Positions 1 through 64,000 of a DNA stretch of 64,000 nt are shown piece after piece. The notes beneath the pieces are model-generated. The model was not told the DNA's origin. It saw nothing but the letters and a program-made list of their open reading frames with translations, and did no database searches. Where the stretch lies: sequence record MW822008.1. One strand, written 5' to 3'. Position 1 is the first letter of the stretch. Every line of letters starts with the position of its first letter. The translations under genes and the position numbers were made by a program.

Positions 1-30
1 AGTAGGCAGAGGAAGTCTGCCGTACTTTTT
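1..30 (+). terminator. Hairpin plus T-run at window start
   Basis: AGTA-GGCAGA/TCTGCC-(G)-TACT stem followed by TTTTT. Confidence 0.5.
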
Positions 31-126
31 AGTTTCCAAGCTCCTTTTCCATTTTTCAAATTACATCAAATGTAATCAAAAGTAATCACGCAATGATTAG
101 TACTGAATTATTACTTTCACCTTAAT

Positions 127-168
127 TTCAATTACCCTTTTACCCGTCGGGGTAAAATTCAATTACCC
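127..168. repeat. Hairpin TTTTACCC-GTCG-GGGTAAAA flanked by direct repeat TTCAATTACCC
   Basis: 8-bp inverted repeat 138-145/150-157; direct repeat 127-137 and 158-168. Confidence 0.8.
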
Positions 169-365
169 CTTGAGGCTCCAGAAAAAAGTTGGTTAGTACT
201 CCATCCTAAATCTCGATCCTAAAAATTTTGGAGTACCTATGAAATAAAAGTTGGATCTTCGAAAGTTGAAATTTACGTTGGGACGTTTATGATTTGTGGG
301 ATATAATGATGTTTGTAGACGGGTAGTTCTCAAGAATATCAGTACTGAATAATGAAAGAAAGTTA

Positions 366-393
366 TTGACATTATGATTCAGTACTGTATAAT
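366..393 (+). promoter_or_regulatory. sigma70 promoter with no downstream ORF
   Basis: TTGACA-16bp-TATAAT followed by the usual CTACATAG start motif. Confidence 0.8.
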
Positions 394-398
394 GTTCT

Positions 399-510
399 AC
401 ATAGCTTCAAGGGTGATGAGTTGCTGCGAACAATTCATTTACTCTACCTCCTGTCGTGAGACAGTACAGAAAAGATAGTTCCTCCTGTGGTGGTACATCT
501 TTTTGAACCT
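399..510 (+). ncRNA. Candidate structured small RNA
   Basis: Follows promoter 366-393; stems 411-444 and CTGTC-GTGA-GACAG (451-464); two CCTCCT motifs; no ORF. Confidence 0.45.
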
Positions 511-584
511 CATATGAAAATCGTAATAACAGTACTGATATTAACAGAATGGTGTCAGTACTGATTTTAATCTAAAGCATTATG

Positions 585-604
585 CCACCAGCACAAGCTG
601 GTGG
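585..604. other. Inverted pair of Chi sites
   Basis: CCACCAGC-ACAA-GCTGGTGG; GCTGGTGG is the enterobacterial RecBCD Chi sequence. Confidence 0.85.
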
Positions 605-616
605 ATTCCCTCTAAC

Positions 617-692
617 AGTATTCAGTACTACATGATAGTCTTCATCCTCCTAGGGTAACATAGTGAGGGCTATGATGGCAGTACTGAATACT
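617..692. repeat. Long imperfect inverted repeat
   Basis: Perfect 13-bp arms AGTATTCAGTACT/AGTACTGAATACT plus inner ATAGTCTTCAT/GTGAGGGCTAT stem. Confidence 0.75.
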
Positions 693-802
693 CCCTTTCA
701 AAAGATAGATCTATGGTATAGTACTGACGGATTTTGGGCGTAGTTACCCTGGATGGATTTTGGACGTAGATATGTCTAGCCCTCCAGAAGTCTGGAAGTA
801 AA

Positions 803-914
803 GATGGCTATCCATCTAGACGGCTAAACGGCTAGATTTCTGGATGGCTAGATGGCTAGACGTTTGGACGGCTAAACGGCTAGATGGTTACACGTCTGGA
901 AGTATAGACGGCTA
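803..914 (+). repeat. 8-bp-period tandem array, consensus (G/A)A(C/T)GGCTA
   Basis: 14 units in register at 803+8n; near-consensus units at 803, 819, 827, 843, 851, 867, 875, 883, 907. Confidence 0.85.
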
Positions 915-1074
915 AATCAAAATTTTATTTTGTTTTTCCAATAGTTCCCCTACCGCGTGGGGATAGTTTCCCCGCAGTATCTGGAGTTAGATTTTTCTGA
1001 ATCTGGAATCATTATCTTATAAACTGGGGGCAATGTCAACGACCTGGACGGATATTTTTAAAAATTTTTTCAGT

Positions 1075-1164
1075 ACTGAATTTTGGGCGTAACTATGCAC
1101 CCGGTGGGCTTGAGTCTTTCTCGACTTGATGGAACTATTATACAGTACTGAAAAAATAAAGCAA
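1075..1164 (-). ncRNA. sRNA family 1 unit with own promoter
   Basis: Minus-strand TTGCTT-16-TATAAT (1164-1137); GTC-GAGAAA-GAC hairpin; core CCCACCGGGTGCA (1108-1096). Confidence 0.6.
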
Positions 1165-1198
1165 TACCCTGGAAGCAAAAAAGTTTTAATTAATTTGC

Positions 1199-1286
1199 TT
1201 GCTATCCTGGGCCGGACTATGGTACTATATTTCAGTACTGAGAAAGTGCGTTTACCTGCTAGGGTGCGGGAGTGTATCCTTTTTTT
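1199..1286 (+). ncRNA. sRNA family 1 unit (variant core)
   Basis: TTGCTA..TACTAT promoter; GTACT-GAGAA-AGTGC hairpin; CCTGCTAGGGTGCGGGAGTGTATCC (1255-1279) then T7. Confidence 0.55.
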
Positions 1287-1294
1287 ATATCTTG

Positions 1295-1380
1295 AATTTT
1301 GGGCGTAATTTCGCACCCTCTGGGGTTTCCGCTTTCTCGCGTCTATGTAGTAATTATACGCTTTTTCAGGATCAAGTCAA
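1295..1380 (-). ncRNA. sRNA family 1 unit
   Basis: Minus-strand TTGACT-16-TATAAT (1380-1353); CGC-GAGAAA-GCG hairpin; core CCCCAGAGGGTGCG (1325-1312). Confidence 0.6.
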
Positions 1381-1756
1381 TACCTAAAAACAAAATAATT
1401 GAAAATAATTTAACGCGTTTAAACGGCCCGTAAAGCCCTGGAATGATTGGAATGGTGCAAATGTATAGCTTATGTGTATTAATGCGTTAGAATGCGTCTG
1501 AGGCCGTTTTACGGGGTATGGGGATGATTTGGTGGATTGATTCAGTACTGAATAATAGTACTACTATATAGAAAGATAGTTCCCCTGGATGGTTGCAGTA
1601 CTGAATGATAGTACTGAATAATAGTTCCCCTATATAGAAAGAAAACTATTTTAAAAGTATTTGTAGAAAGTACTTGCAAACTAAGTTTAACGGCGTATAA
1701 TGTTTTACATCGAGAGCGGGAACACTTCCCGCTACATATTACGAGAGATTAAAACG

Positions 1757-2119
1757 ATGGCGACTCAAATCACTAAAATTATTGCTAACCTGGTTAACTT
1801 TCGCGACGAGATGAAAGATCTTCCGGCAGAAACGGTAAAAATTCACATTTCAGCTTATCGGGAACTTATTGCAATGTTACCGCTTAAGCGTGAACAATAC
1901 GCCGCGACCGTGATGCTTGATGCGATGATCCATAAGATGATCGCCAGTGATTTAACGATGGTTTATCAGTATATGGGCGAAAATTTCGCGGTGTATAGTA
2001 AACCAGTACCAGGAATGGAAAGTACAGAAGTATTACACGGTTTAAATTTAAAACAAGATGCATGGGATAATATGCCTCGTTTCCTGGTATGGGCTGACAG
2101 TGGCAAAATTTACGAATAA
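1757..2119 (+). CDS. Early hypothetical protein
   Basis: ORF; start moved to the ATG after the cassette hairpin. Confidence 0.85.
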   Translation: MATQITKIIANLVNFRDEMKDLPAETVKIHISAYRELIAMLPLKREQYAATVMLDAMIHKMIASDLTMVYQYMGENFAVYSKPVPGMESTEVLHGLNLKQDAWDNMPRFLVWADSGKIYE

Positions 2120-2213
2120 GTTTAATAAAGTACTTGCAAACTAAGTTTAAAAGCGTATAATACTTTACATCAGGTGGGGAATAGTTCCCCACTATAATTA
2201 AGAGATTAATTTT

Positions 2214-2447
2214 ATGAGTACTATTTTAACTGTTTCTCAATCCGTTGCACTGACTGACCTATTAAACGCTTTAAGCCGTTGCACTGAGGTTGGCTTGTTT
2301 GATGTGGTTGACGTTGCACCGGACGTTATTAATCATTTTTGTGATGCGATGGAAGAATGTAAGGAAGATGATAGCCGTATGATGGCGGTCGCCTTTGAGG
2401 AAGTACAGCCGGGTGAGATCAAAGGTTTACCAGTACTGAAAAAATAG
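2214..2447 (+). CDS. Early hypothetical protein
   Basis: ORF after cassette promoter. Confidence 0.8.
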   Translation: MSTILTVSQSVALTDLLNALSRCTEVGLFDVVDVAPDVINHFCDAMEECKEDDSRMMAVAFEEVQPGEIKGLPVLKK

Positions 2448-2529
2448 TACTTGCAAACTAAGTTTAAAAGCGTATAATACTTTCTATCAGGTGGTGAATA
2501 GTTCCCCACTATATAAGAGGATTAAAAAA

Positions 2530-2769
2530 ATGGCTAAATCAAAAATGTTCTTAGGTCACAAAAACAAAACTCATTGGAATGTAAGCCTTTGGATTAATAA
2601 CGATGAGTCATTGTACCGGTTGGCCCAGGACTTTATTAATGATAGCACTAATCGCAATGATGCGGCCCGTCATATGATGCTATTTTTAGAACAGACTGGA
2701 CAAGATAAAACACCGGACGGATTCAAATATAGCACTACTGCGATCCGTGCGGCGATGGTTGGAATGTAA
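2530..2769 (+). CDS. Early hypothetical protein, paralog of 4570
   Basis: Shares GHKNKTxWNVSLWINNxESLYRLAQ and TPDGFKYSTTAIRAAMVGM. Confidence 0.85.
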   Translation: MAKSKMFLGHKNKTHWNVSLWINNDESLYRLAQDFINDSTNRNDAARHMMLFLEQTGQDKTPDGFKYSTTAIRAAMVGM

Positions 2770-2855
2770 TAGAATTTATTTAAAGTACTATCATTTTTTT
2801 GCGATAGTACTTTATAATAGTGTTTTATTCATACACCAACGATAAGGGTAACAGC

Positions 2856-3122
2856 ATGAATATTAAGTATTTTGCGACGCGTGAACAAGCTCGGATCGCC
2901 GCACGCCAGGACGGGGCAACGTTTAAAGATATGGGAGCGGGATCGGCAAGTGGTGAACGTTGGGCCATTGTAAAGCGTAGTACCGCCAGATCATTACAGT
3001 ACTGGTTAGCGGCGTTAAAAAGTCCCGATAGTGTATCGCGTCGAGTGGTAGAAATAAAGCTCGACCGAAAGGGCAACCGCGTGACCGTGTACCGTACTAA
3101 AAAGATTGCAGTACTTGAATAA
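2856..3122 (+). CDS. Early hypothetical protein, paralog of 15228
   Basis: Shares ATRExARIxARxxGAxFKDMG and DRKGNRVTVY. Confidence 0.8.
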   Translation: MNIKYFATREQARIAARQDGATFKDMGAGSASGERWAIVKRSTARSLQYWLAALKSPDSVSRRVVEIKLDRKGNRVTVYRTKKIAVLE

Positions 3123-3209
3123 AAAGTACTTGCAAACTATGTTTAATGGCGTATAATGTTTTACATCGAGAGCGGGAACACTTCCCGCCTATAACCTGGA
3201 GTAATAAAA

Positions 3210-3440
3210 ATGACTAATATGTATATGACTGAAGTTAAAACCGTAAAAGATACTACCACGAATAAAACTACTTACTTACAGCGGATCTGCGGTGTATGGC
3301 AACGTATCAGCAAATCAAAGTACTTTAAATTAACATCATATGCAAACCGTTCGGATTCATTCAGTACTGAAATAAAAGGTAATAAAGTACACCAATACGG
3401 CACTTATTATTATTATAGCCTGGACGCGATTGCAGTATAA
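3210..3440 (+). CDS. Early hypothetical protein
   Basis: ORF, GGAG RBS, cassette promoter. Confidence 0.8.
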   Translation: MTNMYMTEVKTVKDTTTNKTTYLQRICGVWQRISKSKYFKLTSYANRSDSFSTEIKGNKVHQYGTYYYYSLDAIAV

Positions 3441-3470
3441 GCAGTTTACAAATCTTTACAATTGCCGGTA

Positions 3471-3555
3471 TTGACTTATTTTGTCAGTACTGGCATAATG
3501 TATTCATTGGCAGATAAGCCGTAGCCCATAGGGTGCGGGAGTGTATCTATAGAAA
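3471..3555 (+). ncRNA. sRNA family 1 unit
   Basis: TTGACT-17-CATAAT; GGC-AGATAA-GCC hairpin; core CCCATAGGGTGCGGGAGTGTATCT (3525-3548). Confidence 0.6.
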
Positions 3556-3564
3556 AAGTAGTTT

Positions 3565-3643
3565 ATTACAGTTACAATTGTGCACCCGGTGGGTTAGCTG
3601 TTGTCATGGGGTATATTATGCCAGTACTTGATAATGCTGTCAA
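3565..3643 (-). ncRNA. sRNA family 1 unit
   Basis: Minus-strand TTGACA-17-CATAAT (3643-3615); core CCCACCGGGTGCACAATTGTAAC (3593-3571). Confidence 0.6.
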
Positions 3644-3723
3644 TACTTTTTTTACTATTCAGTACTGAAAACTATTTTTAAAAAGTACTTGCAAACTATG
3701 TTTAAAGGCGTATAATGTTTTAC

Positions 3724-3798
3724 ATCAGGACGGGGAACGAAATAAGTAACTCCCCGTTAAGTAGCCCAGGAGTAAGGCACACGAAAAACTCCCCTGAT
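3724..3798 (+). ncRNA. sRNA family 2 (three-way junction)
   Basis: Lies between two promoters with no ORF; stems ATCAGG/CCTGAT, ACGGGGA/TCCCCGT, GGAGT/ACTCC. Confidence 0.65.
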
Positions 3799-3866
3799 AA
3801 AATAGTTTGACAAATGTTTTTAAAAGCGTATAATACTTACATCAACTACTGAATGAGGGTTACAAA

Positions 3867-4478
3867 ATGAAAACTATCACTACTACTACTTTCGTTATGG
3901 ATTTTTCTGAATTGAACGCAGAACAAAAAACGTCAGCTATCGAACTGGTTCGGGAACGTGAAAAAAACTTAAACGATGATTATTTTTCTGAAAGTGAAAT
4001 TGAATACTATAAAGAAACAGTACTACCGGAATATGGCATTAATGACGCTGATTTACGTTTCAGTGGCTTTTGGTCCCAGGGTGACGGTGCATCAATCAGT
4101 ACTGACCACGTTGACGCAGTGAAGTTTTTACGCAAGGTAAGAGCATTAACTAAGTATCGCTCAATCCGTCACTTGCTGAATGAAGATGATTTGGCGATGA
4201 GTGTAAAGCGTTCTCACTCCCACTACTCGCATGAAAACACTGTAAGCGGGTACATTGAATCGGCTTACACTGATTTAACCGCAAAACAAGAAACGTTAGT
4301 TAATGAGCTTGAGGAACTACTCACTGAAACTATTCGTGAATTATCCCGCAAGTTGTACCGTGATTTAGAGAATGCATATGAGGATCAATTCACTACTGAA
4401 AACATTACGGCACTGATTGAGGGTAACGAATATCAATTCAATGTTATTGATGGCGTAGTAGAATCAATCGAATATTAA
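3867..4478 (+). CDS. Conserved protein of the FSGFWSQGDGA family (often auto-labelled antitoxin of TA stability system; function unproven)
   Basis: Motif FSGFWSQGDGAS and N-terminal FSELNAEQKTSAIE. Confidence 0.6.
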   Translation: MKTITTTTFVMDFSELNAEQKTSAIELVREREKNLNDDYFSESEIEYYKETVLPEYGINDADLRFSGFWSQGDGASISTDHVDAVKFLRKVRALTKYRSIRHLLNEDDLAMSVKRSHSHYSHENTVSGYIESAYTDLTAKQETLVNELEELLTETIRELSRKLYRDLENAYEDQFTTENITALIEGNEYQFNVIDGVVESIEY

Positions 4479-4569
4479 TTTAAAAAAGTACTTGCAAACT
4501 AAGTTTAAAAGCGTATAATACTTTATATCGAGGCGGGGAGTGGTTCCCCGCTCAAACGAGGATTTAAAA

Positions 4570-4809
4570 ATGGCTAGTTCTAAAACTTACAACGGGCACA
4601 AAAACAAAACTCAATGGAATGTAAGCCTTTGGATTAATAACGGTGAGTCATTGTATCGGCTTGCACAAAGTTGTATCGCACAAAGTAGAACTAAAGATAT
4701 TGCAGCGGAATGTATGTACCGCAGATTAAAAGCCAACGGTACTACTACAACGCCGGACGGTTTTAAGTATAGCACTACTGCGATCCGTGCTGCAATGGTT
4801 GGAATGTAA
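4570..4809 (+). CDS. Early hypothetical protein, paralog of 2530
   Basis: Shared motifs with 2530. Confidence 0.85.
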   Translation: MASSKTYNGHKNKTQWNVSLWINNGESLYRLAQSCIAQSRTKDIAAECMYRRLKANGTTTTPDGFKYSTTAIRAAMVGM

Positions 4810-4866
4810 TATTCAGTACTGAGATAATGGCGGGTAATAGTTCCCGCCTTTACTGAGGGTTATCTA

Positions 4867-5127
4867 ATGAGTAAAGTAATAAAGTACAATGTGTTAAGCA
4901 AATCATTGTCTATCAGTGAATGCACCGATGGTTTTTGGATGTACGATGAAACGCGTGGCATGAATTTAGCTATGCGTGCAAAAACTGCTGAGGCGGCGTA
5001 TATTCAAGCACTGGAATACTACCAGGAACGTTTAAAGGAAGTAGAAGAAGATTATAAAAGCCTCAAAGCGAAAGTAGATCATTTCGTCGGTCAATTCATC
5101 GAGGAAGACGACGACAAACAATATTGA
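4867..5127 (+). CDS. Early hypothetical protein
   Basis: ORF, GAGG RBS after hairpin. Confidence 0.8.
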   Translation: MSKVIKYNVLSKSLSISECTDGFWMYDETRGMNLAMRAKTAEAAYIQALEYYQERLKEVEEDYKSLKAKVDHFVGQFIEEDDDKQY

Positions 5128-5213
5128 AAAAGTACTTGCAATTAGTTTTCAGTACTGTATAATGGTTTACATCAAAGGGAGAAATGGTTCTCCCTGGTAA
5201 TGAGGAAAATAAA

Positions 5214-5435
5214 ATGGCTAATATCACTACTCTTTCCCAACTGGAAGCACTGGTTAAATCTATGCGGGAACATGCCGACAAAATCGGCGTACAAGATCCA
5301 GCCGTTTGCTTCTGCGACGAATTGAATGATGATACCCTGGTAATAGCAGAAGTCCAGGACGTTTCTAACTATTCATCGCGTTACACTGGCGGCGTAGCAA
5401 ATAAAGGTGACTTCTGTTTATACCTTACAAAATAA
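5214..5435 (+). CDS. Early hypothetical protein
   Basis: ORF; start after cassette hairpin. Confidence 0.8.
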   Translation: MANITTLSQLEALVKSMREHADKIGVQDPAVCFCDELNDDTLVIAEVQDVSNYSSRYTGGVANKGDFCLYLTK

Positions 5436-5440
5436 CAACG

Positions 5441-5470
5441 CGGGGAGATAATAACTCCCCGTTACTTTTT
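5441..5470 (+). terminator. Intrinsic terminator
   Basis: CGGGGAG/CTCCCCG stem then TTACTTTTT. Confidence 0.65.
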
Positions 5471-5479
5471 CAGTACTGA

Positions 5480-5570
5480 ATCATTTAATAGACGGATCTA
5501 TGCACCCGGTGGGTTAGTGACTGTTTCGTCTTGATGTAGTAATTATGCCAGTACTGGATGCACTTGTCAA
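5480..5570 (-). ncRNA. sRNA family 1 unit
   Basis: Minus-strand TTGACA-17-CATAAT (5570-5542); GAC-GAAACA-GTC hairpin; core CCCACCGGGTGCA (5513-5501). Confidence 0.6.
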
Positions 5571-5678
5571 CAACTATTTTTCAAATACTTTTTATTAAAA
5601 TACTTGCAATTAGTTTTTAAACGCGTATAATGTTTTGCATAGGGGGAGCGGTTCCCCTGGTAACTAAGGAATAATAAA

Positions 5679-5915
5679 ATGCTTGAACAAATCAAATCAA
5701 CGTCTTCGAATGTAACGGGAACGGTAGCACACTTTACTAGTGATGAATCGCGGGGCGTTCCCTATTGTGCTGTACATGTAAACACTGAGGGTAACTACTG
5801 GTTTACGGTTTACGGATCATATTCATTTGGACGGCCAGGGCATCAAAAAATTCTGGATAAAGTACAACCAACGGGTAAAAATATCACTGCTGAAATGTTT
5901 TATAAAAAATCATAA
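5679..5915 (+). CDS. Early hypothetical protein
   Basis: ORF, AGGA RBS. Confidence 0.8.
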   Translation: MLEQIKSTSSNVTGTVAHFTSDESRGVPYCAVHVNTEGNYWFTVYGSYSFGRPGHQKILDKVQPTGKNITAEMFYKKS

Positions 5916-5999
5916 AGTACTTGATAATAGTTTTTAGTACTGTATAATATTTTACATCGCAAGGGGGAGCGGTTCCCCCTGGTAACTAAGGATAATCAA

Positions 6000-6299
6000 A
6001 TGAAAATTGCAATCATCGCCCTGGCTTTATCTGTTTCCTCTTTCGCTGTTAATGCGTCATTAGATGTAAGTAGTGAAAAATTCATTCAGTGCACTGTTGC
6101 AATGACCGATGAAAGTACTGGCGAGATTGTTTTAAAGGATTTAGAGATCCAGCCGGAAGCATTTAAAAACGGGCCGTTCCATGAAGAAGACGAAAAAGGT
6201 AGCACGACAATTTATTACGATGCAAGTACTAAACGCGGTTCGGTCACTGTTATGGATACTGAGAAAGTAACTCATACTGGCGTTATTAATTGCCGTTGA
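6000..6299 (+). CDS. Exported protein with signal peptide
   Basis: MKIAIIALALSVSSFAVNA Sec-type leader. Confidence 0.75.
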   Translation: MKIAIIALALSVSSFAVNASLDVSSEKFIQCTVAMTDESTGEIVLKDLEIQPEAFKNGPFHEEDEKGSTTIYYDASTKRGSVTVMDTEKVTHTGVINCR

Positions 6300-6320
6300 T
6301 ATATACTACGGGGTAACATC

Positions 6321-6551
6321 ATGACTAAGCGAATTGTTTTACTTAACGAAAGCAGTACTACACAACTACTTAACGCCGTGCATTATGATATTGAAACGAG
6401 CGTTAATCTTATCAGTACTGTAGTACTGTTGGACACTGGAAAGGTCGCCAATGATAAAGCGATTGCAGGTATACTAACGGATCTTGAGCCTGGTAGCAGT
6501 GCATCAATAACGTTAAATGGTAAAGTGTTTAACATTTTACTTACTGATTAA
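6321..6551 (+). CDS. Early hypothetical protein
   Basis: ORF. Confidence 0.75.
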   Translation: MTKRIVLLNESSTTQLLNAVHYDIETSVNLISTVVLLDTGKVANDKAIAGILTDLEPGSSASITLNGKVFNILLTD

Positions 6552-6557
6552 GTACAT

Positions 6558-6579
6558 AGCCCACCTGGTGGGCTTTTTT
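6558..6579 (+). terminator. Intrinsic terminator
   Basis: AGCCCAC/GTGGGCT plus T-run. Confidence 0.85.
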
Positions 6580-6668
6580 GTTTTTGTAGTATCGTAGTAC
6601 TGAGATACTTTGAAAATAGTTTTAAAAAAGTAGTTGACATTACCGCAGAAAAGCGTAGAATGTATTAC

Positions 6669-6741
6669 ATCAAGACGGGGAGCACTAAGTAGACCGCCAG
6701 TAAGTCGAACGAAAAACTGGACACGTCGAGAAAACTTTGAT
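6669..6741 (+). ncRNA. sRNA family 2 variant forming the 5' leader of gene 6785
   Basis: ATCAAG/TTTGAT closing stem, TAAGTAG linker, CCAGT/ACTGG stem with AAG-N4-ACGAAAA loop. Confidence 0.55.
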
Positions 6742-6784
6742 ACACTAATAAACGTAAACTAAACTTTAATTGAGGATTTATAAA

Positions 6785-7267
6785 ATGGCTAATGTAAAAT
6801 CATTCATCAAAGCACTGGTAGCAAATGAAACTAACGTCGCGGCTGAGATCCTGGCTGAACTGGATAACGATACCATGAAAGCGGTACGCAATAATTTTAA
6901 CATCGCGTACAGTACTGCGAAAGAACTACAAGCAAATAAAGCGGCAGAAATTGAAGCGGCAAAGGCGGCCCGTGAAGCAGAACTACAAGCAACAATCGAA
7001 AGTATTCAGGCGGCAGTAGTTGGATTGGATCTGGAAGTAGTTACAGAGATGGCACAAAAAGCCCTGGCGGTTAAGTATGGGGAAGACAAGCCAGAAGTAA
7101 AAGCCAAAAAATGGATTCAGGAACGCGTAGCGGTAGTACTGGACAACGGGGAAGAATATCTGATTCCGGTGCGTGGTAACTGCATTGCGGTAGTACTGGA
7201 CGCGATTAACTCCAGTGGTATGACTCGCGAGGAATGGATCGAAGCTCATCGCAAAGTTGAAGCATAA
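6785..7267 (+). CDS. H-NS-like protein (tentative)
   Basis: Ala/Glu coiled coil, GLD linker, C-terminal DNGE..RGN..AV...A....G.....W, resembling the H-NS DNA-binding domain by eye. Confidence 0.45.
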   Translation: MANVKSFIKALVANETNVAAEILAELDNDTMKAVRNNFNIAYSTAKELQANKAAEIEAAKAAREAELQATIESIQAAVVGLDLEVVTEMAQKALAVKYGEDKPEVKAKKWIQERVAVVLDNGEEYLIPVRGNCIAVVLDAINSSGMTREEWIEAHRKVEA

Positions 7268-7288
7268 CAATTAAAGTACTGAATCACT

Positions 7289-7314
7289 AGCCCACTTATA
7301 CAGTGGGCTTTTTT
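7289..7314 (+). terminator. Intrinsic terminator
   Basis: AGCCCACT/AGTGGGCT plus T-run. Confidence 0.85.
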
Positions 7315-7333
7315 GTGTTTATCGTTTACCAGG

Positions 7334-7424
7334 CCACCAGCACCGCCTAGAAACGATTCTAACGCATTAAACTGATTATCTGATGCATCACCCTAGCTGG
7401 TGGCGTTAAGGTCGTTAGAATGCG
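7334..7424. other. Intergenic island with an inverted Chi pair and ATTCTAACG/CGTTAGAAT inverted repeat
   Basis: CCACCAGC 7334-7341, GCTGGTGG 7396-7403, arms at 7356 and 7413. Confidence 0.75.
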
Positions 7425-7551
7425 ATTGAGTGCGTTTAAAGTATTTTACAAAAAGTAATAAAAAGTACTTGCACGATTAAGAGATTAGCGTATAATGTTT
7501 TACATCGAGAGGGGGAAACGGTTCTCCTTCCAAATCAAAGGAATCAAAACA

Positions 7552-7779
7552 ATGGCTATTATCATTACTCGCGTATCTGGTACTACTGGCAACGAACAAG
7601 TAGTTGCAGTCATTACCAACAAGGAAGGTGCGGAATTGCAAAATGCAATGAATACCTGGGCCGTTAATGAGTTCGGTCAGTGGGCAAGTGTAGCATACAT
7701 TGAAACCTATCAAGTGCCGTCGATTAGTTTAACTGATTTGGGCGTTGAGCGTATCCTTTGCCTTGATGAATTAAATTAA
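7552..7779 (+). CDS. Early hypothetical protein
   Basis: ORF; start after hairpin. Confidence 0.8.
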   Translation: MAIIITRVSGTTGNEQVVAVITNKEGAELQNAMNTWAVNEFGQWASVAYIETYQVPSISLTDLGVERILCLDELN

Positions 7780-7865
7780 AAAAGTACTTGCAAAGTAAAT
7801 CGAATAAAGTATAATACATTACATCAAGGGGAGAAAATGGTTCTCCCCACTACAAGGAAACTAAA

Positions 7866-8009
7866 ATGAAAACTTGTCAATGTGGTCAGAAATCTATTAC
7901 GGGTTTAAAGCGGGGCGTTGCTCTTTGCCAGTACCATTATAATTTACAAGTATGGGGTAAAGAATGGGCCGACCAGGTGGAAGCAGCAAAGAAAGCAAAA
8001 AGTAAGTAA
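7866..8009 (+). CDS. 47-aa Cys/His (zinc-finger-like) protein, below ORF-track cutoff
   Basis: MKTCQCGQKSITGLKRGVALCQYH...; AGGA RBS; cassette promoter. Confidence 0.7.
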   Translation: MKTCQCGQKSITGLKRGVALCQYHYNLQVWGKEWADQVEAAKKAKSK

Positions 8010-8088
8010 AAATATTATCACAGTACTATTGACATAGTTTGATAGTACTGGCATAATAGATTTTATCAAGACGACTAAGGAAAACAAA

Positions 8089-8301
8089 ATGGCTATCATT
8101 ACAAAAATCAAAGTAAACAAATCACTGGTTAAACTTGAACAAGTGAAAGCAGGTTATAAAGTATCGTGGTGCGGTATGTATCGGATGTTCGCAGATATTG
8201 ATGAAGCGATCAATTATTACAGCGACACGGTTAAAAACTTTGTTCGTGCTGATGTGGTTATGGCAGTGGCAGCACATAAAGCAGCGAAAGAAAGTAAGTA
8301 A
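8089..8301 (+). CDS. Early hypothetical protein, likely paralog of 11203
   Basis: MAIIxK start, YxVS and DEA pattern, same promoter class. Confidence 0.8.
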   Translation: MAIITKIKVNKSLVKLEQVKAGYKVSWCGMYRMFADIDEAINYYSDTVKNFVRADVVMAVAAHKAAKESK

Positions 8302-8390
8302 AAATATTATCACAGTACTATTGACATAGTTTGATAGTACTGGCATAATAGATTTTATCAAGACAACATATTAATTTAAGGAATACAAAA

Positions 8391-8714
8391 ATGGCTAAAA
8401 CTATCATTAACACCGTTTCCCTGGCTGCAATCCGTGCAATCAATGTTGACGGTAAACGTTGGACTGATTCATATGGCAATACTTATCATTCTTGTCATGT
8501 AAGCGTTGAACTGGATAACGGTTTGAATGATCTGGCGGTTGAATCATTTACTTATGGCTATGAAGATGCATATCAACAAACGGCGTTAGATCTCTTAAAG
8601 GAATCAGTAGACGGGCTTAATACTGATGAAACCTCCCTTACTCGTTTGTGCAATGATCTTAATATCCCGTTGCATTGTACTGTACAGAATGTTAAACGCA
8701 AAAAAGATCTTTAA
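8391..8714 (+). CDS. Early hypothetical protein, paralog of 14809
   Basis: RWTDSxGNTYHSCxVS, FTYGY, VKRKKD. Confidence 0.85.
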   Translation: MAKTIINTVSLAAIRAINVDGKRWTDSYGNTYHSCHVSVELDNGLNDLAVESFTYGYEDAYQQTALDLLKESVDGLNTDETSLTRLCNDLNIPLHCTVQNVKRKKDL

Positions 8715-8794
8715 TTAGCTTTACTTTATGCAGATACTTTGATATAGTGTCTGCATAGGGGAAAGAAATTAAATTAACTTAAGAGGATCGTATA

Positions 8795-9064
8795 ATGAAA
8801 AATATCAGTACTTTAATCGATGCAGGTACACATGTTCGGCGGTCTATGGTTGCAACCAGTACTACAAAACAAGTAGCGAGCGGTTATCTTGTATTTGTGC
8901 ACGATGGTAAACTCCTGGAACGTTCAATCAATTTTGATGTTAAAAACAATTGCCGTTTTATTATCTTTAAGCGTGAACAATATAAAATTGATTTACCAGC
9001 GAAGCCCATAAGCGGGGCGTACAACGTGCAATCATTGTTTGAGCGTCAACCTTACACCTATTAA
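8795..9064 (+). CDS. Early hypothetical protein
   Basis: ORF, GAGG RBS. Confidence 0.8.
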   Translation: MKNISTLIDAGTHVRRSMVATSTTKQVASGYLVFVHDGKLLERSINFDVKNNCRFIIFKREQYKIDLPAKPISGAYNVQSLFERQPYTY

Positions 9065-9115
9065 TCAAAACATCGTTAGCGGTCGTTTAAGGCCGCTTAT
9101 ATTGGGGATTATACC

Positions 9116-9388
9116 ATGAACGTTAATCAAGTACTGAATGAGATCGAAAGCATCATTAAACCGATGAAGCGTACTGATGCTATGTTAACACCGGAAGAAA
9201 GCCGCCTATATGAGCGTTACAGCGTCGAACAAGTCCAGGCAATGGCTATGGCTACGCCAGCCGTTAAACCGCCTGAGAATGCGTTACAGGACGTTACAGG
9301 GGATTATATCATTAATCCAGTACTAGGGAAGATGCCGCCAATCACCGAAGAACAAAAAGACTATTTGAGTCAGTACTTAAAAGGTTAA
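9116..9388 (+). CDS. Early hypothetical protein
   Basis: ORF. Confidence 0.75.
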   Translation: MNVNQVLNEIESIIKPMKRTDAMLTPEESRLYERYSVEQVQAMAMATPAVKPPENALQDVTGDYIINPVLGKMPPITEEQKDYLSQYLKG

Positions 9389-9393
9389 TTAAT

Positions 9394-9603
9394 ATGCTTA
9401 CTGTACAGGATAAGATCGACATCTTAAAGGTTAATATGTATGTGATTGATGCCGTACCTGGTAAAGTATTTGCATACGATGATTCTAATCGCAGTCCTTT
9501 CTATTGTAGTCATGTAGTTGGATACGTGCCGTTGGCGTATGTTATCGAAAGAGTGGTTGATGCAGCATACAATCATTTTTTAGAAAATAATACTTGCAAT
9601 TAG
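9394..9603 (+). CDS. Early hypothetical protein
   Basis: ORF. Confidence 0.75.
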   Translation: MLTVQDKIDILKVNMYVIDAVPGKVFAYDDSNRSPFYCSHVVGYVPLAYVIERVVDAAYNHFLENNTCN

Positions 9604-9672
9604 TTTTTAAACGCGTATAATGTTTTACATGAAGGGGAGAAATGATTCTCCCCACTAATTAAGGAATATGAA

Positions 9673-9819
9673 ATGAAAGCATCAAAAAAGAGTAATACCA
9701 AGAAAGCATGTTCACCTTTCGCTGGGGTATTCCCTTTACGTTTCGTTGATGAAGTGGTTTCCTACCCGCTGGGCCTTACTCCTGAGATGGTAGAAAGTTT
9801 GCGTAAATCTAAAAAATAA
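9673..9819 (+). CDS. 48-aa early protein
   Basis: Translated by hand (MKASKKSNTKK...); AAGGA RBS; cassette promoter. Confidence 0.65.
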   Translation: MKASKKSNTKKACSPFAGVFPLRFVDEVVSYPLGLTPEMVESLRKSKK

Positions 9820-9900
9820 TACTTGCAATTAGTTTTCAGTACTGTATAATAGTTTACATGAAGGGGAGAAATGATTCTCCCCAATAACAGGAGAAACAAA

Positions 9901-10053
9901 ATGAAACAATACAACGCTCGGTTTGATGTTACTATCGGCAACGGCAAAGGTCAATTCTCTTTCAGTACTCGCCGCAGTTATACAGAAAACTTCCTGCGAA
10001 ATTGTGCACTGACCGCCGCACAAATTAAACATTACTTCCAGGCTAAAAAATGA
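9901..10053 (+). CDS. 50-aa early protein
   Basis: ORF; AGGAG RBS after hairpin. Confidence 0.75.
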   Translation: MKQYNARFDVTIGNGKGQFSFSTRRSYTENFLRNCALTAAQIKHYFQAKK

Positions 10054-10139
10054 AATCATTAGCTTATTACAGTTCGGCGGTGATCGGTGCATTGATCGCG
10101 GCATTGTTAGTAACCTATCTATTCTTTATGGTGATTTAA
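10050..10139 (+). CDS. 29-aa membrane peptide
   Basis: ATGA overlap with upstream gene; hydrophobic AVIGALIAALLVTYLFFMVI. Confidence 0.55.
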   Translation: MKSLAYYSSAVIGALIAALLVTYLFFMVI

Positions 10140-10259
10140 ATGAATCCTAACGGTTTAATTTACAGTACTACTAAAACGAAAGCAGATAAAGCGAAAGTAA
10201 AGGAGTACATTAAGCAAGGCATGACGCGAAAGGCGGCAGTACTGAAAGCTAAAAAATAA
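10140..10259 (+). CDS. 39-aa basic peptide
   Basis: Abuts upstream stop; followed by terminator. Confidence 0.55.
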   Translation: MNPNGLIYSTTKTKADKAKVKEYIKQGMTRKAAVLKAKK

Positions 10260-10272
10260 ATGAAAAAAGTGG

Positions 10273-10360
10273 TTGACTTCGGTCAGCCATTTTGCTATTA
10301 TATATTCATTGAGAGATAGCTCACTAGCCCACCGGGTGCATAAGTGTATCTATTATATAA
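10273..10360 (+). ncRNA. sRNA family 1 unit
   Basis: TTGACT-17-TATTAT; TGAG-AGATAG-CTCA hairpin; core CCCACCGGGTGCATAAGTGTATCT (10328-10351). Confidence 0.6.
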
Positions 10361-10473
10361 GTATTGAGTACTGAGAACTATTTTTAAAAAGTACTTGCAA
10401 ACTATCTCAATTGGCGTATAATGTTTTACATCGAGAGGGGGAACGGTTTCCCCTGGTAATAAGGAAACGAATC

Positions 10474-10815
10474 ATGACTATCTCAATTGCTCAATCTAAC
10501 TTTGAAAATGAAATCATCGCCCAGGCACTGCGTTTAAATGATGGTCGGGCCGAAATTAATTACGGTTTCAATTCAGGCGGTTGTGAAAACTATCAGTACT
10601 TTGTAACTGCTGATGGCGGTGTCCTGGGCATCAATACCGTTATTGTAAACATTCAGAAAATTAATTTCAATGATCCAGACGATAGCCAGTTTTACATTGT
10701 AGGCGTAGACGTGAACTATGAGGATGACTCACTAACTGATGATCACACTGGCGAGAAGTTAGAAAGTGCATACGGTGAAGATGATTATCAGTCCGGTCCA
10801 GAAGATTTTGAATAA
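10474..10815 (+). CDS. Early acidic hypothetical protein
   Basis: ORF; start after hairpin. Confidence 0.8.
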   Translation: MTISIAQSNFENEIIAQALRLNDGRAEINYGFNSGGCENYQYFVTADGGVLGINTVIVNIQKINFNDPDDSQFYIVGVDVNYEDDSLTDDHTGEKLESAYGEDDYQSGPEDFE

Positions 10816-10906
10816 TATTAAAAAATAGTTTGACAATAGATTATAGTACTGTATAATAAGTTACATCAAGGGGAGAATAGTTCTCCCCACTAACAGAGAA
10901 AACAAA

Positions 10907-11119
10907 ATGGCTAATATCTGCACTGTACTGAAAAATGCAAAACAAGTTTTATTTTCTGACCACGATTATTTTAATAAAGATATTACAGGCGTTCGGAATA
11001 TCAAAGATGTAAAAAGTGTTATGGGTATCTATTGCAATATGAAACGTGTTGGAACGTTCGGCGACAAAGTACTATACCAGGCAGGGGATTACAATTTTAC
11101 ACTGACTATCATTAACTAA
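10907..11119 (+). CDS. Early hypothetical protein
   Basis: ORF. Confidence 0.8.
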   Translation: MANICTVLKNAKQVLFSDHDYFNKDITGVRNIKDVKSVMGIYCNMKRVGTFGDKVLYQAGDYNFTLTIIN

Positions 11120-11202
11120 AAATATTATCACAGTACTATTGACATAGTTTGATAGTACTGACATAATAACTTTTATCAACTACACTACTAAGGAATTAAA
11201 AA

Positions 11203-11382
11203 ATGGCTATCATCGCAAAAACTGAAATCGTTGGTCTGGATTCTATCATCATGACGTTTGAAGATCAAAAAGGTATGTATGTAGTTTCATATGGTGATTA
11301 TGTTCGGGAGTATGAAACGGTAGACGAAGCCTTTGAAAGTTATATTCGCCAGGTGAATAAAGCATACGACGACTACCGCTAA
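11203..11382 (+). CDS. 59-aa early protein, likely paralog of 8089
   Basis: Translated by hand; AAGGA RBS. Confidence 0.75.
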   Translation: MAIIAKTEIVGLDSIIMTFEDQKGMYVVSYGDYVREYETVDEAFESYIRQVNKAYDDYR

Positions 11383-11481
11383 AATATATTACCAGTACTA
11401 TTAAAGTTATTGACATAGTTTGATAGTACTGTATAATAAGTTTTATAAACAGTAGTTAACTTAACCTAAGAGAGAAATAAA

Positions 11482-11625
11482 ATGATCGCACTGGATTCAT
11501 TCATCGACGCAGTACTGGCAAAAACTGGCGAGGATCTGACCGCAGAACAATACGCGATGATCGAGCAATGTCAGCAAAACGGTAAATCGGTGAAAGATAC
11601 TGTTAAGATTATCCGCAAGATGTAA
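11482..11625 (+). CDS. 47-aa early protein
   Basis: Translated by hand; own promoter and terminator. Confidence 0.7.
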   Translation: MIALDSFIDAVLAKTGEDLTAEQYAMIEQCQQNGKSVKDTVKIIRKM

Positions 11626-11631
11626 GATTAT

Positions 11632-11660
11632 AGCCCACTGGTTAACGCTGGTGGGCTTTA
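11632..11660 (+). terminator. Terminator containing a Chi site
   Basis: AGCCCAC/GTGGGCT arms; GCTGGTGG at 11647-11654. Confidence 0.65.
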
Positions 11661-11730
11661 ATCCTTTACCCTATACAATGTCAGTACTAAACCGTTTATC
11701 TCATTAGAATGCGTTACAGGACGTTTGACA

Positions 11731-11928
11731 ATGATTAGCATGAAATCAGTACAAAAACAAATAGAAACATTATCAAAAATTAAACGTAAACAGTACTCGT
11801 TAGAATATACAATCAATGGTAACTATCATCTAATGAAAGAGAATAATTTTATCGTCATTGATGAATCATTGCAAGTTATTAGTATAGTACTGAAAGCATT
11901 AATTAATGATAGAAAAAAATTAAAATAA
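11731..11928 (+). CDS. Basic hypothetical protein
   Basis: ORF. Confidence 0.6.
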   Translation: MISMKSVQKQIETLSKIKRKQYSLEYTINGNYHLMKENNFIVIDESLQVISIVLKALINDRKKLK

Positions 11929-11932
11929 TCTA

Positions 11933-12015
11933 TTGACAATATCCTCCAGTACTGGCATAATACTTACATCAAGACGAGAACGTCACTAACCCATAGGGTG
12001 CACAAATGTAACTGT
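11933..12015 (+). ncRNA. sRNA family 1 unit
   Basis: TTGACA-17-CATAAT; GACG-AGAA-CGTC hairpin; core CCCATAGGGTGCACAAATGTAAC (11990-12012). Confidence 0.6.
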
Positions 12016-12259
12016 ATAATATTGATCAAAAAATGATCTGATCAATACTTGATCAATTTGCGTAAAGTAGTATAATTCTATGCAGTTGGTTAGACGAAAG
12101 GTTATGATTAGTAGTGCAAGTGTATAAAAATTTTCATGGTGTATCGTTCCGCACATATGGCAATGAATATGTGGTATCATGTGGATTGGAAAAAGTAAGA
12201 ACAAGTAATATTATTGTCGCATTACAGTACTATAGTATTTTTATAATGAGGTTAAAATA

Positions 12260-12517
12260 ATGGCTGTAGGATTCGCGAAAGATGGGGCCGAACAAGACGA
12301 GATTAACGCAGTGATTCAGGCCGCCGTTAACCACGCTAGAAAGCAAATTAACGCACAAATAGAATCACTGATACATTGCCTCGACTGCGGCGATATAATC
12401 CCTGAGAAACGACGCCAGGCCGTTAAGGGATGTAAGTACTGCATAACTTGCCAGGAGGATCATGATAGTACTTTTAAACGTCCCCCGCGTAATTGTTGGC
12501 ATAGATCTATGAGATAA
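12260..12517 (+). CDS. DksA/TraR C4 zinc-finger protein (YbiI-like)
   Basis: MAVGFAKDGAEQDEI N-terminus; CLDCGDIIPEKRRQAVKGCKYCITCQ. Confidence 0.9.
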   Translation: MAVGFAKDGAEQDEINAVIQAAVNHARKQINAQIESLIHCLDCGDIIPEKRRQAVKGCKYCITCQEDHDSTFKRPPRNCWHRSMR

Positions 12518-12592
12518 AAAGTATTGACAGTACTATCCAGTAGTGTTATAGTACTTACATCAAGGGGAAACATCTTCCCCTACTAAGAGGAA

Positions 12593-12787
12593 ATGAAAAT
12601 GGAAAACTTATCAAGTATTTTAGTACAAGATGATTTCGGTAATCCTGGAAGTGCTATCATTGTTCGGGGTAATAAAGCAACATTTGTTATTGCTGGTGGA
12701 CCTGTACAGCGTAGCATTAAAAACAATGCCGTTACTATTAATAATGTACGCTATCGCTTAGATAAAGAATTGATTCATAAACTGTAA
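12593..12787 (+). CDS. Early hypothetical protein
   Basis: ORF. Confidence 0.75.
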   Translation: MKMENLSSILVQDDFGNPGSAIIVRGNKATFVIAGGPVQRSIKNNAVTINNVRYRLDKELIHKL

Positions 12788-12814
12788 TATTAATTTAATA
12801 GAGGATAACAATAA

Positions 12815-13138
12815 ATGTACATTCATACTACTATCACAAAGGAAGTCCGTTGCCAGTTCGAAAGTATTCCGGGCGTATGTTTCATCACTGGTACGTTTTC
12901 CCCTGGTGATCGTGATAATCCAGTACTGTTACAATTACGCCATCCATCATGGGATAAAGCATTTGATCTACCGTTGAATGAATTCGCAACTACTGCTGAA
13001 AAGTACATTAAAAATATTCGCGAGAATGATCGACTATTCATTAATGCTTTCAGTGATTCCGCGTTAAGCGAGATCCACAGCGTATTGGTTGCAATCATGG
13101 AATCAATGGAGAAAACTAAATTCAAACAAGGTGAATAA
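12815..13138 (+). CDS. Early hypothetical protein
   Basis: ORF, GAGG RBS. Confidence 0.8.
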   Translation: MYIHTTITKEVRCQFESIPGVCFITGTFSPGDRDNPVLLQLRHPSWDKAFDLPLNEFATTAEKYIKNIRENDRLFINAFSDSALSEIHSVLVAIMESMEKTKFKQGE

Positions 13139-13221
13139 AAACTATTGACAAGATAATCTAGTACTGTATAATAAGTTACATGAAGGGGAGAAATGATTCT
13201 CCCCACTGAGAGGAAAGAAAA

Positions 13222-13434
13222 ATGCAAGGTCAACTAATCGTTCGTAAATGGTCTGATACTAACGCTAAACCGTGGGATGTACAATACATCGGACCGGATG
13301 GGGTATCACGTTATCAGCCTGGCGTAACGCATAGTACTGAGCAATATGCCGCCGCTCACCGCGAACGCCTGTTAGAATCCATGAAACAGGGATACGGTGA
13401 AAAATTCATTCAAGATCATTGGCTGAAAGATTAA
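13222..13434 (+). CDS. Early hypothetical protein
   Basis: ORF, GAGG RBS. Confidence 0.8.
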   Translation: MQGQLIVRKWSDTNAKPWDVQYIGPDGVSRYQPGVTHSTEQYAAAHRERLLESMKQGYGEKFIQDHWLKD

Positions 13435-13451
13435 TATAAGGAGTACAGCTT

Positions 13452-13544
13452 ATGCAAATGAATCCGATGATTATTGTGTTAGCTGTACTTATGATCATTC
13501 ATGCAATAGTAAAAGTATTAACGCAATCAGGAGTAATAAAATGA
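13452..13544 (+). CDS. 30-aa membrane peptide
   Basis: AAGGAG RBS; hydrophobic. Confidence 0.55.
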   Translation: MQMNPMIIVLAVLMIIHAIVKVLTQSGVIK

Positions 13545-13714
13545 TTCAAGTAGAATTATCAGTACTGAAAGATCTGTTTTATCGGTTAGGTACTACTGGC
13601 GAGTATCCTAAAAGTGATACCGCAAAACTTTTTGTATCACTCGACTTATGGCAACGCGAACAATTAGTAATGTCCTGGCGTAAAGGTAAAGCAGATAGCG
13701 AGGTGAAAGCATGA
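13541..13714 (+). CDS. 57-aa early protein
   Basis: AGGAG RBS; ATGA overlaps at both ends. Confidence 0.7.
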   Translation: MIQVELSVLKDLFYRLGTTGEYPKSDTAKLFVSLDLWQREQLVMSWRKGKADSEVKA

Positions 13715-13860
13715 AAGAATTCTTATTCGAAGTAGTGTTTCAAGGTGTCGGTAGTAACCAACTGATTCGCTCAAGTGGTTATAATGTTAACCAGGCATGG
13801 AATAACATTAAACAAATGTACCCGAACGCTATCACCTATCGCAACCCGAAAGAAGTTTAA
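13711..13860 (+). CDS. 49-aa early protein
   Basis: GAGGTG RBS; ATGA overlap; terminator follows. Confidence 0.7.
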   Translation: MKEFLFEVVFQGVGSNQLIRSSGYNVNQAWNNIKQMYPNAITYRNPKEV

Positions 13861-13878
13861 AAATATTTGAAAAAGGGA

Positions 13879-13967
13879 TTGACTCCGGTCAGTCCCTTTG
13901 CTATTATATACGCATAGAAACAAATCAGCCCACAGGGTGCATAAATGTATCTATTGTTTGCTGGTGG
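13879..13967 (+). ncRNA. sRNA family 1 unit
   Basis: TTGACT-17-TATTAT; core CCCACAGGGTGCATAAATGTATCT (13929-13952); Chi at 13960. Confidence 0.6.
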
Positions 13968-14033
13968 CTAGTACTGAAAACTATTTTTAAAAAAGTACTT
14001 GCATTGTACTTAGAATCAAGTATAATGTTTTAC

Positions 14034-14106
14034 ATCAGGACGGGGAACGAAACAAGTAACCCCGTTAAGTAGTCCAGGAGTAAGACATAAGAAAACCTCC
14101 CCTGAT
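14034..14106 (+). ncRNA. sRNA family 2 (three-way junction)
   Basis: Same stems and linker as 3724; lies between two promoters with no ORF. Confidence 0.65.
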
Positions 14107-14175
14107 AAAATAGTTTGACAATAGAAAGTAAACGAGTATAATACTTACATCAACCACTGATAAGGAAACATTAAA

Positions 14176-14451
14176 ATGCGGATTCTACTGACAGCTAACG
14201 AAATCGAACAAGTACTGACTACTAACCTGGAAGACTGGAAACGTGAAGCAGATATCCAGGCGGTTCAACTGCTTAACGATAAGTTAACGCCGGATGACTT
14301 AAGCAAGATTGTAGATCCTCAATTCTACGAAGATATCCACGACACCGCGTTAAGCGTCGAGGATGTACTAGATAAGCACTACATTGATATTGATTTGCAG
14401 GTTTACGGTCGTAAAAACTTTATCACTATTCACGACATTTATAATAATTAA
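14176..14451 (+). CDS. Early acidic hypothetical protein
   Basis: ORF, AAGGA RBS. Confidence 0.8.
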   Translation: MRILLTANEIEQVLTTNLEDWKREADIQAVQLLNDKLTPDDLSKIVDPQFYEDIHDTALSVEDVLDKHYIDIDLQVYGRKNFITIHDIYNN

Positions 14452-14537
14452 GTATTGACAAAGTATCTTAGTACTGTATAATAGTTTACATCGAGAGGGG
14501 GAATGGTTCCCCTCCTAACAAAGAGAGAGAAATAAAA

Positions 14538-14720
14538 ATGGCTAAATGCACTATCTGCAAGAAAGAAATAGTATTAGTTCCAAGTGCCCGTGAACGTGCC
14601 GCTCGGTTCGGTGGCAAAGCGTCAGACTATACAAAAATGTTTACTACCCATGCAGCTTGCCAGGTAGCAAAACGTTCACAAGAAAGCGTAGAATTAATGC
14701 GTAAACTTTCCAAAAAATAA
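14538..14720 (+). CDS. Small zinc-finger-like protein
   Basis: CTIC...HAAC. Confidence 0.7.
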   Translation: MAKCTICKKEIVLVPSARERAARFGGKASDYTKMFTTHAACQVAKRSQESVELMRKLSKK

Positions 14721-14808
14721 GTATTGACAAAGTATCTTAGTACTGTATAATAGTTTACATCAAGTGAGGGGAAACGGTTCCCCTCCTAACAAAGAGAGAG
14801 AAATAAAA

Positions 14809-15132
14809 ATGGCTATGATCCTTGCCCAGAAAGTAGAACTGAAAATTGTAACCTCCTTTGACATTAAAGTTAATCGGTGGACTGATTCACACGGCAATAC
14901 TTACCACTCTTGCTACGTGTCCGCGTTAATTGGCGACCGCTGGGAAGACTTGGGACATGAAACCTTTACTTACGGTTACGGTACACAAGGAGAATACACG
15001 GGCTTGGAGATCATTAAAGAAACCGTTATAGGTTTCAACCCGAAAGAAAAAGTTATTCACCGCATCGAAAAAGAGATTAACAAAGAAATAACAGTTCGCT
15101 ACTACGATGTAAAACGTAAGAAAGACATGTAA
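14809..15132 (+). CDS. Early hypothetical protein, paralog of 8391
   Basis: Shared motifs with 8391. Confidence 0.85.
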   Translation: MAMILAQKVELKIVTSFDIKVNRWTDSHGNTYHSCYVSALIGDRWEDLGHETFTYGYGTQGEYTGLEIIKETVIGFNPKEKVIHRIEKEINKEITVRYYDVKRKKDM

Positions 15133-15227
15133 TAGAATCCATTTAAAGTACTATTTGACATTGCCCAGATAGTACTTTATAATAGACTCTAACTTGTAGT
15201 ACTAACTCAACTAATAGGATGTATACC

Positions 15228-15623
15228 ATGATTACTAAATTCTACGCTACCCGTGAAGCTGCCCGTATTGTTGCACGCGAGGAAGGAGCAGCATTTAAAG
15301 ACATGGGCAAAGATGCACCGAAAGGTCAACGCTGGGCCGTACAGTTCAAAGAAATCTCTGATATTGTGAATTCACCTGAGCCAGTACTAACAGCAGCAGA
15401 ACTAAAACGAGCGGATTTACTGGCGGCAGTACTTAACGCACAAGATGAATTTATCGCTGATTCTGATATCAAAGTACAGACAAACCATACCGCTTGGACT
15501 CACGCGGATCACCTGGCAAACCTTAAGCGTCCAAGTGAACTGGTTCGCAACCAGAAAGAGATCCGACACGACCGTAAGGGTAATCGTGTAACAGTATACA
15601 GTAAACGCCGCCAGGTTATCTAA
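15228..15623 (+). CDS. Early hypothetical protein, paralog of 2856 with a longer middle
   Basis: Shared N- and C-terminal motifs with 2856. Confidence 0.8.
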   Translation: MITKFYATREAARIVAREEGAAFKDMGKDAPKGQRWAVQFKEISDIVNSPEPVLTAAELKRADLLAAVLNAQDEFIADSDIKVQTNHTAWTHADHLANLKRPSELVRNQKEIRHDRKGNRVTVYSKRRQVI

Positions 15624-15645
15624 TAACTTGCAGTACTAACAACAC

Positions 15646-15670
15646 GGCGGGATCAGTTCCCGCCTTTTTT
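15646..15670 (+). terminator. Intrinsic terminator
   Basis: GGCGGGA/TCCCGCC plus T6. Confidence 0.85.
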
Positions 15671-15685
15671 ATAGGATAAACTAAA

Positions 15686-15940
15686 ATGATTAAGGTACAA
15701 CTATCTAAAGATAATATCTTGCGGGTACACTATAAAGCACCACAGAGAATCATCACAAAGGCCGTACAGCTTGCTAATGAGTTTATTAATGGTAACCTAT
15801 TACCAAGGAAGTTAAGCAACGGAAAACTGCGTGTAATCGATGTAGACACTAACAACAGAATAGTAATTGAGAACACAGGAAAGATAAACCTATATGAACA
15901 CCAACAATATAATAAGAAAATAAAACTAATATCACGTTGA
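15686..15940 (+). CDS. ParE/RelE-like toxin-fold protein (tentative)
   Basis: 84 aa, basic; KA..L...F..G...PR.L......I.V....R......G...L..H..YN pattern. Confidence 0.45.
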   Translation: MIKVQLSKDNILRVHYKAPQRIITKAVQLANEFINGNLLPRKLSNGKLRVIDVDTNNRIVIENTGKINLYEHQQYNKKIKLISR

Positions 15941-15993
15941 CAGTACTCAATTGTTTTAGTATTATGTACACATACCAACACGGGAGAAACAAA

Positions 15994-16212
15994 ATGAAAT
16001 TATCTAAAATCGAAAAGAAAACTATTGATGAAGCAGTTAAGCACGGTTATACCTTTCGTAATGATTCACATTTTACCAATTTTCAACAAGGCCAAAGGAC
16101 TATTAAAAAACTAATTGACAAAGGTTTATTAGTTAAAGTAGATAACGGTAACGGCATTGAGTATCAGCCAACCCAAGACGCATTATCTTTAAAGAAATAT
16201 GCAATTATCTAA
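15994..16212 (+). CDS. Early hypothetical protein (possible winged helix)
   Basis: ORF; TIKKLIDKGLL segment. Confidence 0.7.
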   Translation: MKLSKIEKKTIDEAVKHGYTFRNDSHFTNFQQGQRTIKKLIDKGLLVKVDNGNGIEYQPTQDALSLKKYAII

Positions 16213-16269
16213 TTGACAGTACTCAAATGTTTTAGTACTATATGTACATACCAACACGGGGAAAACAAA

Positions 16270-16512
16270 ATGATTACTTTAGAAAAACGTATCAAAGAAA
16301 CTACATCGCTGGTGGAACTGTTAACAGTACTGAAATGCCGTACTACTCGGTTTAGTACACCGGACTTTATTAATATGGTTGATGTTAACGGTCGTTATCG
16401 CATTGCAGTAGAACATGGAACAGCGAAAGTATTCAGTACTAAAAACACTAAGGAAGTGATTCACGCGGTTAGTGTGAAAAAAGTGGTTGCCATTGATAGT
16501 AAAGTACTGTAA
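16270..16512 (+). CDS. Early hypothetical protein
   Basis: ORF; promoter/leader duplicated from the 15994 gene. Confidence 0.75.
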   Translation: MITLEKRIKETTSLVELLTVLKCRTTRFSTPDFINMVDVNGRYRIAVEHGTAKVFSTKNTKEVIHAVSVKKVVAIDSKVL

Positions 16513-16543
16513 GATAGTTTCATTAACTCAAGGAGAACATGCA

Positions 16544-17128
16544 ATGCGTAATTATACTAAATTCATCCGTACCCTGTCAGAAATGGAAACCAACAAAGAG
16601 ATCCTTTCAGCTTGTCGGTTAGCTGGTCTGGAGATCATCGGTGCGGGTTCTTCCCGTATTGTATTCGCTTTAAATGATCGGTTAGTGATTAAGGTCGCCA
16701 ATTGTGATGCGGGTGTAGAACAAAATGAAACTGAATGTAAGGTATGGAATTTTTTAGACTATGACCGCCCTCAATTGAAACAGTACTTTGCAAAGGTGCA
16801 TATGCATTTATGCGATCCTGATAATATGTTTATCGTTATGGATCGGTTGAGTACTGCAAGCAAAGGCAGTGTAAAGCACGTTAACGCGTGCAACGAATTA
16901 AAGTACAATATTAAACGTAATGCCATTGAACGCCAGCACCGCTTTGCTGATGCACTACAACACGTCGATGATACATTATCAACACTAACGATAAGAGATA
17001 TCAGAAAACAGAATATCGGCCAGGATCGTAATGGACTTATTAAAGTACTTGATTACGGTTTAACCCGCAATATCTGGAATCAGTACTATAAAAAGCGTGA
17101 TGTGGCAGCAAGTAAAGTAACACGATAA
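16544..17128 (+). CDS. Protein-kinase-like enzyme
   Basis: IGAGSSRIVF Gly-loop, VIKVA Lys, NETE alphaC Glu, RDIRKQNIG catalytic loop, VLDYG. Confidence 0.85.
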   Translation: MRNYTKFIRTLSEMETNKEILSACRLAGLEIIGAGSSRIVFALNDRLVIKVANCDAGVEQNETECKVWNFLDYDRPQLKQYFAKVHMHLCDPDNMFIVMDRLSTASKGSVKHVNACNELKYNIKRNAIERQHRFADALQHVDDTLSTLTIRDIRKQNIGQDRNGLIKVLDYGLTRNIWNQYYKKRDVAASKVTR

Positions 17129-17146
17129 AAAAGATTAAAAAAGGGA

Positions 17147-17235
17147 TTGATTTCGGTCAGTCCCTTTGCTATTATATATTCATTGAGAGATAGCTCACTG
17201 ACCCACAGGGTGCATAAATGTATCTATTATATAAG
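17147..17235 (+). ncRNA. sRNA family 1 unit
   Basis: TTGATT-17-TATTAT; TGAG-AGATAG-CTCA hairpin; core CCCACAGGGTGCATAAATGTATCT (17202-17225). Confidence 0.6.
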
Positions 17236-17351
17236 TATTCAGTACTGAAAACTATTTTTAAAAAGTACTTGCATTGTACTTAGAATCAAGTATAATGTTT
17301 TATATCGAGAGGGGGGGAACGGTTCTCCCTCAAAGAATAAGGAATAAAATC

Positions 17352-17573
17352 ATGACTACAATGACTTGCATTTACGCTTCCAATCTTCTGAATGATGCGG
17401 CCTTTAATGTTGATTCAGAATATCAATGTTATCGGGATGAAAATAAAAAAGTTTTTGTAGTTGATAATAATGGTTTCCATATTGAAATACAATCCGGCTT
17501 CACTGGTGTTGATGGTAAATCAGTATGGGGCGTACAGGATGATAACGGTACATATCATTTTAAACGTAATTAA
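17352..17573 (+). CDS. Early hypothetical protein
   Basis: ORF; start after hairpin. Confidence 0.8.
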   Translation: MTTMTCIYASNLLNDAAFNVDSEYQCYRDENKKVFVVDNNGFHIEIQSGFTGVDGKSVWGVQDDNGTYHFKRN

Positions 17574-17657
17574 GTATTGACAAAGTATCTTAGTACTGTA
17601 TAATAGTTTACATCAAGGGGAGAATAGTTCTCCCCGATACTAAAAGGAAACAAAATT

Positions 17658-17930
17658 ATGTCCAGCTACTCCGCTACTATGATCATTAAAGATATGAACG
17701 GTAATCCTACTTCCGCTGGTGGATCATTTGGAAACATTAATTTAGATGGTCGGTTATCCATGCAATCAGCCATCGATGCAGCGAAAGAAGTTTTTAAGAA
17801 TGAATGCACTGTAAGCAAGCTGGATTATATGGGATTCGCTATCGAGAAAACTAATCGTTTTGTGAACTACAAAAATCCACTGATGATTGATACTAACCTG
17901 AAAGCTAACGAAGTGGAATACTTATTATGA
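17658..17930 (+). CDS. Early hypothetical protein
   Basis: ORF. Confidence 0.8.
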   Translation: MSSYSATMIIKDMNGNPTSAGGSFGNINLDGRLSMQSAIDAAKEVFKNECTVSKLDYMGFAIEKTNRFVNYKNPLMIDTNLKANEVEYLL

Positions 17931-18118
17931 CAGTTGAAGAAGTTAAAAAAGTACTGGCAGTACTACGCTATCATAATCATTGCAAGGTGAAGAATGATCC
18001 TGATTATGTTGATTCATCCCTGGAGGAAGACACATTAAACGCAATAAGCCATATGCAAACATTAGCAAAGCGTATGACCGAAAAGAATAGACCGGACTAT
18101 ATCGGAAATAAAATTTAA
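17927..18118 (+). CDS. Early hypothetical protein
   Basis: ORF, ATGA overlap. Confidence 0.75.
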   Translation: MTVEEVKKVLAVLRYHNHCKVKNDPDYVDSSLEEDTLNAISHMQTLAKRMTEKNRPDYIGNKI

Positions 18119-18204
18119 AAAGTACTTGCATTGTAGTTAGATTAACGTATAATGTTTTACATAGAGCGGGGGAATAGTTCTCCCGCCAGTCCAGGAGATA
18201 CACC

Positions 18205-18468
18205 ATGAACACTATCGAAATCACTATCAATGCACACGTATACGACAACGTAGTACTGCAAACTACTATGACCGCTAACGATACCAGTACTTTGCGGAAT
18301 ACTGTTATTAGTGCCGTATGTGCCGCTATCGGTGATGTCGCCCTGGAAAATGCAAAACACGTAAACGATGGTTTCACTATGTGCAAACGTGATAACGCAA
18401 AACATATCATCGTGGAAGGTTACGGCGGTGTAGAATTTAATGTTTATATGAAAAAAGTACTTGCATAA
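18205..18468 (+). CDS. Early hypothetical protein
   Basis: ORF, AGGAG RBS. Confidence 0.8.
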   Translation: MNTIEITINAHVYDNVVLQTTMTANDTSTLRNTVISAVCAAIGDVALENAKHVNDGFTMCKRDNAKHIIVEGYGGVEFNVYMKKVLA

Positions 18469-18535
18469 TAACTAAAACAAAGTATAATGTTTTGCATAGG
18501 GGGAGATGTCCTCCCCCACTAAAAGGAGTAATAAA

Positions 18536-18760
18536 ATGGCTAACTTTGATGAACTGATGCGGGAAGTAGCTAACCTGGCAGAAGAGAAAAAATCATTCGA
18601 TTCTATCTATAACACCTCTTACCGTGATTCAGTACTGGCATGTAACCAGGATCAAAAAGATGAACTAATCGCCACCTATCATGAAGCATGGAAGTACTAC
18701 CGACAATGGGAGAAAGAAGAAAGAGAGTCTACCATTGACGGCCTCAATAATCTAATCTAA
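18536..18760 (+). CDS. Early hypothetical protein
   Basis: ORF, AAGGAG RBS. Confidence 0.8.
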   Translation: MANFDELMREVANLAEEKKSFDSIYNTSYRDSVLACNQDQKDELIATYHEAWKYYRQWEKEERESTIDGLNNLI

Positions 18761-18836
18761 AAGTTTTATTTCAGTACTATTGACATAGCTTGATAGTACT
18801 GATGTAATAACTTTACTAACTACAAGGGGAAACATC

Positions 18837-19094
18837 ATGGAACAATTCACACAATATCGGGTAAATCCTCAAGCTATGGCCTACGTAGAAGACCATAAAA
18901 CGTTACCAGTACTGCAACCAGTTAAAGGCCATATCTATCGTGCAATGTCGTGGAGTACGGCCCAGGATGGCTATAAAACCGTAGCCGTTGGTATGTACTG
19001 CGGTAATGGTGAATGGTTTGATCCAAATAATCCGGTAGCCATTGACAGTACTGAAAAAATGAAATGGGCCGACTACATCGAAGATATTTCATAA
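18837..19094 (+). CDS. Early hypothetical protein
   Basis: ORF. Confidence 0.8.
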   Translation: MEQFTQYRVNPQAMAYVEDHKTLPVLQPVKGHIYRAMSWSTAQDGYKTVAVGMYCGNGEWFDPNNPVAIDSTEKMKWADYIEDIS

Positions 19095-19113
19095 AAAGAA
19101 TAAAAAAAAGGAG

Positions 19114-19195
19114 TTGACTTCGGTCCGCTCCTTTAGTACTATATACGCATAGAAACAAATCAGCCCACAGGGTGCATAAGTGTATCCAAAATATA
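19114..19195 (+). ncRNA. sRNA family 1 unit
   Basis: TTGACT-17-TACTAT; core CCCACAGGGTGCATAAGTGTATCC (19164-19187). Confidence 0.6.
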
Positions 19196-19336
19196 TAGTT
19201 AATAACGGTGAGTAACTATCTGCTGGTGGAACTAAAACTATTAATAAAAAAGTATTGACAAAGTATATCAGTACTGCAATAATGTATCTCGTAGGGCGGC
19301 AATGGTGCGACGGCCCACAAAGTTAGGAGATTCAAA

Positions 19337-19669
19337 ATGAGTACTTCAATCGCTATCGTTAAAGCTTTCATCCGTACCAATGTTTCATCTGTATTCATCG
19401 ACGGTCTGGATCGGGAAGTAGAATACTCAATCATTATCGCACAGACTGCAAACGGTGCTCGGTATATCCTTAATGATAGTGAAGCAAATCACTACTACTT
19501 CACTAAAGCTACTGGCTTTAAACGCATCGATGCTGATGTAGTATACGCTAAGATGAATAAGCTGGTAGACAAGATTAACGCTAAAGGTACTATAGATTTA
19601 CAGTACTGGACCGAAACCGATCCAGAATATGGATCTCACCGCTACCTGAATCCAGGTATTAAAATGTAA
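19337..19669 (+). CDS. Early hypothetical protein
   Basis: ORF, AGGAG RBS. Confidence 0.8.
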   Translation: MSTSIAIVKAFIRTNVSSVFIDGLDREVEYSIIIAQTANGARYILNDSEANHYYFTKATGFKRIDADVVYAKMNKLVDKINAKGTIDLQYWTETDPEYGSHRYLNPGIKM

Positions 19670-19758
19670 AAAGTACTTGCATAGTACTTAGAATCAAGTA
19701 TAATGTTTTACATAGAGAGGGGGAAATGGTTCTCCCTCCTAAATTAAGGAGTTTTATC

Positions 19759-20160
19759 ATGACCTTCTCAATCAATTCCTTCGCTGACGTTTTAGTACTG
19801 GCTCGGACTTTCGGTAAAGATGCACTGGAGTACGCTGTAAGTAATGGCACTATCCAACCGGAACAGTGCCGCATCATTGGAAACTGCAAACGTTGGGCGG
19901 TATCCAATACTATTGCACTGGAAAACTTCCACGATGGCAACAATGAATATTCTGTTGATGTAGTATTCGAAGCCGTTGATCTCGGCGGTATCTATAATAC
20001 TAACCTGAATGATGTGCGTATCGTTCGCACGGGGTTCGGTGCTTATGATGTATCTATCCGTGAAGCTATGGACAACGGATACATTAGCAAGGACTTACTT
20101 GCTCACATCATGCAGCTGTGTACGGAACGTAACGAAGCACGCACTATCTTAGGACTGTAA
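19759..20160 (+). CDS. Early hypothetical protein
   Basis: ORF, AAGGAG RBS. Confidence 0.8.
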   Translation: MTFSINSFADVLVLARTFGKDALEYAVSNGTIQPEQCRIIGNCKRWAVSNTIALENFHDGNNEYSVDVVFEAVDLGGIYNTNLNDVRIVRTGFGAYDVSIREAMDNGYISKDLLAHIMQLCTERNEARTILGL

Positions 20161-20228
20161 GCGTTACACATCACCAAACATCATAGGCCGCCTTGTAGCG
20201 GCCTTAACTATATCAGGAGTACATACAT

Positions 20229-20438
20229 ATGTTCTATACAGTATACAGCGTTCTAGGTACTATTGCAGGCGTACATGATAACGTCAATGATGCTATGCGT
20301 ACAGTACTGCAACAGGTTCCACTAAAGCCTAAGACCATTAAGCAGATGACAGCACGACTAACCAGGGCGACCGATGGCGTGGAAGTATGGCAGGACTACG
20401 GGGATACACAGATAATCGTTAGCGTAACGAAGGATTAA
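20229..20438 (+). CDS. Early hypothetical protein
   Basis: ORF, AGGAG RBS. Confidence 0.8.
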   Translation: MFYTVYSVLGTIAGVHDNVNDAMRTVLQQVPLKPKTIKQMTARLTRATDGVEVWQDYGDTQIIVSVTKD

Positions 20439-20466
20439 TGCGTAAAGGGATCTAGTACTGATTCAG

Positions 20467-20720
20467 AAAAAAGTCAAGGCGTTTTTAAAATTATGCGTTA
20501 AAAAAATGCATAGGTAATCCCTTGACTTTTTTGAAATAAAAGGGATTGGACTATGGCAAAATGCGTAGGGGGCTAAAGGGCGGGTAACCTTTAGCGACTT
20601 CGAAAAAAGGAGTGATAGGGGCTTGACTTTTTATATAATTCTGATAATATATAGTCTATATTATATTTCATTCATATTTTATATGTTAGTTACATTAACT
20701 CAACTTTAGAGGTCACCGAA
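20467..20720. other. Non-coding boundary: inverted repeats then a very AT-rich tract (probable terminal-repeat junction)
   Basis: 13-bp IR 20467-20479/20520-20532; hairpin 20572-20595; base composition drops in GC afterwards. Confidence 0.5.
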
Positions 20721-20722
20721 CT

Positions 20723-21088
20723 ATGAATCCATCATCTAATAAATGTGGTACTTCCTTTAATGTAGAATGGTTGTTTTTTAAACCTACATCTACTATAAAA
20801 TCATTCATTGCTGATATCACTGAAGCACCTGACACCCTTGTATCAGTTGTTAGCAACAATAACGAAATGGTATTTTCTATTGATGAAAATCAATATGCAG
20901 ATATCTATTCATTGATTCGTATAAAAAACTTAGTTGTACTGTCCGAGAAAGCGTTCGCAAAAGAAGCGAAGAAATGGGATTTTAAACTTCCTATTGAATT
21001 GGTACGTGAAATACAAAAATTGGGATGTACTACTATTGAGAATTGTAAAGACTCACGTGCTACTGGGAATATTTCATTTGAAGTATAA
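20723..21088 (+). CDS. Hypothetical protein
   Basis: ORF, GAGG RBS. Confidence 0.75.
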   Translation: MNPSSNKCGTSFNVEWLFFKPTSTIKSFIADITEAPDTLVSVVSNNNEMVFSIDENQYADIYSLIRIKNLVVLSEKAFAKEAKKWDFKLPIELVREIQKLGCTTIENCKDSRATGNISFEV

Positions 21089-21111
21089 TGCATTTATATG
21101 AACAAAACATC

Positions 21112-21140
21112 TTGACATCATGCCTCACATGGGGTATGAT
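21112..21140 (+). promoter_or_regulatory. sigma70 promoter heading the family A array
   Basis: TTGACA-17-TATGAT. Confidence 0.75.
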
Positions 21141-21174
21141 GTTTTTTCACATATGAACCTATGGATTTTATCCT

Positions 21175-21372
21175 ATGCGTATTTTAACTAAAGAACAGCA
21201 CCACGAAAGACTTATCAATAACATGGCTATGATAATGTATAAGTCCCATGACCGTGGTATTGCCTATAAGCGTGAATTAATTATGGCACTATTCATTGGA
21301 ACTAACTTTCAGGAAAGGTATGTCAACGATTGGATTTGGTATTTAATTGAAGATATAACGAGTAAACTATGA
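21175..21372 (+). CDS. Family A paralog
   Basis: FIGTNFQE. Confidence 0.85.
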   Translation: MRILTKEQHHERLINNMAMIMYKSHDRGIAYKRELIMALFIGTNFQERYVNDWIWYLIEDITSKL

Positions 21373-21569
21373 AAATGCGTATTTTAAATAAAGAAGAATA
21401 TCAATCACTGTTACGTAAAAACTTCACAAAGATTTATAATACAGACACACACGTAGAACGAATGGAGTTATACCTTTTGATTACTTTGGGAACTAACTAT
21501 CAGGAAAGATGGGTGATTCAATATATGGATACATTGAAAAATAAAATATTGTCCACGAGGAAACAATGA
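21369..21569 (+). CDS. Family A paralog
   Basis: TLGTNYQE. Confidence 0.85.
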   Translation: MKMRILNKEEYQSLLRKNFTKIYNTDTHVERMELYLLITLGTNYQERWVIQYMDTLKNKILSTRKQ

Positions 21570-21775
21570 AAACTATAACACGAACCCAATCATACGGTCT
21601 TATCTTGAAATACATGGACTTAATGGTGGATATCAGCAAAGACCTTCCTAAAACTGAAATTGAAGTTGCAAGAGCAGAGATCCGCATGTTGGCTGTACTG
21701 AACACAAACCATCAGGAAGATTATGTTGAAGAATGGATTCGATTTTTAATAGAAGATATAAAGAGTAAATTATGA
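21566..21775 (+). CDS. Family A paralog
   Basis: VLNTNHQE. Confidence 0.85.
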   Translation: MKTITRTQSYGLILKYMDLMVDISKDLPKTEIEVARAEIRMLAVLNTNHQEDYVEEWIRFLIEDIKSKL

Positions 21776-21987
21776 TTATTATAGAAAACTCATATCAATA
21801 TACTGAACGCATCGCTGCCAGACAACTTGAAATCCTCATAATATACGAAGAGACTTCTGATTTAAACTTAGCCGAGGTATTGGAAAATGATATACTATTG
21901 GGTGCATTCTTAGGAACAGACTATCAGAAGTATTATGAGGAAAAGTATTTGTCATCTCTTGAGAAATATATCAGGAGCAAATTATGA
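21772..21987 (+). CDS. Family A paralog
   Basis: FLGTDYQK. Confidence 0.85.
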   Translation: MIIIENSYQYTERIAARQLEILIIYEETSDLNLAEVLENDILLGAFLGTDYQKYYEEKYLSSLEKYIRSKL

Positions 21988-22196
21988 TTTTTTTAACACC
22001 AGAAGAATATAAGAAACGTTTCAATTCCGCACAGGGTGAAATCTTACTTATATACCTTTCAAATGCAGACCTTAACTTATCAAGGGTATTAGAAAAAGAT
22101 TTACTTATGGGTGCATTCCTTGATACAGACTTTCAGGTGTATTATGTAGGGGAATACTTAATTGCACTCCAGAAATACATTAAGAGCAAACTATGA
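21984..22196 (+). CDS. Family A paralog
   Basis: FLDTDFQV. Confidence 0.85.
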   Translation: MIFLTPEEYKKRFNSAQGEILLIYLSNADLNLSRVLEKDLLMGAFLDTDFQVYYVGEYLIALQKYIKSKL

Positions 22197-22411
22197 AACA
22201 TTTAAGTAATTACGAGAAGAATAAAATTATCGTTGCTGCAATAAACAAATATTTTACACTTCCTCACACAGAAGGTTTATGTGTAAGGGAACACAGGATA
22301 AACACCACCGATATACGCATGATGGCTGTACTGGGGACGAACTTTCAGGAAGAGTATGTTGTTGCACACATAGTTGCCCTCACTGATTTAATAAGGGACA
22401 AATGCAAATGA
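22193..22411 (+). CDS. Family A paralog
   Basis: VLGTNFQE. Confidence 0.85.
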   Translation: MKHLSNYEKNKIIVAAINKYFTLPHTEGLCVREHRINTTDIRMMAVLGTNFQEEYVVAHIVALTDLIRDKCK

Positions 22412-22716
22412 AACACTTAACTGATGATGAATTTGAAACTATAATTCGTAAACTAACCCCCATCACAAGGATAGTCTACGGTGACCCCAGCCTTACATGG
22501 AACCAAATGCGAGCTAAAGTTAATGAGCTATGGTTGCTGTACTTTATGGGGACTCAATATCAAGATAAGTTTTGCACAGAATATATCGAACAATTAACGA
22601 ATGTTATACAGGATAAACTAGATGATTATTTGCTCACAAAACATGAAGATTTTATCAGGAGTGGAGTATCAGACTGCCCTCTTCTCTCTTCTAAACACCC
22701 TCCGCACGAACAATAA
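22402..22716 (+). CDS. Family A paralog with C-terminal extension
   Basis: FMGTQYQD. Confidence 0.8.
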   Translation: MQMKHLTDDEFETIIRKLTPITRIVYGDPSLTWNQMRAKVNELWLLYFMGTQYQDKFCTEYIEQLTNVIQDKLDDYLLTKHEDFIRSGVSDCPLLSSKHPPHEQ

Positions 22717-22894
22717 ACTTTATAATTCCCGTGAAGCTGATATCGTCAACGCTGATGTATATCTTAATAAATTCATAGGGACTAACTATCAAGAACTGTT
22801 CACTCTACGATATATCGCTGCATTGAGAAACGAAATATCAGATAAAACCCGTCAAGCCAGAAGAGAATGGAATAAACAATGCGACACAGACTAA
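22643..22894 (+). CDS. Family A paralog
   Basis: FIGTNYQE; start trimmed to MKILS. Confidence 0.8.
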   Translation: MKILSGVEYQTALFSLLNTLRTNNKLYNSREADIVNADVYLNKFIGTNYQELFTLRYIAALRNEISDKTRQARREWNKQCDTD

Positions 22895-23130
22895 ATCACA
22901 AAATGTATTGTAAACTATTACAGACACTGGCACAGAAACACTATGACACTGTATCTGAAATATTACCCTATGATATCATGCGTTTAATTCATAGTGAGGC
23001 AGAGATGCTTGTACTGATGACAGGCACTGATAAAAAAGCAATTGCCAAATCAATAGATATGTTCATCGAAGCACAATGTCAACACATTAGAACCGAGATA
23101 TGGAGACGAGAGAATGATAACACTAAATGA
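22879..23130 (+). CDS. Family A paralog (divergent)
   Basis: MTGTDKK. Confidence 0.7.
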   Translation: MRHRLNHKMYCKLLQTLAQKHYDTVSEILPYDIMRLIHSEAEMLVLMTGTDKKAIAKSIDMFIEAQCQHIRTEIWRRENDNTK

Positions 23131-23329
23131 GTTTCAGTATCATTGGAGGTTACAAACTATCAAATCAAAAGTGTATAGTATTGTGTTAAACAAATCTATT
23201 GCACAAGAGGACAAATGTGTTATAATAGCTGAAATGAAGTTGGGTGCTTTCGTAGGGACAAACTATCAAAACATCTACACTGACGTATTGTTAAGTGCCT
23301 TACGTAACAAGGTGGTATCCAAAATATGA
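23114..23329 (+). CDS. Family A paralog
   Basis: FVGTNYQN. Confidence 0.85.
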   Translation: MITLNEFQYHWRLQTIKSKVYSIVLNKSIAQEDKCVIIAEMKLGAFVGTNYQNIYTDVLLSALRNKVVSKI

Positions 23330-23544
23330 GAAATTTACAAGGCTTTGAATACATCAGACTCCTGAAAACATGCACCAGCAGAAGGAAAATCTTATCAAGC
23401 GATAAGAGCATCCAAGCTAACCTTAAGCACGCACTAGTAACTGAACTCTATGTAGGTGCACTCTTAGGCACAAACTATCAACAAATGTATGTAGATCTAT
23501 GGATTGACGCTCTACAGAAAGAGGTTAAAAGTAAATGCAAATGA
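23326..23544 (+). CDS. Family A paralog
   Basis: LLGTNYQQ. Confidence 0.85.
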   Translation: MRNLQGFEYIRLLKTCTSRRKILSSDKSIQANLKHALVTELYVGALLGTNYQQMYVDLWIDALQKEVKSKCK

Positions 23545-23753
23545 TTAATTTAAGTAAAGACGAATTTTATGTTATACTGGCGAAAACTTATCCAGCACGT
23601 AAGGCCGTTTATGATAGTCACATTATTGAACCCTCAAAGAAGTTGATTTTAGTAAATGAGATAAAGATGCTTTCAGTCTTAGGAACAAACTATCAAGAGA
23701 ATGCTGTACTGATGTTAATTGATGCCCTCCAGCGAGAGGTTAAACGTAAATGA
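23535..23753 (+). CDS. Family A paralog
   Basis: VLGTNYQE. Confidence 0.85.
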   Translation: MQMINLSKDEFYVILAKTYPARKAVYDSHIIEPSKKLILVNEIKMLSVLGTNYQENAVLMLIDALQREVKRK

Positions 23754-23980
23754 AAATGATTAATTTAACTTACCATGAATATCAAAAACGTTTAAATGCA
23801 TCCAGAGATATAAGGATTCAAATATTCAATAACAAAAGATTGAAGCCTGATATCAGGAAAATCAAAATCATAGAAGCCGTGTTGTGCAACTTCCTAGGGA
23901 CTAACTATCAGGAAGGTAAGGTAGAAAACTATCTTATAGAACTCATGAATAGTATTGAAAATAAATGTAAGGGTAATTAA
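23750..23980 (+). CDS. Family A paralog
   Basis: FLGTNYQE. Confidence 0.85.
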   Translation: MKMINLTYHEYQKRLNASRDIRIQIFNNKRLKPDIRKIKIIEAVLCNFLGTNYQEGKVENYLIELMNSIENKCKGN

Positions 23981-23981
23981 C

Positions 23982-24221
23982 ATGAAAATGATTAAATTAT
24001 CTCAAGCAAAATATAAAGAACGCCTGGTAAAAATTGCACCTGGACTTAATGAAATCCATCACGGAGAAGTCATTAAACACGGAAATAAGATGATTATGAA
24101 ACTTGAGTTAAAGGTGGGTGCATTCATAGGAACAAACTATCAGGAGTATTATGTAGATGAATACATAATCGCACTTAAGAGATACATTGGAAGAAAACTA
24201 TATCTACAAACTAAAGAATAG
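23982..24221 (+). CDS. Family A paralog
   Basis: FIGTNYQE; start trimmed. Confidence 0.85.
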   Translation: MKMIKLSQAKYKERLVKIAPGLNEIHHGEVIKHGNKMIMKLELKVGAFIGTNYQEYYVDEYIIALKRYIGRKLYLQTKE

Positions 24222-24250
24222 TATTGAAAATAAATGTAAGGGTAATTAAC

Positions 24251-24514
24251 ATGCAAATGATCAATTTAAGTAAAGATGAATATACCGAGCGTATGACAAA
24301 AATTACGCACAAACGTAATACAATCTATCACAACCCAGAAATTCAACACAGTAAGAAAATGATTATGATGCGTGAGTTAAAGATGGGTGTATTCTTAGGA
24401 ACAAACTATCAAGATACAGAAGTAAATCGCTTAATCGCGGAGTTGCTACTGGAAATCAGAGGTAAGCTGTACTTTCATCAAATGACCCAACCACTGAGGT
24501 GTACTAAGAAATGA
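24251..24514 (+). CDS. Family A paralog
   Basis: FLGTNYQD; start trimmed. Confidence 0.85.
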   Translation: MQMINLSKDEYTERMTKITHKRNTIYHNPEIQHSKKMIMMRELKMGVFLGTNYQDTEVNRLIAELLLEIRGKLYFHQMTQPLRCTKK

Positions 24515-24726
24515 TCAACATCACATTGCAAGAAAGATTCATCCGAATCAACTATGCAATTACCAAATTAGATGCTACTATAGGATTCCAAAGTCTACCA
24601 TACAAAACCAGATTGTTATTAGAGTGTGAAGCTAAGTTGGGTGTACTATTAGGGACGCAACACCAACAACGATATGTGGAAATCTGGATTGATCTTTTAA
24701 CCCAGGATGTACATGAGAGAATGTAA
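24511..24726 (+). CDS. Family A paralog
   Basis: LLGTQHQQ. Confidence 0.85.
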   Translation: MINITLQERFIRINYAITKLDATIGFQSLPYKTRLLLECEAKLGVLLGTQHQQRYVEIWIDLLTQDVHERM

Positions 24727-24981
24727 ATGCAAAATGAAATGATATACTTAACCTATAATGAATACGTCGAGAGATTAGTTCGTGCCAAGAGATATACCAA
24801 TAAACGTCCAATTGACCTAAACCAAACCCCTGCCGAAAGGAGTGCAGAAGTTTTATTCCAATCACTACCATACCTTCTTGGAACTGATAGACAAGAGGAA
24901 TATGTTGCACGTATGATTAGATATCTTAAAATCACTATTAAGGAAAAAGTAAATGCAAATGAAATACTTAACAGACGATGA
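24727..24981 (+). CDS. Family A paralog
   Basis: LLGTDRQE. Confidence 0.85.
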   Translation: MQNEMIYLTYNEYVERLVRAKRYTNKRPIDLNQTPAERSAEVLFQSLPYLLGTDRQEEYVARMIRYLKITIKEKVNANEILNRR

Positions 24982-25204
24982 GTTAAAAGAACGACTAATT
25001 AAATCCAGAAAACTTACAAATCAACTTCCAAACGACACAAACAAGTCACATGCCGAAAGGAGTGCAGAAGTTTTATACATTCAACTCATGTACTTTCTTG
25101 GCACTGACAGACAAGAGTATTACATTGAAAGTATGCTTCGATATCTTAAATTCTCTATAAAGGAAAAGATACATGCTCAAGAATTTAAAAATCCTAACAG
25201 TTAA
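24953..25204 (+). CDS. Family A paralog
   Basis: FLGTDRQE; shares AERSAEVL with the previous gene. Confidence 0.85.
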   Translation: MQMKYLTDDELKERLIKSRKLTNQLPNDTNKSHAERSAEVLYIQLMYFLGTDRQEYYIESMLRYLKFSIKEKIHAQEFKNPNS

Positions 25205-25415
25205 TGAATATCATACGATTGTAATGAAAACTAATAGTGCAATTTCTAAAAAATCAAACCCCAAGTACATACTGGAACACACATTCGAAGAACGTCAATT
25301 AGCTTTAGTTGAAGCAAAACTTCTTGCACTCCTAGGAACAAACTATCAGGAAGAATACATCAGAAAACTAATATACCTTTTAACTAAACATATAAGAAAA
25401 AGAAAAAATGCATGA
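25173..25415 (+). CDS. Family A paralog
   Basis: LLGTNYQE. Confidence 0.85.
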   Translation: MLKNLKILTVNEYHTIVMKTNSAISKKSNPKYILEHTFEERQLALVEAKLLALLGTNYQEEYIRKLIYLLTKHIRKRKNA

Positions 25416-25642
25416 AACACTTGACAGATGATGAACATGGACTTATAGTAATGGATGTAATCAACATCGAATACAAAAAGTTGATACGCTACCGTTGTTA
25501 TGAAGATAAGCAACTCGTTCTAGCAGAACAGAAGTTGTTTCGACTCTTAAACACAAACTTCCAAGCACAATACGAAGAATCGTATATGTACCTTTTGGCG
25601 AGGAAAGCAAAAAGAGATTATGAAAATTTTAAGCAAAGGTGA
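25412..25642 (+). CDS. Family A paralog
   Basis: LLNTNFQA. Confidence 0.85.
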   Translation: MKHLTDDEHGLIVMDVINIEYKKLIRYRCYEDKQLVLAEQKLFRLLNTNFQAQYEESYMYLLARKAKRDYENFKQR

Positions 25643-25841
25643 TTCAGTAATATTACTTATAGAGAGTTCAAGTAAATTCTTAAACATAACACTGTCTGAT
25701 ATAGATGAAGATGACAAAGAAGTACTGAGAGCAGATTTAAGAGTACTGTTACATATCGGAACAAACCTACAAGAAGAATATGTAGAGTGCTACATTAATG
25801 AACTTAAAGAATCAGTACTGAGAAAATGCAAATGCAAATGA
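25620..25841 (+). CDS. Family A paralog
   Basis: HIGTNLQE. Confidence 0.85.
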   Translation: MKILSKGDSVILLIESSSKFLNITLSDIDEDDKEVLRADLRVLLHIGTNLQEEYVECYINELKESVLRKCKCK

Positions 25842-26065
25842 AAATCATTTCACCCACAGAATACAACCAACTATTAAGTAGTTTAATTCTAAAGCTGTTT
25901 ATAACAAAAAGCATGAAATTACCAGATGATGAAATAAGTATTCTAGTAAGTGAAATCTATGTTCAAGCTACACTAGGGACTAACTATCAAGAATGCAATA
26001 TTAATGATTACATCAATGAACTAAAAAGGTTTATCCAATGCAAATGCGAATCATTACCGAAGTAG
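25826..26065 (+). CDS. Family A paralog
   Basis: TLGTNYQE. Confidence 0.85.
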   Translation: MQMQMKIISPTEYNQLLSSLILKLFITKSMKLPDDEISILVSEIYVQATLGTNYQECNINDYINELKRFIQCKCESLPK

Positions 26066-26280
26066 AATACCTAACAATCATAAATGGACTGTTTTCGAAG
26101 TTATTTGCCATTAACACATCAAAACTTCCAGATTCTGATAAAATTATTAAGTTAAATGAAATCTACGTTCAAGCTACTCTAGGAACAAACTATCAAGAAG
26201 CCAATGTGTATAATTACATTAATACACTCAAAAGGGTAATACAATTAAAATGCACAGACAGCACACACACAAACCCCTAG
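26038..26280 (+). CDS. Family A paralog
   Basis: TLGTNYQE; shares EIYVQATLGTNYQE with the previous gene. Confidence 0.85.
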   Translation: MQMRIITEVEYLTIINGLFSKLFAINTSKLPDSDKIIKLNEIYVQATLGTNYQEANVYNYINTLKRVIQLKCTDSTHTNP

Positions 26281-26480
26281 GAACAGCAGAATACATTGAA
26301 CTAATGGCTGCAAACTTCTCATCCTTTAAGAAACTGATGCAAGAATCAAAGAATGATTTAGAATATCACATCAAAAGTTCAGATTTAAGATTGCTACTCA
26401 CTCTAGGAACAGATTCCCAAGAGCGATTTGTCAATGAGCATATTAGAGCACTTTTAAATGGCATCAGGAATAAACTATGA
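26250..26480 (+). CDS. Family A paralog
   Basis: TLGTDSQE. Confidence 0.8.
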   Translation: MHRQHTHKPLGTAEYIELMAANFSSFKKLMQESKNDLEYHIKSSDLRLLLTLGTDSQERFVNEHIRALLNGIRNKL

Positions 26481-26693
26481 AGGAAATATCAAATCAAGAG
26501 TACTTGGCACTATTCAGGAAGAATAATCACAAATATATGGCACTTGATTCAAGAACTGATATAAGTGAACTTGAAAAAAAATCTTTTGCGTTCAGAGATG
26601 ATAGTACTGACACTCTTAGGAACACAGCATCAAGAGAGAACTGTTAATTCACACATAGGGATTCTTATGCAGATAGTTCAGGAAAAGATATGA
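26477..26693 (+). pseudogene. Family A paralog frameshifted at an A8 run
   Basis: MKEISNQEY...ELEKK, then LLRSEMIVLTLLGTQHQER... in the next frame; 217 nt = 72 codons + 1; A-run at 26574-26581. Confidence 0.8.
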
Positions 26694-26911
26694 GAATCAT
26701 AACACAACAAGATATTCTTAAGTTCACAAGGGTTCATGCATCTGAATTTGATGCTATATTATCAAAAAGTTACAACAACCCTTATACACAAGATGTACAT
26801 TACAGTGAATTATGGATGTATATACTTTTAGGTACAAATAAGCAAGAGCAAGCCGTACAGAAGTATTTGACAGCTTTACGTGATGCTACTGCTAATGGAG
26901 TATGTGTTTAA
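26690..26911 (+). CDS. Family A paralog
   Basis: LLGTNKQE. Confidence 0.85.
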   Translation: MRIITQQDILKFTRVHASEFDAILSKSYNNPYTQDVHYSELWMYILLGTNKQEQAVQKYLTALRDATANGVCV

Positions 26912-26912
26912 T

Positions 26913-27155
26913 ATGAAAGTACTGACAGAAATAGAAATGTATCATAGATTTAATAAGTACTATCATTTACTTAAGCCTATACAGAGGATTAAATGTCCAT
27001 TTGAAGAGAAACAGGTTTTAATCTATGAGCACAAGTTCTTTGTATCATTAGGTACAGATCAACAAGAGTACTATTTGACGTTGTACTTGATTACATTAAT
27101 AGATTTAATTCACTATAAAACCAAACAAGCTAATAAAGAGAAATATGAAAACTAA
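26913..27155 (+). CDS. Family A paralog
   Basis: SLGTDQQE; start trimmed. Confidence 0.85.
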   Translation: MKVLTEIEMYHRFNKYYHLLKPIQRIKCPFEEKQVLIYEHKFFVSLGTDQQEYYLTLYLITLIDLIHYKTKQANKEKYEN

Positions 27156-27489
27156 TATACAACTCAAGGTATATAAATCATTTGAACATACATATATCAA
27201 AAGTAGTCTATGTAGAGATGTAATGGATTACAAGGGTAAGCCATTCACAATTACCTATGATTCTTATGTTAGTGATTTATATATATCATTTGTTAATTAC
27301 GAAAATAAAATATACAAGCACGTTGATATTAAAGATTTAAGTACTTTATCACCAGAGGAATACTTTCAGGAATCATTAGTATGGGATTTAGAGTTTCCTA
27401 TGCCATTAGTACATAAGATGATAGTACTAATGAAAGAATCTAAACAGGAGCCTAATGGTGATTATGAAGAACACACAGTTGAGTACTGA
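27145..27489 (+). CDS. Family B paralog
   Basis: EEYFQESLVWD. Confidence 0.85.
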   Translation: MKTNIQLKVYKSFEHTYIKSSLCRDVMDYKGKPFTITYDSYVSDLYISFVNYENKIYKHVDIKDLSTLSPEEYFQESLVWDLEFPMPLVHKMIVLMKESKQEPNGDYEEHTVEY

Positions 27490-27850
27490 TAATATTAAGA
27501 GTTATACAAGCTCAAGTACTGTGACAATCGAAGTGAATTCTATTAATGCTGGTAATGCAGTAGATAAGTTCTTTATTGCTCAAGGGTACAGGAAAGATAT
27601 TCATCAATATTGTTCAGTATATGGGGAGTACAATAGTACTGAAGATATAATTTATTGGTCAACACATCAAGATTATCTAACTAAAATTGGCGTTCCAGAT
27701 GTTAGTACTTTATCTGAAGAAGAATACTTTCAGTACAGCTTAGTACATGATGTACCTATACCTTTAGGGTTAATCAAGGGTATACAGGAAGAGGTTCATA
27801 AGCTTAAATCCATGAGTAAAGGTACTTTCATTAGAACAGTGCAATACTAG
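27455..27850 (+). CDS. Family B paralog
   Basis: EEEYFQYSLVHD. Confidence 0.85.
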   Translation: MVIMKNTQLSTDNIKSYTSSSTVTIEVNSINAGNAVDKFFIAQGYRKDIHQYCSVYGEYNSTEDIIYWSTHQDYLTKIGVPDVSTLSEEEYFQYSLVHDVPIPLGLIKGIQEEVHKLKSMSKGTFIRTVQY

Positions 27851-27851
27851 C

Positions 27852-27880
27852 TTGACAGTACTTTTCATTACTGATATAGT
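27852..27880 (+). promoter_or_regulatory. sigma70 promoter
   Basis: TTGACA-17-TGnTATAGT. Confidence 0.7.
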
Positions 27881-27911
27881 ACCTGTACGTTAATCATTAG
27901 GGTAGAAAATT

Positions 27912-28157
27912 ATGTTAAATTTTTTAAATTTCCTTATCGTCTTGTGTATTGTTCTTGGGATTGCACCATTTGTATTGTATTTCATGGATTCAGATGAAAT
28001 GCAGAAGATGAATTGCACAAGGACAGGACAGAGTAGAGTAGAGACGATTCTTATGCCTGTTACGGTTATTGTTAACAACATGCCCATTACGAACATGGTC
28101 CCTACCCTAACGACAACGTACCAGTACTCTTGTGCTGACGGAGAGAGGTGGAGATGA
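27912..28157 (+). CDS. Membrane-anchored hypothetical protein
   Basis: N-terminal hydrophobic helix. Confidence 0.7.
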   Translation: MLNFLNFLIVLCIVLGIAPFVLYFMDSDEMQKMNCTRTGQSRVETILMPVTVIVNNMPITNMVPTLTTTYQYSCADGERWR

Positions 28158-28465
28158 AATTTAATATAGCAAAAACATCTAATATATGTATATTTGGTTA
28201 TGCCGAAGAGTTGGGTGATATTGACATTCTTTTGTACAAAAAGGATGGTGTTATGCATTTCAAGTACCAGGATGAAGAGGCAGACAATTATCTTTTACCT
28301 AATTTAGTACAAATGCAGGAAGATGAATTATTCCAGTACAGCTTAGTATACGACATTGATATTTGCACGATGCCAGTACTAATTAGTATTCAAAAAGTGA
28401 TGCTCGATATGTATGATAAGCTAATACAAGGTATGTCAGGGAGGATCATTGAAATTGACATATAA
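28148..28465 (+). CDS. Family B paralog
   Basis: EDELFQYSLVYD. Confidence 0.85.
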   Translation: MEMKFNIAKTSNICIFGYAEELGDIDILLYKKDGVMHFKYQDEEADNYLLPNLVQMQEDELFQYSLVYDIDICTMPVLISIQKVMLDMYDKLIQGMSGRIIEIDI

Positions 28466-28661
28466 GAATATACCTAATGCATATGAAATGAAGTACAGGG
28501 AGTTTATTAAAAATGTACACACCGATCCTTTTAATATCAAAATATCAGATTTTGATGTATTATTTTATCTAGGGACAATAGCACAGGATCAATGCGTTGA
28601 TAAGCTCATATGGTCCTTGAAAATGGAGATACAATGCAGACCCAAATATATAAAAAGGTAG
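28449..28661 (+). CDS. Family A paralog (outlier)
   Basis: YLGTIAQD; TTG start with GAGG RBS. Confidence 0.8.
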   Translation: MKLTYKNIPNAYEMKYREFIKNVHTDPFNIKISDFDVLFYLGTIAQDQCVDKLIWSLKMEIQCRPKYIKR

Positions 28662-28897
28662 ATTCTTTATTGTACGCTTCAAAGTACAGGGATTTTTGTT
28701 TACGAGGGGGAGAGGAAGATTTCTCTCTGAGATTATCTGAATTTAATATGTTATTTTATCTTGGTACAAAAGATCAAGAAGATACAGTACAGAAATTTAT
28801 CAAGCACCTTGAACAAAAAATTCATATGCAAATTTTTATGCTTAAGGTACATAATGAGATAAACAAATATGAACCCAACAATAGTACAGGATCTTAA
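28634..28897 (+). CDS. Family A paralog (outlier)
   Basis: YLGTKDQE. Confidence 0.8.
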   Translation: MQTQIYKKVDSLLYASKYRDFCLRGGEEDFSLRLSEFNMLFYLGTKDQEDTVQKFIKHLEQKIHMQIFMLKVHNEINKYEPNNSTGS

Positions 28898-29255
28898 ACA
28901 AGTAATATTCCTTTTGAATACCAGAAGTGAATTGTATACAGAGTTAAAAGAGATTAATGCATTTTATCAGAATTTTGTAATCCAAGAGTTCAGTGATTTA
29001 ATTACAGATGCATTATTTGAATTCTCGGAGAAATACAAAGGAACAGAGTTCAGTGTTAAGAATGTTATTCGTCCAAGTACAAGGAAAATTATATTATCAC
29101 ATTTTACATTTGACAATAAAGATTTATTCAGTCATAATCCAAGTACAGCTTTATATTTTATTCCTGATTCAGATAAAAATCATCCTATTCATTACGGATG
29201 GATTTTGTCATATATAGTACAAGGAAAGGAGTATCCTATTAAATGGAAAGATTAG
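28869..29255 (+). CDS. Hypothetical protein
   Basis: ORF. Confidence 0.75.
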   Translation: MNPTIVQDLKQVIFLLNTRSELYTELKEINAFYQNFVIQEFSDLITDALFEFSEKYKGTEFSVKNVIRPSTRKIILSHFTFDNKDLFSHNPSTALYFIPDSDKNHPIHYGWILSYIVQGKEYPIKWKD

Positions 29256-29404
29256 GGCGATTAGATTATTACACAATTAATACAAATTATTTGTTGCGTA
29301 ATATAAAATCCGATTACAAAATATGGATAAAGAACAGAGATAGCATGTGTTATGAATTTTATTTAGATTATGCTATCAAACGATTTTTAAGAGAAGAACA
29401 TTAA
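29243..29404 (+). CDS. 53-aa hypothetical protein
   Basis: Translated by hand; AAGGAG RBS; fills the gap between neighbours. Confidence 0.6.
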   Translation: MERLGRLDYYTINTNYLLRNIKSDYKIWIKNRDSMCYEFYLDYAIKRFLREEH

Positions 29405-29607
29405 TGCAAAAGATTAATACGATAACATTAAATGCATTACAGGATTCATTATTAGATAGTATTAAGATGTATTACAATATACATTTGAAGGGTGGTATTG
29501 ATGATTACGATTATTATTTGAGTTTAATTACATTTGAGCACCTTTCAGTACAGGACAGGATTTTACATCCTACAAATCCTAGGTATCCATCGATAGGTAA
29601 ATTATGA
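29404..29607 (+). CDS. Hypothetical protein
   Basis: ORF, overlapping neighbours. Confidence 0.65.
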   Translation: MQKINTITLNALQDSLLDSIKMYYNIHLKGGIDDYDYYLSLITFEHLSVQDRILHPTNPRYPSIGKL

Positions 29608-30158
29608 ATGAGATAGAGTTATTAGCACACAAGATAAGTACAATAATGCTTATCCTCAATAACAACCATCCTATATCGCAGATAGATGGAATCCTGAGTC
29701 AGAGGACAGGTGGTAGTTTATATTTGTCCATAAACGCAGATATCGCAAGGAAATACATTGATATTGACATTGATGTTGAAATCGAATATGATACAACGGG
29801 GATTGTTGGTGTAGGTGCATTAATCAGTTCAAATCCAGTATCAGCATCCCCATTGACCAAAGATGTTAGTACAGGATTCGAAGGGTATTTGTGGTACAAT
29901 ACCAATGATGATTATTTTATATATCAGCATTCCAATACAAATTATGATGAAGACAAATTTCAGTTCATAGACCCTTATGATGAAGCTGAAGTATTTCAAA
30001 AATCATTAATCACAAAACCGCATGAGATGATGTATCTAATTTTATTCAGTACAATGCATTTGAATCCATTAATTAAAGGTTTAAAATTTTATATTCAATT
30101 AAATTTAGTCCATGTAGTTTATGATTTATTAATGCAAGGATATAGTTATGAAGTATAA
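29604..30158 (+). CDS. Family B paralog
   Basis: EAEVFQKSLI; close paralog of 30242. Confidence 0.85.
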   Translation: MNEIELLAHKISTIMLILNNNHPISQIDGILSQRTGGSLYLSINADIARKYIDIDIDVEIEYDTTGIVGVGALISSNPVSASPLTKDVSTGFEGYLWYNTNDDYFIYQHSNTNYDEDKFQFIDPYDEAEVFQKSLITKPHEMMYLILFSTMHLNPLIKGLKFYIQLNLVHVVYDLLMQGYSYEV

Positions 30159-30218
30159 AATGAAGTATAAAATGATGTATACCCCAAGATATGATTTATG
30201 TTGAATTAGAAGATGATG
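30148..30218 (+). pseudogene. Truncated copy of the 5' end of gene 30738
   Basis: Near-identical to 30738-30796 apart from a 12-bp duplication and a 1-nt insertion. Confidence 0.7.
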
Positions 30219-30241
30219 CATCCATCAATAGGTAATAATAT

Positions 30242-30748
30242 ATGAATGAGATAGAATTATTAGCACACAAGATTAGTACAGTAATGCTTATGCTCAAGAA
30301 TAATCATTCTATGCATAAGTACATTTATATAGGTGATTTACGCATAGAAGATAGATATGATAAATTATCGTTTTTGTTTAAAGATGAAAGTAATGCAAAA
30401 GTTTGTTTTGCAGCATTTGCCCAAGGCAATCCAGAACAAGCATCTCCTGTTATATACGAAAATAGTGAAGGGTATTTGTGGGTCAACACAAACGATTATT
30501 TCTTTTATGATTTGAAACAAAATGATGAAGTAGAAGCACGAATTGATTTAATTGATATTAGTTCAGATTGTAGTTCTGAATTATTTCAGAAATCGTTATT
30601 ATACAGTCCTCGTCAAATACATTATCTAAAGTTATTCAGTTCATTGTACGCGAATCCTTTAATTAAGGGTTTTAAATTTTATATCAAAATTCCGTACCTT
30701 TCAAACGTTTATGATATTTTGATGCAAGGATATAGTTATGAAGTATAA
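30242..30748 (+). CDS. Family B paralog
   Basis: SELFQKSLLY. Confidence 0.85.
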   Translation: MNEIELLAHKISTVMLMLKNNHSMHKYIYIGDLRIEDRYDKLSFLFKDESNAKVCFAAFAQGNPEQASPVIYENSEGYLWVNTNDYFFYDLKQNDEVEARIDLIDISSDCSSELFQKSLLYSPRQIHYLKLFSSLYANPLIKGFKFYIKIPYLSNVYDILMQGYSYEV

Positions 30749-31049
30749 AATGATGTATACCCCAGATATGATTTATGTTGAATTAGAAGATGATGACGAT
30801 GGGTGGAATTTGATTTATTCAAGAAGTTCAGGTTGGTACATGGCACATTTAAATGATTCGATAGTTACAGATTATTTTGTAGATTTCAATACATTATCCG
30901 ATGAAGAATTGTTCCAACAGCAATTAGTGATTGACACGGGTGGTTATGATGTCTTATTATTAAAAAAGATACAGAAAGCTGTTATTGATTTTAAGCCCAT
31001 GATATGGCAAAGGAAATATTATGACCTCGAAGTACCGTACCAGCAATGA
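30738..31049 (+). CDS. Family B paralog
   Basis: DEELFQQQLVID. Confidence 0.85.
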   Translation: MKYKMMYTPDMIYVELEDDDDGWNLIYSRSSGWYMAHLNDSIVTDYFVDFNTLSDEELFQQQLVIDTGGYDVLLLKKIQKAVIDFKPMIWQRKYYDLEVPYQQ

Positions 31050-31587
31050 TATTCAGTACACCTACGCTAATGCAATCCTTATGGGACAAAAGTTAGCTTG
31101 TATTGTTGCAGCCTTATATAATGCACAGAAAGATTACAAGCGTCACATCCACAAATGTATTGGTATTATTCCATCGAAGTACAATACATATATTACGTGC
31201 ACGAGTCATTTTGATAAACGATTCAATACACCTGATAACCCAAATGCCCGTAGTGTTATTGGTCTTTTGGATTTTGCCCCTGGGGCTGTTATTGGAAAGA
31301 ATGATTTAGAGTACGCATGGTATAATAAAAATTCCCCATTAGTAATGGTAACATATAATAAAGAAACGAACAAAACAATAGAGTACAATACATATAAATC
31401 AGAGGAAGAATTTTTCCAAGGTTCAATGCTTGTACCAGTGCGTTTGTTATTTTATAATGTCATAATGAGTACAGTACACAATAGTCCATTACACAAGAAT
31501 CACAAAATTAATTTCAATTTTTGTGCTTATGCGATTGATGGTGTTTATGAGTGCTTAATGGAGATATTGAGTTATGAAGCTGAATAA
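31021..31587 (+). CDS. Family B paralog
   Basis: EEEFFQGSML. Confidence 0.8.
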   Translation: MTSKYRTSNDIQYTYANAILMGQKLACIVAALYNAQKDYKRHIHKCIGIIPSKYNTYITCTSHFDKRFNTPDNPNARSVIGLLDFAPGAVIGKNDLEYAWYNKNSPLVMVTYNKETNKTIEYNTYKSEEEFFQGSMLVPVRLLFYNVIMSTVHNSPLHKNHKINFNFCAYAIDGVYECLMEILSYEAE

Positions 31588-31915
31588 TACATTTGATATT
31601 AATAAGTTAAGAGAATGGTTTTATAGTATTGAAATTGAAGCCATCCCGTATCATAGATATGAACAATATAATTTAACCAGTATTGATATCAGTGAGTTGT
31701 ACGCGTATTATCAAAGTGCATTAGAGATGCATAAGTTATTTTTGAGTACAGATTTTGTTCTAAATTACAATTTTGAGGAATTTAAAAATTATAATTTAGT
31801 ACAGAAATATGTAGTAGCAAAGTACATGTACAATCAAGGAATCAAAGGTTGCATCGAATTCAATACCGTTCTTGTTTTAGTTGAGGTAATTTTATGCACC
31901 GCATGTCTGATTTAG
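31574..31915 (+). CDS. Hypothetical protein
   Basis: ORF. Confidence 0.7.
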   Translation: MKLNNTFDINKLREWFYSIEIEAIPYHRYEQYNLTSIDISELYAYYQSALEMHKLFLSTDFVLNYNFEEFKNYNLVQKYVVAKYMYNQGIKGCIEFNTVLVLVEVILCTACLI

Positions 31916-32400
31916 AGTTCAGTTTAGATGCAGCATTTAAATTTGTTCACAAAATAGAAACAATATACAGTACATTATGTGCAATAACATCAGTATCAAA
32001 AGAGCTTGATGTTGGTGAAAGGTATCAGGTGTGGAATAATTCATTTTTTAATAAAGAACATTCTTCGACGGCATTTTATATTTTAGCATTTAATCCCACC
32101 AATTGTTACCCAGAGAAGCATGAACGTTATCCGAATGACGACATGTGGTTTGAGTACAAAGAAGATTCTTATATGTCGTCAATTGTAGTTCCTGATGATT
32201 TTAATGCACAAGATTTAACAGAAGAGTGGTGGTTCCAGCAGAATTTAGTACATGATGATATTGATTTATTTTTCTATATTGCATTTAAAATGCTTTATCA
32301 CAACAATATAGTTAAAGAAAGTGTATCGTTTTCATGTCTATATATTGATGATTTGTACAATGAAATTCAAATAAACATGCCCAGAACGCCTGTATCGTAA
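31894..32400 (+). CDS. Family B paralog
   Basis: EEWWFQQNLVHD. Confidence 0.85.
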   Translation: MHRMSDLEFSLDAAFKFVHKIETIYSTLCAITSVSKELDVGERYQVWNNSFFNKEHSSTAFYILAFNPTNCYPEKHERYPNDDMWFEYKEDSYMSSIVVPDDFNAQDLTEEWWFQQNLVHDDIDLFFYIAFKMLYHNNIVKESVSFSCLYIDDLYNEIQINMPRTPVS

Positions 32401-32415
32401 GATATGGGCTTTTTT
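32388..32415 (+). terminator. Intrinsic terminator
   Basis: GCCTGTATC-GTAA-GATATGGGC plus T6. Confidence 0.75.
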
Positions 32416-32425
32416 CGTTTTGGTA

Positions 32426-32454
32426 TTGACATAGAAGACCAAAGCTGTTATCAT
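32426..32454 (+). promoter_or_regulatory. sigma70 promoter
   Basis: TTGACA-17-TGnTATCAT. Confidence 0.7.
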
Positions 32455-32482
32455 GTGTAATCATTTTAAAGGAGAACATATA

Positions 32483-32995
32483 GTGAGTTTCATAATCCCA
32501 AGTACATACGAAGATGCATCAAGTGCAGTTCATAAGATTCATTATATTTTTAATTTAATTATTAGATCTGCAAAAATTAAAATGTATGCACCTCTTGTGA
32601 CAAATAATCGAAATGAAGAAATTTTTATTAGCACAGACAAAATTATTTTTCCATCTTTCCATGAAGATAGATTGTGGTTCATGCATTTAGCTGCATTACA
32701 AAAATATAAAATGTCAATTCGTAATAATTTGGATATACCGTTATATCATCCTGATATTGGAGAGGATGAATATTTTCAGTACAGTACAGTACACCGCCAT
32801 GAAGATATCTTTGTTGCTATGCTTATTGCTAAATTGAATACCGTTGATTTGGAGCAGCACAAATATAATAATACATCATGTAAGATCATAATCCCTGCAT
32901 TCATAGCTCTTTATGATTATGTGGTGCATAACATAAAAGATGATACATATGCTTTCAATGAAGAGTATTTGGATTTTTTTAAGGAGAACATATGA
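32483..32995 (+). CDS. Family B paralog
   Basis: EDEYFQYSTVH; GTG start after AAGGAG. Confidence 0.8.
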   Translation: MSFIIPSTYEDASSAVHKIHYIFNLIIRSAKIKMYAPLVTNNRNEEIFISTDKIIFPSFHEDRLWFMHLAALQKYKMSIRNNLDIPLYHPDIGEDEYFQYSTVHRHEDIFVAMLIAKLNTVDLEQHKYNNTSCKIIIPAFIALYDYVVHNIKDDTYAFNEEYLDFFKENI

Positions 32996-33522
32996 GCAGT
33001 ACAACAGTACAGAAAGCAATGTCATTCAATGAAATTGGTACATTTAAAGATAAGATCATTGATTGCCTTGAATACATGATTTGTAGTAATATCGAAAGTA
33101 TCGAGATATTTAACAAGACAAATCGCTCTTACCATATGATGTACATTGCAAACAATAATGGTATCATTCCATTTATTTCGGATAGTACAATATGGTACGC
33201 ATGTGATACGAAAAAAACCACAATAGGTTTACATTTATTTGAGACACATTATGATCTAATTATTCCTGAACATTGTATGCAAGAAGAAGAATATTTTCAA
33301 ATGCAATGTATACATTCACCATTAGTGTTGTTTAGTTTATATATTATACCTTATATCACCAAATGTGTTCATGAGAATAAAGCTCCGTGGAATCATGAAT
33401 TTGTATCGTTGAAGTTATTGTATAATGTATTAGTAGAATATTATGATTACAGGCACAATGGTACAATCAGTGATGTATGGGATTTTGAATCGCTAAGGGT
33501 GAAAACATACACAGGTGAATGA
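32992..33522 (+). CDS. Family B paralog
   Basis: EEEYFQMQCIH. Confidence 0.85.
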   Translation: MSSTTVQKAMSFNEIGTFKDKIIDCLEYMICSNIESIEIFNKTNRSYHMMYIANNNGIIPFISDSTIWYACDTKKTTIGLHLFETHYDLIIPEHCMQEEEYFQMQCIHSPLVLFSLYIIPYITKCVHENKAPWNHEFVSLKLLYNVLVEYYDYRHNGTISDVWDFESLRVKTYTGE

Positions 33523-34138
33523 TATGACCAGAATTAAAATGTATGATTTGATGCAGTACAGTAAAATTGCCATTCCAGTGCTTAATAAAGTGCTGGATGC
33601 ATTCATTGCCAAATACCCTGAGAATTCAGTGTTATGTATTCCATTTAGCGTTCCAGATAAAGATGATATATTCCAAGTGAATGTCAGTACACGTGGTATT
33701 ACATTACAGCAGAAATACATGGATACGGAATATTATGGAATAAAGTTGGATTCAGTACAGGGTTCAAAATCAGCCTATGATTTTTTTGTTCCTAATAATA
33801 TAGAGTCATGGGAAACAAACATTTCAAAGAAAGATGAAAATGATGTTCCTATTAGTGGTGTGTTCAACAATAAAGTTTTTTATTATTACGAAACCGACAA
33901 ATTCCCTGAAGAGTTATATTACAATTCAGAAATGAATGAAGATGTAGATGCATTCATGTTTCAATTATCTTTAGTACATGATATCATTGATGTTCAAGAG
34001 TTAAGAGCAGAAATCAATTTAGCTAAAGAGTTATCGGACATGCTGCCACCGTTTAGTATGCTTTTTTGTGAAGGTGGTTATTTTTCAAAAGAAGTGTTTG
34101 AACATTTCGTAGATGTTGTAAAAGGGTTGGATATATAG
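33515..34138 (+). CDS. Family B paralog
   Basis: AFMFQLSLVHD. Confidence 0.85.
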   Translation: MNDMTRIKMYDLMQYSKIAIPVLNKVLDAFIAKYPENSVLCIPFSVPDKDDIFQVNVSTRGITLQQKYMDTEYYGIKLDSVQGSKSAYDFFVPNNIESWETNISKKDENDVPISGVFNNKVFYYYETDKFPEELYYNSEMNEDVDAFMFQLSLVHDIIDVQELRAEINLAKELSDMLPPFSMLFCEGGYFSKEVFEHFVDVVKGLDI

Positions 34139-34139
34139 T

Positions 34140-34334
34140 ATGCTTACAGTTGATGTTAAACAAAAATACCGTAAGTTTGATTGGTTCACCGATAGTTTCC
34201 AGCTTGAATTATTACATATGAATATCAGTGAAACATTATGTGCAGAAACACAAGATGAATTTGATGATAGAGTGATGAACATAGTAATGCTTTCTTGCTT
34301 TAAACATTTTGGTTATTTTTTCGGACAGAATTGA
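34140..34334 (+). CDS. Hypothetical protein
   Basis: ORF. Confidence 0.65.
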   Translation: MLTVDVKQKYRKFDWFTDSFQLELLHMNISETLCAETQDEFDDRVMNIVMLSCFKHFGYFFGQN

Positions 34335-34342
34335 GGTAAAAA

Positions 34343-34858
34343 ATGCATCAACACAAGCATCATTCATATGATTTTGCAATTAACATTATGAAGTTCATTC
34401 GAGCGTTGGAGGATGGGAAGCTTAGTCATAAGTACAGGAAAGAGGGTAACAATTGGTTCAGAAATGATTCCGAGTTCAGTTGTCATAAAATCGTGTATAG
34501 TAATCAGTACAGTGCCAATTACCTACAAGATGTAGTGATGTGTTTTGAATACGTGTTGCAGTTCAGGGGTTCAATCCAAGATGAGTTGATGGAGAACATG
34601 TACATCCGATACCTTCCAATGCTCAAAGATGAAAATGTATTATTAAATTCAATATACCAACGAGTTCGTGAAATTGAGTGCAGGGATATATTAGATACAG
34701 AAGAATCGTATTTCCAGCAATCCCTGATTTATTCACCTGATTTATTACAGGTACATAATTTGTTTAATACATTACGTCAGAACATCAGTACAGACATATT
34801 TTTGTCATTATCGGATTATGATACATTTGTCAAAGATTTAGAGGAAATAGGATTATGA
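34343..34858 (+). CDS. Family B paralog
   Basis: EESYFQQSLIY. Confidence 0.85.
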   Translation: MHQHKHHSYDFAINIMKFIRALEDGKLSHKYRKEGNNWFRNDSEFSCHKIVYSNQYSANYLQDVVMCFEYVLQFRGSIQDELMENMYIRYLPMLKDENVLLNSIYQRVREIECRDILDTEESYFQQSLIYSPDLLQVHNLFNTLRQNISTDIFLSLSDYDTFVKDLEEIGL

Positions 34859-35196
34859 GTAGATTTTCGGTTTGTGTGGTAAACATAAAAAGTGATGGTA
34901 GTTTAATTGAATTAGATGTATATGATGATGATAATGCATATGGTATTAAAGTACAGGACAATGATGTGCAGTTCAGTTCAAGAACAAATTTTGAAAATCC
35001 AGTCCAAGTTCCTAATTTCATAGAAGATGAAGCAGCACGTTTCCAATACGAAACGGCATATGACAATGTACATATGCATATTATTATGCAACAAAGTTTA
35101 GTTCAATTAGTTCCTTTGTTCAGACAAAATATATATGTACATGAATTGTCGATCAATGACGTTCGCAGTTCCGTATTGTTCGATACAAATATGTAA
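34855..35196 (+). CDS. Family B paralog
   Basis: EAARFQYETAYD. Confidence 0.75.
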   Translation: MSRFSVCVVNIKSDGSLIELDVYDDDNAYGIKVQDNDVQFSSRTNFENPVQVPNFIEDEAARFQYETAYDNVHMHIIMQQSLVQLVPLFRQNIYVHELSINDVRSSVLFDTNM

Positions 35197-35206
35197 GGAA
35201 AGTACA

Positions 35207-35749
35207 ATGAGTTTATTAGATACATTAGAAAAAGACAGAAGTGCAATTAAGCGTTTAAAAGAGCAAGTACAAAAGATTGTATACAACGTTGATAAGTTTG
35301 AGGTTCCCGGAAGATTTGGTGATATTTCCCATACGGAGATCAAATCCCTTAAGTCAGATTTGTTGATTAAAAATAAAAATGGGTTGATTTTAGTTTTGAG
35401 TTCAGATATGATGGGGGCAACACATAGTTATAATGCAGTATCGGTGCGTTCAGAGTGTGAAGGTATATATCTATCACAGGGTTTCAATAGCGAGACACAG
35501 GTTTGTTTTTGTGATGCAGTACATGACCCTATGAAGTTCACGAGAAGTGAAGCCCAAGCGTTATTAGAGCTATCAGACGAGAGTTTGTTTCAGTACAGTA
35601 CAATGTATGACAATGATAAGCTTCGTTGTATGTACGCTGTAAAGCATTATACACAGGAGTTCTCTGGATTTGCATACCTTTTAGTTAGAACCAATACCAG
35701 ATATATTGATATGTTAGAAGATTACATCGATAAAGTTGTTAATGTATGA
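35207..35749 (+). CDS. Family B paralog
   Basis: DESLFQYSTMYD; start trimmed. Confidence 0.85.
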   Translation: MSLLDTLEKDRSAIKRLKEQVQKIVYNVDKFEVPGRFGDISHTEIKSLKSDLLIKNKNGLILVLSSDMMGATHSYNAVSVRSECEGIYLSQGFNSETQVCFCDAVHDPMKFTRSEAQALLELSDESLFQYSTMYDNDKLRCMYAVKHYTQEFSGFAYLLVRTNTRYIDMLEDYIDKVVNV

Positions 35750-35761
35750 TTTTGTGATGGG

Positions 35762-35941
35762 ATGATGCTAATGAAAGAGTTATTTGAAGATCAGTTCAAT
35801 ACATATGTGGATAATATTCTTTATTCCAGTCGTGCCAGTCAACGAGGAAATCGTGCTTACAATATTGATTACCTATTGGTGGTGCTGAGTTCACAGTACA
35901 CCAATGCGGTACAAAGGGTTTATTATGAAAAGTGCAAGTAA
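35762..35941 (+). CDS. 59-aa hypothetical protein
   Basis: Translated by hand; fills gap. Confidence 0.55.
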   Translation: MMLMKELFEDQFNTYVDNILYSSRASQRGNRAYNIDYLLVVLSSQYTNAVQRVYYEKCK

Positions 35942-36134
35942 TAGTGATATTGCAAAGGAGAAGTTTAAGTGCAGTTTAGATTACGGTTTAAATGATTTTC
36001 TTACATGCACAATGTACAGGGATGATGATTATGAACAATCCGTAATTTCGTTGCACAGATATTTAGAAATAATTTACGCAAGATATCTTAGAAGGTTAGA
36101 GGGAATAGGGGATTGGTATAATGATTACGTTTGA
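35925..36134 (+). CDS. Hypothetical protein
   Basis: ORF, start trimmed. Confidence 0.65.
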   Translation: MKSASNSDIAKEKFKCSLDYGLNDFLTCTMYRDDDYEQSVISLHRYLEIIYARYLRRLEGIGDWYNDYV

Positions 36135-36357
36135 AGAACCAGAAACAATGAGTCCATATACGATGAAAGGTTTTGAATTCATGATGGATTCGATTTTGAA
36201 GAGTTCGTGTTTAGTACACAATCCTGAGCGTGCAACAGTGAGGGAATATCAGGACAATGCATTACAGCGTGTAATGAATATGTACAGGAATACGAGTCGC
36301 AAGCTTTGTGCGTTGAAAAGGATTGAAGAAATCAAGGTTTCTAGGCTGAATAAATAG
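36121..36357 (+). CDS. Hypothetical protein
   Basis: ORF. Confidence 0.7.
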   Translation: MITFEEPETMSPYTMKGFEFMMDSILKSSCLVHNPERATVREYQDNALQRVMNMYRNTSRKLCALKRIEEIKVSRLNK

Positions 36358-36556
36358 AGACGTTTCATTTTGACAGGCCGCTGGAGGGGGTCAAAAAAAT
36401 TTCCGCTGAAAAACATGCTAAGGTATATGTTTAATATAAAGTTTTATATTGTGTTTTTTCAGAGTACAGTTCATGTTTCTTGAAACAAAAAATACCCCGC
36501 CGCCGAACGTTCTCCTTATATTGGAGTTTACCTTATTAATTATAGTAGAGATTAAG

Positions 36557-36934
36557 ATGGAAATAAAATATAATGAATTTTGTGCAAGGACATGGATGTA
36601 CACTGGTGAGTTAGTTACGCACTCTAACTTATACAAGGGTGATTTAAACTACGCTAGGGACAAGATTTTAAAGTACTGGAATGCTGACTTTTATTTGATG
36701 GATTTTAGTACTGGGTTTAGGGGTAAAGCAACCGAGATGTTGGACTATACAGTACTTGATGATTCTGCACTGTTTCAGGCGGCATTAGTATTTGATAAGA
36801 AGTACATCTGTACATTAGAAGAGATGATTGAATTACAGCGTAGAATTAAATGTATTCACAGGGAATGTATAGATATCTGGTGCAGTACTGGTGAAGATGA
36901 TTTTTGTAATCATTTCAATCTAGGGGAAGTGTGA
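36557..36934 (+). CDS. Family B paralog
   Basis: DYTVLDDSALFQAALVFD; start trimmed. Confidence 0.85.
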   Translation: MEIKYNEFCARTWMYTGELVTHSNLYKGDLNYARDKILKYWNADFYLMDFSTGFRGKATEMLDYTVLDDSALFQAALVFDKKYICTLEEMIELQRRIKCIHRECIDIWCSTGEDDFCNHFNLGEV

Positions 36935-37095
36935 TGGAATTTGATTTTTTAATATCAGTACATTCTTTTAAGCACAGTTATCAGTACTTTTGTAATTTAA
37001 ACAAAGGTGATTTGATTATGGATACAGATACAGAGGCTGTATACAGTTCTAATATTCTGTACAAATTCAGTACTAATCTGAAGGAGATTTTATGA
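36934..37095 (+). pseudogene. Truncated/chimeric duplicate of gene 37463
   Basis: First 27 codons nearly identical to 37463, then an unrelated tail; 53 aa. Confidence 0.7.
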
Positions 37096-37463
37096 AAAAA
37101 GAAATTAGAATTCAATTCGGTATGAGGAAAAGAGAGGTCATCTGTACACTGAATCATGCGGTCGTGGAAAGCCTTGGTGGTGCATTACAAAAATTCTCCC
37201 ATTTTGTTCTTGTACTATATGAAAATGGGTCTTTTAAAATCTTCACATATGATGATTCAAAAAATTACCGTAATGATTTTGTAAATCTGACAGTACTGTC
37301 AGAAGAGGAATTCTTTCAGGAAAGTACTGTCTGGAATTTACCAGGAGCACCAATTGAATACGTCCGTGCTACACAGGCAGAAATGATCAAAGTAATGCAG
37401 AACTATCCAGAAGATTATATGACTAAGTTTCCTGAATCTATTTATGTAGAGGTTGAGTACTGA
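37092..37463 (+). CDS. Family B paralog
   Basis: EEEFFQESTVWN. Confidence 0.85.
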   Translation: MKKEIRIQFGMRKREVICTLNHAVVESLGGALQKFSHFVLVLYENGSFKIFTYDDSKNYRNDFVNLTVLSEEEFFQESTVWNLPGAPIEYVRATQAEMIKVMQNYPEDYMTKFPESIYVEVEY

Positions 37464-37819
37464 TGGAATTTGATTTTTTAATATCAGTACATACTTTCAA
37501 GCACAGTTATCAGTACTTTTGTAATTTAAACAAAGGTGATTTAATGCACAGTGCAAATGAGTATATTCATTACACTCAGGGTAAATTTACATTCATTGAT
37601 TACAGTTCATTACAGTATCCACACCAAGATATGCCGGACTATACATTAATGGATACCGCAGAACTATTCCAAGAATCATTAGTATTTGATAAGAAGTACT
37701 TGTGTACATTTGAAGAAGTTATTGCAATACAAAATGAAATGAAAGAGTATGCTGCTTTGCATAAACCCAATGCAAGTATTAATCAAGAATACAAATTCAA
37801 TTTAGGAATTCAAGAATGA
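37463..37819 (+). CDS. Family B paralog
   Basis: AELFQESLVFD. Confidence 0.85.
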   Translation: MEFDFLISVHTFKHSYQYFCNLNKGDLMHSANEYIHYTQGKFTFIDYSSLQYPHQDMPDYTLMDTAELFQESLVFDKKYLCTFEEVIAIQNEMKEYAALHKPNASINQEYKFNLGIQE

Positions 37820-38175
37820 CATATGATTATTCTATGTACTATTATAAGTTACCTAAAGGATGGGACTTGTGCTGTAATCTTATTAAGGGCGACTCGGAAC
37901 ATGAGTTGAGTTTATATATGCATTACAAAGATTCTTGTTTTAAATTTATTCATGTATCACATGACGACTATGACTATGAATCTGAGAGTCTTATAGATTA
38001 TACAGTACTGGACGATGGTGAACTATTTCAGGCTGCATTAGTGTTTGATAAGAATAAGTACTCCTGTACATTTGAAGAAATGGTTTCTTTGCAAAATGAA
38101 ATGAAGAGATTTGAAAAAGAAAACGTATTTAATCCATCCCCATCAAGAACGAATAATTATTATTTCAATATATGA
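37816..38175 (+). CDS. Family B paralog
   Basis: DGELFQAALVFD. Confidence 0.85.
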   Translation: MTYDYSMYYYKLPKGWDLCCNLIKGDSEHELSLYMHYKDSCFKFIHVSHDDYDYESESLIDYTVLDDGELFQAALVFDKNKYSCTFEEMVSLQNEMKRFEKENVFNPSPSRTNNYYFNI

Positions 38176-38184
38176 GATTATAAA

Positions 38185-38676
38185 ATGACATTACAGAGTT
38201 CATTGGAAAAAGCAAAGAAGATTCATGAGTACATGAATATGGCAAAAGAAGGTTCAGTTTACGGTGTTTTCAAAGACACAAGTACTCAATATTATGTACC
38301 GGATAACCTCCTTTATAATGACTGCTCAGATACAGAAACGTGCGTACTGGATACAGAAACGTGCATACTAGATACCGACCCTAATGATTATGAATGCTTC
38401 ATTAATATGCATAATGAGTACATGGTCTATATTAATGATACAGATACCATCAACAGTACTGACAGCGATTCCAATGACATTATAATTCCGAGTGAAGTAC
38501 TGGAAGGTCCGTGGGATAGTGAAGAGTATTACTTCCAACAAAGTACTGTATATGATAATGAAGTACTTGATGTTATTATAATTATGTGGTACTTTAAAAG
38601 TATTGGTTCTGGGAACTTCTATTTCGATTACAAATACGTAAAGAAAACTGTAGATAACGGTATTAACAGGGGTTGA
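38185..38676 (+). CDS. Family B paralog
   Basis: GPWDSEEYYFQQSTVYD. Confidence 0.85.
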   Translation: MTLQSSLEKAKKIHEYMNMAKEGSVYGVFKDTSTQYYVPDNLLYNDCSDTETCVLDTETCILDTDPNDYECFINMHNEYMVYINDTDTINSTDSDSNDIIIPSEVLEGPWDSEEYYFQQSTVYDNEVLDVIIIMWYFKSIGSGNFYFDYKYVKKTVDNGINRG

Positions 38677-38677
38677 A

Positions 38678-39148
38678 ATGAGTTTAGAAAGAGCATTAGA
38701 GATTGCGAAGTTAATTGATTTATGCAGCAAAGAAATTGTAGCAAATTGTCTTAATGGATATCTATTCAAGGAAGGTAAATCATATTGTCGAATGAGATAC
38801 GATGACAGTAGTGAGTACATTCACATGTATGAAGAAAACTTAGATTCTTCTGAAACAACACTCAATGGGTGTGATGTTAATTTGGAAGATAATTACATGT
38901 ACTTCTGTCGTGATGCTGATATTTTAATACAAGATTCTGACATTATATCTGGTGCAGCAGAGAAACATCTTCCGTATTCAGTACTGGATAATGACTGGGG
39001 AAGTGAAGAGTACTACTTCCAGCAGAATACTATCTACGAGGAAGATGTACTTGACAAGCTTGTCATTCTGTGGTACTTTAATAATACAGATTGTCCTAGC
39101 TTCTATTTGGACTTGGATCTACTACGAGTTATTAAAGAGGATATATGA
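38678..39148 (+). CDS. Family B paralog
   Basis: WGSEEYYFQQNTIYE. Confidence 0.85.
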   Translation: MSLERALEIAKLIDLCSKEIVANCLNGYLFKEGKSYCRMRYDDSSEYIHMYEENLDSSETTLNGCDVNLEDNYMYFCRDADILIQDSDIISGAAEKHLPYSVLDNDWGSEEYYFQQNTIYEEDVLDKLVILWYFNNTDCPSFYLDLDLLRVIKEDI

Positions 39149-39588
39149 GTTTAGCAAGTGCACTTGAACTAGCACACAGAATACATCACTTCCACGATAA
39201 CATAAAAAGTGGGTTCTATGGTGATAAAGTAAGTGCATTTGGTGATGAGTATTATCTATCAGGTATAAAGACATACTCTGATGATATTTTACTTATGGGA
39301 CAGGATAAAGACAATACTATACAGTACTCTTCATGTAGTCAATATACTAATTTTTTTGTATATATTCCAGGTACTAAGATTACTTTTGACACAACAAATA
39401 CACCTGTTGACTTCGGGGTACTTGATGGCCAGTGGGGTACTGAAGAGTATTACTTCCAACAGAGTCTCATTTTTAACCAAGAAATTCTTGATTCCTTGGT
39501 TGTGTTGTGGTACTTTAAGGAATTGAATTTTGAACCATTCTTTCTTGACTGGGGAGCATGTGAATATTTAAGTACAGGGGATTTGTAA
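39145..39588 (+). CDS. Family B paralog
   Basis: WGTEEYYFQQSLIFN. Confidence 0.85.
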   Translation: MSLASALELAHRIHHFHDNIKSGFYGDKVSAFGDEYYLSGIKTYSDDILLMGQDKDNTIQYSSCSQYTNFFVYIPGTKITFDTTNTPVDFGVLDGQWGTEEYYFQQSLIFNQEILDSLVVLWYFKELNFEPFFLDWGACEYLSTGDL

Positions 39589-40076
39589 TGTCATTACAAA
39601 GTGCATTGAAAGAAGCAAAGAAGATTCATGAGTACATGATTATGGTACAGGAAGGTTCAGTACCAGGTGTATATAAAACATCTGATACTGAATTTTTTGT
39701 AAAAGACCGTGACGATTATGACGAGTCCGAGATATGTGCAGAAACATTAGTACTGCACACTGATACTGGTGACAGTGATAACTGTGAATATCATATGTAC
39801 AATCAGTACATTAGTTATTGTCGTAATGAAGATATTACCATCTACAACACAGATAGTGATGCTGATGACACTATCATTCCTTATTCAGTACTGGAAGGAC
39901 CGTGGGATAGTGAAGAATATTACTTCCAGAATAGTACGTTGTACAATGAAGAAGAATTAGATGTTATTGTAATTATGTGGTATTTCAAAAGTATTGACTC
40001 CAGTAGTTTCTATTTTGATTATGAATATGTAGAGAATACTGTAGGAGAAGGTAATGTCATTACAAAGTGCTCTTGA
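39588..40076 (+). CDS. Family B paralog
   Basis: GPWDSEEYYFQNSTLYN. Confidence 0.85.
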   Translation: MSLQSALKEAKKIHEYMIMVQEGSVPGVYKTSDTEFFVKDRDDYDESEICAETLVLHTDTGDSDNCEYHMYNQYISYCRNEDITIYNTDSDADDTIIPYSVLEGPWDSEEYYFQNSTLYNEEELDVIVIMWYFKSIDSSSFYFDYEYVENTVGEGNVITKCS

Positions 40077-40506
40077 AAAAGCAAAAGAACTACATGGATA
40101 CTTTGACGATATAAAGGCAGGAAAGTTCAAAGAAGTGTACAAAGCCGAGAACGGCAACTACTACAAGGATGAAATGTATAATAACTCCGTTGGTGTAAGG
40201 GTTATTCTTGGGTTGAATTCCAATAGTCCTATATCGTTTTCTGAATACAATAGAGATGCAGAATTTATTAGTTATGTTGAAAATGGTAGCATTCGTTTTA
40301 TTAATCGCAAAAAACCATTAATTTTGAATTATGAAGTACTGGAAGGTCCGTGGGATAGTGAAGAGTATTACTTCCAAAACAGTACTGTTTACGATGATGA
40401 AGTACTTGAAGCATTAGTTATTATGTGGTACTTAAAGAGTGTTAACTGTCCTCGATTTTATTTGGATTTCGAAGAACTTCGTAAAGATCCAGAAGGTATA
40501 GAATGA
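40054..40506 (+). CDS. Family B paralog
   Basis: GPWDSEEYYFQNSTVYD. Confidence 0.85.
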   Translation: MSLQSALEKAKELHGYFDDIKAGKFKEVYKAENGNYYKDEMYNNSVGVRVILGLNSNSPISFSEYNRDAEFISYVENGSIRFINRKKPLILNYEVLEGPWDSEEYYFQNSTVYDDEVLEALVIMWYLKSVNCPRFYLDFEELRKDPEGIE

Positions 40507-40817
40507 AAAACTTATTCAGTGTTCAGTACGTCCCTGGTGAAATTAGTTTATTGTATCTGTTTGATCATGATAATTCATTATTACTAGTAGTAAAGAAATG
40601 CCAAGCTAGTTCATTTGTTGAATACATTCACGATAGTGAATATATACCTGATTTTTTAGAGTGTGATTATTACGATGAACATGAATCATTTATTTTCCAG
40701 GAATCGCTCGTGTGGGATAAATCGATCAACTTCTTTACGTTAATTGAATTACAAAAGCAGGTGAAGTATCATTGGAATTACTTAATCACACAGGATTACA
40801 TTGAGATAGAAATATAA
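40503..40817 (+). CDS. Family B paralog
   Basis: ESFIFQESLVWD. Confidence 0.85.
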   Translation: MKNLFSVQYVPGEISLLYLFDHDNSLLLVVKKCQASSFVEYIHDSEYIPDFLECDYYDEHESFIFQESLVWDKSINFFTLIELQKQVKYHWNYLITQDYIEIEI

Positions 40818-41125
40818 TGACTAAAAATGAATTTGATTCACTTTGTACGGTTTATAATTCATTAACAGAAATACCTGACTTTATTAATTACATTTCAGCT
40901 TTAAATCAAATTATGCATAGTTTTGAACAATCGTTTGAAGAGAAATATGCTGGTAGAAAAGTTCTATGTCATATGTCAATGTACTTAGGAGATGGTGAGC
41001 CTTACACTACAAGTACTACATGTGAAATAAAAAAATATAATATATTATTGGGGACAATAGAATTCACAGTATCCAATGGTGGTAGTTATATGTACTTTAG
41101 AGATGGAGTGGTTGAATTATTATGA
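40817..41125 (+). CDS. Hypothetical protein
   Basis: ORF; no family motif. Confidence 0.75.
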   Translation: MTKNEFDSLCTVYNSLTEIPDFINYISALNQIMHSFEQSFEEKYAGRKVLCHMSMYLGDGEPYTTSTTCEIKKYNILLGTIEFTVSNGGSYMYFRDGVVELL

Positions 41126-41571
41126 GTTACGAAAGTGCAATCAAGAAAGCAAATGATATTCTACGCGTCGTTAAATTCTTCAAAGAAAATCCTGAATACT
41201 TAGCTGATGAAAACCATGATCACGATGAGAGATTGAGACGAAAAATTGTCGCTTTATTTGACACTAATGCGGATAATTATAGTCTAATTGAGTTAGCATA
41301 CGATTATATTTCATTGAACCGAAACGGCAATATAGTTAATATAGAAAGACATGCAACTGAAGAATCTTTTAAAATTTCAGATATTTTATCCCTGAGTACT
41401 GAAGAAGGGTACTTCCAGGGTAGTACTGTTTATGAACAAGGGACACTTGACAATCTATGCACATTCAGTGTAATATATCAGAAATCTGTACTAGATGTAT
41501 TTTATCTTGACACTGCTGAACTGGATACACTAACCAATTTTGTTACTACTGAAGAGGCTACATTCGAGTGA
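41122..41571 (+). CDS. Family B paralog
   Basis: EEGYFQGSTVYE. Confidence 0.85.
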   Translation: MSYESAIKKANDILRVVKFFKENPEYLADENHDHDERLRRKIVALFDTNADNYSLIELAYDYISLNRNGNIVNIERHATEESFKISDILSLSTEEGYFQGSTVYEQGTLDNLCTFSVIYQKSVLDVFYLDTAELDTLTNFVTTEEATFE

Positions 41572-42104
41572 TGAAAGTTAACATCAATGACTTTGATGCA
41601 TTACAAGATTTATCAAAAAAGATTCGCACCATTGTACCAGTACTCAAAAAATGCAGTACTGGTTTAATCGATCCTAGTACTGTTGTTAATGAGAAGTACA
41701 ATTTTCATTATGTATTACAGGGTACTGGGGCATTCCAGAAGTGTGAGGTGCGTGAGACACACGTAATTGATACATCATTGTTTTCTATTGGTGCACCTGT
41801 GTCGAATAATACTATTTTCCTAGACAACGCTGGAAATATTCAACAATTAACATTTAAGAAAAGGAAAAAGAACAATAACATTGGTGTGTATGCGATGAAG
41901 TGGGGGCAACCTGATTTGAAGCGTGAAATTCACATCCCTAAGTACAATTACAATGCATTTGACGAACAGTGTTTTCAACTATCGTGTACTGACCCTGACT
42001 ATGCTATCATTCAGTTCTATATGGAATTGCAGATTGCATTTAACAGTAATTTGTATATTAACTTATTGGCGATGAACATCGATGAAGTATTCAAAAACAT
42101 TTAA
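41568..42104 (+). CDS. Family B paralog
   Basis: DEQCFQLSCTD. Confidence 0.8.
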   Translation: MMKVNINDFDALQDLSKKIRTIVPVLKKCSTGLIDPSTVVNEKYNFHYVLQGTGAFQKCEVRETHVIDTSLFSIGAPVSNNTIFLDNAGNIQQLTFKKRKKNNNIGVYAMKWGQPDLKREIHIPKYNYNAFDEQCFQLSCTDPDYAIIQFYMELQIAFNSNLYINLLAMNIDEVFKNI

Positions 42105-42300
42105 TCGAATTGAATACATGAGAACTGTGAGTGCAGTGTGGGACATATGGTTCACTACTAAACCAAAAATGGATTACCATGACTTTAAGCTCTTGTTCTT
42201 CGTTGGCTCTAACAAACAGGATGTTGCAATGAAGGGTTATATTCAGCACTTACAGGAACTAATCCAGAAGAGAATATATGAAAATAATAGACCAAAATGA
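42082..42300 (+). CDS. Family A paralog (outlier)
   Basis: FVGSNKQD. Confidence 0.8.
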   Translation: MKYSKTFNRIEYMRTVSAVWDIWFTTKPKMDYHDFKLLFFVGSNKQDVAMKGYIQHLQELIQKRIYENNRPK

Positions 42301-42469
42301 CATTGCTAAACTATTCAATATATATTCTACTAGAATGATGCAAACAGACTCATATAGTACTGAATTCAAAGAGTTGAAAGTACTGATGTACTTAGGAACC
42401 CAATACCAAGAACAAGTTATTTTAGAATATATTAATTCGTTGAAGAAGGATATCCGTTATGTACGATGA
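42278..42469 (+). CDS. Family A paralog (outlier)
   Basis: YLGTQYQE. Confidence 0.85.
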   Translation: MKIIDQNDIAKLFNIYSTRMMQTDSYSTEFKELKVLMYLGTQYQEQVILEYINSLKKDIRYVR

Positions 42470-43019
42470 TTTAGATCTTGCGTTTGAACGTATGGTAATT
42501 TTAATGCAATGTGCAGAAATGCATGAAACAATCCGTCGCACCAAAGGGATTGAATATACAAGTAAACTATTCTCATACGAAAGTCGTCGAGGGATGGATC
42601 ATTTTTACTGCACTGATTGTTCAAAGTTTTCAGTACTGAAATATTATCATCCTACTGTTTCCAATAATAGTTTAATATCCACATATGACGGTGTTCTGTT
42701 TAGTGTAATGTATGACACATTACATCCATCAATTTCAATCTATAAAGATTGCGATAGTAGTTTATCGTATATAATTGAAGATTACTTATCTCCTAATACT
42801 GAAGAGAATATTTTTCAGAACAGTGTGTTGCATGATGAATTAAGCATAAAATGCATCTATATGTTCAATAAGTTAAAAGAGTACGCCGATAATAATTACT
42901 TAATTGATAAGTTAGCAGTATTGTCTGTTTCCGTTTTTAATACAAATGACATTGATATGAAATACTATAATGAGATTTGTAAAGTACATCATATGTATAA
43001 GGAACTATTATGTCAATAA
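42459..43019 (+). CDS. Family B paralog
   Basis: EENIFQNSVLHD. Confidence 0.85.
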   Translation: MYDDLDLAFERMVILMQCAEMHETIRRTKGIEYTSKLFSYESRRGMDHFYCTDCSKFSVLKYYHPTVSNNSLISTYDGVLFSVMYDTLHPSISIYKDCDSSLSYIIEDYLSPNTEENIFQNSVLHDELSIKCIYMFNKLKEYADNNYLIDKLAVLSVSVFNTNDIDMKYYNEICKVHHMYKELLCQ

Positions 43020-43612
43020 ATGCAAATAAATGTTGTAGTGCAGATGTGCATTTGTTTTTTAAGAAATTAGCAAATGATATTATATATATGCAGGAAATGA
43101 TTTATCACAAACGAGCGGATTTAGAAAAAGCATTAGTACAGTTCTCATTTATGCTTGATGGTGATATATTTCTAGAGAGTGATGCATTGCGAATAGTATT
43201 AGACAAAAATGCTAAAAGATTTTTATTTCATATAGATAATAAATTATGTTCCTCCGTATGTCGTACTTTTTATAATCGTGATTCGGACTTATATCAATTC
43301 CTTTATTCTAAAGGTGCAGTAGAAGCATCATATGGTGATGGTTATGCCCTAGGAAAGAGTATTCCATTTATGAAATCATTTAAAATAGAACACATCAGTA
43401 CTGATGAAGATGCAATGTTCACAAATGATATAACTATGGGACGTGAAGATGCAATGCGATATATTACAAATTCTATGCATACATTCTTTCAACGAACAGA
43501 ATTTGATAATGTATATATATCAAATGTAAATATTTTCAATGACCTGTGTCAGTACTTGAGAAGTGTTTGTGATTTTGATGAAAGCTATTGTAAGCTTTAT
43601 ACTGAGGTATAA
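43010..43612 (+). CDS. Family B paralog (divergent)
   Basis: EDAMFTNDITM. Confidence 0.65.
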   Translation: MSINANKCCSADVHLFFKKLANDIIYMQEMIYHKRADLEKALVQFSFMLDGDIFLESDALRIVLDKNAKRFLFHIDNKLCSSVCRTFYNRDSDLYQFLYSKGAVEASYGDGYALGKSIPFMKSFKIEHISTDEDAMFTNDITMGREDAMRYITNSMHTFFQRTEFDNVYISNVNIFNDLCQYLRSVCDFDESYCKLYTEV

Positions 43613-43617
43613 AACAA

Positions 43618-43980
43618 ATGAACACATTAAGTATTACATACTATACAACTAAAAAATTAGTTACTTGTTTAATATCATTGAAGACAAATCATGATGATAT
43701 GTTTGATATGGCTGCATATGAATTAGAATTATCAGAAGATGGCTTCAAGAGCTATGAAGTATATAGCTATGTTCGTGAAGATGTAATTGACACTACACTA
43801 ATGCAAGAGGATGAGTTATTCCAAGAAAGTTTAGTATGGGATAATAAGTACGATTGTAACTTTGATTTCTTATGTTTAATCCAGAAAGAAATGAAAAGAA
43901 TCTTTGATAATTATCCAGTGAAGAGATTGAGTACTGGACCGGAGCAGTACAGGAGAATTTTATTCCGTTATGAAGACTGA
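43618..43980 (+). CDS. Family B paralog
   Basis: EDELFQESLVWD. Confidence 0.85.
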   Translation: MNTLSITYYTTKKLVTCLISLKTNHDDMFDMAAYELELSEDGFKSYEVYSYVREDVIDTTLMQEDELFQESLVWDNKYDCNFDFLCLIQKEMKRIFDNYPVKRLSTGPEQYRRILFRYED

Positions 43981-44305
43981 ATTAGTGAAAGTAATGTACG
44001 CTACTCATATTAAACTACTACTTGTGAAATTTGATTATAATAAAAAACATAATGATTTCTATACTTTAATTCGTGATGAAAATACATTCTCCTTGCGATG
44101 CAACAATATACCGTTGAAGATAAATGATTTTACTTCACTTGACGAGGGTGAATTATTTCAAGAATCATTAGTTTTTAATAGTAATATAAAAATTGATATA
44201 GAAGTTATTAAAAAATACCAGATTTTATTGAACAAAATTATGAATTGTTATCCATGTGAAATAGGTGGTCATATGCAGTTCAAATCAAAAATGTATGAAT
44301 TATGA
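43970..44305 (+). CDS. Family B paralog
   Basis: EGELFQESLVFN. Confidence 0.85.
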   Translation: MKTELVKVMYATHIKLLLVKFDYNKKHNDFYTLIRDENTFSLRCNNIPLKINDFTSLDEGELFQESLVFNSNIKIDIEVIKKYQILLNKIMNCYPCEIGGHMQFKSKMYEL

Positions 44306-44312
44306 GGTTTAT

Positions 44313-44849
44313 ATGTTAGATGAAAAAATGAACAATGGAACACAATATAATCATCTTAAGTTAGATACATTCGAATCAGCTATCAGTACTGCACAAGATA
44401 TAATTGATATTATCAAGTTCATTAAAGAAAATAAGTTCAAATGTTTGAAAATACTAAATCGTTCAATGTACCGTGATAACAATATTCATGTATCAGTACG
44501 TAGACCGAAAGATAAAGAAAGTGGGAGAGATTTCTATAACAACAGTGAGCAGTTCGAATGTGAATATGATCCAGAATTCAGAGGCGGTTTCATGTGTTAC
44601 TGTATAAAGGATACCTCACACATTGAGATACGTTCATCGAAAGGTGGCATACGTACATTAGAGTTCATTGATATAGTTTTAAATCAGGAATACTACTTTC
44701 AACTATCATTGTTGTTTCCTGCATACGATTTAGGAGTTCTATTCATGTATAAGTACTTTTATGAGCACTGGAATGAAGACTTCTATCTGGACTTAGAAGA
44801 TTACCAATTAGTTTGGAAAGAAATGGTAGAACTTCGCAACCCATCTTGA
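44313..44849 (+). CDS. Family B paralog
   Basis: QEYYFQLSLLF; start trimmed to ATG after GAGG. Confidence 0.8.
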   Translation: MLDEKMNNGTQYNHLKLDTFESAISTAQDIIDIIKFIKENKFKCLKILNRSMYRDNNIHVSVRRPKDKESGRDFYNNSEQFECEYDPEFRGGFMCYCIKDTSHIEIRSSKGGIRTLEFIDIVLNQEYYFQLSLLFPAYDLGVLFMYKYFYEHWNEDFYLDLEDYQLVWKEMVELRNPS

Positions 44850-44875
44850 CACCCTCCGATTCTTTGTGATATAAT
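44846..44875 (+). promoter_or_regulatory. sigma70 promoter
   Basis: TTGACA-18-TGnTATAAT. Confidence 0.75.
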
Positions 44876-44908
44876 CTCTTTATATTAATTGTAAAGGGTT
44901 ATATCACA

Positions 44909-45385
44909 ATGTCCAAAGACCTATCATTTAGCAATGCACAAAAAATAGCAAAAGACATTATCAGGGTTTATAAATTCCTTGCGAATGTTACTGAAGATTT
45001 TTTCGTGGGGGAACATAAAGTTATTAAACGAAATGGATACCTTTCCTTTATGGATGGGTTACTCTATAGTTCAGATGAATCAACTTGTAGCATTAGAGTA
45101 CTTGATGAAGTACCAAGTGGTGATTTTATTTCATACCATTTTCCAAGTTCAGATAATTTCAAATACTACAATCATCTTCTTATAAATGAAGCATTTGATA
45201 CGATTGTAATTAACACTGAAGAAGAGTTCTTCCAGTACAGTACTGTGTATCCAGAGAGGATTGTTTTCAGTTCAGTGATTTACACTGCCCTTAAAAATGA
45301 ACTAAATTCCGATAGTGATCATTACTACTTGGACCTGAACAATGTCGATTGTATTATTGAGTACATGGAGAAAAATGGTTTATGA
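44909..45385 (+). CDS. Family B paralog
   Basis: EEEFFQYSTVY. Confidence 0.85.
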   Translation: MSKDLSFSNAQKIAKDIIRVYKFLANVTEDFFVGEHKVIKRNGYLSFMDGLLYSSDESTCSIRVLDEVPSGDFISYHFPSSDNFKYYNHLLINEAFDTIVINTEEEFFQYSTVYPERIVFSSVIYTALKNELNSDSDHYYLDLNNVDCIIEYMEKNGL

Positions 45386-45876
45386 TTACTACAGAATATG
45401 ATTACTATGGTGTTTTAGAATTTACAGAAAATATCTATCGCATTGCAAAGGAGTTCAGAAGTCCTAAGCCTTTTGGTGGTATGTTTCAATACGATGAGTT
45501 CAGTTCATCTAAAGGAAGACTAGCATTTACTAATGTTAGAGGTAATCAAATCTACGCGGAGTACTTTGATGATAATGACTTTCATTACAAAGCCGAATAC
45601 ATTTCATATTGCCCTGGGTCTGATTTGAAGATTAATATTGATACCTTTAGAGATTCAGTGCTTGTCCCTTATAGTGAGTTAGTTTTCATGACAGAAGAAA
45701 TGTACTTTCAAGAGTCTTGTATTCATGATGTAAAAGTACTTAATGCTATGTTATTTTATGGTGCACTACTTCATCATTACAAATACAAACAACGATTCTT
45801 TTTAGATTTAGTAGTATACTATAAATGCGTGGATTATTTGAATGCAAAATACGACAACAATTCAGTACATGACTGA
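45382..45876 (+). CDS. Family B paralog
   Basis: EEMYFQESCIHD. Confidence 0.85.
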   Translation: MITTEYDYYGVLEFTENIYRIAKEFRSPKPFGGMFQYDEFSSSKGRLAFTNVRGNQIYAEYFDDNDFHYKAEYISYCPGSDLKINIDTFRDSVLVPYSELVFMTEEMYFQESCIHDVKVLNAMLFYGALLHHYKYKQRFFLDLVVYYKCVDYLNAKYDNNSVHD

Positions 45877-46204
45877 TGGTACTGAATACTTTGTTTCAAG
45901 ATATGTAATCAACCACAACCATTATGTAACCTATATTCCAGAGTACAATCAATTTTATATCCAGATTTATCAAAATAATGGAAAGATAAATGATATATAT
46001 TCAGAAATAAAAATCCCTGATTATAGTACTTTATCAGAAGAGGAATTATTTCAGGAGAGCACTATCAGTACTGAAGATGTGTACGAAATAATGGAATACC
46101 AGAAGGTACTTAAACATTTTCATGAAGCAAATGATATACAAATCGATATTGTTAAACCGTGGTGTTACAATACATATGAGGTAAATTATGTTAGAAATGA
46201 TTAA
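45842..46204 (+). CDS. Family B paralog
   Basis: EEELFQESTI. Confidence 0.85.
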   Translation: MQNTTTIQYMTDGTEYFVSRYVINHNHYVTYIPEYNQFYIQIYQNNGKINDIYSEIKIPDYSTLSEEELFQESTISTEDVYEIMEYQKVLKHFHEANDIQIDIVKPWCYNTYEVNYVRND

Positions 46205-46601
46205 AATTATGCAACGCTGTCTTGTTGATCAACACGGGGTATATGGATATCGTTTAAGTGCTCCTATTGACAAAAATAAAACAACCTATGTAAGCTATAA
46301 TGCTGTACAAGGATTTGATATATTCATTAGTACTAATTATCAAATCAAACAAGCGAAAGATGTGTCTATAATGACCCCTGATGAGTTATTTCAGTACAGC
46401 TTAGTCTTTCCTACATGTATCGATTTACAACGTCTAGGAGCGATACAGAAGGTTTTACGCGAACATAAAGTACAACCCAATAAAGTCACACACATTCCAG
46501 AAACAATCTTCAAAACCATAGAAGTAGAAACTCCTGATTATATGTTAAGTGATGATGAGTACTACGAGAAACACTTCCCTGGTAAAGTTTGGAGAGACTA
46601 A
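46188..46601 (+). CDS. Family B paralog
   Basis: DELFQYSLVF. Confidence 0.85.
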   Translation: MLEMIKIMQRCLVDQHGVYGYRLSAPIDKNKTTYVSYNAVQGFDIFISTNYQIKQAKDVSIMTPDELFQYSLVFPTCIDLQRLGAIQKVLREHKVQPNKVTHIPETIFKTIEVETPDYMLSDDEYYEKHFPGKVWRD

Positions 46602-47083
46602 TGAACCGAAAGTACAGAGAAACTATGAAGTTCGCTAAGGAGTGTTTAGAGACAGTTGATTTCATTTTCGATAACAAAGACTCACTGGGTCATCACTTCG
46701 TAATTACAAAGAAAGAAGATAAGAGATACAAGTGTGAAAGATTAGGATACAGTATTGAGTTCTCCTTAATGATTGATGGAATGATAAACTCCTTATATGA
46801 ATGTGGTAAGACTGATTACCTTTCATTTAGATCATGGAGTGAAGGTATCATGTTCTTGAGAACAAATGGAGTTTTATATCCGTTTCTTGATGATTTATCA
46901 GAAGAAAGTTACTTTCAAAATAGTTTAATTTACACAGAAAAAGAACTCAAAATGCTATTCATTATGTCGTACTTTAAAAAGTACTGCAAATTTAATACAT
47001 TATCTTTTGAGATTTCTGCAATGAAAGTATTCATTAAAAATGTAAAAGAATTAAAGAGGGCTTTTAATGTACATAGAAAATGA
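46601..47083 (+). CDS. Family B paralog
   Basis: EESYFQNSLIY. Confidence 0.85.
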   Translation: MNRKYRETMKFAKECLETVDFIFDNKDSLGHHFVITKKEDKRYKCERLGYSIEFSLMIDGMINSLYECGKTDYLSFRSWSEGIMFLRTNGVLYPFLDDLSEESYFQNSLIYTEKELKMLFIMSYFKKYCKFNTLSFEISAMKVFIKNVKELKRAFNVHRK

Positions 47084-47609
47084 GAATGTAAAATGCATTA
47101 CTGACATTTGTATAAAATTAATGAAAATTTTCATTAACCCAAAATACAAGACTCGTTCTTTACGTCATAATATTGATGAGCATTGTACCATTAATATACT
47201 AGGTAGTATTCTTGATGTAAAATATGATGGTAAAATGTTATTCGGTATAAGAGAAGAGAAGATAGATGATGCATTCTTTTCTTCTAAAGATAAATTTGAA
47301 CCTTCTGATTATAAAGTGATTATTCGTGATGATAGCATCTATATTAGTAGTGATTATTCAAATTACTTCGATAAAATATACACTGAAAACGTTGACTACC
47401 ATTATGAAATGATAGATTTACCAGTAACAGACATTGATATGGAGAGAATCAAATTTTCATTATCAGATAATGAGTACTTAGGTATACAAACATATTATTC
47501 ACTACAAGGAAAGATTCCACCTGCTATGTATATAAGGATTGAGATTGGTAATGTATTCAATGATAAGGTTATATCAATTGCTGATAAAATATTGGGGGTT
47601 GAATTATGA
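47067..47609 (+). CDS. Family B paralog (divergent)
   Basis: ERIKFSLS at the equivalent position. Confidence 0.6.
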   Translation: MYIENENVKCITDICIKLMKIFINPKYKTRSLRHNIDEHCTINILGSILDVKYDGKMLFGIREEKIDDAFFSSKDKFEPSDYKVIIRDDSIYISSDYSNYFDKIYTENVDYHYEMIDLPVTDIDMERIKFSLSDNEYLGIQTYYSLQGKIPPAMYIRIEIGNVFNDKVISIADKILGVEL

Positions 47610-48169
47610 ATATCAATGATTACCAATTTCATAGGCTTGAATTTCGTCATTGTGTTGCATTTGCAAAAACATTGATGTGCATCATTGACACTCTTTCATC
47701 CAAACAATTTCGTAAGGATAATGATTTATTTCTGAAAAAAGGTCGTGTAACATCAACCGATATCGGTATTGAACTATTTGTTGATATCAGTGTTGATACC
47801 GGAGACAGTACAAGGGTTGGTTGTATAGGTCATATTGGTACACATTGCTTCACATGGAATCCAAATACAAGTCAAGTACGAATTGATTATAGAAATTCAC
47901 GTTGGGTTGATCTTAGTACTGAATCAGATTTAGAATCAGCTATGTTCCAGCTAAGTTTAATTCACAATCCTAATGAACTTCTTTACATTATTACTTTCAG
48001 TTATCTGTTACAAAACTACAATAAACCATCAGGTTTTTTTATAGAATCAGATATAGATGAAATTATGGAAGAGATTCCCAGTTTAAAGGATATTCTGGAA
48101 GAAAAAGATTTCTATGAAGACTTAAGAGATTTATACGACATGCACTTGGAGTTATTTAAGAATGGATAA
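47606..48169 (+). CDS. Family B paralog
   Basis: ESAMFQLSLIHN. Confidence 0.85.
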   Translation: MNINDYQFHRLEFRHCVAFAKTLMCIIDTLSSKQFRKDNDLFLKKGRVTSTDIGIELFVDISVDTGDSTRVGCIGHIGTHCFTWNPNTSQVRIDYRNSRWVDLSTESDLESAMFQLSLIHNPNELLYIITFSYLLQNYNKPSGFFIESDIDEIMEEIPSLKDILEEKDFYEDLRDLYDMHLELFKNG

Positions 48170-48680
48170 AGATGATATTCTAATTAGACTAATTAATAGT
48201 TTAATAAAGTTCTCAAATAATGATGTCGATACATACAAAGTAGGGGATATTGAATACAAATCATTTGGTATGTACGGTGAGGATAAAACATATTATGCGT
48301 CAATGAAATTTCAAGATTTTCACGAGATGTTAATATCGTTATCATATGAAGATGTTGATCCAAGATGGAGTTCCAGTATTTCACTATCGAGAATGGTAAT
48401 TCGTAGTAAGCATCGTTATATTTCGTCAAAGAATACTCCTAACTTGATTAATATTGTGTTGAATGAAAATACAAATCCCCTATCTAAACATGATATCGTA
48501 CCGTTAACCGATGAAGTTCTTTTTCAATTGAGTACCATTTGTGATGAAGATGTGATATCATGTATGAAAATTTATGAGAAGGTTGGGAGTGATATTCCTA
48601 TGAACTATTACCTAACTATAGATGGAACGTACCTTCGAGATGATGTTTTAGCGTACATTGACAGTGTTTTACCAAAATAA
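48162..48680 (+). CDS. Family B paralog
   Basis: DEVLFQLSTICD. Confidence 0.85.
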   Translation: MDKDDILIRLINSLIKFSNNDVDTYKVGDIEYKSFGMYGEDKTYYASMKFQDFHEMLISLSYEDVDPRWSSSISLSRMVIRSKHRYISSKNTPNLINIVLNENTNPLSKHDIVPLTDEVLFQLSTICDEDVISCMKIYEKVGSDIPMNYYLTIDGTYLRDDVLAYIDSVLPK

Positions 48681-48700
48681 AGACCCGTATGGGTCTTTTT
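48679..48700 (+). terminator. Intrinsic terminator
   Basis: AAAGACCC-GTAT-GGGTCTTT plus T. Confidence 0.8.
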
Positions 48701-48711
48701 GTGTTTATGGC

Positions 48712-48740
48712 TTTACAAGAGCATTCAGGTGTGTTATACT
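48712..48740 (+). promoter_or_regulatory. sigma70 promoter
   Basis: TTTACA-17-TGnTATACT. Confidence 0.7.
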
Positions 48741-48767
48741 TGATTTTAACTAGAGTTGGAGGAATCT

Positions 48768-49334
48768 ATGAGTACTGAATTAATTAAAGAAGTCACATTA
48801 CTTCTGAAGCATTGTTTTAAGTTCATTCCTGATACTGGCTCACGCCAGTACATTAAAGTTAATGAGAAATATAACATCAATATCCTTGTATCTGAAACTG
48901 CGAGCAGTTATGCAAACATTGAGTTGGATTCTGAAGAAAAATATACAGTATTACAAATCATAGCAGATGTACAACGTAAACAAGATTATCGTTCTTCATT
49001 TTACAACGATCATCTGTGTGTTTGCTCAAACTTCAGTGAGAATAAAATTGTGTATAAGAATTTATACACACATGAAGTGATTGATACATATAATTATAAA
49101 ATTTCATCTGATGAATACAATGTTCTAATGTTCAACGCAAACCTTTTGTATGATGCCAGTACTGTACGCTGTTTAGAGTTAGCATATAAAATTCCAAAGA
49201 TCATGGAAAGAAAAGATTTGATTCACTTTAAAACTATTTTAAAATACAGTACAAAAGAATTAGAGGATTTAGTACAGGCTCTTAAGAATTTCATTAATGA
49301 ACATGTACCTGTTAAATTCGAGGATGCACAATGA
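48768..49334 (+). CDS. Family B paralog (divergent)
   Basis: VLMFNANLLYD; GGAGG RBS. Confidence 0.7.
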   Translation: MSTELIKEVTLLLKHCFKFIPDTGSRQYIKVNEKYNINILVSETASSYANIELDSEEKYTVLQIIADVQRKQDYRSSFYNDHLCVCSNFSENKIVYKNLYTHEVIDTYNYKISSDEYNVLMFNANLLYDASTVRCLELAYKIPKIMERKDLIHFKTILKYSTKELEDLVQALKNFINEHVPVKFEDAQ

Positions 49335-49915
49335 ACCATATCAGAACTAAAATTTTGAGACTCATGCATGACATTGCAGAACTTTCAGAGATTCATGACA
49401 TTACAGAAATTGTTGAATTTGATAATTATCGACTGAAAATTGAAAACAAATCCAAACATCGTTTTGGTTCAGTTCAGTTGGATGTATATAAAACTTATGA
49501 ATTTTCTAAAAAAATTAAAAGTTCATGGGATACGATTACTATGTACATTCGCACATCCAGAAATCGTGAACGTATTGGTTCTATTTCTTCTAATATGGTA
49601 TTTGCGAATGCATTACATGAAAAAATGAATAAAATTGTAGAATCTGATTTCAGTGAAGATGATGGTTTTATTGGGTTGGATGTTCCACCAGAATTAGACC
49701 AAAGTGAAGATATTCGAGATGCATTCATTTTCCAGAAATCATTGTTGGACAATTACAAAGAATTCGAGTACTTAATGCTTTGTTACGATACTGCAAAAGT
49801 TCTTGATTGTGGTGAACTAGTTATGTACAATGATTTTATCAATTACAAGACTGATGTTCTGAATACACTACTTCAAAATATAGAATCGGTTAAGGAAAAA
49901 TATGAACGCTTATAG
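49331..49915 (+). CDS. Family B paralog
   Basis: AFIFQKSLLD. Confidence 0.8.
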   Translation: MNHIRTKILRLMHDIAELSEIHDITEIVEFDNYRLKIENKSKHRFGSVQLDVYKTYEFSKKIKSSWDTITMYIRTSRNRERIGSISSNMVFANALHEKMNKIVESDFSEDDGFIGLDVPPELDQSEDIRDAFIFQKSLLDNYKEFEYLMLCYDTAKVLDCGELVMYNDFINYKTDVLNTLLQNIESVKEKYERL

Positions 49916-50483
49916 TTATATGACAGAACGCCATCAGTTATTATATGATATCAGTAAAAAAATGCTATCAATTGTTGGTAGTGCGAAAGAAATTGAAAAA
50001 CAATATCTCATCCGTGATGTATCAATTTCATCCAAATGTTGGTCAAATGAATATTACGACCACGGTATTCTTACTATTTCTGGGGCCAGAAATATTTGTA
50101 TTGTAAAAAATAAAAGTAAAAGTAATGAAGAGTGTGAGATTAGAACCGATATACAAATTAAGGATGATGGAAGTTTTTCACATCACCCATTCCATATTAG
50201 TACTATTGGTGTTTTATATAATATTAAAGTACTATTCGGTGATGAAGAGTATGTGTTAAAAGCTATCAATCCAGATTCAAGTACAGTTGAAGAAGAACTG
50301 TTCCAGATGAGCACTGTTATACCTGAAGAGGTTCTTAGTACTGTTGTTTTTTGTAGTTTAATTTATCATACATACAAAAAGAACCAATTCGATTTCCACA
50401 TTTTAGGAACGTACATCTTCAATACTTTGAATGTTGATCGTTTAAAAGCATTAAATGCAGCAATGGATAAGGTGCTACAATGA
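49902..50483 (+). CDS. Family B paralog
   Basis: EEELFQMSTVI. Confidence 0.85.
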   Translation: MNAYSYMTERHQLLYDISKKMLSIVGSAKEIEKQYLIRDVSISSKCWSNEYYDHGILTISGARNICIVKNKSKSNEECEIRTDIQIKDDGSFSHHPFHISTIGVLYNIKVLFGDEEYVLKAINPDSSTVEEELFQMSTVIPEEVLSTVVFCSLIYHTYKKNQFDFHILGTYIFNTLNVDRLKALNAAMDKVLQ

Positions 50484-50908
50484 CAAGAGATGATTGTTTG
50501 TACATATGGGATATAATTGAAACTACACTTTCAAATCCAGAAAATTATAAAACAAAAAAAAGACAACGACACAAAATATGGATAGATTTGTTCGTTGAGG
50601 GCATACACGCAGTGACTATTTGGGATTCACCGAGGGCATCAGCATCTACTCTATTGGACAATGAATGCATTGATTGCATTAATTCCACTTTTCATCTCTA
50701 CGGTACTACATTTTTCGGTACATTTCTGGATATTGAAAGTAAAGATGATATTGATTCACTTGCGTTACAATACCAAGTACTGTATAATACTAAATTAATT
50801 TACGATTTAGTACTAGCTTCTTATGTGTATAAATTAATGATGAAATATAATCATATTTCTGTTTCAGTTTATACTAAGGATATTCTTTCATTAAGAGACA
50901 AAACATGA
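50480..50908 (+). CDS. Family B paralog (divergent)
   Basis: SLALQYQVLYN. Confidence 0.6.
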   Translation: MTRDDCLYIWDIIETTLSNPENYKTKKRQRHKIWIDLFVEGIHAVTIWDSPRASASTLLDNECIDCINSTFHLYGTTFFGTFLDIESKDDIDSLALQYQVLYNTKLIYDLVLASYVYKLMMKYNHISVSVYTKDILSLRDKT

Positions 50909-51414
50909 GTTTATTAAATGCACGCGAATTAGTTGAGATGTATGAGATTTTGTCTTCATATAAAAATTCTCATGGAGATGTGATTCTCGACAAAAAGTTC
51001 CATGTCAGTGTTGAACATATATCAAATATAGATATGATTTCTTTGGTGGAAAGTGATAAGTCAGGTCTTGAACGCGATATCATGCGTTTGATTTATATTC
51101 CCAAACCATCATATACTAATGATAGTTCAATTAGTAATGAGACATTCATGTATAGTCCTGGTACGGATTCTACTATAGTATCGCTGTCCAATAAATCAAT
51201 GGGTACTTTCCAATTCATCTATACCAGTACTGATAACATTGAAGAAATTGAATTTCAAAACAATACATTAAGTCCATGTAGTAGTGTTATAACCTTTATG
51301 TCATATCTATGGTCAACTAAAACAAGTGCTGTTGTATATAGTTCAAATTATACACAAGATAGTATTGTTGAATCATATAAAGTTCTAAAGGAATACTATG
51401 AAAATAACAAATGA
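50905..51414 (+). CDS. Family B paralog
   Basis: EEIEFQNNTL. Confidence 0.75.
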   Translation: MSLLNARELVEMYEILSSYKNSHGDVILDKKFHVSVEHISNIDMISLVESDKSGLERDIMRLIYIPKPSYTNDSSISNETFMYSPGTDSTIVSLSNKSMGTFQFIYTSTDNIEEIEFQNNTLSPCSSVITFMSYLWSTKTSAVVYSSNYTQDSIVESYKVLKEYYENNK

Positions 51415-51979
51415 TTTTATTAAAAGTGTAGTACACCCTATGCTTAGTATTATGAAAAAAATACAGAATCTACCGGAAGATAACGATTACAAGTTTAATC
51501 GTTTTGATTCAGATGTGTTTTGTATTGAAATTGAAATTAATAACAATCGCAATTTACATTTAAAATTCAAAGAATCGTCAAGTCCGTACTACAACTTTGA
51601 TATGAATTTTAAAATAGATACTGACATTGAAGAAAACGTAATATCAAATCATACTAGCAAAAATGGTTTTATGCATAGAACTACTATGTACAATAATAAA
51701 AATAGTATTATATCTAAATGGAATCATCAATTCACTAAAATTTGTGAAATTGAATATAGTGATTTTGGTGAAGAGAATTACTTTCAGTTAAGTACAATTC
51801 ATGAACTTCCACCGTATGATTATGTTAAAACATGGTTTGATATTCATAATATAATTGATGATGCAATCAAACTTCCATTTGGTGTGTCAATATCATATAC
51901 TGCTCCTAAAACATTTGTTTTTACTGAAGATATGATTATGAAAAAGATATGGGCAATTATCCCACTTATGATGGATTAA
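51398..51979 (+). CDS. Family B paralog
   Basis: EENYFQLSTIHE. Confidence 0.85.
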   Translation: MKITNDFIKSVVHPMLSIMKKIQNLPEDNDYKFNRFDSDVFCIEIEINNNRNLHLKFKESSSPYYNFDMNFKIDTDIEENVISNHTSKNGFMHRTTMYNNKNSIISKWNHQFTKICEIEYSDFGEENYFQLSTIHELPPYDYVKTWFDIHNIIDDAIKLPFGVSISYTAPKTFVFTEDMIMKKIWAIIPLMMD

Positions 51980-51984
51980 ATTCG

Positions 51985-52022
51985 TACCAGGGGTTGACTC
52001 TGGTATTTTTGTATGATACATT
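51985..52022 (+). terminator. Terminator hairpin overlapping a promoter
   Basis: TACCAG/CTGGTA stem plus T5; TTGACT-17-TGnTACATT starts in the loop. Confidence 0.6.
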
Positions 52023-52040
52023 GTCCTAAAGGAGAATTTT

Positions 52041-52592
52041 ATGAACTACAATCATGATCTTTTTACATTATGTGCATCCAAATGTGTTGATGGATGGACA
52101 GATAAAATCAATACCATAATTCATCGATATCTGGTCTTTAGTTCTCGTGCACGAAGTGAGGGGGCTATGGATTTCAAATATACACTATCTATTGATGGTG
52201 TAACTATCCATGCAGACGAAGAACGTCTGAGCATTAATTTGTATGATTCCTGTGTATTTGCTATTCACCAAAAGATGGGGAAAGGATGGGGTTGTAATAA
52301 CATTAACTCAAAAGCTATCTTTTGGGTTGGTCACCACCAGACAGTACTTGATCCTTCAATCAAATCTAATCTTTTATCCGATAATATGGTTTATGATTTA
52401 TTGTACTCCGAAGAACAACATTTTCAGTTAAGTACATTACATGATCTGGCACAGTACGAGGATTGTTACAAAACATTAGAACTATGCCATTCCCTTGAAC
52501 TTAAAGATAAATTGATACAAGTTTACCCTTCATTCTTTCATGAAGAAGTACAAAGTACACTAGATCATATTTTATATGGATACGATAAATGA
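52041..52592 (+). CDS. Family B paralog
   Basis: EEQHFQLSTLHD. Confidence 0.85.
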   Translation: MNYNHDLFTLCASKCVDGWTDKINTIIHRYLVFSSRARSEGAMDFKYTLSIDGVTIHADEERLSINLYDSCVFAIHQKMGKGWGCNNINSKAIFWVGHHQTVLDPSIKSNLLSDNMVYDLLYSEEQHFQLSTLHDLAQYEDCYKTLELCHSLELKDKLIQVYPSFFHEEVQSTLDHILYGYDK

Positions 52593-53191
52593 GAAAAAGT
52601 TATCAAGAAGCTATTGACTTAATTCGTGAAGTTATCAAGGTGGCTCCTGCTGCTATTGAGTTCAAGAAGTCCATATACAAGAAGTATGGTTCAATGTCGA
52701 GTATGTGCTTTCAAAAGAAACGTAGAGCATTCACTACCCAGTACTGGAATGATTCTATCATCCTGAGCAATGAGACTCAGCGTATTTTAACACTAGAATC
52801 TGAACCTAATGAGTACGGGGAAGGGAACATTTGTGTACCTGATTATGATGAAATTAACTTCAACTGCGGTGATTTTGAAACAACATTATTACTTCATGAG
52901 GGTTATCCAGAAGGTGATGTATTAGCTGAGTACAATCCAAAAACTAAAATTCTCAAAAGAGGAATCCAGTTCACTATTAATAACAAAGATGATGTTCAAG
53001 CAGCACTGATGCAACTGAGTACAAGTGAACCTATCACTATTAGTGTAGAAGAGTTATGGGGAATTATTTCAGTACTCAATGAGTGCTACAAAGTAAAATC
53101 ATTGCGTAAACACAGCATTATATTACATACCAATATGGCAAATATAAAATGTAAGCACATTCAAGAAATGGTGGTTCCAGATGGACTTTAA
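52589..53191 (+). CDS. Family B paralog (divergent)
   Basis: AALMQLSTS. Confidence 0.65.
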   Translation: MRKSYQEAIDLIREVIKVAPAAIEFKKSIYKKYGSMSSMCFQKKRRAFTTQYWNDSIILSNETQRILTLESEPNEYGEGNICVPDYDEINFNCGDFETTLLLHEGYPEGDVLAEYNPKTKILKRGIQFTINNKDDVQAALMQLSTSEPITISVEELWGIISVLNECYKVKSLRKHSIILHTNMANIKCKHIQEMVVPDGL

Positions 53192-53765
53192 AGAAATTGA
53201 AAGTAAATTAAAGTACTTCAAAGATATCAAACTTCTTTGGAAAAAGTATAAAGTTGATTACAATTTCAGTGATGATGAGACAATAAAATACATTGAGATT
53301 AATATCAAAATCAAGTTCAAGAATAATAATTATGGTGAAGTAACCTTAAATCATACTGGTATATCACTCAAGGACTATGATGGTACAACACTCGCATATT
53401 TTGACTTCACACCAGAACCAGGTGAAACACTACTTAGTGAGATAAATTCCTATGACATGGAAGTGTTCGGCGGGAATCCGTTACTGTTCCGACTTTCTGA
53501 AGAGTGGAGTGAAGAGTACTACACTTACAAAGATGGTGTAGTACTTGATATTCATGGAGAAGTTGTGAATGACTTGGAAGAACGTTTGTTCCAAGAATTG
53601 TGTGTTTCAAATACTTCATATGCATACAATCATATCCTTGACATGTTTGATTTATATAGTAAAATAGATGCTGAAATGAAGGCACATGGTATTCATTACC
53701 TTACAATTAACGACTATGCTCAACTCGAAACCGCTGTGAAAGCATTGACTAAAGTACTGAAATAG
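53181..53765 (+). CDS. Family B paralog
   Basis: EERLFQELCV. Confidence 0.8.
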   Translation: MDFKEIESKLKYFKDIKLLWKKYKVDYNFSDDETIKYIEINIKIKFKNNNYGEVTLNHTGISLKDYDGTTLAYFDFTPEPGETLLSEINSYDMEVFGGNPLLFRLSEEWSEEYYTYKDGVVLDIHGEVVNDLEERLFQELCVSNTSYAYNHILDMFDLYSKIDAEMKAHGIHYLTINDYAQLETAVKALTKVLK

Positions 53766-53774
53766 GAATGAAAT

Positions 53775-54188
53775 ATGAAACTGTATCATGCGAGTACTGT
53801 AAAAATTGATAACTTTTATATCCCGTATGGTGGTCTTCATATGGGAGGTAAACACAGTGCTTTGGAAGCTGCATTACGCAAGCTGAGAAGCCCACTGAAC
53901 GTAGTAGACGCATGTACAGTATACTTGCATACCTTAGAAGTTGATGTTGATAACGTGCTTCTGTGTGAAGATTTAGGCAGTGATGATGAGTGGCGTTCAC
54001 TTATTGAGAATTGCACTGCTCAAGGTTATGATGCTGTTCAGTACAAAAATGATTACGAGCCAGACAATGTTCCTAGCTTTATGATTTGGGATGCATCTAA
54101 AGTTCGCATCATTGAAGTTGATGCTATGCATATGGATGAAGCTGAAATGATTATCGAAGATTTTCTTGATGAATATGAAGGTGTATAA
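53775..54188 (+). CDS. ADP-ribosyltransferase-fold protein (tentative, ART-PolyVal-like)
   Basis: LYHAS strand, GLHMG, GYDAVQYKNDYE..S..IWD. Confidence 0.5.
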   Translation: MKLYHASTVKIDNFYIPYGGLHMGGKHSALEAALRKLRSPLNVVDACTVYLHTLEVDVDNVLLCEDLGSDDEWRSLIENCTAQGYDAVQYKNDYEPDNVPSFMIWDASKVRIIEVDAMHMDEAEMIIEDFLDEYEGV

Positions 54189-54724
54189 TGTCTGAACCGA
54201 TGGTAGCACTGGCACGTACAAAATTACTATTAAAGATTGGTGAGATTTTTACGGTTCTTCTGTCCAATAATATTGATATCACTGAGCTAGATATTAAGCA
54301 ACCGTGGGAAGTGACTATGTTCTCGGCGTTCCACCGATTGTCATATAAAGGTGAAAGTGTTCTTGATTTTAACCCTAAAGCAAAATTCATAGATTATGCT
54401 GCGTTGTACAGAGAGTTGCACAGAAATATTTATTCCGGTTGTATAACCAATAACTTCAAAGAAATTAAAGTTCAAACTGCATCACATGAGTTCAATGATT
54501 TACTTTATCCAGAATTTAATCTAACGGAAGAATTACTCTTTCAGTACTCGTTAATTCTCACAAATCTCGAAACACTAGAGTTCTACAAAGAGTTAGTAGA
54601 TATTTTTATGAATACACGACTTTCAAAAGATATTGTGATATTCTGGTATACAGAGCATGTTACGGAGGAATTGCTTACTGAATTTCTTCTAAATATGACA
54701 GCTATAAAGGAGAAGTTATGTTAG
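54188..54724 (+). CDS. Family B paralog
   Basis: EELLFQYSLI. Confidence 0.85.
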   Translation: MSEPMVALARTKLLLKIGEIFTVLLSNNIDITELDIKQPWEVTMFSAFHRLSYKGESVLDFNPKAKFIDYAALYRELHRNIYSGCITNNFKEIKVQTASHEFNDLLYPEFNLTEELLFQYSLILTNLETLEFYKELVDIFMNTRLSKDIVIFWYTEHVTEELLTEFLLNMTAIKEKLC

Positions 54725-55191
54725 ATATTTTAGGAAACATCGATACTGCAAATTATTTTATCCAGGACGCACTGTTCAATACAGTTCAACAAGGATTAGA
54801 AGTTCGTCATAACGTTTACCAAGGTGATGGTTATTTCGTTGATATTGTTGAGGCACGAAAGAATACGTTTAATGTTAACATTACAACACTGGGTAGACAG
54901 AACATTGCACGAATTTTAGTAAGTAAAGATGAAATTGTATTGAGATACAGTGCTAAGTTTATGTTGACTTATAAGAAAAAAACTGATATGTTCAGTACTA
55001 ATTTATTTGATGAGCCATTTGACCTTGAAGATATTGAAGCTACTTTCTTTACTCAAAGTACTATGGTAAAATACACTGATGTTCAATTTTCTGCTGATGT
55101 AATGTCAGAAACATTACAAATGATCAAGGTATTATTTTATGCATTTGAGCAATTTAGAGAAGAAAGAAACAAGGTTAACAACCACAGATGA
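54718..55191 (+). CDS. Family B paralog (divergent)
   Basis: EATFFTQSTMV. Confidence 0.65.
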   Translation: MLDILGNIDTANYFIQDALFNTVQQGLEVRHNVYQGDGYFVDIVEARKNTFNVNITTLGRQNIARILVSKDEIVLRYSAKFMLTYKKKTDMFSTNLFDEPFDLEDIEATFFTQSTMVKYTDVQFSADVMSETLQMIKVLFYAFEQFREERNKVNNHR

Positions 55192-55204
55192 ACTAATAGA
55201 GGCG

Positions 55205-55552
55205 ATGACTAAGGAGTCAAAATACCACAAAGGGATTCGTCTATATTTTATAGATATTGGTTCAATGGAAGGCATATACATTTATGGTTCACAATCTTTA
55301 TCTTATGATGTAATGCCAAAAAAACATGTAAAAATCTTTTTAGGTTCAAATAAAAAAACTTTCTTGACAATTAATGATAAAAACGTTATTATGAATTCGT
55401 TGGGTCATGATAAGGTGGAAATTGATCTAAACACACTGGAGGATATTGATTTTTTTCAATACGAGTGTTTAGGTGTTGACTTACATGGCATTAGTAGCGA
55501 TATGATAAAATCATTAATCAAATATTTCGAAGGTGTTCATAAATGTATCTAA
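55205..55552 (+). CDS. Family B paralog
   Basis: DIDFFQYECL; start uncertain. Confidence 0.7.
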   Translation: MTKESKYHKGIRLYFIDIGSMEGIYIYGSQSLSYDVMPKKHVKIFLGSNKKTFLTINDKNVIMNSLGHDKVEIDLNTLEDIDFFQYECLGVDLHGISSDMIKSLIKYFEGVHKCI

Positions 55553-56040
55553 CTAAATCAATGAAAAATTCATTTGATAAAATCAAGAGTTGTCTTGATG
55601 GGGAAAATATTACAAGTGTTACACAAACTGCTGACCAAATTCAAAGCAGTTCAAGTGATTGTACTGTTATTTTAGGTTTACATAGTCTACGTTTATCAAT
55701 AGTAAATAATATTGACAACACTGCTATTGTAATCACACCATGCCATATTCAAAATGAGAATGGTGTATATCTTCATCACATGGGAACAGTATTTCATATT
55801 TTCAATACAAACGAAAACATTGTTAAGGAATACAATACTCTTAATATTGATTCAGGTGAATTATTTCAAATGAGTACTTTGTACTCATGTAATTTTACAG
55901 ATACTTCATGTATTTTGCCATTTTTCTTGGAAATTATTAAGAAAATGGAAAATTTAAAACGTGAATACAATAAAGAAATGGTTCCTGAAGCTATATTAAA
56001 TATTACTAATGCTATAGAGAAGTATAATGCAGTGACTTAA
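55543..56040 (+). CDS. Family B paralog
   Basis: GELFQMSTLY. Confidence 0.85.
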   Translation: MYLTKSMKNSFDKIKSCLDGENITSVTQTADQIQSSSSDCTVILGLHSLRLSIVNNIDNTAIVITPCHIQNENGVYLHHMGTVFHIFNTNENIVKEYNTLNIDSGELFQMSTLYSCNFTDTSCILPFFLEIIKKMENLKREYNKEMVPEAILNITNAIEKYNAVT

Positions 56041-56082
56041 TAAAAACGCACATGGAGTGCATTAGAAGATCAAGGATAGATC

Positions 56083-56556
56083 ATGGAGATTAAAACTGTT
56101 GAAAATGGGAAAATTGATGACATTTTAGAGTTGGACGCATTCAAAGTTCATGATATAATGTTTAATGTGAAGGACATTATTCAATGTCTATTTTTGTGTA
56201 GCAAGACAATGCATGATTTTTTTCACAACCCAAATACTAACGTTTTTATACTAACAATCAGTACTGAAAACTCGTTTATCATGGGTATGCCTATGAGTAC
56301 AAATGAACAATATATTGATTGTGTTATTCGTAATAACGATAGTATTACGCCACAATCTGAAGTACGTAAAAAGAAAAACACCTACACAATCAAAGATGAT
56401 AAAATTATGATGTGCTGTAGTAAAGGGTTTATATTAGATAATTTTATCGTAAAAGACAGTTATCACGACTTTAAAGTATCTGAAAATCAATCCAATGTAG
56501 TTCTTTATGCGAGTGACATAGAAAGTCTAACAGTTAAAGATCCTAGTTTGGAGTAA
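56083..56556 (+). CDS. Hypothetical protein
   Basis: ORF, AAGGA RBS. Confidence 0.75.
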   Translation: MEIKTVENGKIDDILELDAFKVHDIMFNVKDIIQCLFLCSKTMHDFFHNPNTNVFILTISTENSFIMGMPMSTNEQYIDCVIRNNDSITPQSEVRKKKNTYTIKDDKIMMCCSKGFILDNFIVKDSYHDFKVSENQSNVVLYASDIESLTVKDPSLE

Positions 56557-56558
56557 TT

Positions 56559-56690
56559 ATGTCGAAGAAAGTTAACAATTTCGTACAGAAACACATGAAT
56601 GAGTTTAATAAACCTCAGACACATGTGGATCGTAAAAAAGAAATGAAAAATGGTAAAGTAAAACACAAGTCGAGATTTATTCTCGACTAA
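56559..56690 (+). CDS. 43-aa basic phage protein
   Basis: MSKKVNNFVQKHMNEFNKPQTHVDRKKEMKNGKVKHK; GGAG RBS. Confidence 0.7.
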   Translation: MSKKVNNFVQKHMNEFNKPQTHVDRKKEMKNGKVKHKSRFILD

Positions 56691-56719
56691 TTTTTTGTCT
56701 AAATTTATGAGGATTGTAT

Positions 56720-57568
56720 ATGTTAGACATTTCAGATTTTCTTAATTTTAAAAAGTATTCAGTACTTGAACATATCAACGAATTTCTGAATTCTACTACA
56801 CCATTTGGTATCAGTACATCAGATGCATACGATGGATATACAATCTTCCCATACAATGACTTTCAAATTTCCGTCAAAAAAGGTATTACAAAAGAAGTTG
56901 CAATTCGTGATGTAGTAATGTATAGCGATTCTTCTATTTCTTACTGTCATGATGTGAACAAGTTTGAATCTCTTGCAACACCTAATTGTTCATACTACAA
57001 ATCCCATGACACGATGATGTATAAAGAACAACATATCAATGGTGTTTCGTTCTATAAAACTAGCAGTGATAAATCATATACATCTAGAGATGATTTTGGA
57101 AAATACACATGTACTATGCACACGGATAATGAAAAAACAAATTACACTCATTCATTCGAGTCCAAATTCCAAGAGAGTGAAGTTTCAAATATCACTATAC
57201 AAGAACAGGTTTCAGAAGGCATTGTATATCGTAGCACTGCATTCTTTCGCATGAAAGATATTGCCACAGGCAGACCAATGATGTACAATATTGATATATA
57301 CATGAAAGGTGATATATCCGAAGTAGTGATTAGTACTGGTTATCGTGAAAAATATACAGTTACAATGGAATCACCAGATGCATCATTAGTTCACCTCTTT
57401 AACAATTTATATACATTCCAATTCGAACTTAGTTTCGATCCAAATGAATATCAAATATTTGATATATTAAAAAGTAATATTATTAATAAGTTAGAATATT
57501 ACTACAAGTTAGGTGGTAAGATGTGCATAGTTAATACTATGTTACATAACATAAAAGAAACATTATAA
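56720..57568 (+). CDS. Hypothetical protein
   Basis: Long ORF; GAGG RBS. Confidence 0.8.
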   Translation: MLDISDFLNFKKYSVLEHINEFLNSTTPFGISTSDAYDGYTIFPYNDFQISVKKGITKEVAIRDVVMYSDSSISYCHDVNKFESLATPNCSYYKSHDTMMYKEQHINGVSFYKTSSDKSYTSRDDFGKYTCTMHTDNEKTNYTHSFESKFQESEVSNITIQEQVSEGIVYRSTAFFRMKDIATGRPMMYNIDIYMKGDISEVVISTGYREKYTVTMESPDASLVHLFNNLYTFQFELSFDPNEYQIFDILKSNIINKLEYYYKLGGKMCIVNTMLHNIKETL

Positions 57569-57584
57569 ATCTGGAGGATTTGGT

Positions 57585-57878
57585 ATGGATACTAAATTCA
57601 AAATTATTTTTAAAACTAAGCCGTATATTCCACATACAGCAGAACGTTTTATACCACATGGTGCTGAGGAAATTATTCACCAAGATGGTACTAAGTTATA
57701 CCTTGTTCCTTGTTCTTATGAACGTGCAGTAGAAATGTTACTAATGAATGCTAGACTATGCAAAAACAAGTACATTAGTTACCTATACAATGAACATATT
57801 TTAGATTTCAATGATGAAAATATGTTCATTCTAGCAATCGAGGATTTTGATAACTGGTACAATATTATTAAAATCTAA
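57585..57878 (+). CDS. Hypothetical protein
   Basis: ORF, GGAGG RBS. Confidence 0.8.
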   Translation: MDTKFKIIFKTKPYIPHTAERFIPHGAEEIIHQDGTKLYLVPCSYERAVEMLLMNARLCKNKYISYLYNEHILDFNDENMFILAIEDFDNWYNIIKI

Positions 57879-57886
57879 TGAAAATA

Positions 57887-57925
57887 ATGTGAACATATTA
57901 GATTCTTGTGATATAATGTTCACAT
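57887..57925 (+). promoter_or_regulatory. Extended -10 promoter overlapped by an inverted repeat
   Basis: ATGTGAACAT/ATGTTCACAT arms around TGnTATAAT (57912-57917). Confidence 0.65.
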
Positions 57926-57949
57926 CTTTTTTTGATAACGGAGATATAG

Positions 57950-58336
57950 ATGAATACAAGTTCAATCCTAAAAGCAATTGGTGGTGTTTTACTCATTGAA
58001 GTAAAAGGTGAGCCAAAGCTATGCTGTTTAGAAGATATGAAGAATACAAAACACTTCAGTACTGGTCAGATTTTCAATGCCATTCGTATTCTAAATGACA
58101 AATCCATTGCTGATTATGGAAAAGTTTGGCCTGTATATCAAAATGCTGATGGTGATATCAGTACTGATTGGAAAACAATTGAGGCGGTACGACAAAGTTG
58201 TGAGAGTGATTGGGACTTCATTGTTGAAGTTTGTGATCAACTACAAGAAGATGTTCCAGAAATTGTCGAACGAAAAGAAGTCCTAGCACGACTTGAAAAA
58301 TTCCGTCACGGAACACTACAGTATAACACAATCTAA
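57950..58336 (+). CDS. Hypothetical protein
   Basis: ORF, GGAG RBS. Confidence 0.8.
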   Translation: MNTSSILKAIGGVLLIEVKGEPKLCCLEDMKNTKHFSTGQIFNAIRILNDKSIADYGKVWPVYQNADGDISTDWKTIEAVRQSCESDWDFIVEVCDQLQEDVPEIVERKEVLARLEKFRHGTLQYNTI

Positions 58337-58385
58337 TCTGCTTATTAAAAATATCTAATTAACATTATATAAAAGGAATTTAAAA

Positions 58386-58691
58386 ATGGAAGACAATGGA
58401 ATGAAATTTGATATGTTTGAAGGTGTACCAGAGTTCGATTTCAACAAACTTGAAGAAGGTGAGGAATCAGAACTAGTCAGTGTTACACTTAAAGCAGATT
58501 CTAAGAAGAAATATTCATCAGCAGTACGTTCACGTTCACAAGAAGAATACGAAACATTTATTGAAAGTATTCATTATGAAACATTCCATCATGCAGATGG
58601 AACTCCATATGAAGTACGTGTAACAGTACTGAAGCCTGAAGTAAATCCAATGGAAAATCTACGTCCTGTTTACTGCTGGGCAAGTCACTAA
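58386..58691 (+). CDS. Acidic hypothetical protein
   Basis: ORF, AAGGA RBS. Confidence 0.8.
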   Translation: MEDNGMKFDMFEGVPEFDFNKLEEGEESELVSVTLKADSKKKYSSAVRSRSQEEYETFIESIHYETFHHADGTPYEVRVTVLKPEVNPMENLRPVYCWASH

Positions 58692-58697
58692 TAAACC

Positions 58698-58730
58698 AAA
58701 GGACGGGATTTGTTATCTCGTCCTTTTTTT
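58698..58730 (+). terminator. Intrinsic terminator
   Basis: AAAGGACGGGA/TCTCGTCCTTT plus T-run. Confidence 0.8.
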
Positions 58731-58742
58731 GTCTGGAGATGT

Positions 58743-59597
58743 ATGAAACTTTATCTAATCGTTGACTACAATAAGGATTATGCTGGTAACTTCACCGAAG
58801 ATTCGGATGGATATTGCACATCGACTAATGTCAATGTACGTAGCAGTAGTGCTCATGAACATGAATCTTGTAAAAATCTAAAAGATTTTATCGCATACCG
58901 AGCATTTGAAAAGAACTTCTGCCGCAGTAGATATTCGAAGTTTGAGTACCCGTTAATTGATGTTCCTGATGATTTAATGTTCCAGTTAATGCTAACTGGA
59001 GTTCAAGATTATGATTACATAGCATATAATCATATTACTAAGAAAATTTATATTGGTACATCATCACATGACACTTCTATGTATGCATCATGCCCAGATG
59101 ATCGAATGAATGATAGAAAATCATACTATAGTGGATCAGTTGGTTTAAATGATTCATTAAATGAAAATTTATTCTTTGAGTATGTTTATGATTACCATCA
59201 TGAGAAAAAAGAACGTGAAGATTACTGTATAGCAATTGATAGTACTAATGGGTATGAAGACGTGAAAGAAGCACTTATGCCGTACATTATTGAAAAGTAC
59301 TACAAAGATTTTCAGTACTGTAGTAATTTTCTAATCAGAAATTCTATTATAATCGGTCGCCAATCTAGTGCATACTCTCAGTACTATAATGATTCACCAG
59401 TAGCATCGGCAAATGAAATGTGTGATATTTTACAAATTCCACGTGAAGATATGGCATTCATTTTTACATCTTTTATTGAAGATGATGAGTTGTATATTAA
59501 AAATAAACACCGTTTCATGCCAAGCAAGATTGAGGTTATTCGAAGTTTTAGTGTTGATATACTAACAAATTTCACAGAAAAAACCGAATATAACTGA
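58743..59597 (+). CDS. Hypothetical protein
   Basis: Long ORF; GGAG RBS. Confidence 0.8.
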   Translation: MKLYLIVDYNKDYAGNFTEDSDGYCTSTNVNVRSSSAHEHESCKNLKDFIAYRAFEKNFCRSRYSKFEYPLIDVPDDLMFQLMLTGVQDYDYIAYNHITKKIYIGTSSHDTSMYASCPDDRMNDRKSYYSGSVGLNDSLNENLFFEYVYDYHHEKKEREDYCIAIDSTNGYEDVKEALMPYIIEKYYKDFQYCSNFLIRNSIIIGRQSSAYSQYYNDSPVASANEMCDILQIPREDMAFIFTSFIEDDELYIKNKHRFMPSKIEVIRSFSVDILTNFTEKTEYN

Positions 59598-59625
59598 GAC
59601 AAATGATAAGTTAATGATATAATAT

Positions 59626-59660
59626 AAGGTGACAACATAATATGTTAGTCACCTTTTTTT
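59626..59660 (+). terminator. Terminator-like hairpin just after a TGnTATAAT (59615-59623)
   Basis: AAGGTGAC-AACATA/TATGTT-A-GTCACCTT plus T-run. Confidence 0.65.
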
Positions 59661-60170
59661 AATCCTGAAAGGTTCCCATAAGGAAATGATTAAAAGCCTA
59701 ATCCACTCGAAAATGTAGAGGGTAGATGAGTAGTCCTTTCAGTACGAACAGCAGATGAAACCCGTTAGATGATGGCATAGTTTGAACCACTCACGGCAAT
59801 GCGGCTGTATAAAGAACTCCAATAGGATAAAGAGAGTTCCTCGATAGACATATAAGGATCGCACCTTACCAATTATCTAAGGGAGATTTCATAAGAAATA
59901 TGCGGTCGGAATTATACAATATAGTTGCGTCCAAATTTTGTGAAATCAAATACAAGTACTGGTCATATGGTATTTGTATTATGTGTCGGGATGTTTAAGA
60001 CCGACGACCGTTGCTACAAGAACCGCGATAGAGAGAAACAGAGCAACCCGCTTTCGTCTCGTAAGAGAATTCGTGATATGAACTATGTGAAGGCCACCAG
60101 CGTCAAACTTTTTTGTTCTTTCCCCTGCGGGGGGGATGAAATATGCTCAAGCAAACCCCGTCAATATTAA
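59661..60170. ncRNA. Candidate large structured RNA (strand not established)
   Basis: About 510 nt with no credible ORF; GC-rich relative to flanks; many stems. Confidence 0.5.
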
Positions 60171-60276
60171 TTAAAAGAAAATAGTACTTGTAGAATTAGA
60201 CATGCGTAGCATGGTAATTCTACTGATGTTGATGAAATCAACGTCACGTATATTCATTGATGTTTCCATAGGAATA

Positions 60277-60822
60277 ATGATGGCATTTATTAGAAAAGAA
60301 AAAACTGTTACTTATAAAACTTTGAATTTTGATGATTGCATTAATCAATCACAAGACGAAGATATCTTTACTGGATATGTGGTTATTAAAGAAAAAGGAT
60401 GCATTTCTTATATAAAGGAATTGCAAAATGGAATTGAAGTGACTTCAGTTAAATTACTTCCTACTCAAAAACCAACAATATCAAAAGCCCAGTATGGTAA
60501 TTATTTTGAAGAAAGATATAGTAATAATTCAATAAGTGTTAAGGCTCATATTATTAAAGGAGAACTAGAAGGAGAATATAGAAAATACAACCCACAAGGA
60601 AAATGTGTTTGGGTTAAATACTTCAATTCAGGATATGATGTAACATCTGAAATTATAGAGTTCTTAGGTTTAAAATGTACCCCTGAGACTATTCACGATT
60701 ATAAGTTCAATACTGAAGAAGAGTTTAATCTGATGATGCGTTACGGTTCACATTTTAAATTTTTATATGAATATAACATTGACAGTAGTACTTTTGATAA
60801 GATAGTACACAACTGTCTCTAA
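60277..60822 (+). CDS. Hypothetical protein with one MORN-like repeat
   Basis: GELEGEYRKYNPQGKCVWVKYFNSG. Confidence 0.65.
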   Translation: MMAFIRKEKTVTYKTLNFDDCINQSQDEDIFTGYVVIKEKGCISYIKELQNGIEVTSVKLLPTQKPTISKAQYGNYFEERYSNNSISVKAHIIKGELEGEYRKYNPQGKCVWVKYFNSGYDVTSEIIEFLGLKCTPETIHDYKFNTEEEFNLMMRYGSHFKFLYEYNIDSSTFDKIVHNCL

Positions 60823-60838
60823 CAAAAGGAATTATATA

Positions 60839-61360
60839 ATGTCGAAGAAGGATGCTTCGAAAAAACATTCAGTACATTTTAGTACTGGAAAAGATAACTG
60901 GACAACTCCAAAGGATTTCTTTGAAGATTTGGATGAACTCTGGGAATTTACACTAGATGCAGCATGTGTCAAAGAAACTGCATTGTGTGATAATTTTTTC
61001 ACTCCAGAAGATGATTCACTGTCACAGGATTGGGGAAATAATATAGTTTGGTTGAATCCACCATATAGTGACTTGAAAACTTGGTTATCTAAAGCAGTAG
61101 ATGCATATAATAACGGGGCAACTGTAGTTATTCTTGTACCCTCAAGAACCGATACAATTGCTTTTCAGGATTATGCTGCTAAAATATGTGATTGTATTTG
61201 TTTTATTAAGGGAAGATTGAGATTTGGTATACCAGAAGAACCCGATAAGAAAACAGATTCAGCACCATTTCCTTCGTGTCTGATAGTACTGGATAAGTAC
61301 TTAACCACTGCTAAAATCAATTATCTTAAATCTCTTGGGTTGGTGATGAAGAATTTATGA
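60839..61360 (+). CDS. Phage N6-adenine DNA methyltransferase (Dam-type family)
   Basis: WTTPKDFF, FTLDAAC, VWLNPPYS (motif IV), VVILVPSRTDT. Confidence 0.9.
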   Translation: MSKKDASKKHSVHFSTGKDNWTTPKDFFEDLDELWEFTLDAACVKETALCDNFFTPEDDSLSQDWGNNIVWLNPPYSDLKTWLSKAVDAYNNGATVVILVPSRTDTIAFQDYAAKICDCICFIKGRLRFGIPEEPDKKTDSAPFPSCLIVLDKYLTTAKINYLKSLGLVMKNL

Positions 61361-61890
61361 AAGAAACATGCGTATTAACTTTTGGACGTGTTAATCCCGT
61401 ACATCGTGGACATGGTTTAGTTTTTGAAAAGGCCAAAACATTACAAGAACAGTACAATGCTGATTTAAAAATATATCTAAGCACCAGTACTGACAATATA
61501 AAAAACCCACTCCCACCTGAACTAAAAATGTATTATACAGAGGGATTCTATCCTTCAGTGCAAGAGAACATCTACACAGAAGACAATCTATTTGATATAA
61601 TGAGAGAACTGGATGGAAAGTACTTAGATGTTCTTTTCATATGTGGTTCTGACCGTATTGATTCTTTTCAAAAAACTCTTGACATGTACAATGGTAAGTT
61701 GTATAATTTTTGTAGTATAAAAGCAATTCAAGCAGGTATTGACCGTAATGTAAGTCAATATAGCTCAACACAAATGCGTAACTTCGCAAAAAATGAAGAT
61801 TTTGATAGTTTTCGTGAGTTTTTACCTGGAAATGACGAGGACTTAAAAATACAATTATTTGAAGACGTTATAAAATACATGAGGAAATAA
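61357..61890 (+). CDS. HIGH-superfamily nucleotidyltransferase (cytidylyltransferase-like)
   Basis: TFGRVNPVHRGH, CGSDR, YSSTQMR. Confidence 0.85.
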   Translation: MKETCVLTFGRVNPVHRGHGLVFEKAKTLQEQYNADLKIYLSTSTDNIKNPLPPELKMYYTEGFYPSVQENIYTEDNLFDIMRELDGKYLDVLFICGSDRIDSFQKTLDMYNGKLYNFCSIKAIQAGIDRNVSQYSSTQMRNFAKNEDFDSFREFLPGNDEDLKIQLFEDVIKYMRK

Positions 61891-61892
61891 TT

Positions 61893-62186
61893 ATGTCAGT
61901 ACTGTTCAAAACCAATCCAGTACTTTGGGATCAAAATGAGCAATCAGGATTTCGTTCCATCCATGTTGAATACAAAGGTAATACTGTAGTTGCAATTATT
62001 GCTAACAAAACTCTAGGAAACTGGACTGCACAGGTTGTTCCTATGGGATATTCTTACACATCTGATGAGGTTCAATTCCTGGCTGAACTATATCGTCAAG
62101 TGCCGTTTATCATTAATGTACTAGAAGGTAATGATACATTATCACATGCAGATGTGATTAATTTTCTTGGAAACTTGCATGTGTGA
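61893..62186 (+). CDS. Hypothetical protein
   Basis: ORF. Confidence 0.75.
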   Translation: MSVLFKTNPVLWDQNEQSGFRSIHVEYKGNTVVAIIANKTLGNWTAQVVPMGYSYTSDEVQFLAELYRQVPFIINVLEGNDTLSHADVINFLGNLHV

Positions 62187-62466
62187 TGAAATAAATCTTA
62201 CAGGATATTTTTTACAAGAATCAATGATTAAATTTAGTGATAAATTTTCAGTACTGGATGGTATCGAAATGTGGCATGTCAAACCACTGTTCCACACTTT
62301 CAGTAAAGAGCACAAAATGTTATTGACTGAAGCCAGTAAATCAAATAACATATGTGAAATCAAAATTGGTGTAAATGTCTATAAAGGGATGGTTATCTTT
62401 TTTGACAATAACAGCAACTACTTTTATATTGTTAAGGAGCATTACGTTGACAAATACAAATACTAA
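62179..62466 (+). CDS. Hypothetical protein
   Basis: ORF; start trimmed. Confidence 0.7.
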   Translation: MCDEINLTGYFLQESMIKFSDKFSVLDGIEMWHVKPLFHTFSKEHKMLLTEASKSNNICEIKIGVNVYKGMVIFFDNNSNYFYIVKEHYVDKYKY

Positions 62467-63067
62467 TACATATTTCCGTTATCTTCGATTAGGTCTTTCC
62501 CTACGTCCGATCCGTGGAAAGTGCGATTCACTCGCTGACCTTGACTATGCATATGCATTACATCATGAAGGTGTACAGTATGTATTGGGTGATTATGGTG
62601 AATTTGAAGAAACAAATGACAGTACTGGAATTAATGCTGGTGTAGAAAATCTTAACAACATTGCTAACAGTTCTCGCCATGACATTGTGTTACAGATTCA
62701 AAACTTTATTGAGCAACACACAGGCAAACGTGTTTGGTGCTATGTCGGTACTGATGCACAAATGTCAATTTCATTCGGTAACGATGAAGGATATGTTGCA
62801 CAGCTTATTATGGATTTTGAATCTGAAGAGAAGTTTTTAGAATTCAAAGAAAAGATTATTCAGTCACTTGTTGATATGGGTATCCCCGAAGATAAAATGC
62901 CAGAAGTTCAAAACATTGATGAATTTGTTTTGATTCCATCTGATGAGAAATATGATGCAATGTTTACTGCTCTTAATATTCCAGGAGTTATTGTGGAGTA
63001 CTTTGATGATGGTGATGATAGTATCTATATCGATCTAGATGACGATGACGATGACGACGATGAATAA
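62447..63067 (+). CDS. Acidic hypothetical protein with poly-Asp tail
   Basis: TTG start 7 nt after AAGGAG, in frame with track ORF 62375. Confidence 0.75.
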   Translation: MTNTNTNTYFRYLRLGLSLRPIRGKCDSLADLDYAYALHHEGVQYVLGDYGEFEETNDSTGINAGVENLNNIANSSRHDIVLQIQNFIEQHTGKRVWCYVGTDAQMSISFGNDEGYVAQLIMDFESEEKFLEFKEKIIQSLVDMGIPEDKMPEVQNIDEFVLIPSDEKYDAMFTALNIPGVIVEYFDDGDDSIYIDLDDDDDDDDE

Positions 63068-63072
63068 TGTAC

Positions 63073-63101
63073 ATAGCCCGACATAAGTTCGGGCTATTTT
63101 T
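63073..63101 (+). terminator. Intrinsic terminator
   Basis: ATAGCCCGA/TCGGGCTAT plus T-run. Confidence 0.8.
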
Positions 63102-63113
63102 GTAAGGGGATAT

Positions 63114-63389
63114 ATGAATTATAAAGTTCTACAATATACATACAGTGTTTTGTTTGATTTACATCACAATGGAAGATATCTCAATACAATACGAGAAAAC
63201 ACATTCACTCATACTATCTGGATTAATCACTTAATAATGATACGTGAATATTTTGTTAATAGTGAGATAATCATTCGTGGTAAAAAACAGAAGATAGAAC
63301 AAGTTAATAGTTTTGGTGGTAAATTAGTACTATCATTTATAGATAGTAATACTAATGAAAGATATAGTATAGATTTGGTGGACATATGA
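63114..63389 (+). CDS. Family C paralog
   Basis: LQYTYSVLFDL N-terminus. Confidence 0.75.
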   Translation: MNYKVLQYTYSVLFDLHHNGRYLNTIRENTFTHTIWINHLIMIREYFVNSEIIIRGKKQKIEQVNSFGGKLVLSFIDSNTNERYSIDLVDI

Positions 63390-63652
63390 ATTATAAAGAT
63401 TTCCTACTAACATACAAGATTATTCGAGATTTAGCACACGACAATGATAGCCCTAGTCTAGAAGACACATGCACTGAAATGATTCATACGATTCGTGGTA
63501 AGATTAAAAAAAAATTCAGTACTGTTATTATTGGTGATGACCATGCAGAATTTTCTGATATAATCATTAGACGTGATGGTAAAGTTGAGGTTCAGTACTA
63601 CACTGATTTTGGATTTACCAGTATTCCGTTGGAGATATTCCCTTGGGATTAA
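63386..63652 (+). CDS. Family C paralog
   Basis: FLLTYKIIRDL. Confidence 0.75.
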   Translation: MNYKDFLLTYKIIRDLAHDNDSPSLEDTCTEMIHTIRGKIKKKFSTVIIGDDHAEFSDIIIRRDGKVEVQYYTDFGFTSIPLEIFPWD

Positions 63653-63954
63653 ATTTAAATGATATACAATTCACTTATAAGATCCTATATGATTTGTATG
63701 ATGTATACCTTGTTAGTAACAACATAGGTTCACATAACCGATCCAAAGAACAACCATTTATTGATTTATATATTGAGTACTTAGATTCAGTAGGTGAATA
63801 TATAAAAAAGAATTACAGTACTTTTATCGATGGAAATGATAAATTCGATTTCTATGGTGTACAATCATATAATGGTATAATCCATGTTCAATTTCAGGAA
63901 ATAACCGATAGGGGATTTATCGAGATTAAAGTTGTGAAGTTGGTGAATTTATAA
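63643..63954 (+). CDS. Family C paralog
   Basis: LNDIQFTYKILYDL. Confidence 0.8.
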   Translation: MGLNLNDIQFTYKILYDLYDVYLVSNNIGSHNRSKEQPFIDLYIEYLDSVGEYIKKNYSTFIDGNDKFDFYGVQSYNGIIHVQFQEITDRGFIEIKVVKLVNL

Positions 63955-63964
63955 GAGGTTACAT

Positions 63965-64000
63965 ATGTTATTAAATGATATACAATTCACATACAAATTT
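63965..64000 (+). CDS. Family C paralog, truncated by window end
   Basis: MLLNDIQFTYKF; GAGG RBS. Confidence 0.7.
   Translation, partial: MLLNDIQFTYKF

Follow-up and report, generated by a model that had tools for sequence, protein, structure and literature searches.

A selected, highly iterated AGTACT palindrome in the genomes of Escherichia phage BF17 and other enterobacterial RaK2-like jumbo phages

Results

Features of the left genome end

The window analyzed here comprises bases 1-64000 of the genome of Escherichia phage BF17 (Asteriusvirus, 383 kb; record MW822008.1), and its features are compiled in Table 1. Positions 1-20,590 are identical, with 0 mismatches, to record positions 362,904-383,493 and thus form an exact direct terminal repeat of 20.6 kb; terminal repeats of ~20-22 kb have been published for relatives in Asteriusvirus and for CBB (PMC13070987, PMC11895373, PMC5259590). 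A promoter scan of the repeat returned 109 sites, ten of them matching the consensus at 12/12 positions, versus 67 +/- 8 sites in shuffles. The terminal-repeat early regions of T5 and SPO1 are similar in that an exact long repeat contains many small genes and consensus sigma-70 promoters. The BF17 repeat carries 135 copies of AGTACT, corresponding to 6.6 per kb overall and 11.1 per kb in its non-coding DNA.

Table 1. Features of the 64,000-nucleotide window of BF17 and their relation to AGTACT.
Feature	Position	Strand	Description
AGTACT copies	1..64000		n=252, of which 63 are CAGTACTG and 18 are TCAGTACTGA
Left terminal repeat copy	1..20590	+	~50 small early genes preceded by densely placed sigma-70 consensus promoters
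Non-coding left end	1..1756		17 AGTACT, mostly as the longer palindrome TCAGTACTGA(A)
Early promoter	3661..3716	+	Two AGTACT 23 bp apart around an A/T-rich upstream element
Early promoter	5131..5163	+	AGTACT overlapping the first T of -35 TTGCAA; second AGTACT abutting -10 TATAAT
Doubly bracketed early promoter	8022..8057	+	AGTACT, TTGACA, spacer, AGTACT, CATAAT
AGTACT-free domain	20591..25720	-	11/16 GTAC are TGTACT (AGTACA on the minus strand)
Island	25721..28380		17 palindromic AGTACT, 6.4 per kb, between both variant domains
AGTACT-free domain	28381..36671	+	47 AGTACA versus 2.9 expected, 16x, 3-9 per kb
Coding arrays	36672..64000		100 AGTACT, 3.7 per kb, all frames
Small phage-type N6-adenine methyltransferase	60839..61360	+	PF05869, NPPY motif

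Size of the AGTACT excess

The 252 copies of AGTACT in the window compare with 17.0 +/- 3.9 expected from dinucleotide-preserving shuffles, a 15-fold excess that was reached in 0/100 shuffles, and the unique BF17 genome contains 988 copies (8x). By enrichment, the top three hexamers of the window are AGTACT, CAGTAC, and GTACTG, and genome-wide CAGTAC ranks first (9.3x). Under a maximal-order Markov model, which already absorbs AGTAC and GTACT, AGTACT still has the highest z-score of all hexamers in the window (252 versus 211, z 7.2). Moreover, 252 of the 583 GTAC tetranucleotides in the window (43%) are flanked by A and T versus ~11% expected, indicating that the excess is not a GTAC bias. Short palindromes are expected to be lost from lytic phages; rather than being under-represented, as avoidance of restriction sites would make a 6-bp palindrome, AGTACT is 8-15x over-represented in BF17 and its clade.

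A sequence-only reading of this DNA had listed 17 AGTACT positions in 1-1700, all of which are exact, and had described the word as frequent in coding and non-coding DNA and in different reading frames. Both kinds of DNA are indeed populated: in the window, 170 copies are coding (3.1 per kb; frames 67/41/62, in genes of both strands) and 82 are non-coding, at the higher density of 8.4 per kb. The same reading had the word continue throughout the window, which needs correction, since zero copies occur in 20,459-25,721 and 28,380-36,672. It had also named codon or GTAC bias as what could make the enrichment vanish; the excess persists after the GTAC flank test above and after both codon controls, with 169 copies seen inside ORFs versus 52.3 +/- 6.0 after synonymous-codon shuffling and 21.3 +/- 4.3 after codon-order shuffling. 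AGT-ACT was chosen for S-T dipeptides 68 times versus 18 expected, and S-T and V-L dipeptides are themselves enriched in BF17 proteins. AGTACT is therefore, like other highly iterated palindromes, many-fold enriched genome-wide in non-coding DNA and in all coding frames, and it is a feature of the phage DNA itself rather than of its proteins.

Within the gene body, AGTACT sites are mildly over-dispersed, with 147 pairs <120 bp apart versus 190.8 +/- 14.2 simulated (0/1000 simulations as low), an effect not seen with control words. Spacings of 20-24 bp number 29 versus 14.3 expected.

Fixed positions in early promoters

The claim that AGTACT adjoins the -35 or -10 of early promoters, often as pairs 20-24 bp apart, is borne out, and at fixed positions. 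Relative to the -10 hexamer, with its first base as reference, AGTACT lies at -27 (10 times), -7/-8 (14), -30/-31 (4), and -18 (3) in BF17, and at -27..-29 (18) and -7/-8 (15) in CBB, which belongs to a different genus. Outside the BF17 terminal repeat, most promoter-like sites are without the word. In the promoter at 3661..3716, the second AGTACT overlaps the -35, and this layout is repeated at 10367-10422, 13970-14025, and 17241-17296. Near-identical copies of the doubly bracketed promoter lie at 8314-8349 and 11132-11167, and the layout of the promoter at 5131..5163 recurs at 5916-5948 and 15147-15183. It should be noted that promoters within one genome are partly paralogous copies, so that a shared layout does not represent independent events and could be inherited. 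AGTACT bracketing the -35 and -10 appears to be a previously undescribed type of early promoter common to two genera: the available parts of the published record, including the terminal-repeat literature on Asteriusvirus and CBB, apparently make no mention of such elements, and the text supplements to the CBB study contain AGTACT just three times, the accessible passages being from a terminator table.

Symmetric extension and variant domains

Enrichment in the genome rises with the length of the symmetric word, from 8x for AGTACT to 59x for CAGTACTG, 141x for TCAGTACTGA, and 482x for TTCAGTACTGAA; the core is preceded by C in 44% of sites and followed by G in 48%. This length-dependent symmetry looks like that of a dimer operator, and a preference that continues symmetrically past the core, over 10-12 bp in all, resembles an operator more than the site of a type II enzyme. 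The fixed promoter positions and the paired sites in helical phase, found in both BF17 and CBB, are likewise as in operators.

In the two AGTACT-free domains, AGTACA occurs at a density similar to that of AGTACT elsewhere. The first domain is part of a gene array that comprises 26 diverged paralogs of ~70 aa each; in the one variant block measured, the median amino-acid identity of the paralogs is 35%. AGTACA in the second domain is found in frames 18/14/13 with the same flank preference as AGTACT (C before, G after), and the homologous stretch of ph0011 has the same AGTACA pattern. The variant is strongly oriented, with plus:minus ratios of 47:0 in 28.4-36.7 kb and 1:11 in 20.6-25.7 kb, whereas elsewhere its orientation follows the gene strand.

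Conservation and distribution among phages

At ~85% identity within the genus, AGTACT sites are retained in 73-77% of cases versus 44-52% for composition-matched hexamers, and between genera, at ~72% identity, in 36-52% versus 15-19%. AGTACT is thus kept by purifying selection at the level of individual sites. The word is enriched in all five RaK2-like lineages sampled, is at 5.7-7x in the samples of RaK2, GAP32, CBB, XbC2, fHe-Yen9-04, and Munch, is depleted in the distant relatives PA5oct, Atu_ph07, and XacN1 (3, 3, and 0 copies per 50 kb, respectively), and is neutral in T4 and E. coli. The trait therefore tracks the phage lineage and not the host, and the enrichment is restricted to the clade of enterobacterial RaK2-like jumbo phages.

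Discussion

A putative reader of AGTACT

We tentatively propose that AGTACT is a selected recognition word for a putative clade-specific DNA-binding factor that marks phage DNA and gates early promoters. The word would be the core of a site whose full form is the 12-bp palindrome TTCAGTACTGAA and whose oriented half is (C)AGTAC; in enterobacterial RaK2-like jumbo phages, selection maintains it genome-wide at ~1 copy per 370 bp. The putative reader would be a two-fold symmetric protein, sequence-specific in its DNA binding, confined to the clade, and most probably encoded by the phage. Bound along the whole genome, it could set phage DNA apart from host DNA, in which AGTACT is ~12 times less frequent. 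In the terminal repeat, where pairs of sites about two helical turns apart stand against the -35 and -10, its occupancy would control the access of host RNA polymerase and, in the simplest version, early transcription would be shut off after the reader protein accumulates. We infer that the reader is a protein that binds DNA and that it is phage-encoded, as well as the direction of its effect on transcription.

The sequence-only reading had taken AGTACT for a genome-wide self mark, for example a protein-binding site or a site of base modification. The part that stands is that the word is genome-wide, selected, and placed at fixed positions in early promoters, as would suit a site bound by a transcription protein or a DNA-organizing one; however, no reader was found and nothing indicates base modification. 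The reader was sought in 36 proteins, by Pfam in 28 (genes of the AGTACT deserts, neighbors of a sigma factor, and others) and by Pfam and PHROGs in eight conserved proteins shared by the terminal repeats of BF17 and CBB, and nothing DNA-binding was detected among them. Two domains with only AGTACA, in opposite orientations and wholly without the palindrome, are awkward for a homodimer, and the higher density in non-coding DNA would be expected of any selective or biased process.

Alternative explanations

A different, unlikely reading takes the oriented half-word (C)AGTAC as the functional unit, which an enzyme of replication or DNA processing would read on one strand, with the palindrome simply putting the unit on both strands at once. 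In its most concrete version the lagging-strand template would carry it as an extended site of the T4-type phage primase; other versions involve a nicking enzyme or a loading factor. Primases of the T7 type effectively require 5-nt sites in the template, and that of T4 initiates at triplets containing GT. The half-word fits the rank of CAGTAC as the top hexamer, the one-stranded variant domains with opposite polarity on either side of the island, which is the pattern expected around diverging forks, and a ~370 bp spacing whose mild evenness suits priming sites. It leaves unexplained, however, the fixed positions beside the -35 and -10 in two genera, and the sixth base of the AGTACA domain, which should be free, is A in 47/49 cases and never T. 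Furthermore, no iteron- or origin-like repeats were found in the island, the cumulative GC skew does not turn there, and no AGTACA-type domains were found beside the CBB terminal repeat. The fixed promoter positions would agree with AGTACT being only an extended part of the early promoter that RNA polymerase, of the host or modified by the phage, sees directly, its genic copies being by-products. This is very unlikely since ~85% of copies are intragenic, in every frame and on either strand, these copies lie far from promoter-like hexamers and are individually conserved, and most promoter-like sites beyond the terminal repeat are without the word. Least credible is an excess without function, as a by-product of mutation or repair bias of the very-short-patch type or of codon and dipeptide usage. 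One-letter neighbors of AGTACT are also ~1.5-2x enriched in the genome, as such a bias might produce, but the excess survives the codon controls, AGTACT is retained about twice as well as control words, its sites are evenly spaced, and in two gene blocks that are old and diverged another word takes its place. The deamination neighbors are also undepleted (AGTATT 1.20x, AATACT 1.07x), unlike what very-short-patch repair would leave.

A site-specific modification of AGTACT, by methylation or otherwise, that is then read, for example to tell incoming from new DNA at early promoters, or that protects against ScaI-type restriction, seems rather improbable. AGTACT is the classical type II site of ScaI, which has the E. 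coli isoschizomer Eco255I, so a phage with ~1000 AGTACT would need protection. Only two recognizable DNA methyltransferases, a PF05869 Dam-type and a PF00145 C5 enzyme, were found in the BF17 genome (motif scan, Pfam; PMC7247149). The former is the only candidate DNA modifier of the window and nothing ties it to AGTACT, while its gene order (non-coding gap, hypothetical gene, Dam, cytidylyltransferase) is kept in CBB. PF05869 enzymes are common in lambdoid and Stx phages and usually act on GATC or without sequence specificity. RaK2 DNA was reported to resist methylation-sensitive enzymes, but the methylation reported is at CpG (PMC3622015), which AGTACT does not contain. DNA of fEgEco12 was cut as predicted by ten enzymes (PMC13070987) and so has no bulk hypermodification, and the error-prone SD-15_S21 assembly, weak evidence as its platform is not given, has no excess of differences at AGTACT. 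Status as a modification target would also give no reason for the 8-fold enrichment, the even spacing, or a sequence preference that reaches 12 bp. A reader among Enterobacterales host proteins, the obvious candidate being the nucleoid-occlusion factor SlmA, by which phage DNA would block or unblock cell division, is extremely unlikely. The 12-bp SlmA site, GTGAGTACTCAC, shares its six central bases and 8/12 positions with TTCAGTACTGAA, and SlmA requires GT as its first two bases followed by a purine (PMC3020112); nearly all sampled enriched phages infect Enterobacterales while relatives of Pseudomonas, Agrobacterium, and X. citri are without enrichment. In the phage, however, 44% of sites have C at position 3 and only 10% have G; GT stands to the left of 47/988 sites (4.8% versus 5.8% expected), GT.AGTACT.AC occurs only twice, and GAGTACTC is at 1.05x versus 59x for CAGTACTG. 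T4, with the same host, shows no enrichment, XbC2, recorded on Xanthomonas, is enriched all the same, and no SlmA homolog was found encoded in BF17. Finally, there is a small chance that the DNA of these phages is unmodified and that a sequence-coded address, the dense and evenly spread AGTACT plus oriented AGTACA, replaces a modified base in distinguishing it from host DNA. One or more dedicated phage proteins reading this address would confine control of transcription, priming of replication, or protection to the phage DNA; the variant domains would then represent a second mode or a second reader.

Comparison with known systems

The cyanobacterial highly iterated palindrome HIP1, GCGATCGC, resembles AGTACT as a short palindrome enriched many-fold genome-wide, in non-coding DNA as well as in every frame of coding DNA, and conserved by lineage. 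HIP1, however, belongs to cellular genomes and is usually discussed with cognate methyltransferases and repair bias, whereas AGTACT has no evident cognate methyltransferase and no repair-type signature in neighboring words, is also built into promoters, and has an asymmetric variant confined to two domains. Comparable to the reader proposed here are TF1 of SPO1 and p6 of phi29, DNA-binding proteins encoded by the phage that cover its DNA and act as repressors of early promoters in lytic phages whose terminal redundancy is, as in BF17, full of strong early host-type promoters. By analogy, a protein that combines genome-wide binding of AGTACT with control of early promoters would work as these do, although TF1 selects via hydroxymethyluracil and p6 via bendability, neither by a defined palindrome; an HU-like or p6-like gene was not found in BF17. 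The SlmA site of E. coli is likewise a 12-bp palindrome with the same core, scattered over the chromosome and read by a dimeric helix-turn-helix protein (PMC3020112), but the outer specificity positions are TTC in the phage versus GTG in the SlmA site, and SlmA-type flanks are those least used in the phage. Lastly, AGTACT shares with other words a dense, fairly even distribution, selection over many weakly important copies, and a putative role in the marking or processing of own DNA. Such over-represented, functionally selected genomic words include Chi, KOPS, and DNA-uptake sequences, which are asymmetric and polar, while AGTACT keeps its palindromic form across most of the genome, polarity being confined to two small domains.

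Significance

An iterated AGTACT word of jumbo phages is apparently unreported in the literature. A whole clade of these phages has gained ~1000 copies of one palindrome, against the expected loss, and has kept them over deep divergence at a cost to protein sequences. The word provides a simple sequence signature by which the clade can be recognized in metagenomes, and since several of these phages have been proposed for therapy and biocontrol, a genome-wide signal in their DNA is worth understanding. The finding predicts a specific component of jumbo phages, a reader of AGTACT.

The BF17 Genome and Its Terminal Repeat

The window matched bases 1-64000 of Escherichia phage BF17 (MW822008.1, Asteriusvirus, 383,493 bp) at 100% identity, and its annotated genes, nearly all of them encoding small hypothetical proteins, lie on the plus strand without exception. 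The first 20,590 bases of the record are identical to the last 20,590 (1-20,590 and 362,904-383,493), indicating that window bases 1-20590 are the left copy of a long direct terminal repeat; comparable repeats have been published for the phages fEgEco12 (20,993 bp), Sharanji (20,668 bp), and CBB (22,456 bp) (PMC13070987, PMC11895373, PMC5259590). Although GenBank labels MW822008.1 as circular, the exact 20,590-bp repeat at both ends implies a linear genome whose unique part is 362,903 bp long. The non-coding left end carries approximately 16 tandem 8-bp units (GGCTAGAT, GGCTAAAC, and similar) that may form a packaging or end-recognition array. Additionally, Chi (GCTGGTGG) occurs 21 times in the unique genome and 13 times on the opposite strand, 14-16x over base composition, an excess that probably accompanies a general surplus of codon-driven words of the CACCAG type, while GATC and CTAG are each depleted approximately 2-fold.

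Enrichment of AGTACT

The palindrome AGTACT, the ScaI site, occurs 252 times in the window versus 17.0 ± 3.9 times in dinucleotide-preserving shuffles, and every position that the sequence-only reading had listed for bases 1-1700 proved correct on recount. The three most enriched hexamers in the window are AGTACT, CAGTAC, and GTACTG, and AGTACT still has the top z score under a maximal-order Markov model. Of 583 GTAC tetranucleotides, 43% are flanked by A and T as in the palindrome, against an expected value of about 11%. The copies occupy coding DNA in all three frames (67/41/62) and non-coding DNA, as had been claimed, at 3.1 and 8.4 per kb, respectively. The 169 copies within open reading frames (ORFs) compare with 52.3 ± 6.0 after synonymous-codon shuffling and 21.3 ± 4.3 after codon-order shuffling, such that the enrichment survives the control for codon and tetranucleotide bias that had been named as its possible undoing. 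Further, Ser-Thr dipeptides (131 versus 71.5 expected) and Val-Leu dipeptides (165 versus 94 expected) are themselves in excess, and Ser-Thr is encoded as AGT-ACT 68 times where 18 are expected. The shortfall of the codon shuffles, together with this dipeptide excess, indicates that the signal acts on DNA and has reshaped proteins.

Across the unique genome, 988 copies were found versus 123 expected (8.05x), and enrichment climbs with longer forms of the word: 59x for CAGTACTG, 141x for TCAGTACTGA, and 482x for TTCAGTACTGAA, the 12-bp palindromic full form. The most enriched hexamer in the genome is CAGTAC. Apart from two, the 5-kb bins contain 4-42 copies each, structural and replication genes on both strands included. 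Between 64 and 355 kb, spacing is more even than chance, with 147 pairs closer than 120 bp versus 190.8 ± 14.2; none of 1000 simulations gave a value as low as 147, and control words had no such effect.

Placement at Early Promoters

The terminal repeat is dense in consensus sigma-70 promoters, ten of which are perfect 12/12 matches. With the -10 hexamer's first base as the reference point, and bearing in mind that the promoters of one genome are partly paralogous, AGTACT in BF17 starts at -27 in 10 cases (overlapping the -35 at its initial T), at -7/-8 in 14 (abutting the -10), at -30/-31 in four, and at -18 in three. The same layout is present in the terminal repeat of CBB, which belongs to another genus, with 18 copies at -27 to -29 and 15 at -7/-8, in 22 of 38 promoter-like sites. 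The base separating the word from the -10 is G or T and differs between BF17 and CBB, whereas the hexamer is kept. Paired sites lie 20-24 bp apart, or approximately two helical turns. The earlier description of AGTACT beside the -35 or -10 of most early promoters, often in pairs at this distance, is thus borne out in BF17 and extends to CBB. In the text supplements of the CBB paper, AGTACT appears only three times, the passages displayed being from a terminator table.

In a second promoter class, conserved in the CBB terminal repeat, the -35 (TTGACT) falls within a G+C-rich hairpin of terminator-like form, with TATTAT following it; the arrangement resembles a terminator fused to a promoter.

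Two Domains With a Variant Word

AGTACT is absent from two domains of the window (see table). The first consists of 26 arrayed paralogues whose median amino-acid identity is 35%; about 25 of these genes, for products of roughly 70 amino acids, stand in tandem with translational coupling at 21,175-28,897, and none of three members tested had a Pfam match. The second domain, the one searched for in relatives, is conserved across the genus. It contains 47 copies of AGTACA versus 2.9 expected, in all frames, its flank preference matching that of AGTACT; among 49 AGTACN words, the final base is A in 47 and T in none. In the first domain, TGTACT accounts for 11 of 16 GTAC sites, i.e., the AGTACA variant on the opposite strand. 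The homologous stretch of phage ph0011 has the same pattern, and no such domains were found in CBB next to its terminal repeat. Between BF17 and ph0011, AGTACA was retained at 15 of 35 sites, slightly above controls (31%), and AGTTCA is enriched 7x in the AGTACA domain. Recent acquisition of DNA as the cause of the two domains is ruled out by the divergence within the paralogue array, the genus-wide presence of the second domain, and the variant word in both. A search of the island for origin-like repeats returned none. From the variant domains, the functional unit would seem to be the oriented half-word (C)AGTAC.

Site Conservation and Clade Distribution

BF17, ph0011, and EC.P1 represent three lineages that are about 85% identical to one another. 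Between lineages, 73-77% of AGTACT sites are retained versus 44-52% for 179 composition-matched hexamers, ph0011 excepted, into which retention is lower (57-58%). Between genera, at about 72% identity (RaK2, GAP32, CBB, Munch, and fHe-Yen9-04), AGTACT is found at 36-52% of orthologous positions versus 15-19% for controls. The ph0011 lineage, compared over 25,742-68,987, has lost about a quarter of shared sites: pairwise, 21 differences from BF17 are AGTACT to AGTTCT, and 13 ph0011 losses in the three-way comparison are of this kind. Sequencing error at modified sites is ruled out as their source; ph0011 was sequenced by Illumina and 14 of the 18 pairwise changes within called ORFs are synonymous (GTA to GTT), such that these are real substitutions. 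In the error-prone SD-15_S21 assembly, differences were not in excess at AGTACT.

Relatives were mostly sampled over 41-50 kb rather than as whole genomes. In such samples, AGTACT is enriched 5.7-7.1x in Klebsiella phage RaK2, Cronobacter phage GAP32, Pectobacterium phage CBB, Xanthomonas phage XbC2, Yersinia phage fHe-Yen9-04, and Salmonella phage Munch; it leads the palindromes in all six and the hexamers in four, placing third and fifth among hexamers in the remaining two. A second CBB sample held 199 copies versus 13.7. In contrast, the distant jumbo relatives PA5oct, Atu_ph07, and XacN1 are strongly depleted (3, 3, and 0 copies per 50 kb, respectively, versus 13-17 expected), a pattern opposite to that of the RaK2-like clade and in keeping with ordinary restriction avoidance. 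T4 (12 versus 16.7) and a sample of E. coli K-12 (11 versus 12.6) are neutral. The AGTACT trait belongs to the phage lineage.

Other Features

A conserved non-coding element of approximately 470 nt is shared between genera; there are at least four copies per genome, and every copy lies in an unannotated gap of about 700 bp. Its alignment contains long invariant blocks, and RNAalifold predicted 75 pairs, 32 with compensatory changes, from only five sequences. A comparison with Rfam gave no family match; the element is probably a large structured RNA of a kind not yet described.

Coordinates of features in BF17 and in Yersinia phage fHe-Yen9-04
Feature	Genome	Coordinates	Remark
Tandem 8-bp units	BF17	786-913	Non-coding left end
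Second promoter class	BF17	10,266-10,301; 13,872-13,907; 17,140-17,175
Early genes, one with a ParE-like toxin domain and the other with a DksA/TraR-type zinc finger	BF17	15,686-15,940 and 12,260-12,517	Terminal repeat; ParE-like, E 6e-11, homologue in CBB repeat
First variant domain	BF17	20,591-25,720	AGTACT absent
Tandem paralogues	BF17	21,175-28,897	One further member at 42,278
Island between domains	BF17	25,721-28,380
Second variant domain	BF17	28,381-36,671	AGTACT absent
Non-coding element	BF17	59,690-60,170
Non-coding element	BF17	115,445-115,974
Non-coding element	BF17	200,085-200,557
Non-coding element	BF17	312,094-312,286	Partial
Non-coding element	fHe-Yen9-04	24,300-24,818

Possible Readers of the Word

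Neither repair bias, whose expected signature in neighbouring words is absent, nor codon artefacts can be the main cause of the enrichment. Sites for SlmA share the AGTACT core but differ from the phage word at the specificity positions (PMC3020112), and this candidate is set aside in view of flank composition and the lack of an SlmA homologue in the phage. A strand-specific enzyme such as a primase would agree with the variant domains and with the site spacing; however, it would not account for promoter placement and is an unlikely reader. That the word is a target of DNA modification agrees with its identity as the ScaI site, but no enzyme stands out as a candidate and the enrichment would go unexplained, making this reading quite improbable. 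The family of the phage's Dam-type methyltransferase is widespread in temperate phages and is no marker of the AGTACT clade.

The rise of enrichment with the symmetric word up to 12 bp, the conservation of sites, their fixed places at promoters, and their restriction to one clade together point to AGTACT being recognised by a factor that is clade-specific and two-fold symmetric. The binding site proposed by the sequence-only reading is favoured to this extent, but the proteins scanned yielded no DNA-binding candidate: Pfam searches of six genes of the variant domains, four other window ORFs, genes adjacent to the sigma factor, and a weak HTH-like hit found nothing DNA-binding, nor did Pfam and PHROGs searches of eight terminal-repeat proteins common to BF17 and CBB. 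Full-text literature searches returned no paper that connects these phages with AGTACT or ScaI. Among known phenomena, HIP1, the iterated palindrome of cyanobacteria, comes closest, and the closest mechanistic parallels are TF1 of SPO1 and p6 of phi29. The simplest reading, drawn like every functional statement here from sequence and offered tentatively, is that a DNA-binding protein would mark phage DNA and gate early promoters.

Follow-up and report, generated by a model that had tools for sequence, protein, structure and literature searches.

An enriched cluster of Chi sites in the terminal repeat of the giant coliphage BF17 and its probable role in protecting and recombining the DNA ends

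The exact Chi octamer, 5'-GCTGGTGG-3', is enriched in the direct terminal repeat (DTR) of Escherichia phage BF17 and only there. Ten copies lie within the 20.6 kb that recur at both ends of the record, and this cluster probably serves to shield and recombine the viral DNA ends.

Chi sites within the terminal repeat

The stretch analysed here (the window) comprises bases 1-64000 of Escherichia phage BF17 (Asteriusvirus; record MW822008.1, 383,493 bp), a virulent jumbo phage of 363 kb and 35% GC whose host is E. coli B73 according to the record. A scan of the window for the exact octamer yielded 11 copies, ten of them within 585-19229. Plus-strand copies start at 597, 7396, 11647, 12692, 13960, 16308, 17715 and 19222, minus-strand copies at 585, 7334 and 60094. 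An earlier sequence-only reading had listed the same ten positions and strands with 60094 as the sole further site, and all were recovered exactly.

Comparison of the full record with itself showed that bases 1-20590 are repeated as bases 362904-383493 with 0 mismatches and hence constitute a DTR. With the repeat (20,590 bp) counted once and the other 342,313 bp added, the non-redundant genome thus measures 362,903 bp. A DTR of ~20.5 kb was predicted with PhageTerm in the BF17 paper (PMC10059673). Moreover, the DTRs of vB_Ec-M-J and fEgEco12 start and end with sequences identical to those of BF17, such that the boundaries are common to three independently sequenced phages; the ends of fEgEco12 were determined with PhageTerm and additionally confirmed by restriction digests (PMC13070987). 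The published PhageTerm results and the matching boundaries in relatives support the repeat boundaries as physical termini; the public runs inspected for end pile-ups consisted of assembled contigs and showed none. Judged from these comparisons, the first 20.6 kb is the direct terminal repeat of a giant E. coli virus, and its boundaries are probably the ends of the linear 383-kb virion genome. This agrees with the sequence-only reading, which had put forward a terminal repeat at physical DNA ends as a condition. The relevant features are as follows.

1..20590, no strand: left copy of the DTR, 20,590 bp, containing all ten clustered Chi sites
1..1756, no strand: left-terminal non-coding region with CAGTACTG boxes, a repeat of 8-bp period at 754-913, and an inverted Chi pair; the first annotated CDS starts at 1757
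585..604, no strand: perfect 20-bp palindrome of two facing Chi octamers with a 4-nt loop
585..592, minus: Chi, intergenic; by orientation the first site for RecBCD from the left end
597..604, plus: Chi, intergenic; by orientation the last plus site for RecBCD from the right end of the DTR copy
7334..7341, minus: Chi, intergenic; by orientation the second and last site for entry from the left
7396..7403, plus: Chi, intergenic, downstream of a terminator-like hairpin (7289-7309)
11647..11654, plus: Chi, intergenic, overlapping the 3' arm of an AGCCCAC/GTGGGCT hairpin
12692..12699, plus: Chi within CDS 12599-12787, read GCT GGT GG
13960..13967, plus: Chi, intergenic, upstream of a promoter at 14115
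16308..16315, plus: Chi within CDS 16270-16512, read CTG GTG
17715..17722, plus: Chi within CDS 17658-17930, read GCT GGT GGA
19222..19229, plus: Chi, intergenic, 26 nt upstream of a -35 hexamer at 19255
1757..20438, plus: array of ~51 small genes, all rightward by annotation

Seven of the ten sites are intergenic by the record annotation, one more than the six given in the sequence-only reading. Its two inverted pairs were found as described. The pair at 585/597 forms the perfect palindrome, whose hairpin energy is -10.7 kcal/mol (z -3.1); it constitutes a Chi element for both directions some 0.5-0.6 kb from the left terminus. The pair at 7334/7396 forms an inverted repeat of 9 bp whose arms are ~52 nt apart. 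The rightmost site (19222) is located 1,369 bp inside the right end and is by orientation the first for RecBCD entering there. Near-consensus sigma-70 promoters precede most DTR genes (ten perfect, many near-perfect, on the plus strand only), which suggests that the array is an early host-takeover region. For the ten largest DTR proteins no known function was found. DTR genes of the distant relative PA5oct are transcribed early (PMC7318152).

The number of sites is far above chance, as had been claimed. Dinucleotide shuffling of the 64 kb gave an expectation of 0.42 copies (100 shuffles, maximum 2) versus 11 observed. Markov models (order 1-4) applied to the first 20.6 kb predict 0.14-0.33 copies on the plus strand and 0.04-0.11 on the minus strand (Poisson P ~1e-11 for at least 10 copies against the order-3 expectation). 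A genome-wide count, proposed in the sequence-only reading as a check, gave 34 copies in the non-redundant genome, 10 inside the DTR and 24 in the 342,313 bp outside (binomial P 1.3e-5; scan-statistic P 0.0016). The density is 0.49/kb in the DTR versus 0.07/kb in the other 342 kb, i.e. ~7-fold lower, and the unique DNA beyond the repeat carries no plus-strand Chi for the next 48 kb. The sequence-only reading had named two refuting results, a similar Chi density across the rest of the genome and a region away from a physical DNA end; neither was obtained, the latter as judged from the published mapping and the repeat itself.

The enrichment is specific for the exact octamer. When 168 octamers matched in composition were compared, Chi came first in each of the DTRs of BF17, vB_Ec-M-J, fEgEco12, Klebsiella phage fENko-Kae01 and Pectobacterium phage CBB, the other octamers having means of 0.17-0.32 per DTR. 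In the BF17 DTR they average 0.3, the runner-up has 5 copies, and the 24 one-mismatch neighbours of Chi sum up to 3 copies. Outside the DTR the signal is not specific for Chi: its 24 copies are matched by GGTGCTGG (30) and GGTGGTGG (33), and they are unexceptional in number, genic and codon-like. Genes contain 22-23 of these 24 copies, but 3/10 of those in the repeat (Fisher P 2e-4 to 7e-4).

Conservation and recurrence in related phages

Across seven Asteriusvirus genomes, 1/80 alignment columns are variable within Chi versus 259/1826 (14%) in the flanks (P 9e-5). A count of mismatches gave 2/448 in Chi versus 548/11,077 in the flanks. These statistics correct only partly for shared ancestry. 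The sole site varying among relatives is 7334..7341, which reads GCTAGTGG in Sharanji and ph0011. The Chi at 16308..16315 is kept in 6/6 relatives despite ~10% difference in its flanks. In 7 genomes, that of fENko-Kae01 among them, neither arm of the palindrome at 585..604 varies, in contrast to its diverging flanks.

Similar clusters recur in other genera. The 19.7-kb DTR of fENko-Kae01 contains 14 Chi, versus 2 in the 30 kb that follow; for CBB the numbers are 9 in a DTR of 22.5 kb and 3 in the following 27.5 kb. In the close relative fEgEco12 the Chi cluster is likewise confined to the DTR. The positions in fENko-Kae01 and CBB are non-homologous to those in BF17, the sole homologous site being the inverted pair at the left end. 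Phages with such clusters infect E. coli, Salmonella, Klebsiella and Pectobacterium. As judged from the alignments, the DTR Chi sites are under purifying selection and the pattern is seemingly kept by selection in three related genera. In the Pseudomonas relative PA5oct 50 kb contained 0 Chi, which supports a link of the cluster to the host; a comparable cluster of the Pseudomonas Chi-like octamer was not found either (1 in 39 kb). Hence, the strategy is not clade-wide. Our literature search returned no prior description of a DTR Chi cluster in BF17-type phages and no reports on a dependence of their growth or recombination on host RecBCD/RecA.

Minus-strand sites lie nearer to the left end than plus-strand sites in all three genera (Mann-Whitney P 0.003-0.007). 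Plus-strand sites prevail by 26:5 over the three genera, with ~3:1 predicted by strand composition alone, and the 8:2 bias of the BF17 DTR is within this expectation. The plus excess is therefore not independent evidence. For the left end just two sites are correctly oriented.

Proposed function at the DNA ends and alternatives

RecBCD of E. coli recognises this octamer as Chi. The enzyme binds to a free duplex end, from which it unwinds and degrades the DNA; upon reading Chi from its 3' side the nuclease is attenuated and RecA is loaded on the 3' tail. Minus-strand Chi are read by RecBCD coming from the left end, plus-strand Chi by RecBCD from the right-end copy, so that the assignment of strands to ends in the sequence-only reading is correct by the established mechanism.

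On balance we favour the view that the ten sites are genuine, selected Chi, sited in the repeat because it is there that host RecBCD meets phage DNA, and that they act in both end protection and recombination. Host RecBCD would enter at the DNA ends, meet Chi in the DTR, stop degrading and load RecA. Coming from the right end it would pass eight plus sites, the first 1.4 kb in, and from the left end the minus site at 585 and then that at 7334. In a single infection the other repeat copy would be the only homologous partner for the RecA-coated tail, hence Chi would be of use only within the repeat. The ends would thereby be protected, and recombination of repeat with repeat could circularise or concatenate the genome for replication. 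As a side benefit, fewer RecBCD degradation products might be available for CRISPR spacer capture. We infer the action of RecBCD on BF17 ends from the established mechanism, and the benefit could lie in protection, recombination or both.

Several properties of the phage bear on this model. Restriction digests of DNA from the close relative fEgEco12 gave the predicted cuts; heavy modification is thus unlikely and the DNA probably readable by RecBCD. A homologue of the T4 gp2-type end protector was not detected in BF17 (tblastn E ~1), and the neighbours of its gp4-like gene are tail-tube genes. A terminal protein or an unrecognised RecBCD inhibitor may be among the ~500 BF17 proteins without known function. 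The annotation further includes a UvsX/RecA-like 'recombination and repair protein' (228456-229574) and gp46/47-like recombination nuclease subunits (196214-199405). Lambdoid phages with their own Rec functions have few Chi (PMC12315714). With recombination proteins of its own BF17 falls outside this rule, though its Chi placement is alike.

These recombination proteins, together with the lack of a detectable gp2-type protector, would fit an explanation by protection only, which we regard as rather improbable. Chi would then disguise injected or packaging-stage DNA as 'self' towards RecBCD and limit CRISPR spacer capture, while the repeats are recombined by phage enzymes independently of Chi. 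Clustering and conservation serve this explanation equally well. Yet it does not account for the sites stopping at the repeat boundary, as RecBCD missing them runs into unique DNA that lacks plus sites over the next 48 kb. Moreover, RecA loading is part of the same Chi switch, which makes the effects of protection and recombination hard to separate. Somewhat less probable still, the relevant ends could be those of replication and packaging. A terminase cut in a concatemer at the repeat would expose a non-packaged end. RecBCD heading left from there into the upstream genome unit would be stopped at the eight plus sites, like lambda Chi relative to cos. The strong plus excess, concentrated toward the right repeat boundary in all three genera, would agree with this, as would the orientation dependence reported for lambdoid phages (PMC12315714), but the excess is explained by composition and the conserved minus sites near the left end are unaccounted for.

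That the octamer is an intrinsic phage signal, e.g. a site bound by a phage or host protein acting on the early region, and matches Chi by coincidence appears very unlikely. The early region is densely regulated and full of repeats (CAGTACTG boxes, AGCCCAC/GTGGGCT hairpins), one of the latter hairpins being overlapped by a Chi site. However, the flanks of the ten sites have no extended motif in common, the sites are found in hairpins, in spacers and in two different reading frames, and one-mismatch variants are nearly absent. Furthermore the exact host Chi occurs at non-homologous places in three Enterobacterales genera and is missing from the Pseudomonas relative. Chance or a by-product of composition can be considered effectively refuted. 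The repeat is indeed richer in G+C (38.4% vs 35.1% elsewhere) and has a positive GC skew, but at most 0.4 copies are expected under Markov models up to order 4, matched octamers fall far behind Chi (mean 0.3, next highest 5), the octamers are conserved between flanks with 14% variable columns, and the pattern recurs in other genera.

Returning to combined protection and recombination, a broader version is conceivable, though we hold it only tentatively: in Rak2-like Enterobacterales jumbo phages the DTR might be a Chi-armoured recombination cassette, by which RecBCD is redirected through DNA signals and not inhibited by a protein. Protein inhibitors of RecBCD can trigger host defences guarding this enzyme, hence the Chi route would avoid such defences. 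If this holds true, Chi signals stand only where a homologous partner exists, the conserved palindromic two-way Chi near the left terminus sets the limit of tolerated resection, and RecBCD is a host factor with which a virulent phage that also has a recombinase of its own starts to circularise its genome or to form concatemers.

Comparison with known systems

The closest precedent is P1, which like BF17 infects E. coli and has linear virion DNA with terminal redundancy. As summarised in PMC12315714 (citing Subramaniam and Smith 2022), P1 has ~50 Chi, mostly in or near the terminal repeats, which are thought to stimulate needed RecBCD/RecA recombination. Our own count for the first 50 kb from lox is 27 Chi, of which 23 lie within 22 kb, giving a local density similar to or above the 0.49/kb of BF17. 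Unlike BF17, P1 is temperate, has a genome of 94 kb with 47% GC and cyclises by Cre-lox. Its headful packaging leads to a redundancy varying in sequence, whereas the 20.6-kb repeat of BF17 is fixed. In BF17, in contrast to P1, the cluster ends at the repeat boundary, includes a conserved palindromic Chi pair and is mostly intergenic. In Chi-rich lambdoids of the LLS type, Chi is far above chance and non-random in orientation and location, which was read as selection for the use of host RecBCD (PMC12315714). The Chi excess and non-random location are shared with BF17. However, LLS-type lambdoids have neither an own Rec module nor anti-RecBCD genes, while BF17 encodes recombination proteins, and lambdoids are cos phages without long repeats. 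The Chi count of BF17, above chance and above matched controls, and its end-tied location match these Chi-enriched phages, P1 and the LLS-type lambdoids.

T5 is another coliphage whose DTR is long and exact (10,219 bp); by record annotation this DTR contains host-takeover pre-early genes under strong host-type promoters. The T5 repeat has 2 Chi only, versus ten in the BF17 DTR; moreover T5 has nicks and a two-step injection and is unrelated to BF17 in sequence. T4 gp2, lambda Gam and T7 gp5.9 are proteins capping the ends or inhibiting RecBCD. They address the same problem, namely the exposure of linear genome ends to RecBCD, but the agent proposed for BF17 is a DNA signal redirecting the enzyme and not a blocking protein.

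The E. coli chromosome has the same octamer once per 4.6 kb (PMC12315714). With 1 per 2.1 kb the BF17 DTR reaches about twice this density, and in contrast to the largely genic chromosomal sites, which are oriented with replication, its sites are mostly intergenic and located in AT-rich DNA.

The terminal repeat of BF17 and its Chi sites

The window corresponds to positions 1-64000 of the 383,493-bp record of Escherichia phage BF17 (MW822008.1), a pig-farm Asteriusvirus isolated with E. coli B73 as host. Reassembly of the full record and its comparison with itself revealed that bases 1-20590 recur at record positions 362904-383493 with 0 mismatches. The sequence thus opens with the left copy of a direct terminal repeat (DTR) of 20,590 bp. 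A terminal repeat had been guessed at from the sequence alone, and besides this exact duplication the published PhageTerm prediction of the BF17 authors (~20.5 kb, PMC10059673) and the boundaries shared with relatives agree with it. Close relatives carry DTRs of 21,525 bp (vB_Ec-M-J, annotated in the record), 20,993 bp (fEgEco12, PhageTerm confirmed by restriction digests, PMC13070987) and 20,668 bp (Sharanji, PhageTerm-predicted, PMC11895373). BF17, vB_Ec-M-J and fEgEco12 have an identical starting sequence and an identical repeat-end sequence. The 24 public runs consist of assembled contigs; the four placed over 17600-23590 show flat assembler depth and no molecule ends.

The Chi octamer (5'-GCTGGTGG-3') switches host RecBCD from degradation to repair. 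The sequence-only reading had listed ten clustered Chi positions and one at 60094, and an exact search of both strands returned precisely these sites.

Chi sites in the window and settings of the ten repeat sites
597, 7396, 11647, 12692, 13960, 16308, 17715, 19222; plus strand; Chi, exact search
585, 7334, 60094; minus strand; Chi, exact search
585-604; both strands; Chi pair 585/597, perfect 20-bp palindrome (hairpin -10.7 kcal/mol, z -3.1)
7396, 13960, 19222; plus strand; Chi in spacers between terminator-like hairpins and promoters
11647; plus strand; Chi in the 3' arm of an AGCCCAC/GTGGGCT hairpin
12692, 16308, 17715; plus strand; Chi within genes (three genes, two different reading frames)

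Dinucleotide-preserving shuffles give a window-wide mean of 0.42 Chi and a maximum of 2. Markov models (orders 1-4) of the first 20.6 kb predict 0.14-0.33 sites on the plus and 0.04-0.11 on the minus strand; against the order-3 expectation, ten sites have a Poisson probability of ~1e-11. Counted on the full record, the non-redundant genome holds 34 Chi, 10 in the 20,590-bp repeat (8 plus, 2 minus) and 24 in the unique 342,313 bp (13 plus, 11 minus). The density is thus 0.49/kb in the repeat versus 0.07/kb in the unique part (binomial P 1.3e-5; scan-statistic P for the clustering 0.0016); a similar density in the rest of the genome, named in the sequence-only reading as a refuting result, was not seen. 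The only Chi in the 43 kb after the repeat (60094-60101, minus strand) lies outside the cluster and antisense within a plus-strand ORF (59925-60170).

Within the repeat it is the exact octamer itself that is enriched. Chi is the top outlier of 168 same-letter octamers (10 versus a mean of 0.31, runner-up 5), and its 24 one-mismatch neighbours total 3. No extended flanking motif is common to the ten sites, and their varied settings speak against one regulatory element that happens to include Chi.

Outside the repeat the 24 Chi compare with 30 copies of GGTGCTGG, 23 of GGTGGTGC and 33 of GGTGGTGG. Moreover 22-23 of the 24 are genic, mostly co-oriented with the genes around them, versus 3 of 10 in the repeat (Fisher P 2e-4 to 7e-4). 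Since sibling octamers are equally common and the sites genic, Chi in the unique part resembles Gly/Ala/Leu-Val codon usage. For the same reasons (siblings equally or more frequent, sites genic) a Chi-specific excess outside the repeat (24 versus ~10.6 expected, P 3e-4) was rejected. The unique-part count is also inflated by duplicated paralogues: five minus-strand Chi at record 341325-346899 fall in two of ~16 tandem paralogous minus-strand genes, some of them annotated as RCC1-like 'regulator of chromosome condensation'.

Conservation in relatives and recurrence in other genera

Orthologous Chi are present at 10/10 sites in vB_Ec-M-J and fEgEco12 and at 9/10 in Sharanji. In six relatives, one of them infecting Salmonella, 2 of 448 octamer nt are mismatched, against 548 of 11,077 nt (4.95%) in the ±100-nt flanks. 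Both octamer mismatches are GCTAGTGG at the 7334 site. With each alignment column counted once, 1/80 Chi columns vary versus 259/1,826 (14%) in the flanks (one-sided Fisher P 9e-5). At 16308 the octamer is intact in every genome with flanks differing by ~10%, and both arms of the inverted pair are invariant in seven genomes while the surroundings diverge. Extra Chi in relatives, one in a small gene absent from BF17 and one in a divergent allele, indicate turnover as well as retention.

The loop of the 585-604 palindrome (593-596) reads ACAA in BF17, vB_Ec-M-J and SD-2_S15; fEgEco12, Sharanji and JNE01 have the reverse complement TTGT, and fENko-Kae01 has TTAA. Such a flip/flop of the loop suggests that the palindrome has inverted, i.e. 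that it extrudes or template-switches in vivo. Scanning the public virome collection IMG/VR for the inverted pair (CCACCAGC-N4-GCTGGTGG) gave 46 loci, mostly on contigs of 5-90 kb and one of 348 kb; by rough estimate rather than calculation, this is about the chance yield for a collection of that size.

The cluster recurs in other genera. Klebsiella phage fENko-Kae01 (PhageTerm-annotated DTR 1-19736) has, within its first 50 kb, 14 Chi in the repeat (12 plus, 2 minus) and 2 in the 30 kb that follow; in Pectobacterium phage CBB (DTR 1-22456) the first 50 kb contain 9 in the repeat (7 plus, 2 minus) and 3 in the 27.5 kb beyond it. The closer relative fEgEco12 has 12 in its repeat and 0 in the following 29 kb. 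By frequency among G+C-rich octamers, Chi comes first in the fENko-Kae01 repeat and within the top four in CBB. Of the fENko-Kae01 sites, the left-end inverted pair (484/496) alone aligns with a BF17 site; the others and all CBB sites lie in sequence non-homologous to BF17.

PA5oct, a distant member of the same clade infecting Pseudomonas, has 0 GCTGGTGG in its 39-kb repeat and the next 11 kb. The reported Pseudomonas Chi-like GCTGGCGC is not enriched there either, with 1 copy in the 39-kb DTR. The octamer thus tracks enterobacterial hosts and not the phage lineage, and the PA5oct result is in favour of the E. coli octamer being host-specific. Since neither octamer is enriched in PA5oct, the strategy is not clade-wide. 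Thirteen 'Campylobacter phage' records (host C. jejuni) also matched the BF17 repeat query; this host label is unexpected for Asteriusvirus-like DNA and may reflect mislabelling or mixed samples. At the level of sequence, our comparisons show selection on precisely the Chi octamer of the host, in phages whose hosts read Chi, and this selection is restricted to the terminal repeat.

Orientation of the sites and their putative function

RecBCD is the first nuclease met by a linear phage genome, and the textbook answers of phages are protein inhibitors or end caps. To our knowledge a DNA-encoded answer has so far been described for temperate P1 and some lambdoid phages. The strand on which RecBCD recognises Chi is the one with its 3' end at the entry point. 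The orientation proposed earlier, with minus-strand sites read upon entry from the left end and plus-strand sites upon entry from the right, is consistent with this established mechanism. The plus-strand sites lie 1.4, 2.9, 4.3, 6.6, 7.9, 8.9, 13.2 and 20.0 kb from the right end, the minus-strand sites 0.6 and 7.3 kb from the left, the following one being at 60 kb. Minus-strand sites are nearer to the left end than plus-strand sites in all three genera (Mann-Whitney P 0.003-0.007). Assuming a recognition probability of 0.2-0.4 per site, as is generally held, eight sites are calculated to stop 83-98% of enzymes and two sites 36-64%. The strand bias as such was discarded as independent evidence of function: Markov expectations already favour the plus strand by ~3:1, as both this strand and the octamer are G-rich, and the 26:5 ratio of independent plus to minus sites does not differ from 3:1 (P 0.30).

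From these data we infer a function for the repeat sites. RecBCD would enter the linear genome at its ends and, on reaching Chi, cease degradation and begin to load RecA; the 3' tail thus produced would pair solely with the other repeat copy, so that the ends are protected and circles or concatemers formed. The Chi sites would stop at the repeat boundary because the tail can pair only with the other copy. An alternative is that Chi solely shields the ends, but protection only gives no account of why the sites stop at this boundary. Chi might also act on ends arising at the packaging stage or limit the capture of CRISPR spacers. As far as sequence analysis reaches, the interpretation put forward in the sequence-only reading is supported.

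Two observations fit this mechanism less neatly: BF17 encodes its own recombination proteins according to the annotation, and its left end has only two correctly oriented Chi. Other observations are consistent with it. No homologue of a T4 gp2-type end protector was detected in BF17, a weak negative for a fast-evolving protein. DNA of the close relative fEgEco12 is cut normally by restriction enzymes, and its authors independently propose circularisation via the repeats, with no mention of Chi (PMC13070987).

The closest precedent is phage P1, reported to carry about 50 Chi, mostly located at or close to its terminal repeats and proposed to promote the RecBCD/RecA recombination on which it relies (PMC12315714). 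Our count gave 27 Chi in the first 50 kb from lox (the region counted), 23 of them within 22 kb. Unlike P1, BF17 is a virulent jumbo phage with a repeat of fixed sequence, to which the cluster is strictly confined; its sites are mostly intergenic and include a conserved palindromic pair. Chi-rich lambdoid phages such as LLS, which lack a Rec module of their own, are a second precedent (PMC12315714). T5 is the classical example of a coliphage whose long repeat bears early genes; these 10.2 kb contain only 2 Chi. In the left repeat, which was counted, they lie at 8127 and 8689, both on the plus strand and 1.5-2.1 kb from the right boundary, slightly above chance expectation.

In the library searched, no paper relates these jumbo phages or their repeats to Chi or RecBCD. 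Virulent jumbo phages with a Chi cluster offer a clean, testable system for asking how large virulent phages survive RecBCD, the cluster being held within a fixed 20-kb repeat, conserved at nucleotide level and differently positioned in three genera. They raise the questions whether Chi serves protection or the start of replication, and whether redirecting RecBCD instead of inhibiting it avoids defences that sense RecBCD inhibition. As such phages are under development for E. coli biocontrol, it is useful to know how far they depend on host rec functions.

Boundaries, genes and further motifs of the repeat

The repeat boundaries (20578-20603 and 1-21) are conserved: in BF17, vB_Ec-M-J and fEgEco12 the repeat ends with TAACCT followed by T(T)AGCGAC, and the fENko-Kae01 and CBB repeats likewise end with CCT or GCT followed by TAGC. 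The boundary sequence resembles a cut-site motif that several genera have kept. A small hairpin (2-21) lies within the first bases common to BF17, vB_Ec-M-J and fEgEco12. Directly right of the boundary, 580 nt (20592-21171, containing a CDS at 20723-21088) are replaced by 93 nt in contigs of relatives from four public runs, the difference beginning exactly at the boundary. The BF17 record is flagged 'circular' despite containing both repeat copies. Many Asteriusvirus assemblies have been deposited with unmapped ends; in these, a Chi cluster marks the terminal repeat.

The BF17 repeat is 64% coding and carries ~51 small rightward genes of unknown function. A near-consensus sigma-70 promoter precedes nearly every one, all on the plus strand; in the distant PA5oct, DTR genes are highly transcribed early (PMC7318152). 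The ten largest DTR proteins matched only PHROG families of unknown function, and the protein encoded at 16544-17128 has a weak, sub-threshold kinase-like match.

A very strong excess is seen for the palindromic hexamer AGTACT: base composition predicts ~0.3/kb, and the 20.6-kb repeat has 135 copies (6.6/kb), the 342-kb unique genome 853 (2.5/kb). Its usual form is CAGTACTG, located in the promoter spacer directly upstream of the -10 hexamer. A role as operator or promoter element is conceivable, as is a link to restriction/modification. In the left-terminal non-coding region an 8-bp periodic repeat of ~20 GGCTAGAC-like units (754-913) could serve in packaging, as an origin or in protein binding. 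For the large terminase the annotation gives two overlapping CDSs (record 224186-224527 and 224490-225827); a frameshift, an intron and an error of annotation are possible causes.

Follow-up and report, generated by a model that had tools for sequence, protein, structure and literature searches.

The left terminal repeat of Escherichia phage BF17 carries eleven copies of a short promoter-linked element, which we read, with a probability of roughly 40%, as an undescribed multicopy family of early non-coding RNAs whose product acts as RNA. In this reading a unit would couple a strong early sigma70 promoter, served by the host RNA polymerase, directly to a structured RNA module some 50 nt long. 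The window, meaning the whole stretch of DNA analyzed (64,000 nt of MW822008.1), is the left end of the genome of BF17, a Rak2-like jumbo phage (Asteriusvirus). All eleven units lie within positions 1085–19187, inside a direct terminal repeat that matches record positions 362904–383493 with 0 mismatches. This 20.6-kb repeat aligns collinearly with the 21,525-bp repeat annotated in vB_Ec-M-J, and both GC content and gene architecture shift at its boundary (20590). A BF17 virion genome therefore has 22 copies of the element. Since both repeats enter with the genome, the host polymerase should yield many short RNAs bearing the motif very early in infection.

Layout and distribution of the units

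The 12-mer CCCANNGGGTGC has 10 exact occurrences, six on the plus and four on the minus strand, against 0.01 expected from shuffles (Table 1). The eleventh copy, 1255+, is degenerate: CCTGCTA replaces CCCANN, and GGGTGC comes next, at 1262. The initial annotation, which had listed eleven cores, was right on ten of them as exact copies, and its minus-strand coordinates were one base low. It had also placed a sigma70 -10 element 25–30 nt before every copy. A sigma70-like promoter does precede each of the 11 copies in the correct orientation, with a TG extended -10 in eight of them, but the gap from -10 to core is 21–28 nt. The coupling of orientation to promoter that it proposed holds throughout. 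In four units the -35 element lies inside a hairpin of the 12-bp class. From its 5′ end onward, the predicted module starts at a conserved CAU and continues with either a 3–5 bp hairpin with an A/purine-rich loop (hairpin 1) or an unstructured A/C-rich stretch, then a linker of about 4 nt and the invariant CCCAnnGGGUGC. The distance from start site to core varies between 16 and 28 nt.

Table 1. Terminal repeat and element units of BF17; units are named by core position and strand, and the core is exact in all except 1255+
Feature	Positions	Strand	Description	Basis
Direct terminal repeat	1..20590	.	Holds every element copy	Identity to other record end
Unit 1097-	1085..1164	-	Promoter TTGCTT-16-TATAAT, hairpin 1 AGUC/GACU, core, second hairpin GGGUG/CGCCC	Covariance model, E 9e-9
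Unit 1255+	1199..1287	+	Degenerate core CCTGCTA and GGGTGC; convergent with 1313-	Partial model match, E 0.17
Unit 1313-	1301..1380	-	Promoter, hairpin 1 CGC/GCG, core CCCAGAGGGTGC, second hairpin GGGUG/CGCCC	12-mer count, covariance model
Unit 3525+	3471..3548	+	Convergent with 3582-, cores 33 nt apart	12-mer count, covariance model
Unit 3582-	3570..3643	-	Hairpin 1 absent, A/C-rich 5′ segment in its place	12-mer count, covariance model
Unit 5502-	5435..5570	-	Promoter, hairpin 1, core, AGUACUG, bidirectional terminator 5441–5461	12-mer count
Unit 10328+	10266..10351	+	-35 embedded in terminator-like hairpin 10266–10293	12-mer count, covariance model
Unit 11990+	11933..12013	+	Followed by GATC cluster, promoter 12049–12076 and DksA/TraR-like gene	12-mer count, covariance model
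Unit 13929+	13872..13952	+	-35 embedded in hairpin; without hairpin 1	12-mer count, covariance model
Unit 17202+	17140..17225	+	-35 embedded in hairpin; hairpin 1 UGAG/CUCA	12-mer count, covariance model
Unit 19164+	19108..19187	+	-35 embedded in hairpin; without hairpin 1	12-mer count, covariance model

A covariance model search of the whole 64 kb with filters off recovered the known copies and nothing else, with zero copies in the remaining 43 kb of the window outside the repeat. Among Rak2-like phages the model gives 94 hits, 84 of them distinct, with members in RaK2, 121Q, and contigs of CBB and fHe-Yen9-04 length; the element was seen in every Rak2-like jumbo phage examined. Two other genera with mapped genome ends have 10–11 copies each, by the same model in the repeat only, so that confinement to the repeat is seen in BF17, Muenster and fENko-Kae01, three groups at genus level whose ends are mapped. 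Gene content is mosaic between relatives. The copy number of 10–11, the split of 6–7 sense to 4 antisense copies and the convergent pairs are kept between genera. Several genera share the 12-mer without change, and Muenster and RaK2 both have the 1255+ subtype.

No ORF was found within any BF17 unit. The initial annotation went further and stated that no ORF or ribosome-binding site follows the units, which stands for the four minus copies and the convergent pairs but not for the plus copies: all seven are followed by another sigma70-like promoter and then by an annotated plus-strand gene, about 35–390 nt downstream (for example, promoter 10395–10422 and a gene at 10474 after 10328+, and promoter 19255–19283 and a gene at 19337 after 19164+). 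Its term ‘short’ is likewise not confirmed as it stands. Among plus copies a canonical terminator is present only at 1255+, where the second hairpin and a T7 run form a terminator-like site (1261–1280), and because most plus copies are without one, their transcripts may continue into the genes. All genes are on the plus strand, and the four minus copies, described earlier as the sole minus-strand units, are the only convincing antisense units; the RNA predicted for 5502- is about 105 nt long, ORF-free and antisense to all genes. One further minus-strand promoter lies at 1039–1011. A tandem array with an 8-nt period, the only one nearby, lies at 754–913 and is without the core.

Across the family, about 16 of the 84 copies run ORF-free into an intrinsic terminator 23–28 nt past the second hairpin, and about 20 are in convergent pairs. 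Roughly 40% of copies, being either antisense and meeting a terminator or convergent, have no downstream gene to regulate. We count these copies, together with the separate promoter after each plus copy, in favor of units that would stand alone.

Pairing in the predicted RNA module

Eight of the 11 BF17 copies have hairpin 1 with its purine-rich loop, and 3582-, 13929+ and 19164+ do not; the initial annotation had described such a hairpin for most copies. Family-wide about 80% of copies have it and about a fifth do not, with loops of 6–7 nt. All four of its pairs vary on both sides, and 93.9% of cells are paired compared with 33–59% in slid controls. Hairpins of at least 4 bp occur in 42 of 81 units, with 16 different stems, versus 12.9 ± 3.1 in shuffles. 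At the orthologous site in 121Q the hairpin 1 of unit 3525+ has been swapped wholesale. Hairpin 1 is similar to the generic 5′ hairpin of BF17 gene leaders, and because these look alike, its covariation is no proof that the core works as RNA.

The second hairpin forms between the GGGUGC arm and a 3′ arm in which substitutions are almost only pair-compatible: U or C alone occurs opposite G and A or G alone opposite U, two positions have no unpaired cell, and 89–91% of cells are paired. There are also two C-G to G-C double changes. The stem GGGTGC(A/G)-N4-TGTATC(C/T), earlier ascribed to the plus copies, is an exact fit in six of the seven. Because three G-U pairs are required, the second hairpin can form on the transcribed strand only. 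The GGGU can alternatively pair with the upstream CCC in a mini-hairpin with a 3–4 nt loop, and the base preceding CCC is A or G, both able to pair with U, in 44 of 51 copies. These two competing hairpins (CCC/GGGU versus GGGUGC/3′ arm) have near-equal predicted energy. The 5′ arm and the CCC are invariant in all copies, so that compensatory evidence for the core is confined to two sequences; predicted folding energies are weak, and ordinary once terminators are set aside (z +0.3 to -1.8).

Comparison supports two hairpins about 50 nt apart, and with them a module that appears to act, or at least to fold, as RNA. The covariation test on aligned homologs, set beforehand in the initial annotation, found hairpin 1 covarying and the 3′ arm of the second hairpin pair-compatible; the annotation's preference for an RNA product over a bare DNA site is supported by this covariation and by the G-U pairs on the transcribed strand. 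The core probably stays invariant because it takes part in two alternative helices, because it is a recognition site, or for both reasons. Transcription, RNA length, action in trans and a partner are inferred: the RNA would most probably be bound by a protein or RNA partner, through titration or regulation.

Rfam 15 at gathering thresholds has no match in the 64 kb, and at E ≤ 5 it gives three weak matches in 1–20 kb with no overlap with any unit, in agreement with the earlier statement that no family is recognized. No tRNA or tmRNA was found. A 106-nt unit has no match at E ≤ 1 in 5,426 complete E. coli genomes (sensitivity about 22 or more matching bases), nothing similar was found in 185,000 bacterial species genomes, and no like element is described in the literature searched. 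Pfam scans covering 40 of the 51 proteins encoded in the repeat recognized no RNA-binding protein, no N-like protein and no ToxN-like match, and found a ParE-like domain at 15686–15937. No complementary target of the RNA was found within the window.

Alternative explanations

The most credible alternative, which we consider possible but not probable, is a cis-acting leader or attenuator, in which mutually exclusive helices gate the polymerase into the downstream promoter and gene, or the module governs stability, processing or put/nut-like anti-termination of its own transcript. It would explain the promoter-proximal position and the near-equal energies of the competing hairpins. The layout of the units is that of the gene leaders in the repeat, with the core and second hairpin at the Shine-Dalgarno position, and one copy in a relative (L109:12601) is a direct 5′ UTR, with a ribosome-binding site and a 178-aa ORF 25 nt past the second hairpin. 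By score, the second hairpin of 1255+ and of a few CBB-like copies is an intrinsic terminator (GC-rich stem and U tract). However, the other copies have a G-U-rich stem of 5–7 bp with a mixed A/U tail in place of the U tract, and the roughly 40% of copies that head nothing regulable do not fit. Read-through control also seems unnecessary because the plus copies precede independent consensus-like promoters and 28 of the 51 repeat genes have a strong promoter of their own.

An RNA product is also favored over a DNA-level site, in which a DNA-binding protein of phage or host would silence or time the early promoters from the near-palindromic RCCC-N3-GGGY, used as an operator or roadblock. We regard this as improbable, despite the unchanged 12-mer, its position just 3′ of promoters and its partial dyad symmetry, which is perfect in the ACCCT-NN-AGGGT core class. 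The half-sites are 3 or 4 nt apart, a variation that a dimeric DNA site would accept poorly; A or G mirrors T, which breaks DNA symmetry yet preserves RNA pairing; the GC extension is asymmetric and always points downstream; and the 3′ arm obeys RNA wobble rules. The variable start-to-core distance likewise argues against an element spaced from the promoter on DNA.

Slightly more improbable still are recombination or ‘empty’ expression cassettes, kept for gene shuffling in a plastic repeat with the transcribed part incidental. The repeat is indeed built of cassettes of terminator hairpin, sigma70 promoter and leader, resembling the promoter-early stem-loops (PeSLs) of T4-type phages, near-consensus sigma70 promoters just 3′ of terminator stem-loops that are spread among small early genes of unknown function in a plastic region (PMC2839356, PMC4122927). 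The mosaic gene content and the replaced hairpin of 3525+ would also fit. Nevertheless, the gene cassettes have another leader, the invariant 12-mer with wobble-compatible changes in its partner points to selection on the transcribed part, and number, strand split and convergent pairs are kept across genera. Replication-priming or R-loop transcripts, suggested by a promoter and G-rich RNA segment (GGGUGCGGGAG type) before an AT-rich stretch, in both orientations in the first DNA entering the cell, are very improbable, as ten to eleven origins in 20 kb are implausible, the pairs are convergent rather than divergent, and the intramolecular RNA pairing speaks against a persistent RNA-DNA hybrid.

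Significance and comparison with known systems

Rak2-like jumbo phages are studied as therapeutic phages, and to our knowledge hardly any of what their 20-kb terminal repeats encode has been assigned a role. The conserved RNA from these repeats is likely one of the earliest and most abundant infection products. The element is invariant across Escherichia, Klebsiella and apparently Pectobacterium/Erwinia and Yersinia phages, and its promoters belong to the strongest class of host promoters. It offers a concrete target for studying the takeover of the cell by these phages, and it would bring a new family to the few phage non-coding RNAs described. If it turns out to be a decoy or an RNA that modifies the polymerase, it would be a new case of host takeover by RNA. 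A bolder version, which we hold rather unlikely, is a clade-wide early RNA weapon: within minutes some 22 promoter-driven copies would fill the cell with a single invariant, bistable motif, titrating a conserved enterobacterial RNA-binding defense or regulatory protein, or modifying the polymerase without a phage protein.

Pseudo-ToxI RNAs and RNA anti-CRISPRs, the precedents that the initial annotation suggested for a putative decoy role, share with the element that they are multicopy phage non-coding RNAs with proposed titration of host proteins, and otherwise fit poorly. ToxI-type RNAs are tandem repeats of about 36 nt under one promoter, beside or mimicking a toxin locus, while element copies lie dispersed at distances from 58 nt to several kb, on either strand, each with a promoter of its own. 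RNA anti-CRISPRs resemble host CRISPR repeats, and the E. coli genome search above, which took in CRISPR arrays, gave no match at its sensitivity.

The lambda nut site combines a small purine-loop hairpin (boxB) with a conserved single-stranded element (boxA), acts as RNA and lies directly after early promoters; HK022 put is a pair of adjacent stem-loops (about 65–70 nt) that stands first in an early operon and acts in cis. By description both may resemble the element, in the covarying 3–5 bp purine-loop hairpin and in having two hairpins right after early promoters. They differ in having two sites, in contrast to 10–11 element copies per repeat with loops of 6–7 nt and the hairpin absent from a fifth. 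Compared by function, a lambda-type nut (boxA and N, operon read-through) does not fit, as about 40% of copies have no downstream operon and no N-like protein was recognized in the Pfam scans. Unlike put, the antisense and convergent copies do not lie at the front of any operon.

Abundant ORF-less RNAs have been found by RNA-seq in the long direct terminal repeat of PA5oct, a jumbo phage distantly related to the Rak2 group (PMC7318152). At 236 and 451 nt these are single-copy, unlike the multicopy element (PMC7318152), and the 39-kb PA5oct repeat has no match to the covariance model. Closest in architecture to PeSLs are the sigma70-like promoters of all BF17 units, the terminator-type stem-loop at the -35 in four, and the A3G3-loop-C3T3 stem type, also present in BF17. 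PeSLs finish in a Shine-Dalgarno sequence and start codon, whereas the BF17 units carry a non-coding core and second hairpin, about 40% of element copies face no gene, and the -35 of those four units lies inside the stem.

Core units in the terminal repeat

The core sequence CCCANNGGGTGC occurs ten times in the window (0.01 expected), and an eleventh copy, 1255+, is degenerate in its left half. Each copy forms a unit with its promoter, named here by core start and strand. Fourteen seed copies were used to build a covariance model, which, run over the 64 kb with filters off, finds the ten copies (E <= 4.5e-4) and part of the eleventh, with no further copies. The minus-strand copies listed in the initial annotation are present, although the coordinates given for them are one base low; likewise a sigma70-type promoter precedes every copy, but at a gap of 21-28 nt, slightly shorter than the 25-30 nt first reported. 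The usual promoter form is TTGAC(A/T)-17-TG-n-(C/T)AT(A/T)AT. In four plus units the -35 lies within a 12-bp-class hairpin resembling the terminator of the preceding gene, and one element would therefore both end the upstream transcript and start the unit.

The record MW822008.1 of BF17 (genus Asteriusvirus) is 383,493 bp long, and the window's first 20 kb align with it at 100% identity, starting at its position 1. Window positions 1-20590 form its direct terminal repeat, because they are identical to its final 20,590 bp. In the closely collinear phage vB_Ec-M-J the repeat is annotated as 21,525 bp, and published repeat sizes are 20,993 bp in fEgEco12 (confirmed by restriction digests), 20,668 bp in Sharanji and 22,456 bp in CBB. 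GC content is ~38% in the BF17 repeat and ~32% past its boundary. A sigma70 match of 10/12 or better is found within 110 nt upstream of 28 of the 51 genes inside the repeat and, by the same criterion, of 6 of the 51 genes just outside, which overlap in operon style. Every annotated gene in the window is on the plus strand, save one doubtful 29-codon ORF. Few repeat-encoded proteins have a family match, and these are included in the table. Retrieving loci by means of the kinase-like protein yielded 121Q alone.

Coordinates of features in the window
Feature	Position	Remark
DksA/TraR zinc finger protein	12260-12514	repeat-encoded; family match E 1.6e-10
ParE-like toxin domain	15686-15937	repeat-encoded; family match E 6e-11
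Protein-kinase match, weak	16544-17125	repeat-encoded
Two DUF7249 paralogues	2530-2766, 4570-4806	repeat-encoded
Terminator-like hairpins	10266-10293, 13872-13899, 17140-17167, ~19108-19131	stem contains -35 hexamer of next promoter
Bidirectional terminator	5441-5461	met by 5502-
GCTGGTGG sites	585-604, 7334-7403, 11647, 12692, 13960, 16308, 17715, 19222	
Second ORF-less unit	3689-3806, 13990-14112	two copies, ~90% identical
Array of ~20 units, 8-bp period	754-913	GGCTAGAT / GGCTAAAC type
Extra promoter, plus	366-393	12/12 match; no ORF
Extra promoter, minus	1011-1039	no ORF
Two degenerate relics of minus-strand second-hairpin arm	726-772	repeat family D5
Four GATC sites in 31 bp	12024-12054	

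Several other elements are repeated in the window. The palindrome CAGTACTG occurs 63 times (0.49 expected; for example at 340, 1071, 5471, 17240 and 36883-63517), and AGTACT 252 times in 64 kb, compared with roughly 20 predicted from base composition. This CAGTACTG/AGTACT palindrome is built into promoters (AGTACTGTATAAT; AGTACTTGCAA), has a constant position in the units, where it separates the second hairpin from the terminator, and is also frequent within coding regions at a distance from the repeat. The octamer GCTGGTGG, which we take to be the E. coli Chi sequence, has 11 occurrences (0.42 expected), 10 of them in the terminal repeat and 8 on the plus strand, with an inverted pair ~590 bp from the left end. 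The octamer also lies within unit promoter spacers of relatives (near 4470 in the related phage L003 and near 12020 in Muenster, L002). The excess may protect the DNA ends against RecBCD. A second ORF-less unit, flanked by a core unit and the next gene promoter, combines a TTGCAA/TTGCAT-16-TATAAT promoter with a predicted structured RNA of ~75-85 nt that has an AUCAGG/CCUGAU closing helix (z about -2.1). The 1.7-kb non-coding left end contains the 8-bp-period array, which could represent iterons or a packaging or end-recognition site, and the two extra promoters, both of consensus grade.

Hairpins of the predicted RNA

Ahead of the core, hairpin 1 consists of a 3-5 bp stem and an A/G-rich loop of 6-7 nt. 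In the model-fitted alignment, 93.9% of its cells are paired, compared with 33-59% in slid controls, and each of the four pairs varies on both sides. Because such an alignment leans towards structure, hairpins were also counted directly: 42 of 81 distinct units carry a stem of 4 bp or more at the expected place, versus 12.9 +/- 3.1 in shuffles, and 16 stem sequences are represented among them. A first hairpin whose stem varies while pairing is kept, as initially described, is borne out by the two-sided changes; about one fifth of the copies have an unstructured A/C-rich segment in its place. We rejected a CsrA-type GGA loop as a defining feature; it is common in Klebsiella-phage copies and missing from most BF17 loops.

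The second hairpin joins the invariant GGGUGC to a 3' arm. In an unfitted, gapless MAFFT alignment 89% of its cells pair, and changes in the 3' arm are limited to U/C exchanges opposite G and A/G exchanges opposite U (UA 37, UG 14, none unpaired; GU 43, GC 8, none unpaired). Two sequences carry a double change from C-G to G-C. With three G-U pairs, this hairpin can exist on the transcribed strand only. RNAalifold favours a competing mini-hairpin, RCCC-loop-GGGU, in which the base preceding CCC is A or G, either of which pairs with U, and the loop has 3 nt (4 nt in one variant class). Single-sequence folds alternate between the two and show no exceptional stability. A role for GGGU in two mutually exclusive helices may explain why the core is invariant. 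Two further candidates were discarded: a third helix between the 5' segment and the region past the second hairpin (cognate and non-cognate duplex energies equal, median -4.5 for both, p 0.46), and a mini-ORF starting from NUG within the second hairpin (length unconserved, start missing in about one third of copies).

Downstream context and distribution

The initial annotation held that no ORF follows the units. This is correct for the four minus copies, which face no gene: 1313- and 3582- converge with 1255+ and 3525+, respectively, 1097- heads towards another minus promoter and then the genome end, and 5502- meets a bidirectional terminator, giving a predicted RNA of ~105 nt. It is not confirmed for the seven plus copies, each of which has a further sigma70-like promoter after it, followed by a gene; only 1255+ among them has a canonical terminator. 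The GATC cluster lies between 11990+ and the promoter of a small ORF and the DksA/TraR-like gene.

Together with its promoter and terminator, 5502- is 90-99% identical in Asteriusvirus and ~70-73% identical in the Klebsiella phages RaK2, K64-1 and Muenster. In IMG/VR, a pattern scan followed by the covariance model gave 94 matches (84 distinct); the matching jumbo contigs include RaK2, 121Q, and contigs of 378,379 bp and 354,378 bp. In Muenster and fENko-Kae01, with repeats of 20,030 bp and 19,736 bp, every copy lies inside the repeat, and each phage has 6-7 gene-directed and 4 antisense copies, convergent pairs included. Of the 84 copies, ~20 form convergent pairs with cores 33-55 nt apart. 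A terminator follows 23-28 nt past the second hairpin in ~16 copies, with an invariant AGUACUG in between, while the remaining copies precede a promoter or gene, one of them as a direct 5' UTR. An AT-rich perfect palindrome of the GAGAATGATAATGATTCTC type stands halfway between convergent cores in L002 (~21600-21660) and L003 (~8085-8130); it was seen in Klebsiella-phage and L003 pairs and is absent from those of BF17.

The covariance model finds nothing in the terminal repeat of PA5oct, where non-coding RNAs have been defined by RNA-seq. In 5,426 E. coli genomes we found no match to the unit and no host mimicry by it. Across 185,579 species genomes, an exact 16-base pattern gave 108 isolated matches in unrelated taxa, none enterobacterial, and just one, in a Eubacteriales MAG, passed a loose promoter filter, consistent with chance. 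As the initial annotation had suggested in recognizing no family, Rfam gave no match at the units at gathering or permissive thresholds; a tRNA/tmRNA scan gave none there either. We came across no account of the motif in papers on this phage group; those on CBB, Sharanji, fEgEco12 and PA5oct cover promoters or terminal repeats without mentioning it.

Possible action and relation to expression cassettes

Judging by promoter quality, the host polymerase would transcribe the units. The helix evidence, together with a strict orientation and a start-site distance that varies, leads us to favor a product that acts at the RNA level. Our preferred, still tentative, reading is a stand-alone, trans-acting RNA (probability roughly 0.4); we prefer it to a cis leader since two fifths of copies lead nothing and the others have independent promoters after them. 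A cis attenuator that uses the pair of competing hairpins is a less probable explanation, though a serious one. The evidence for an RNA-level product argues against a DNA operator, which we consider unlikely, and a recombination cassette is slightly more doubtful again; an R-loop primer is very improbable. As for the decoy or sponge role first proposed, Pfam scans of 40 of the 51 repeat-encoded proteins recognized no partner protein. A look for antisense targets in the phage found no complementary site in the window, where every plus-strand GCACCC belongs to one of the minus-strand units.

Gene promoters of the repeat share a conserved leader composed of an ACAUC start, a GC-rich 5' hairpin, ACUAA, a Shine-Dalgarno sequence and ATG. 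The units have the start, 5' hairpin and linker in common with these leaders, with the core at the Shine-Dalgarno position, which makes them a specialized relative of the phage's expression cassettes. BF17's own expression cassettes in turn resemble the promoter-early stem-loop (PeSL) cassettes of T4-type phages (PMC2839356, PMC4122927).
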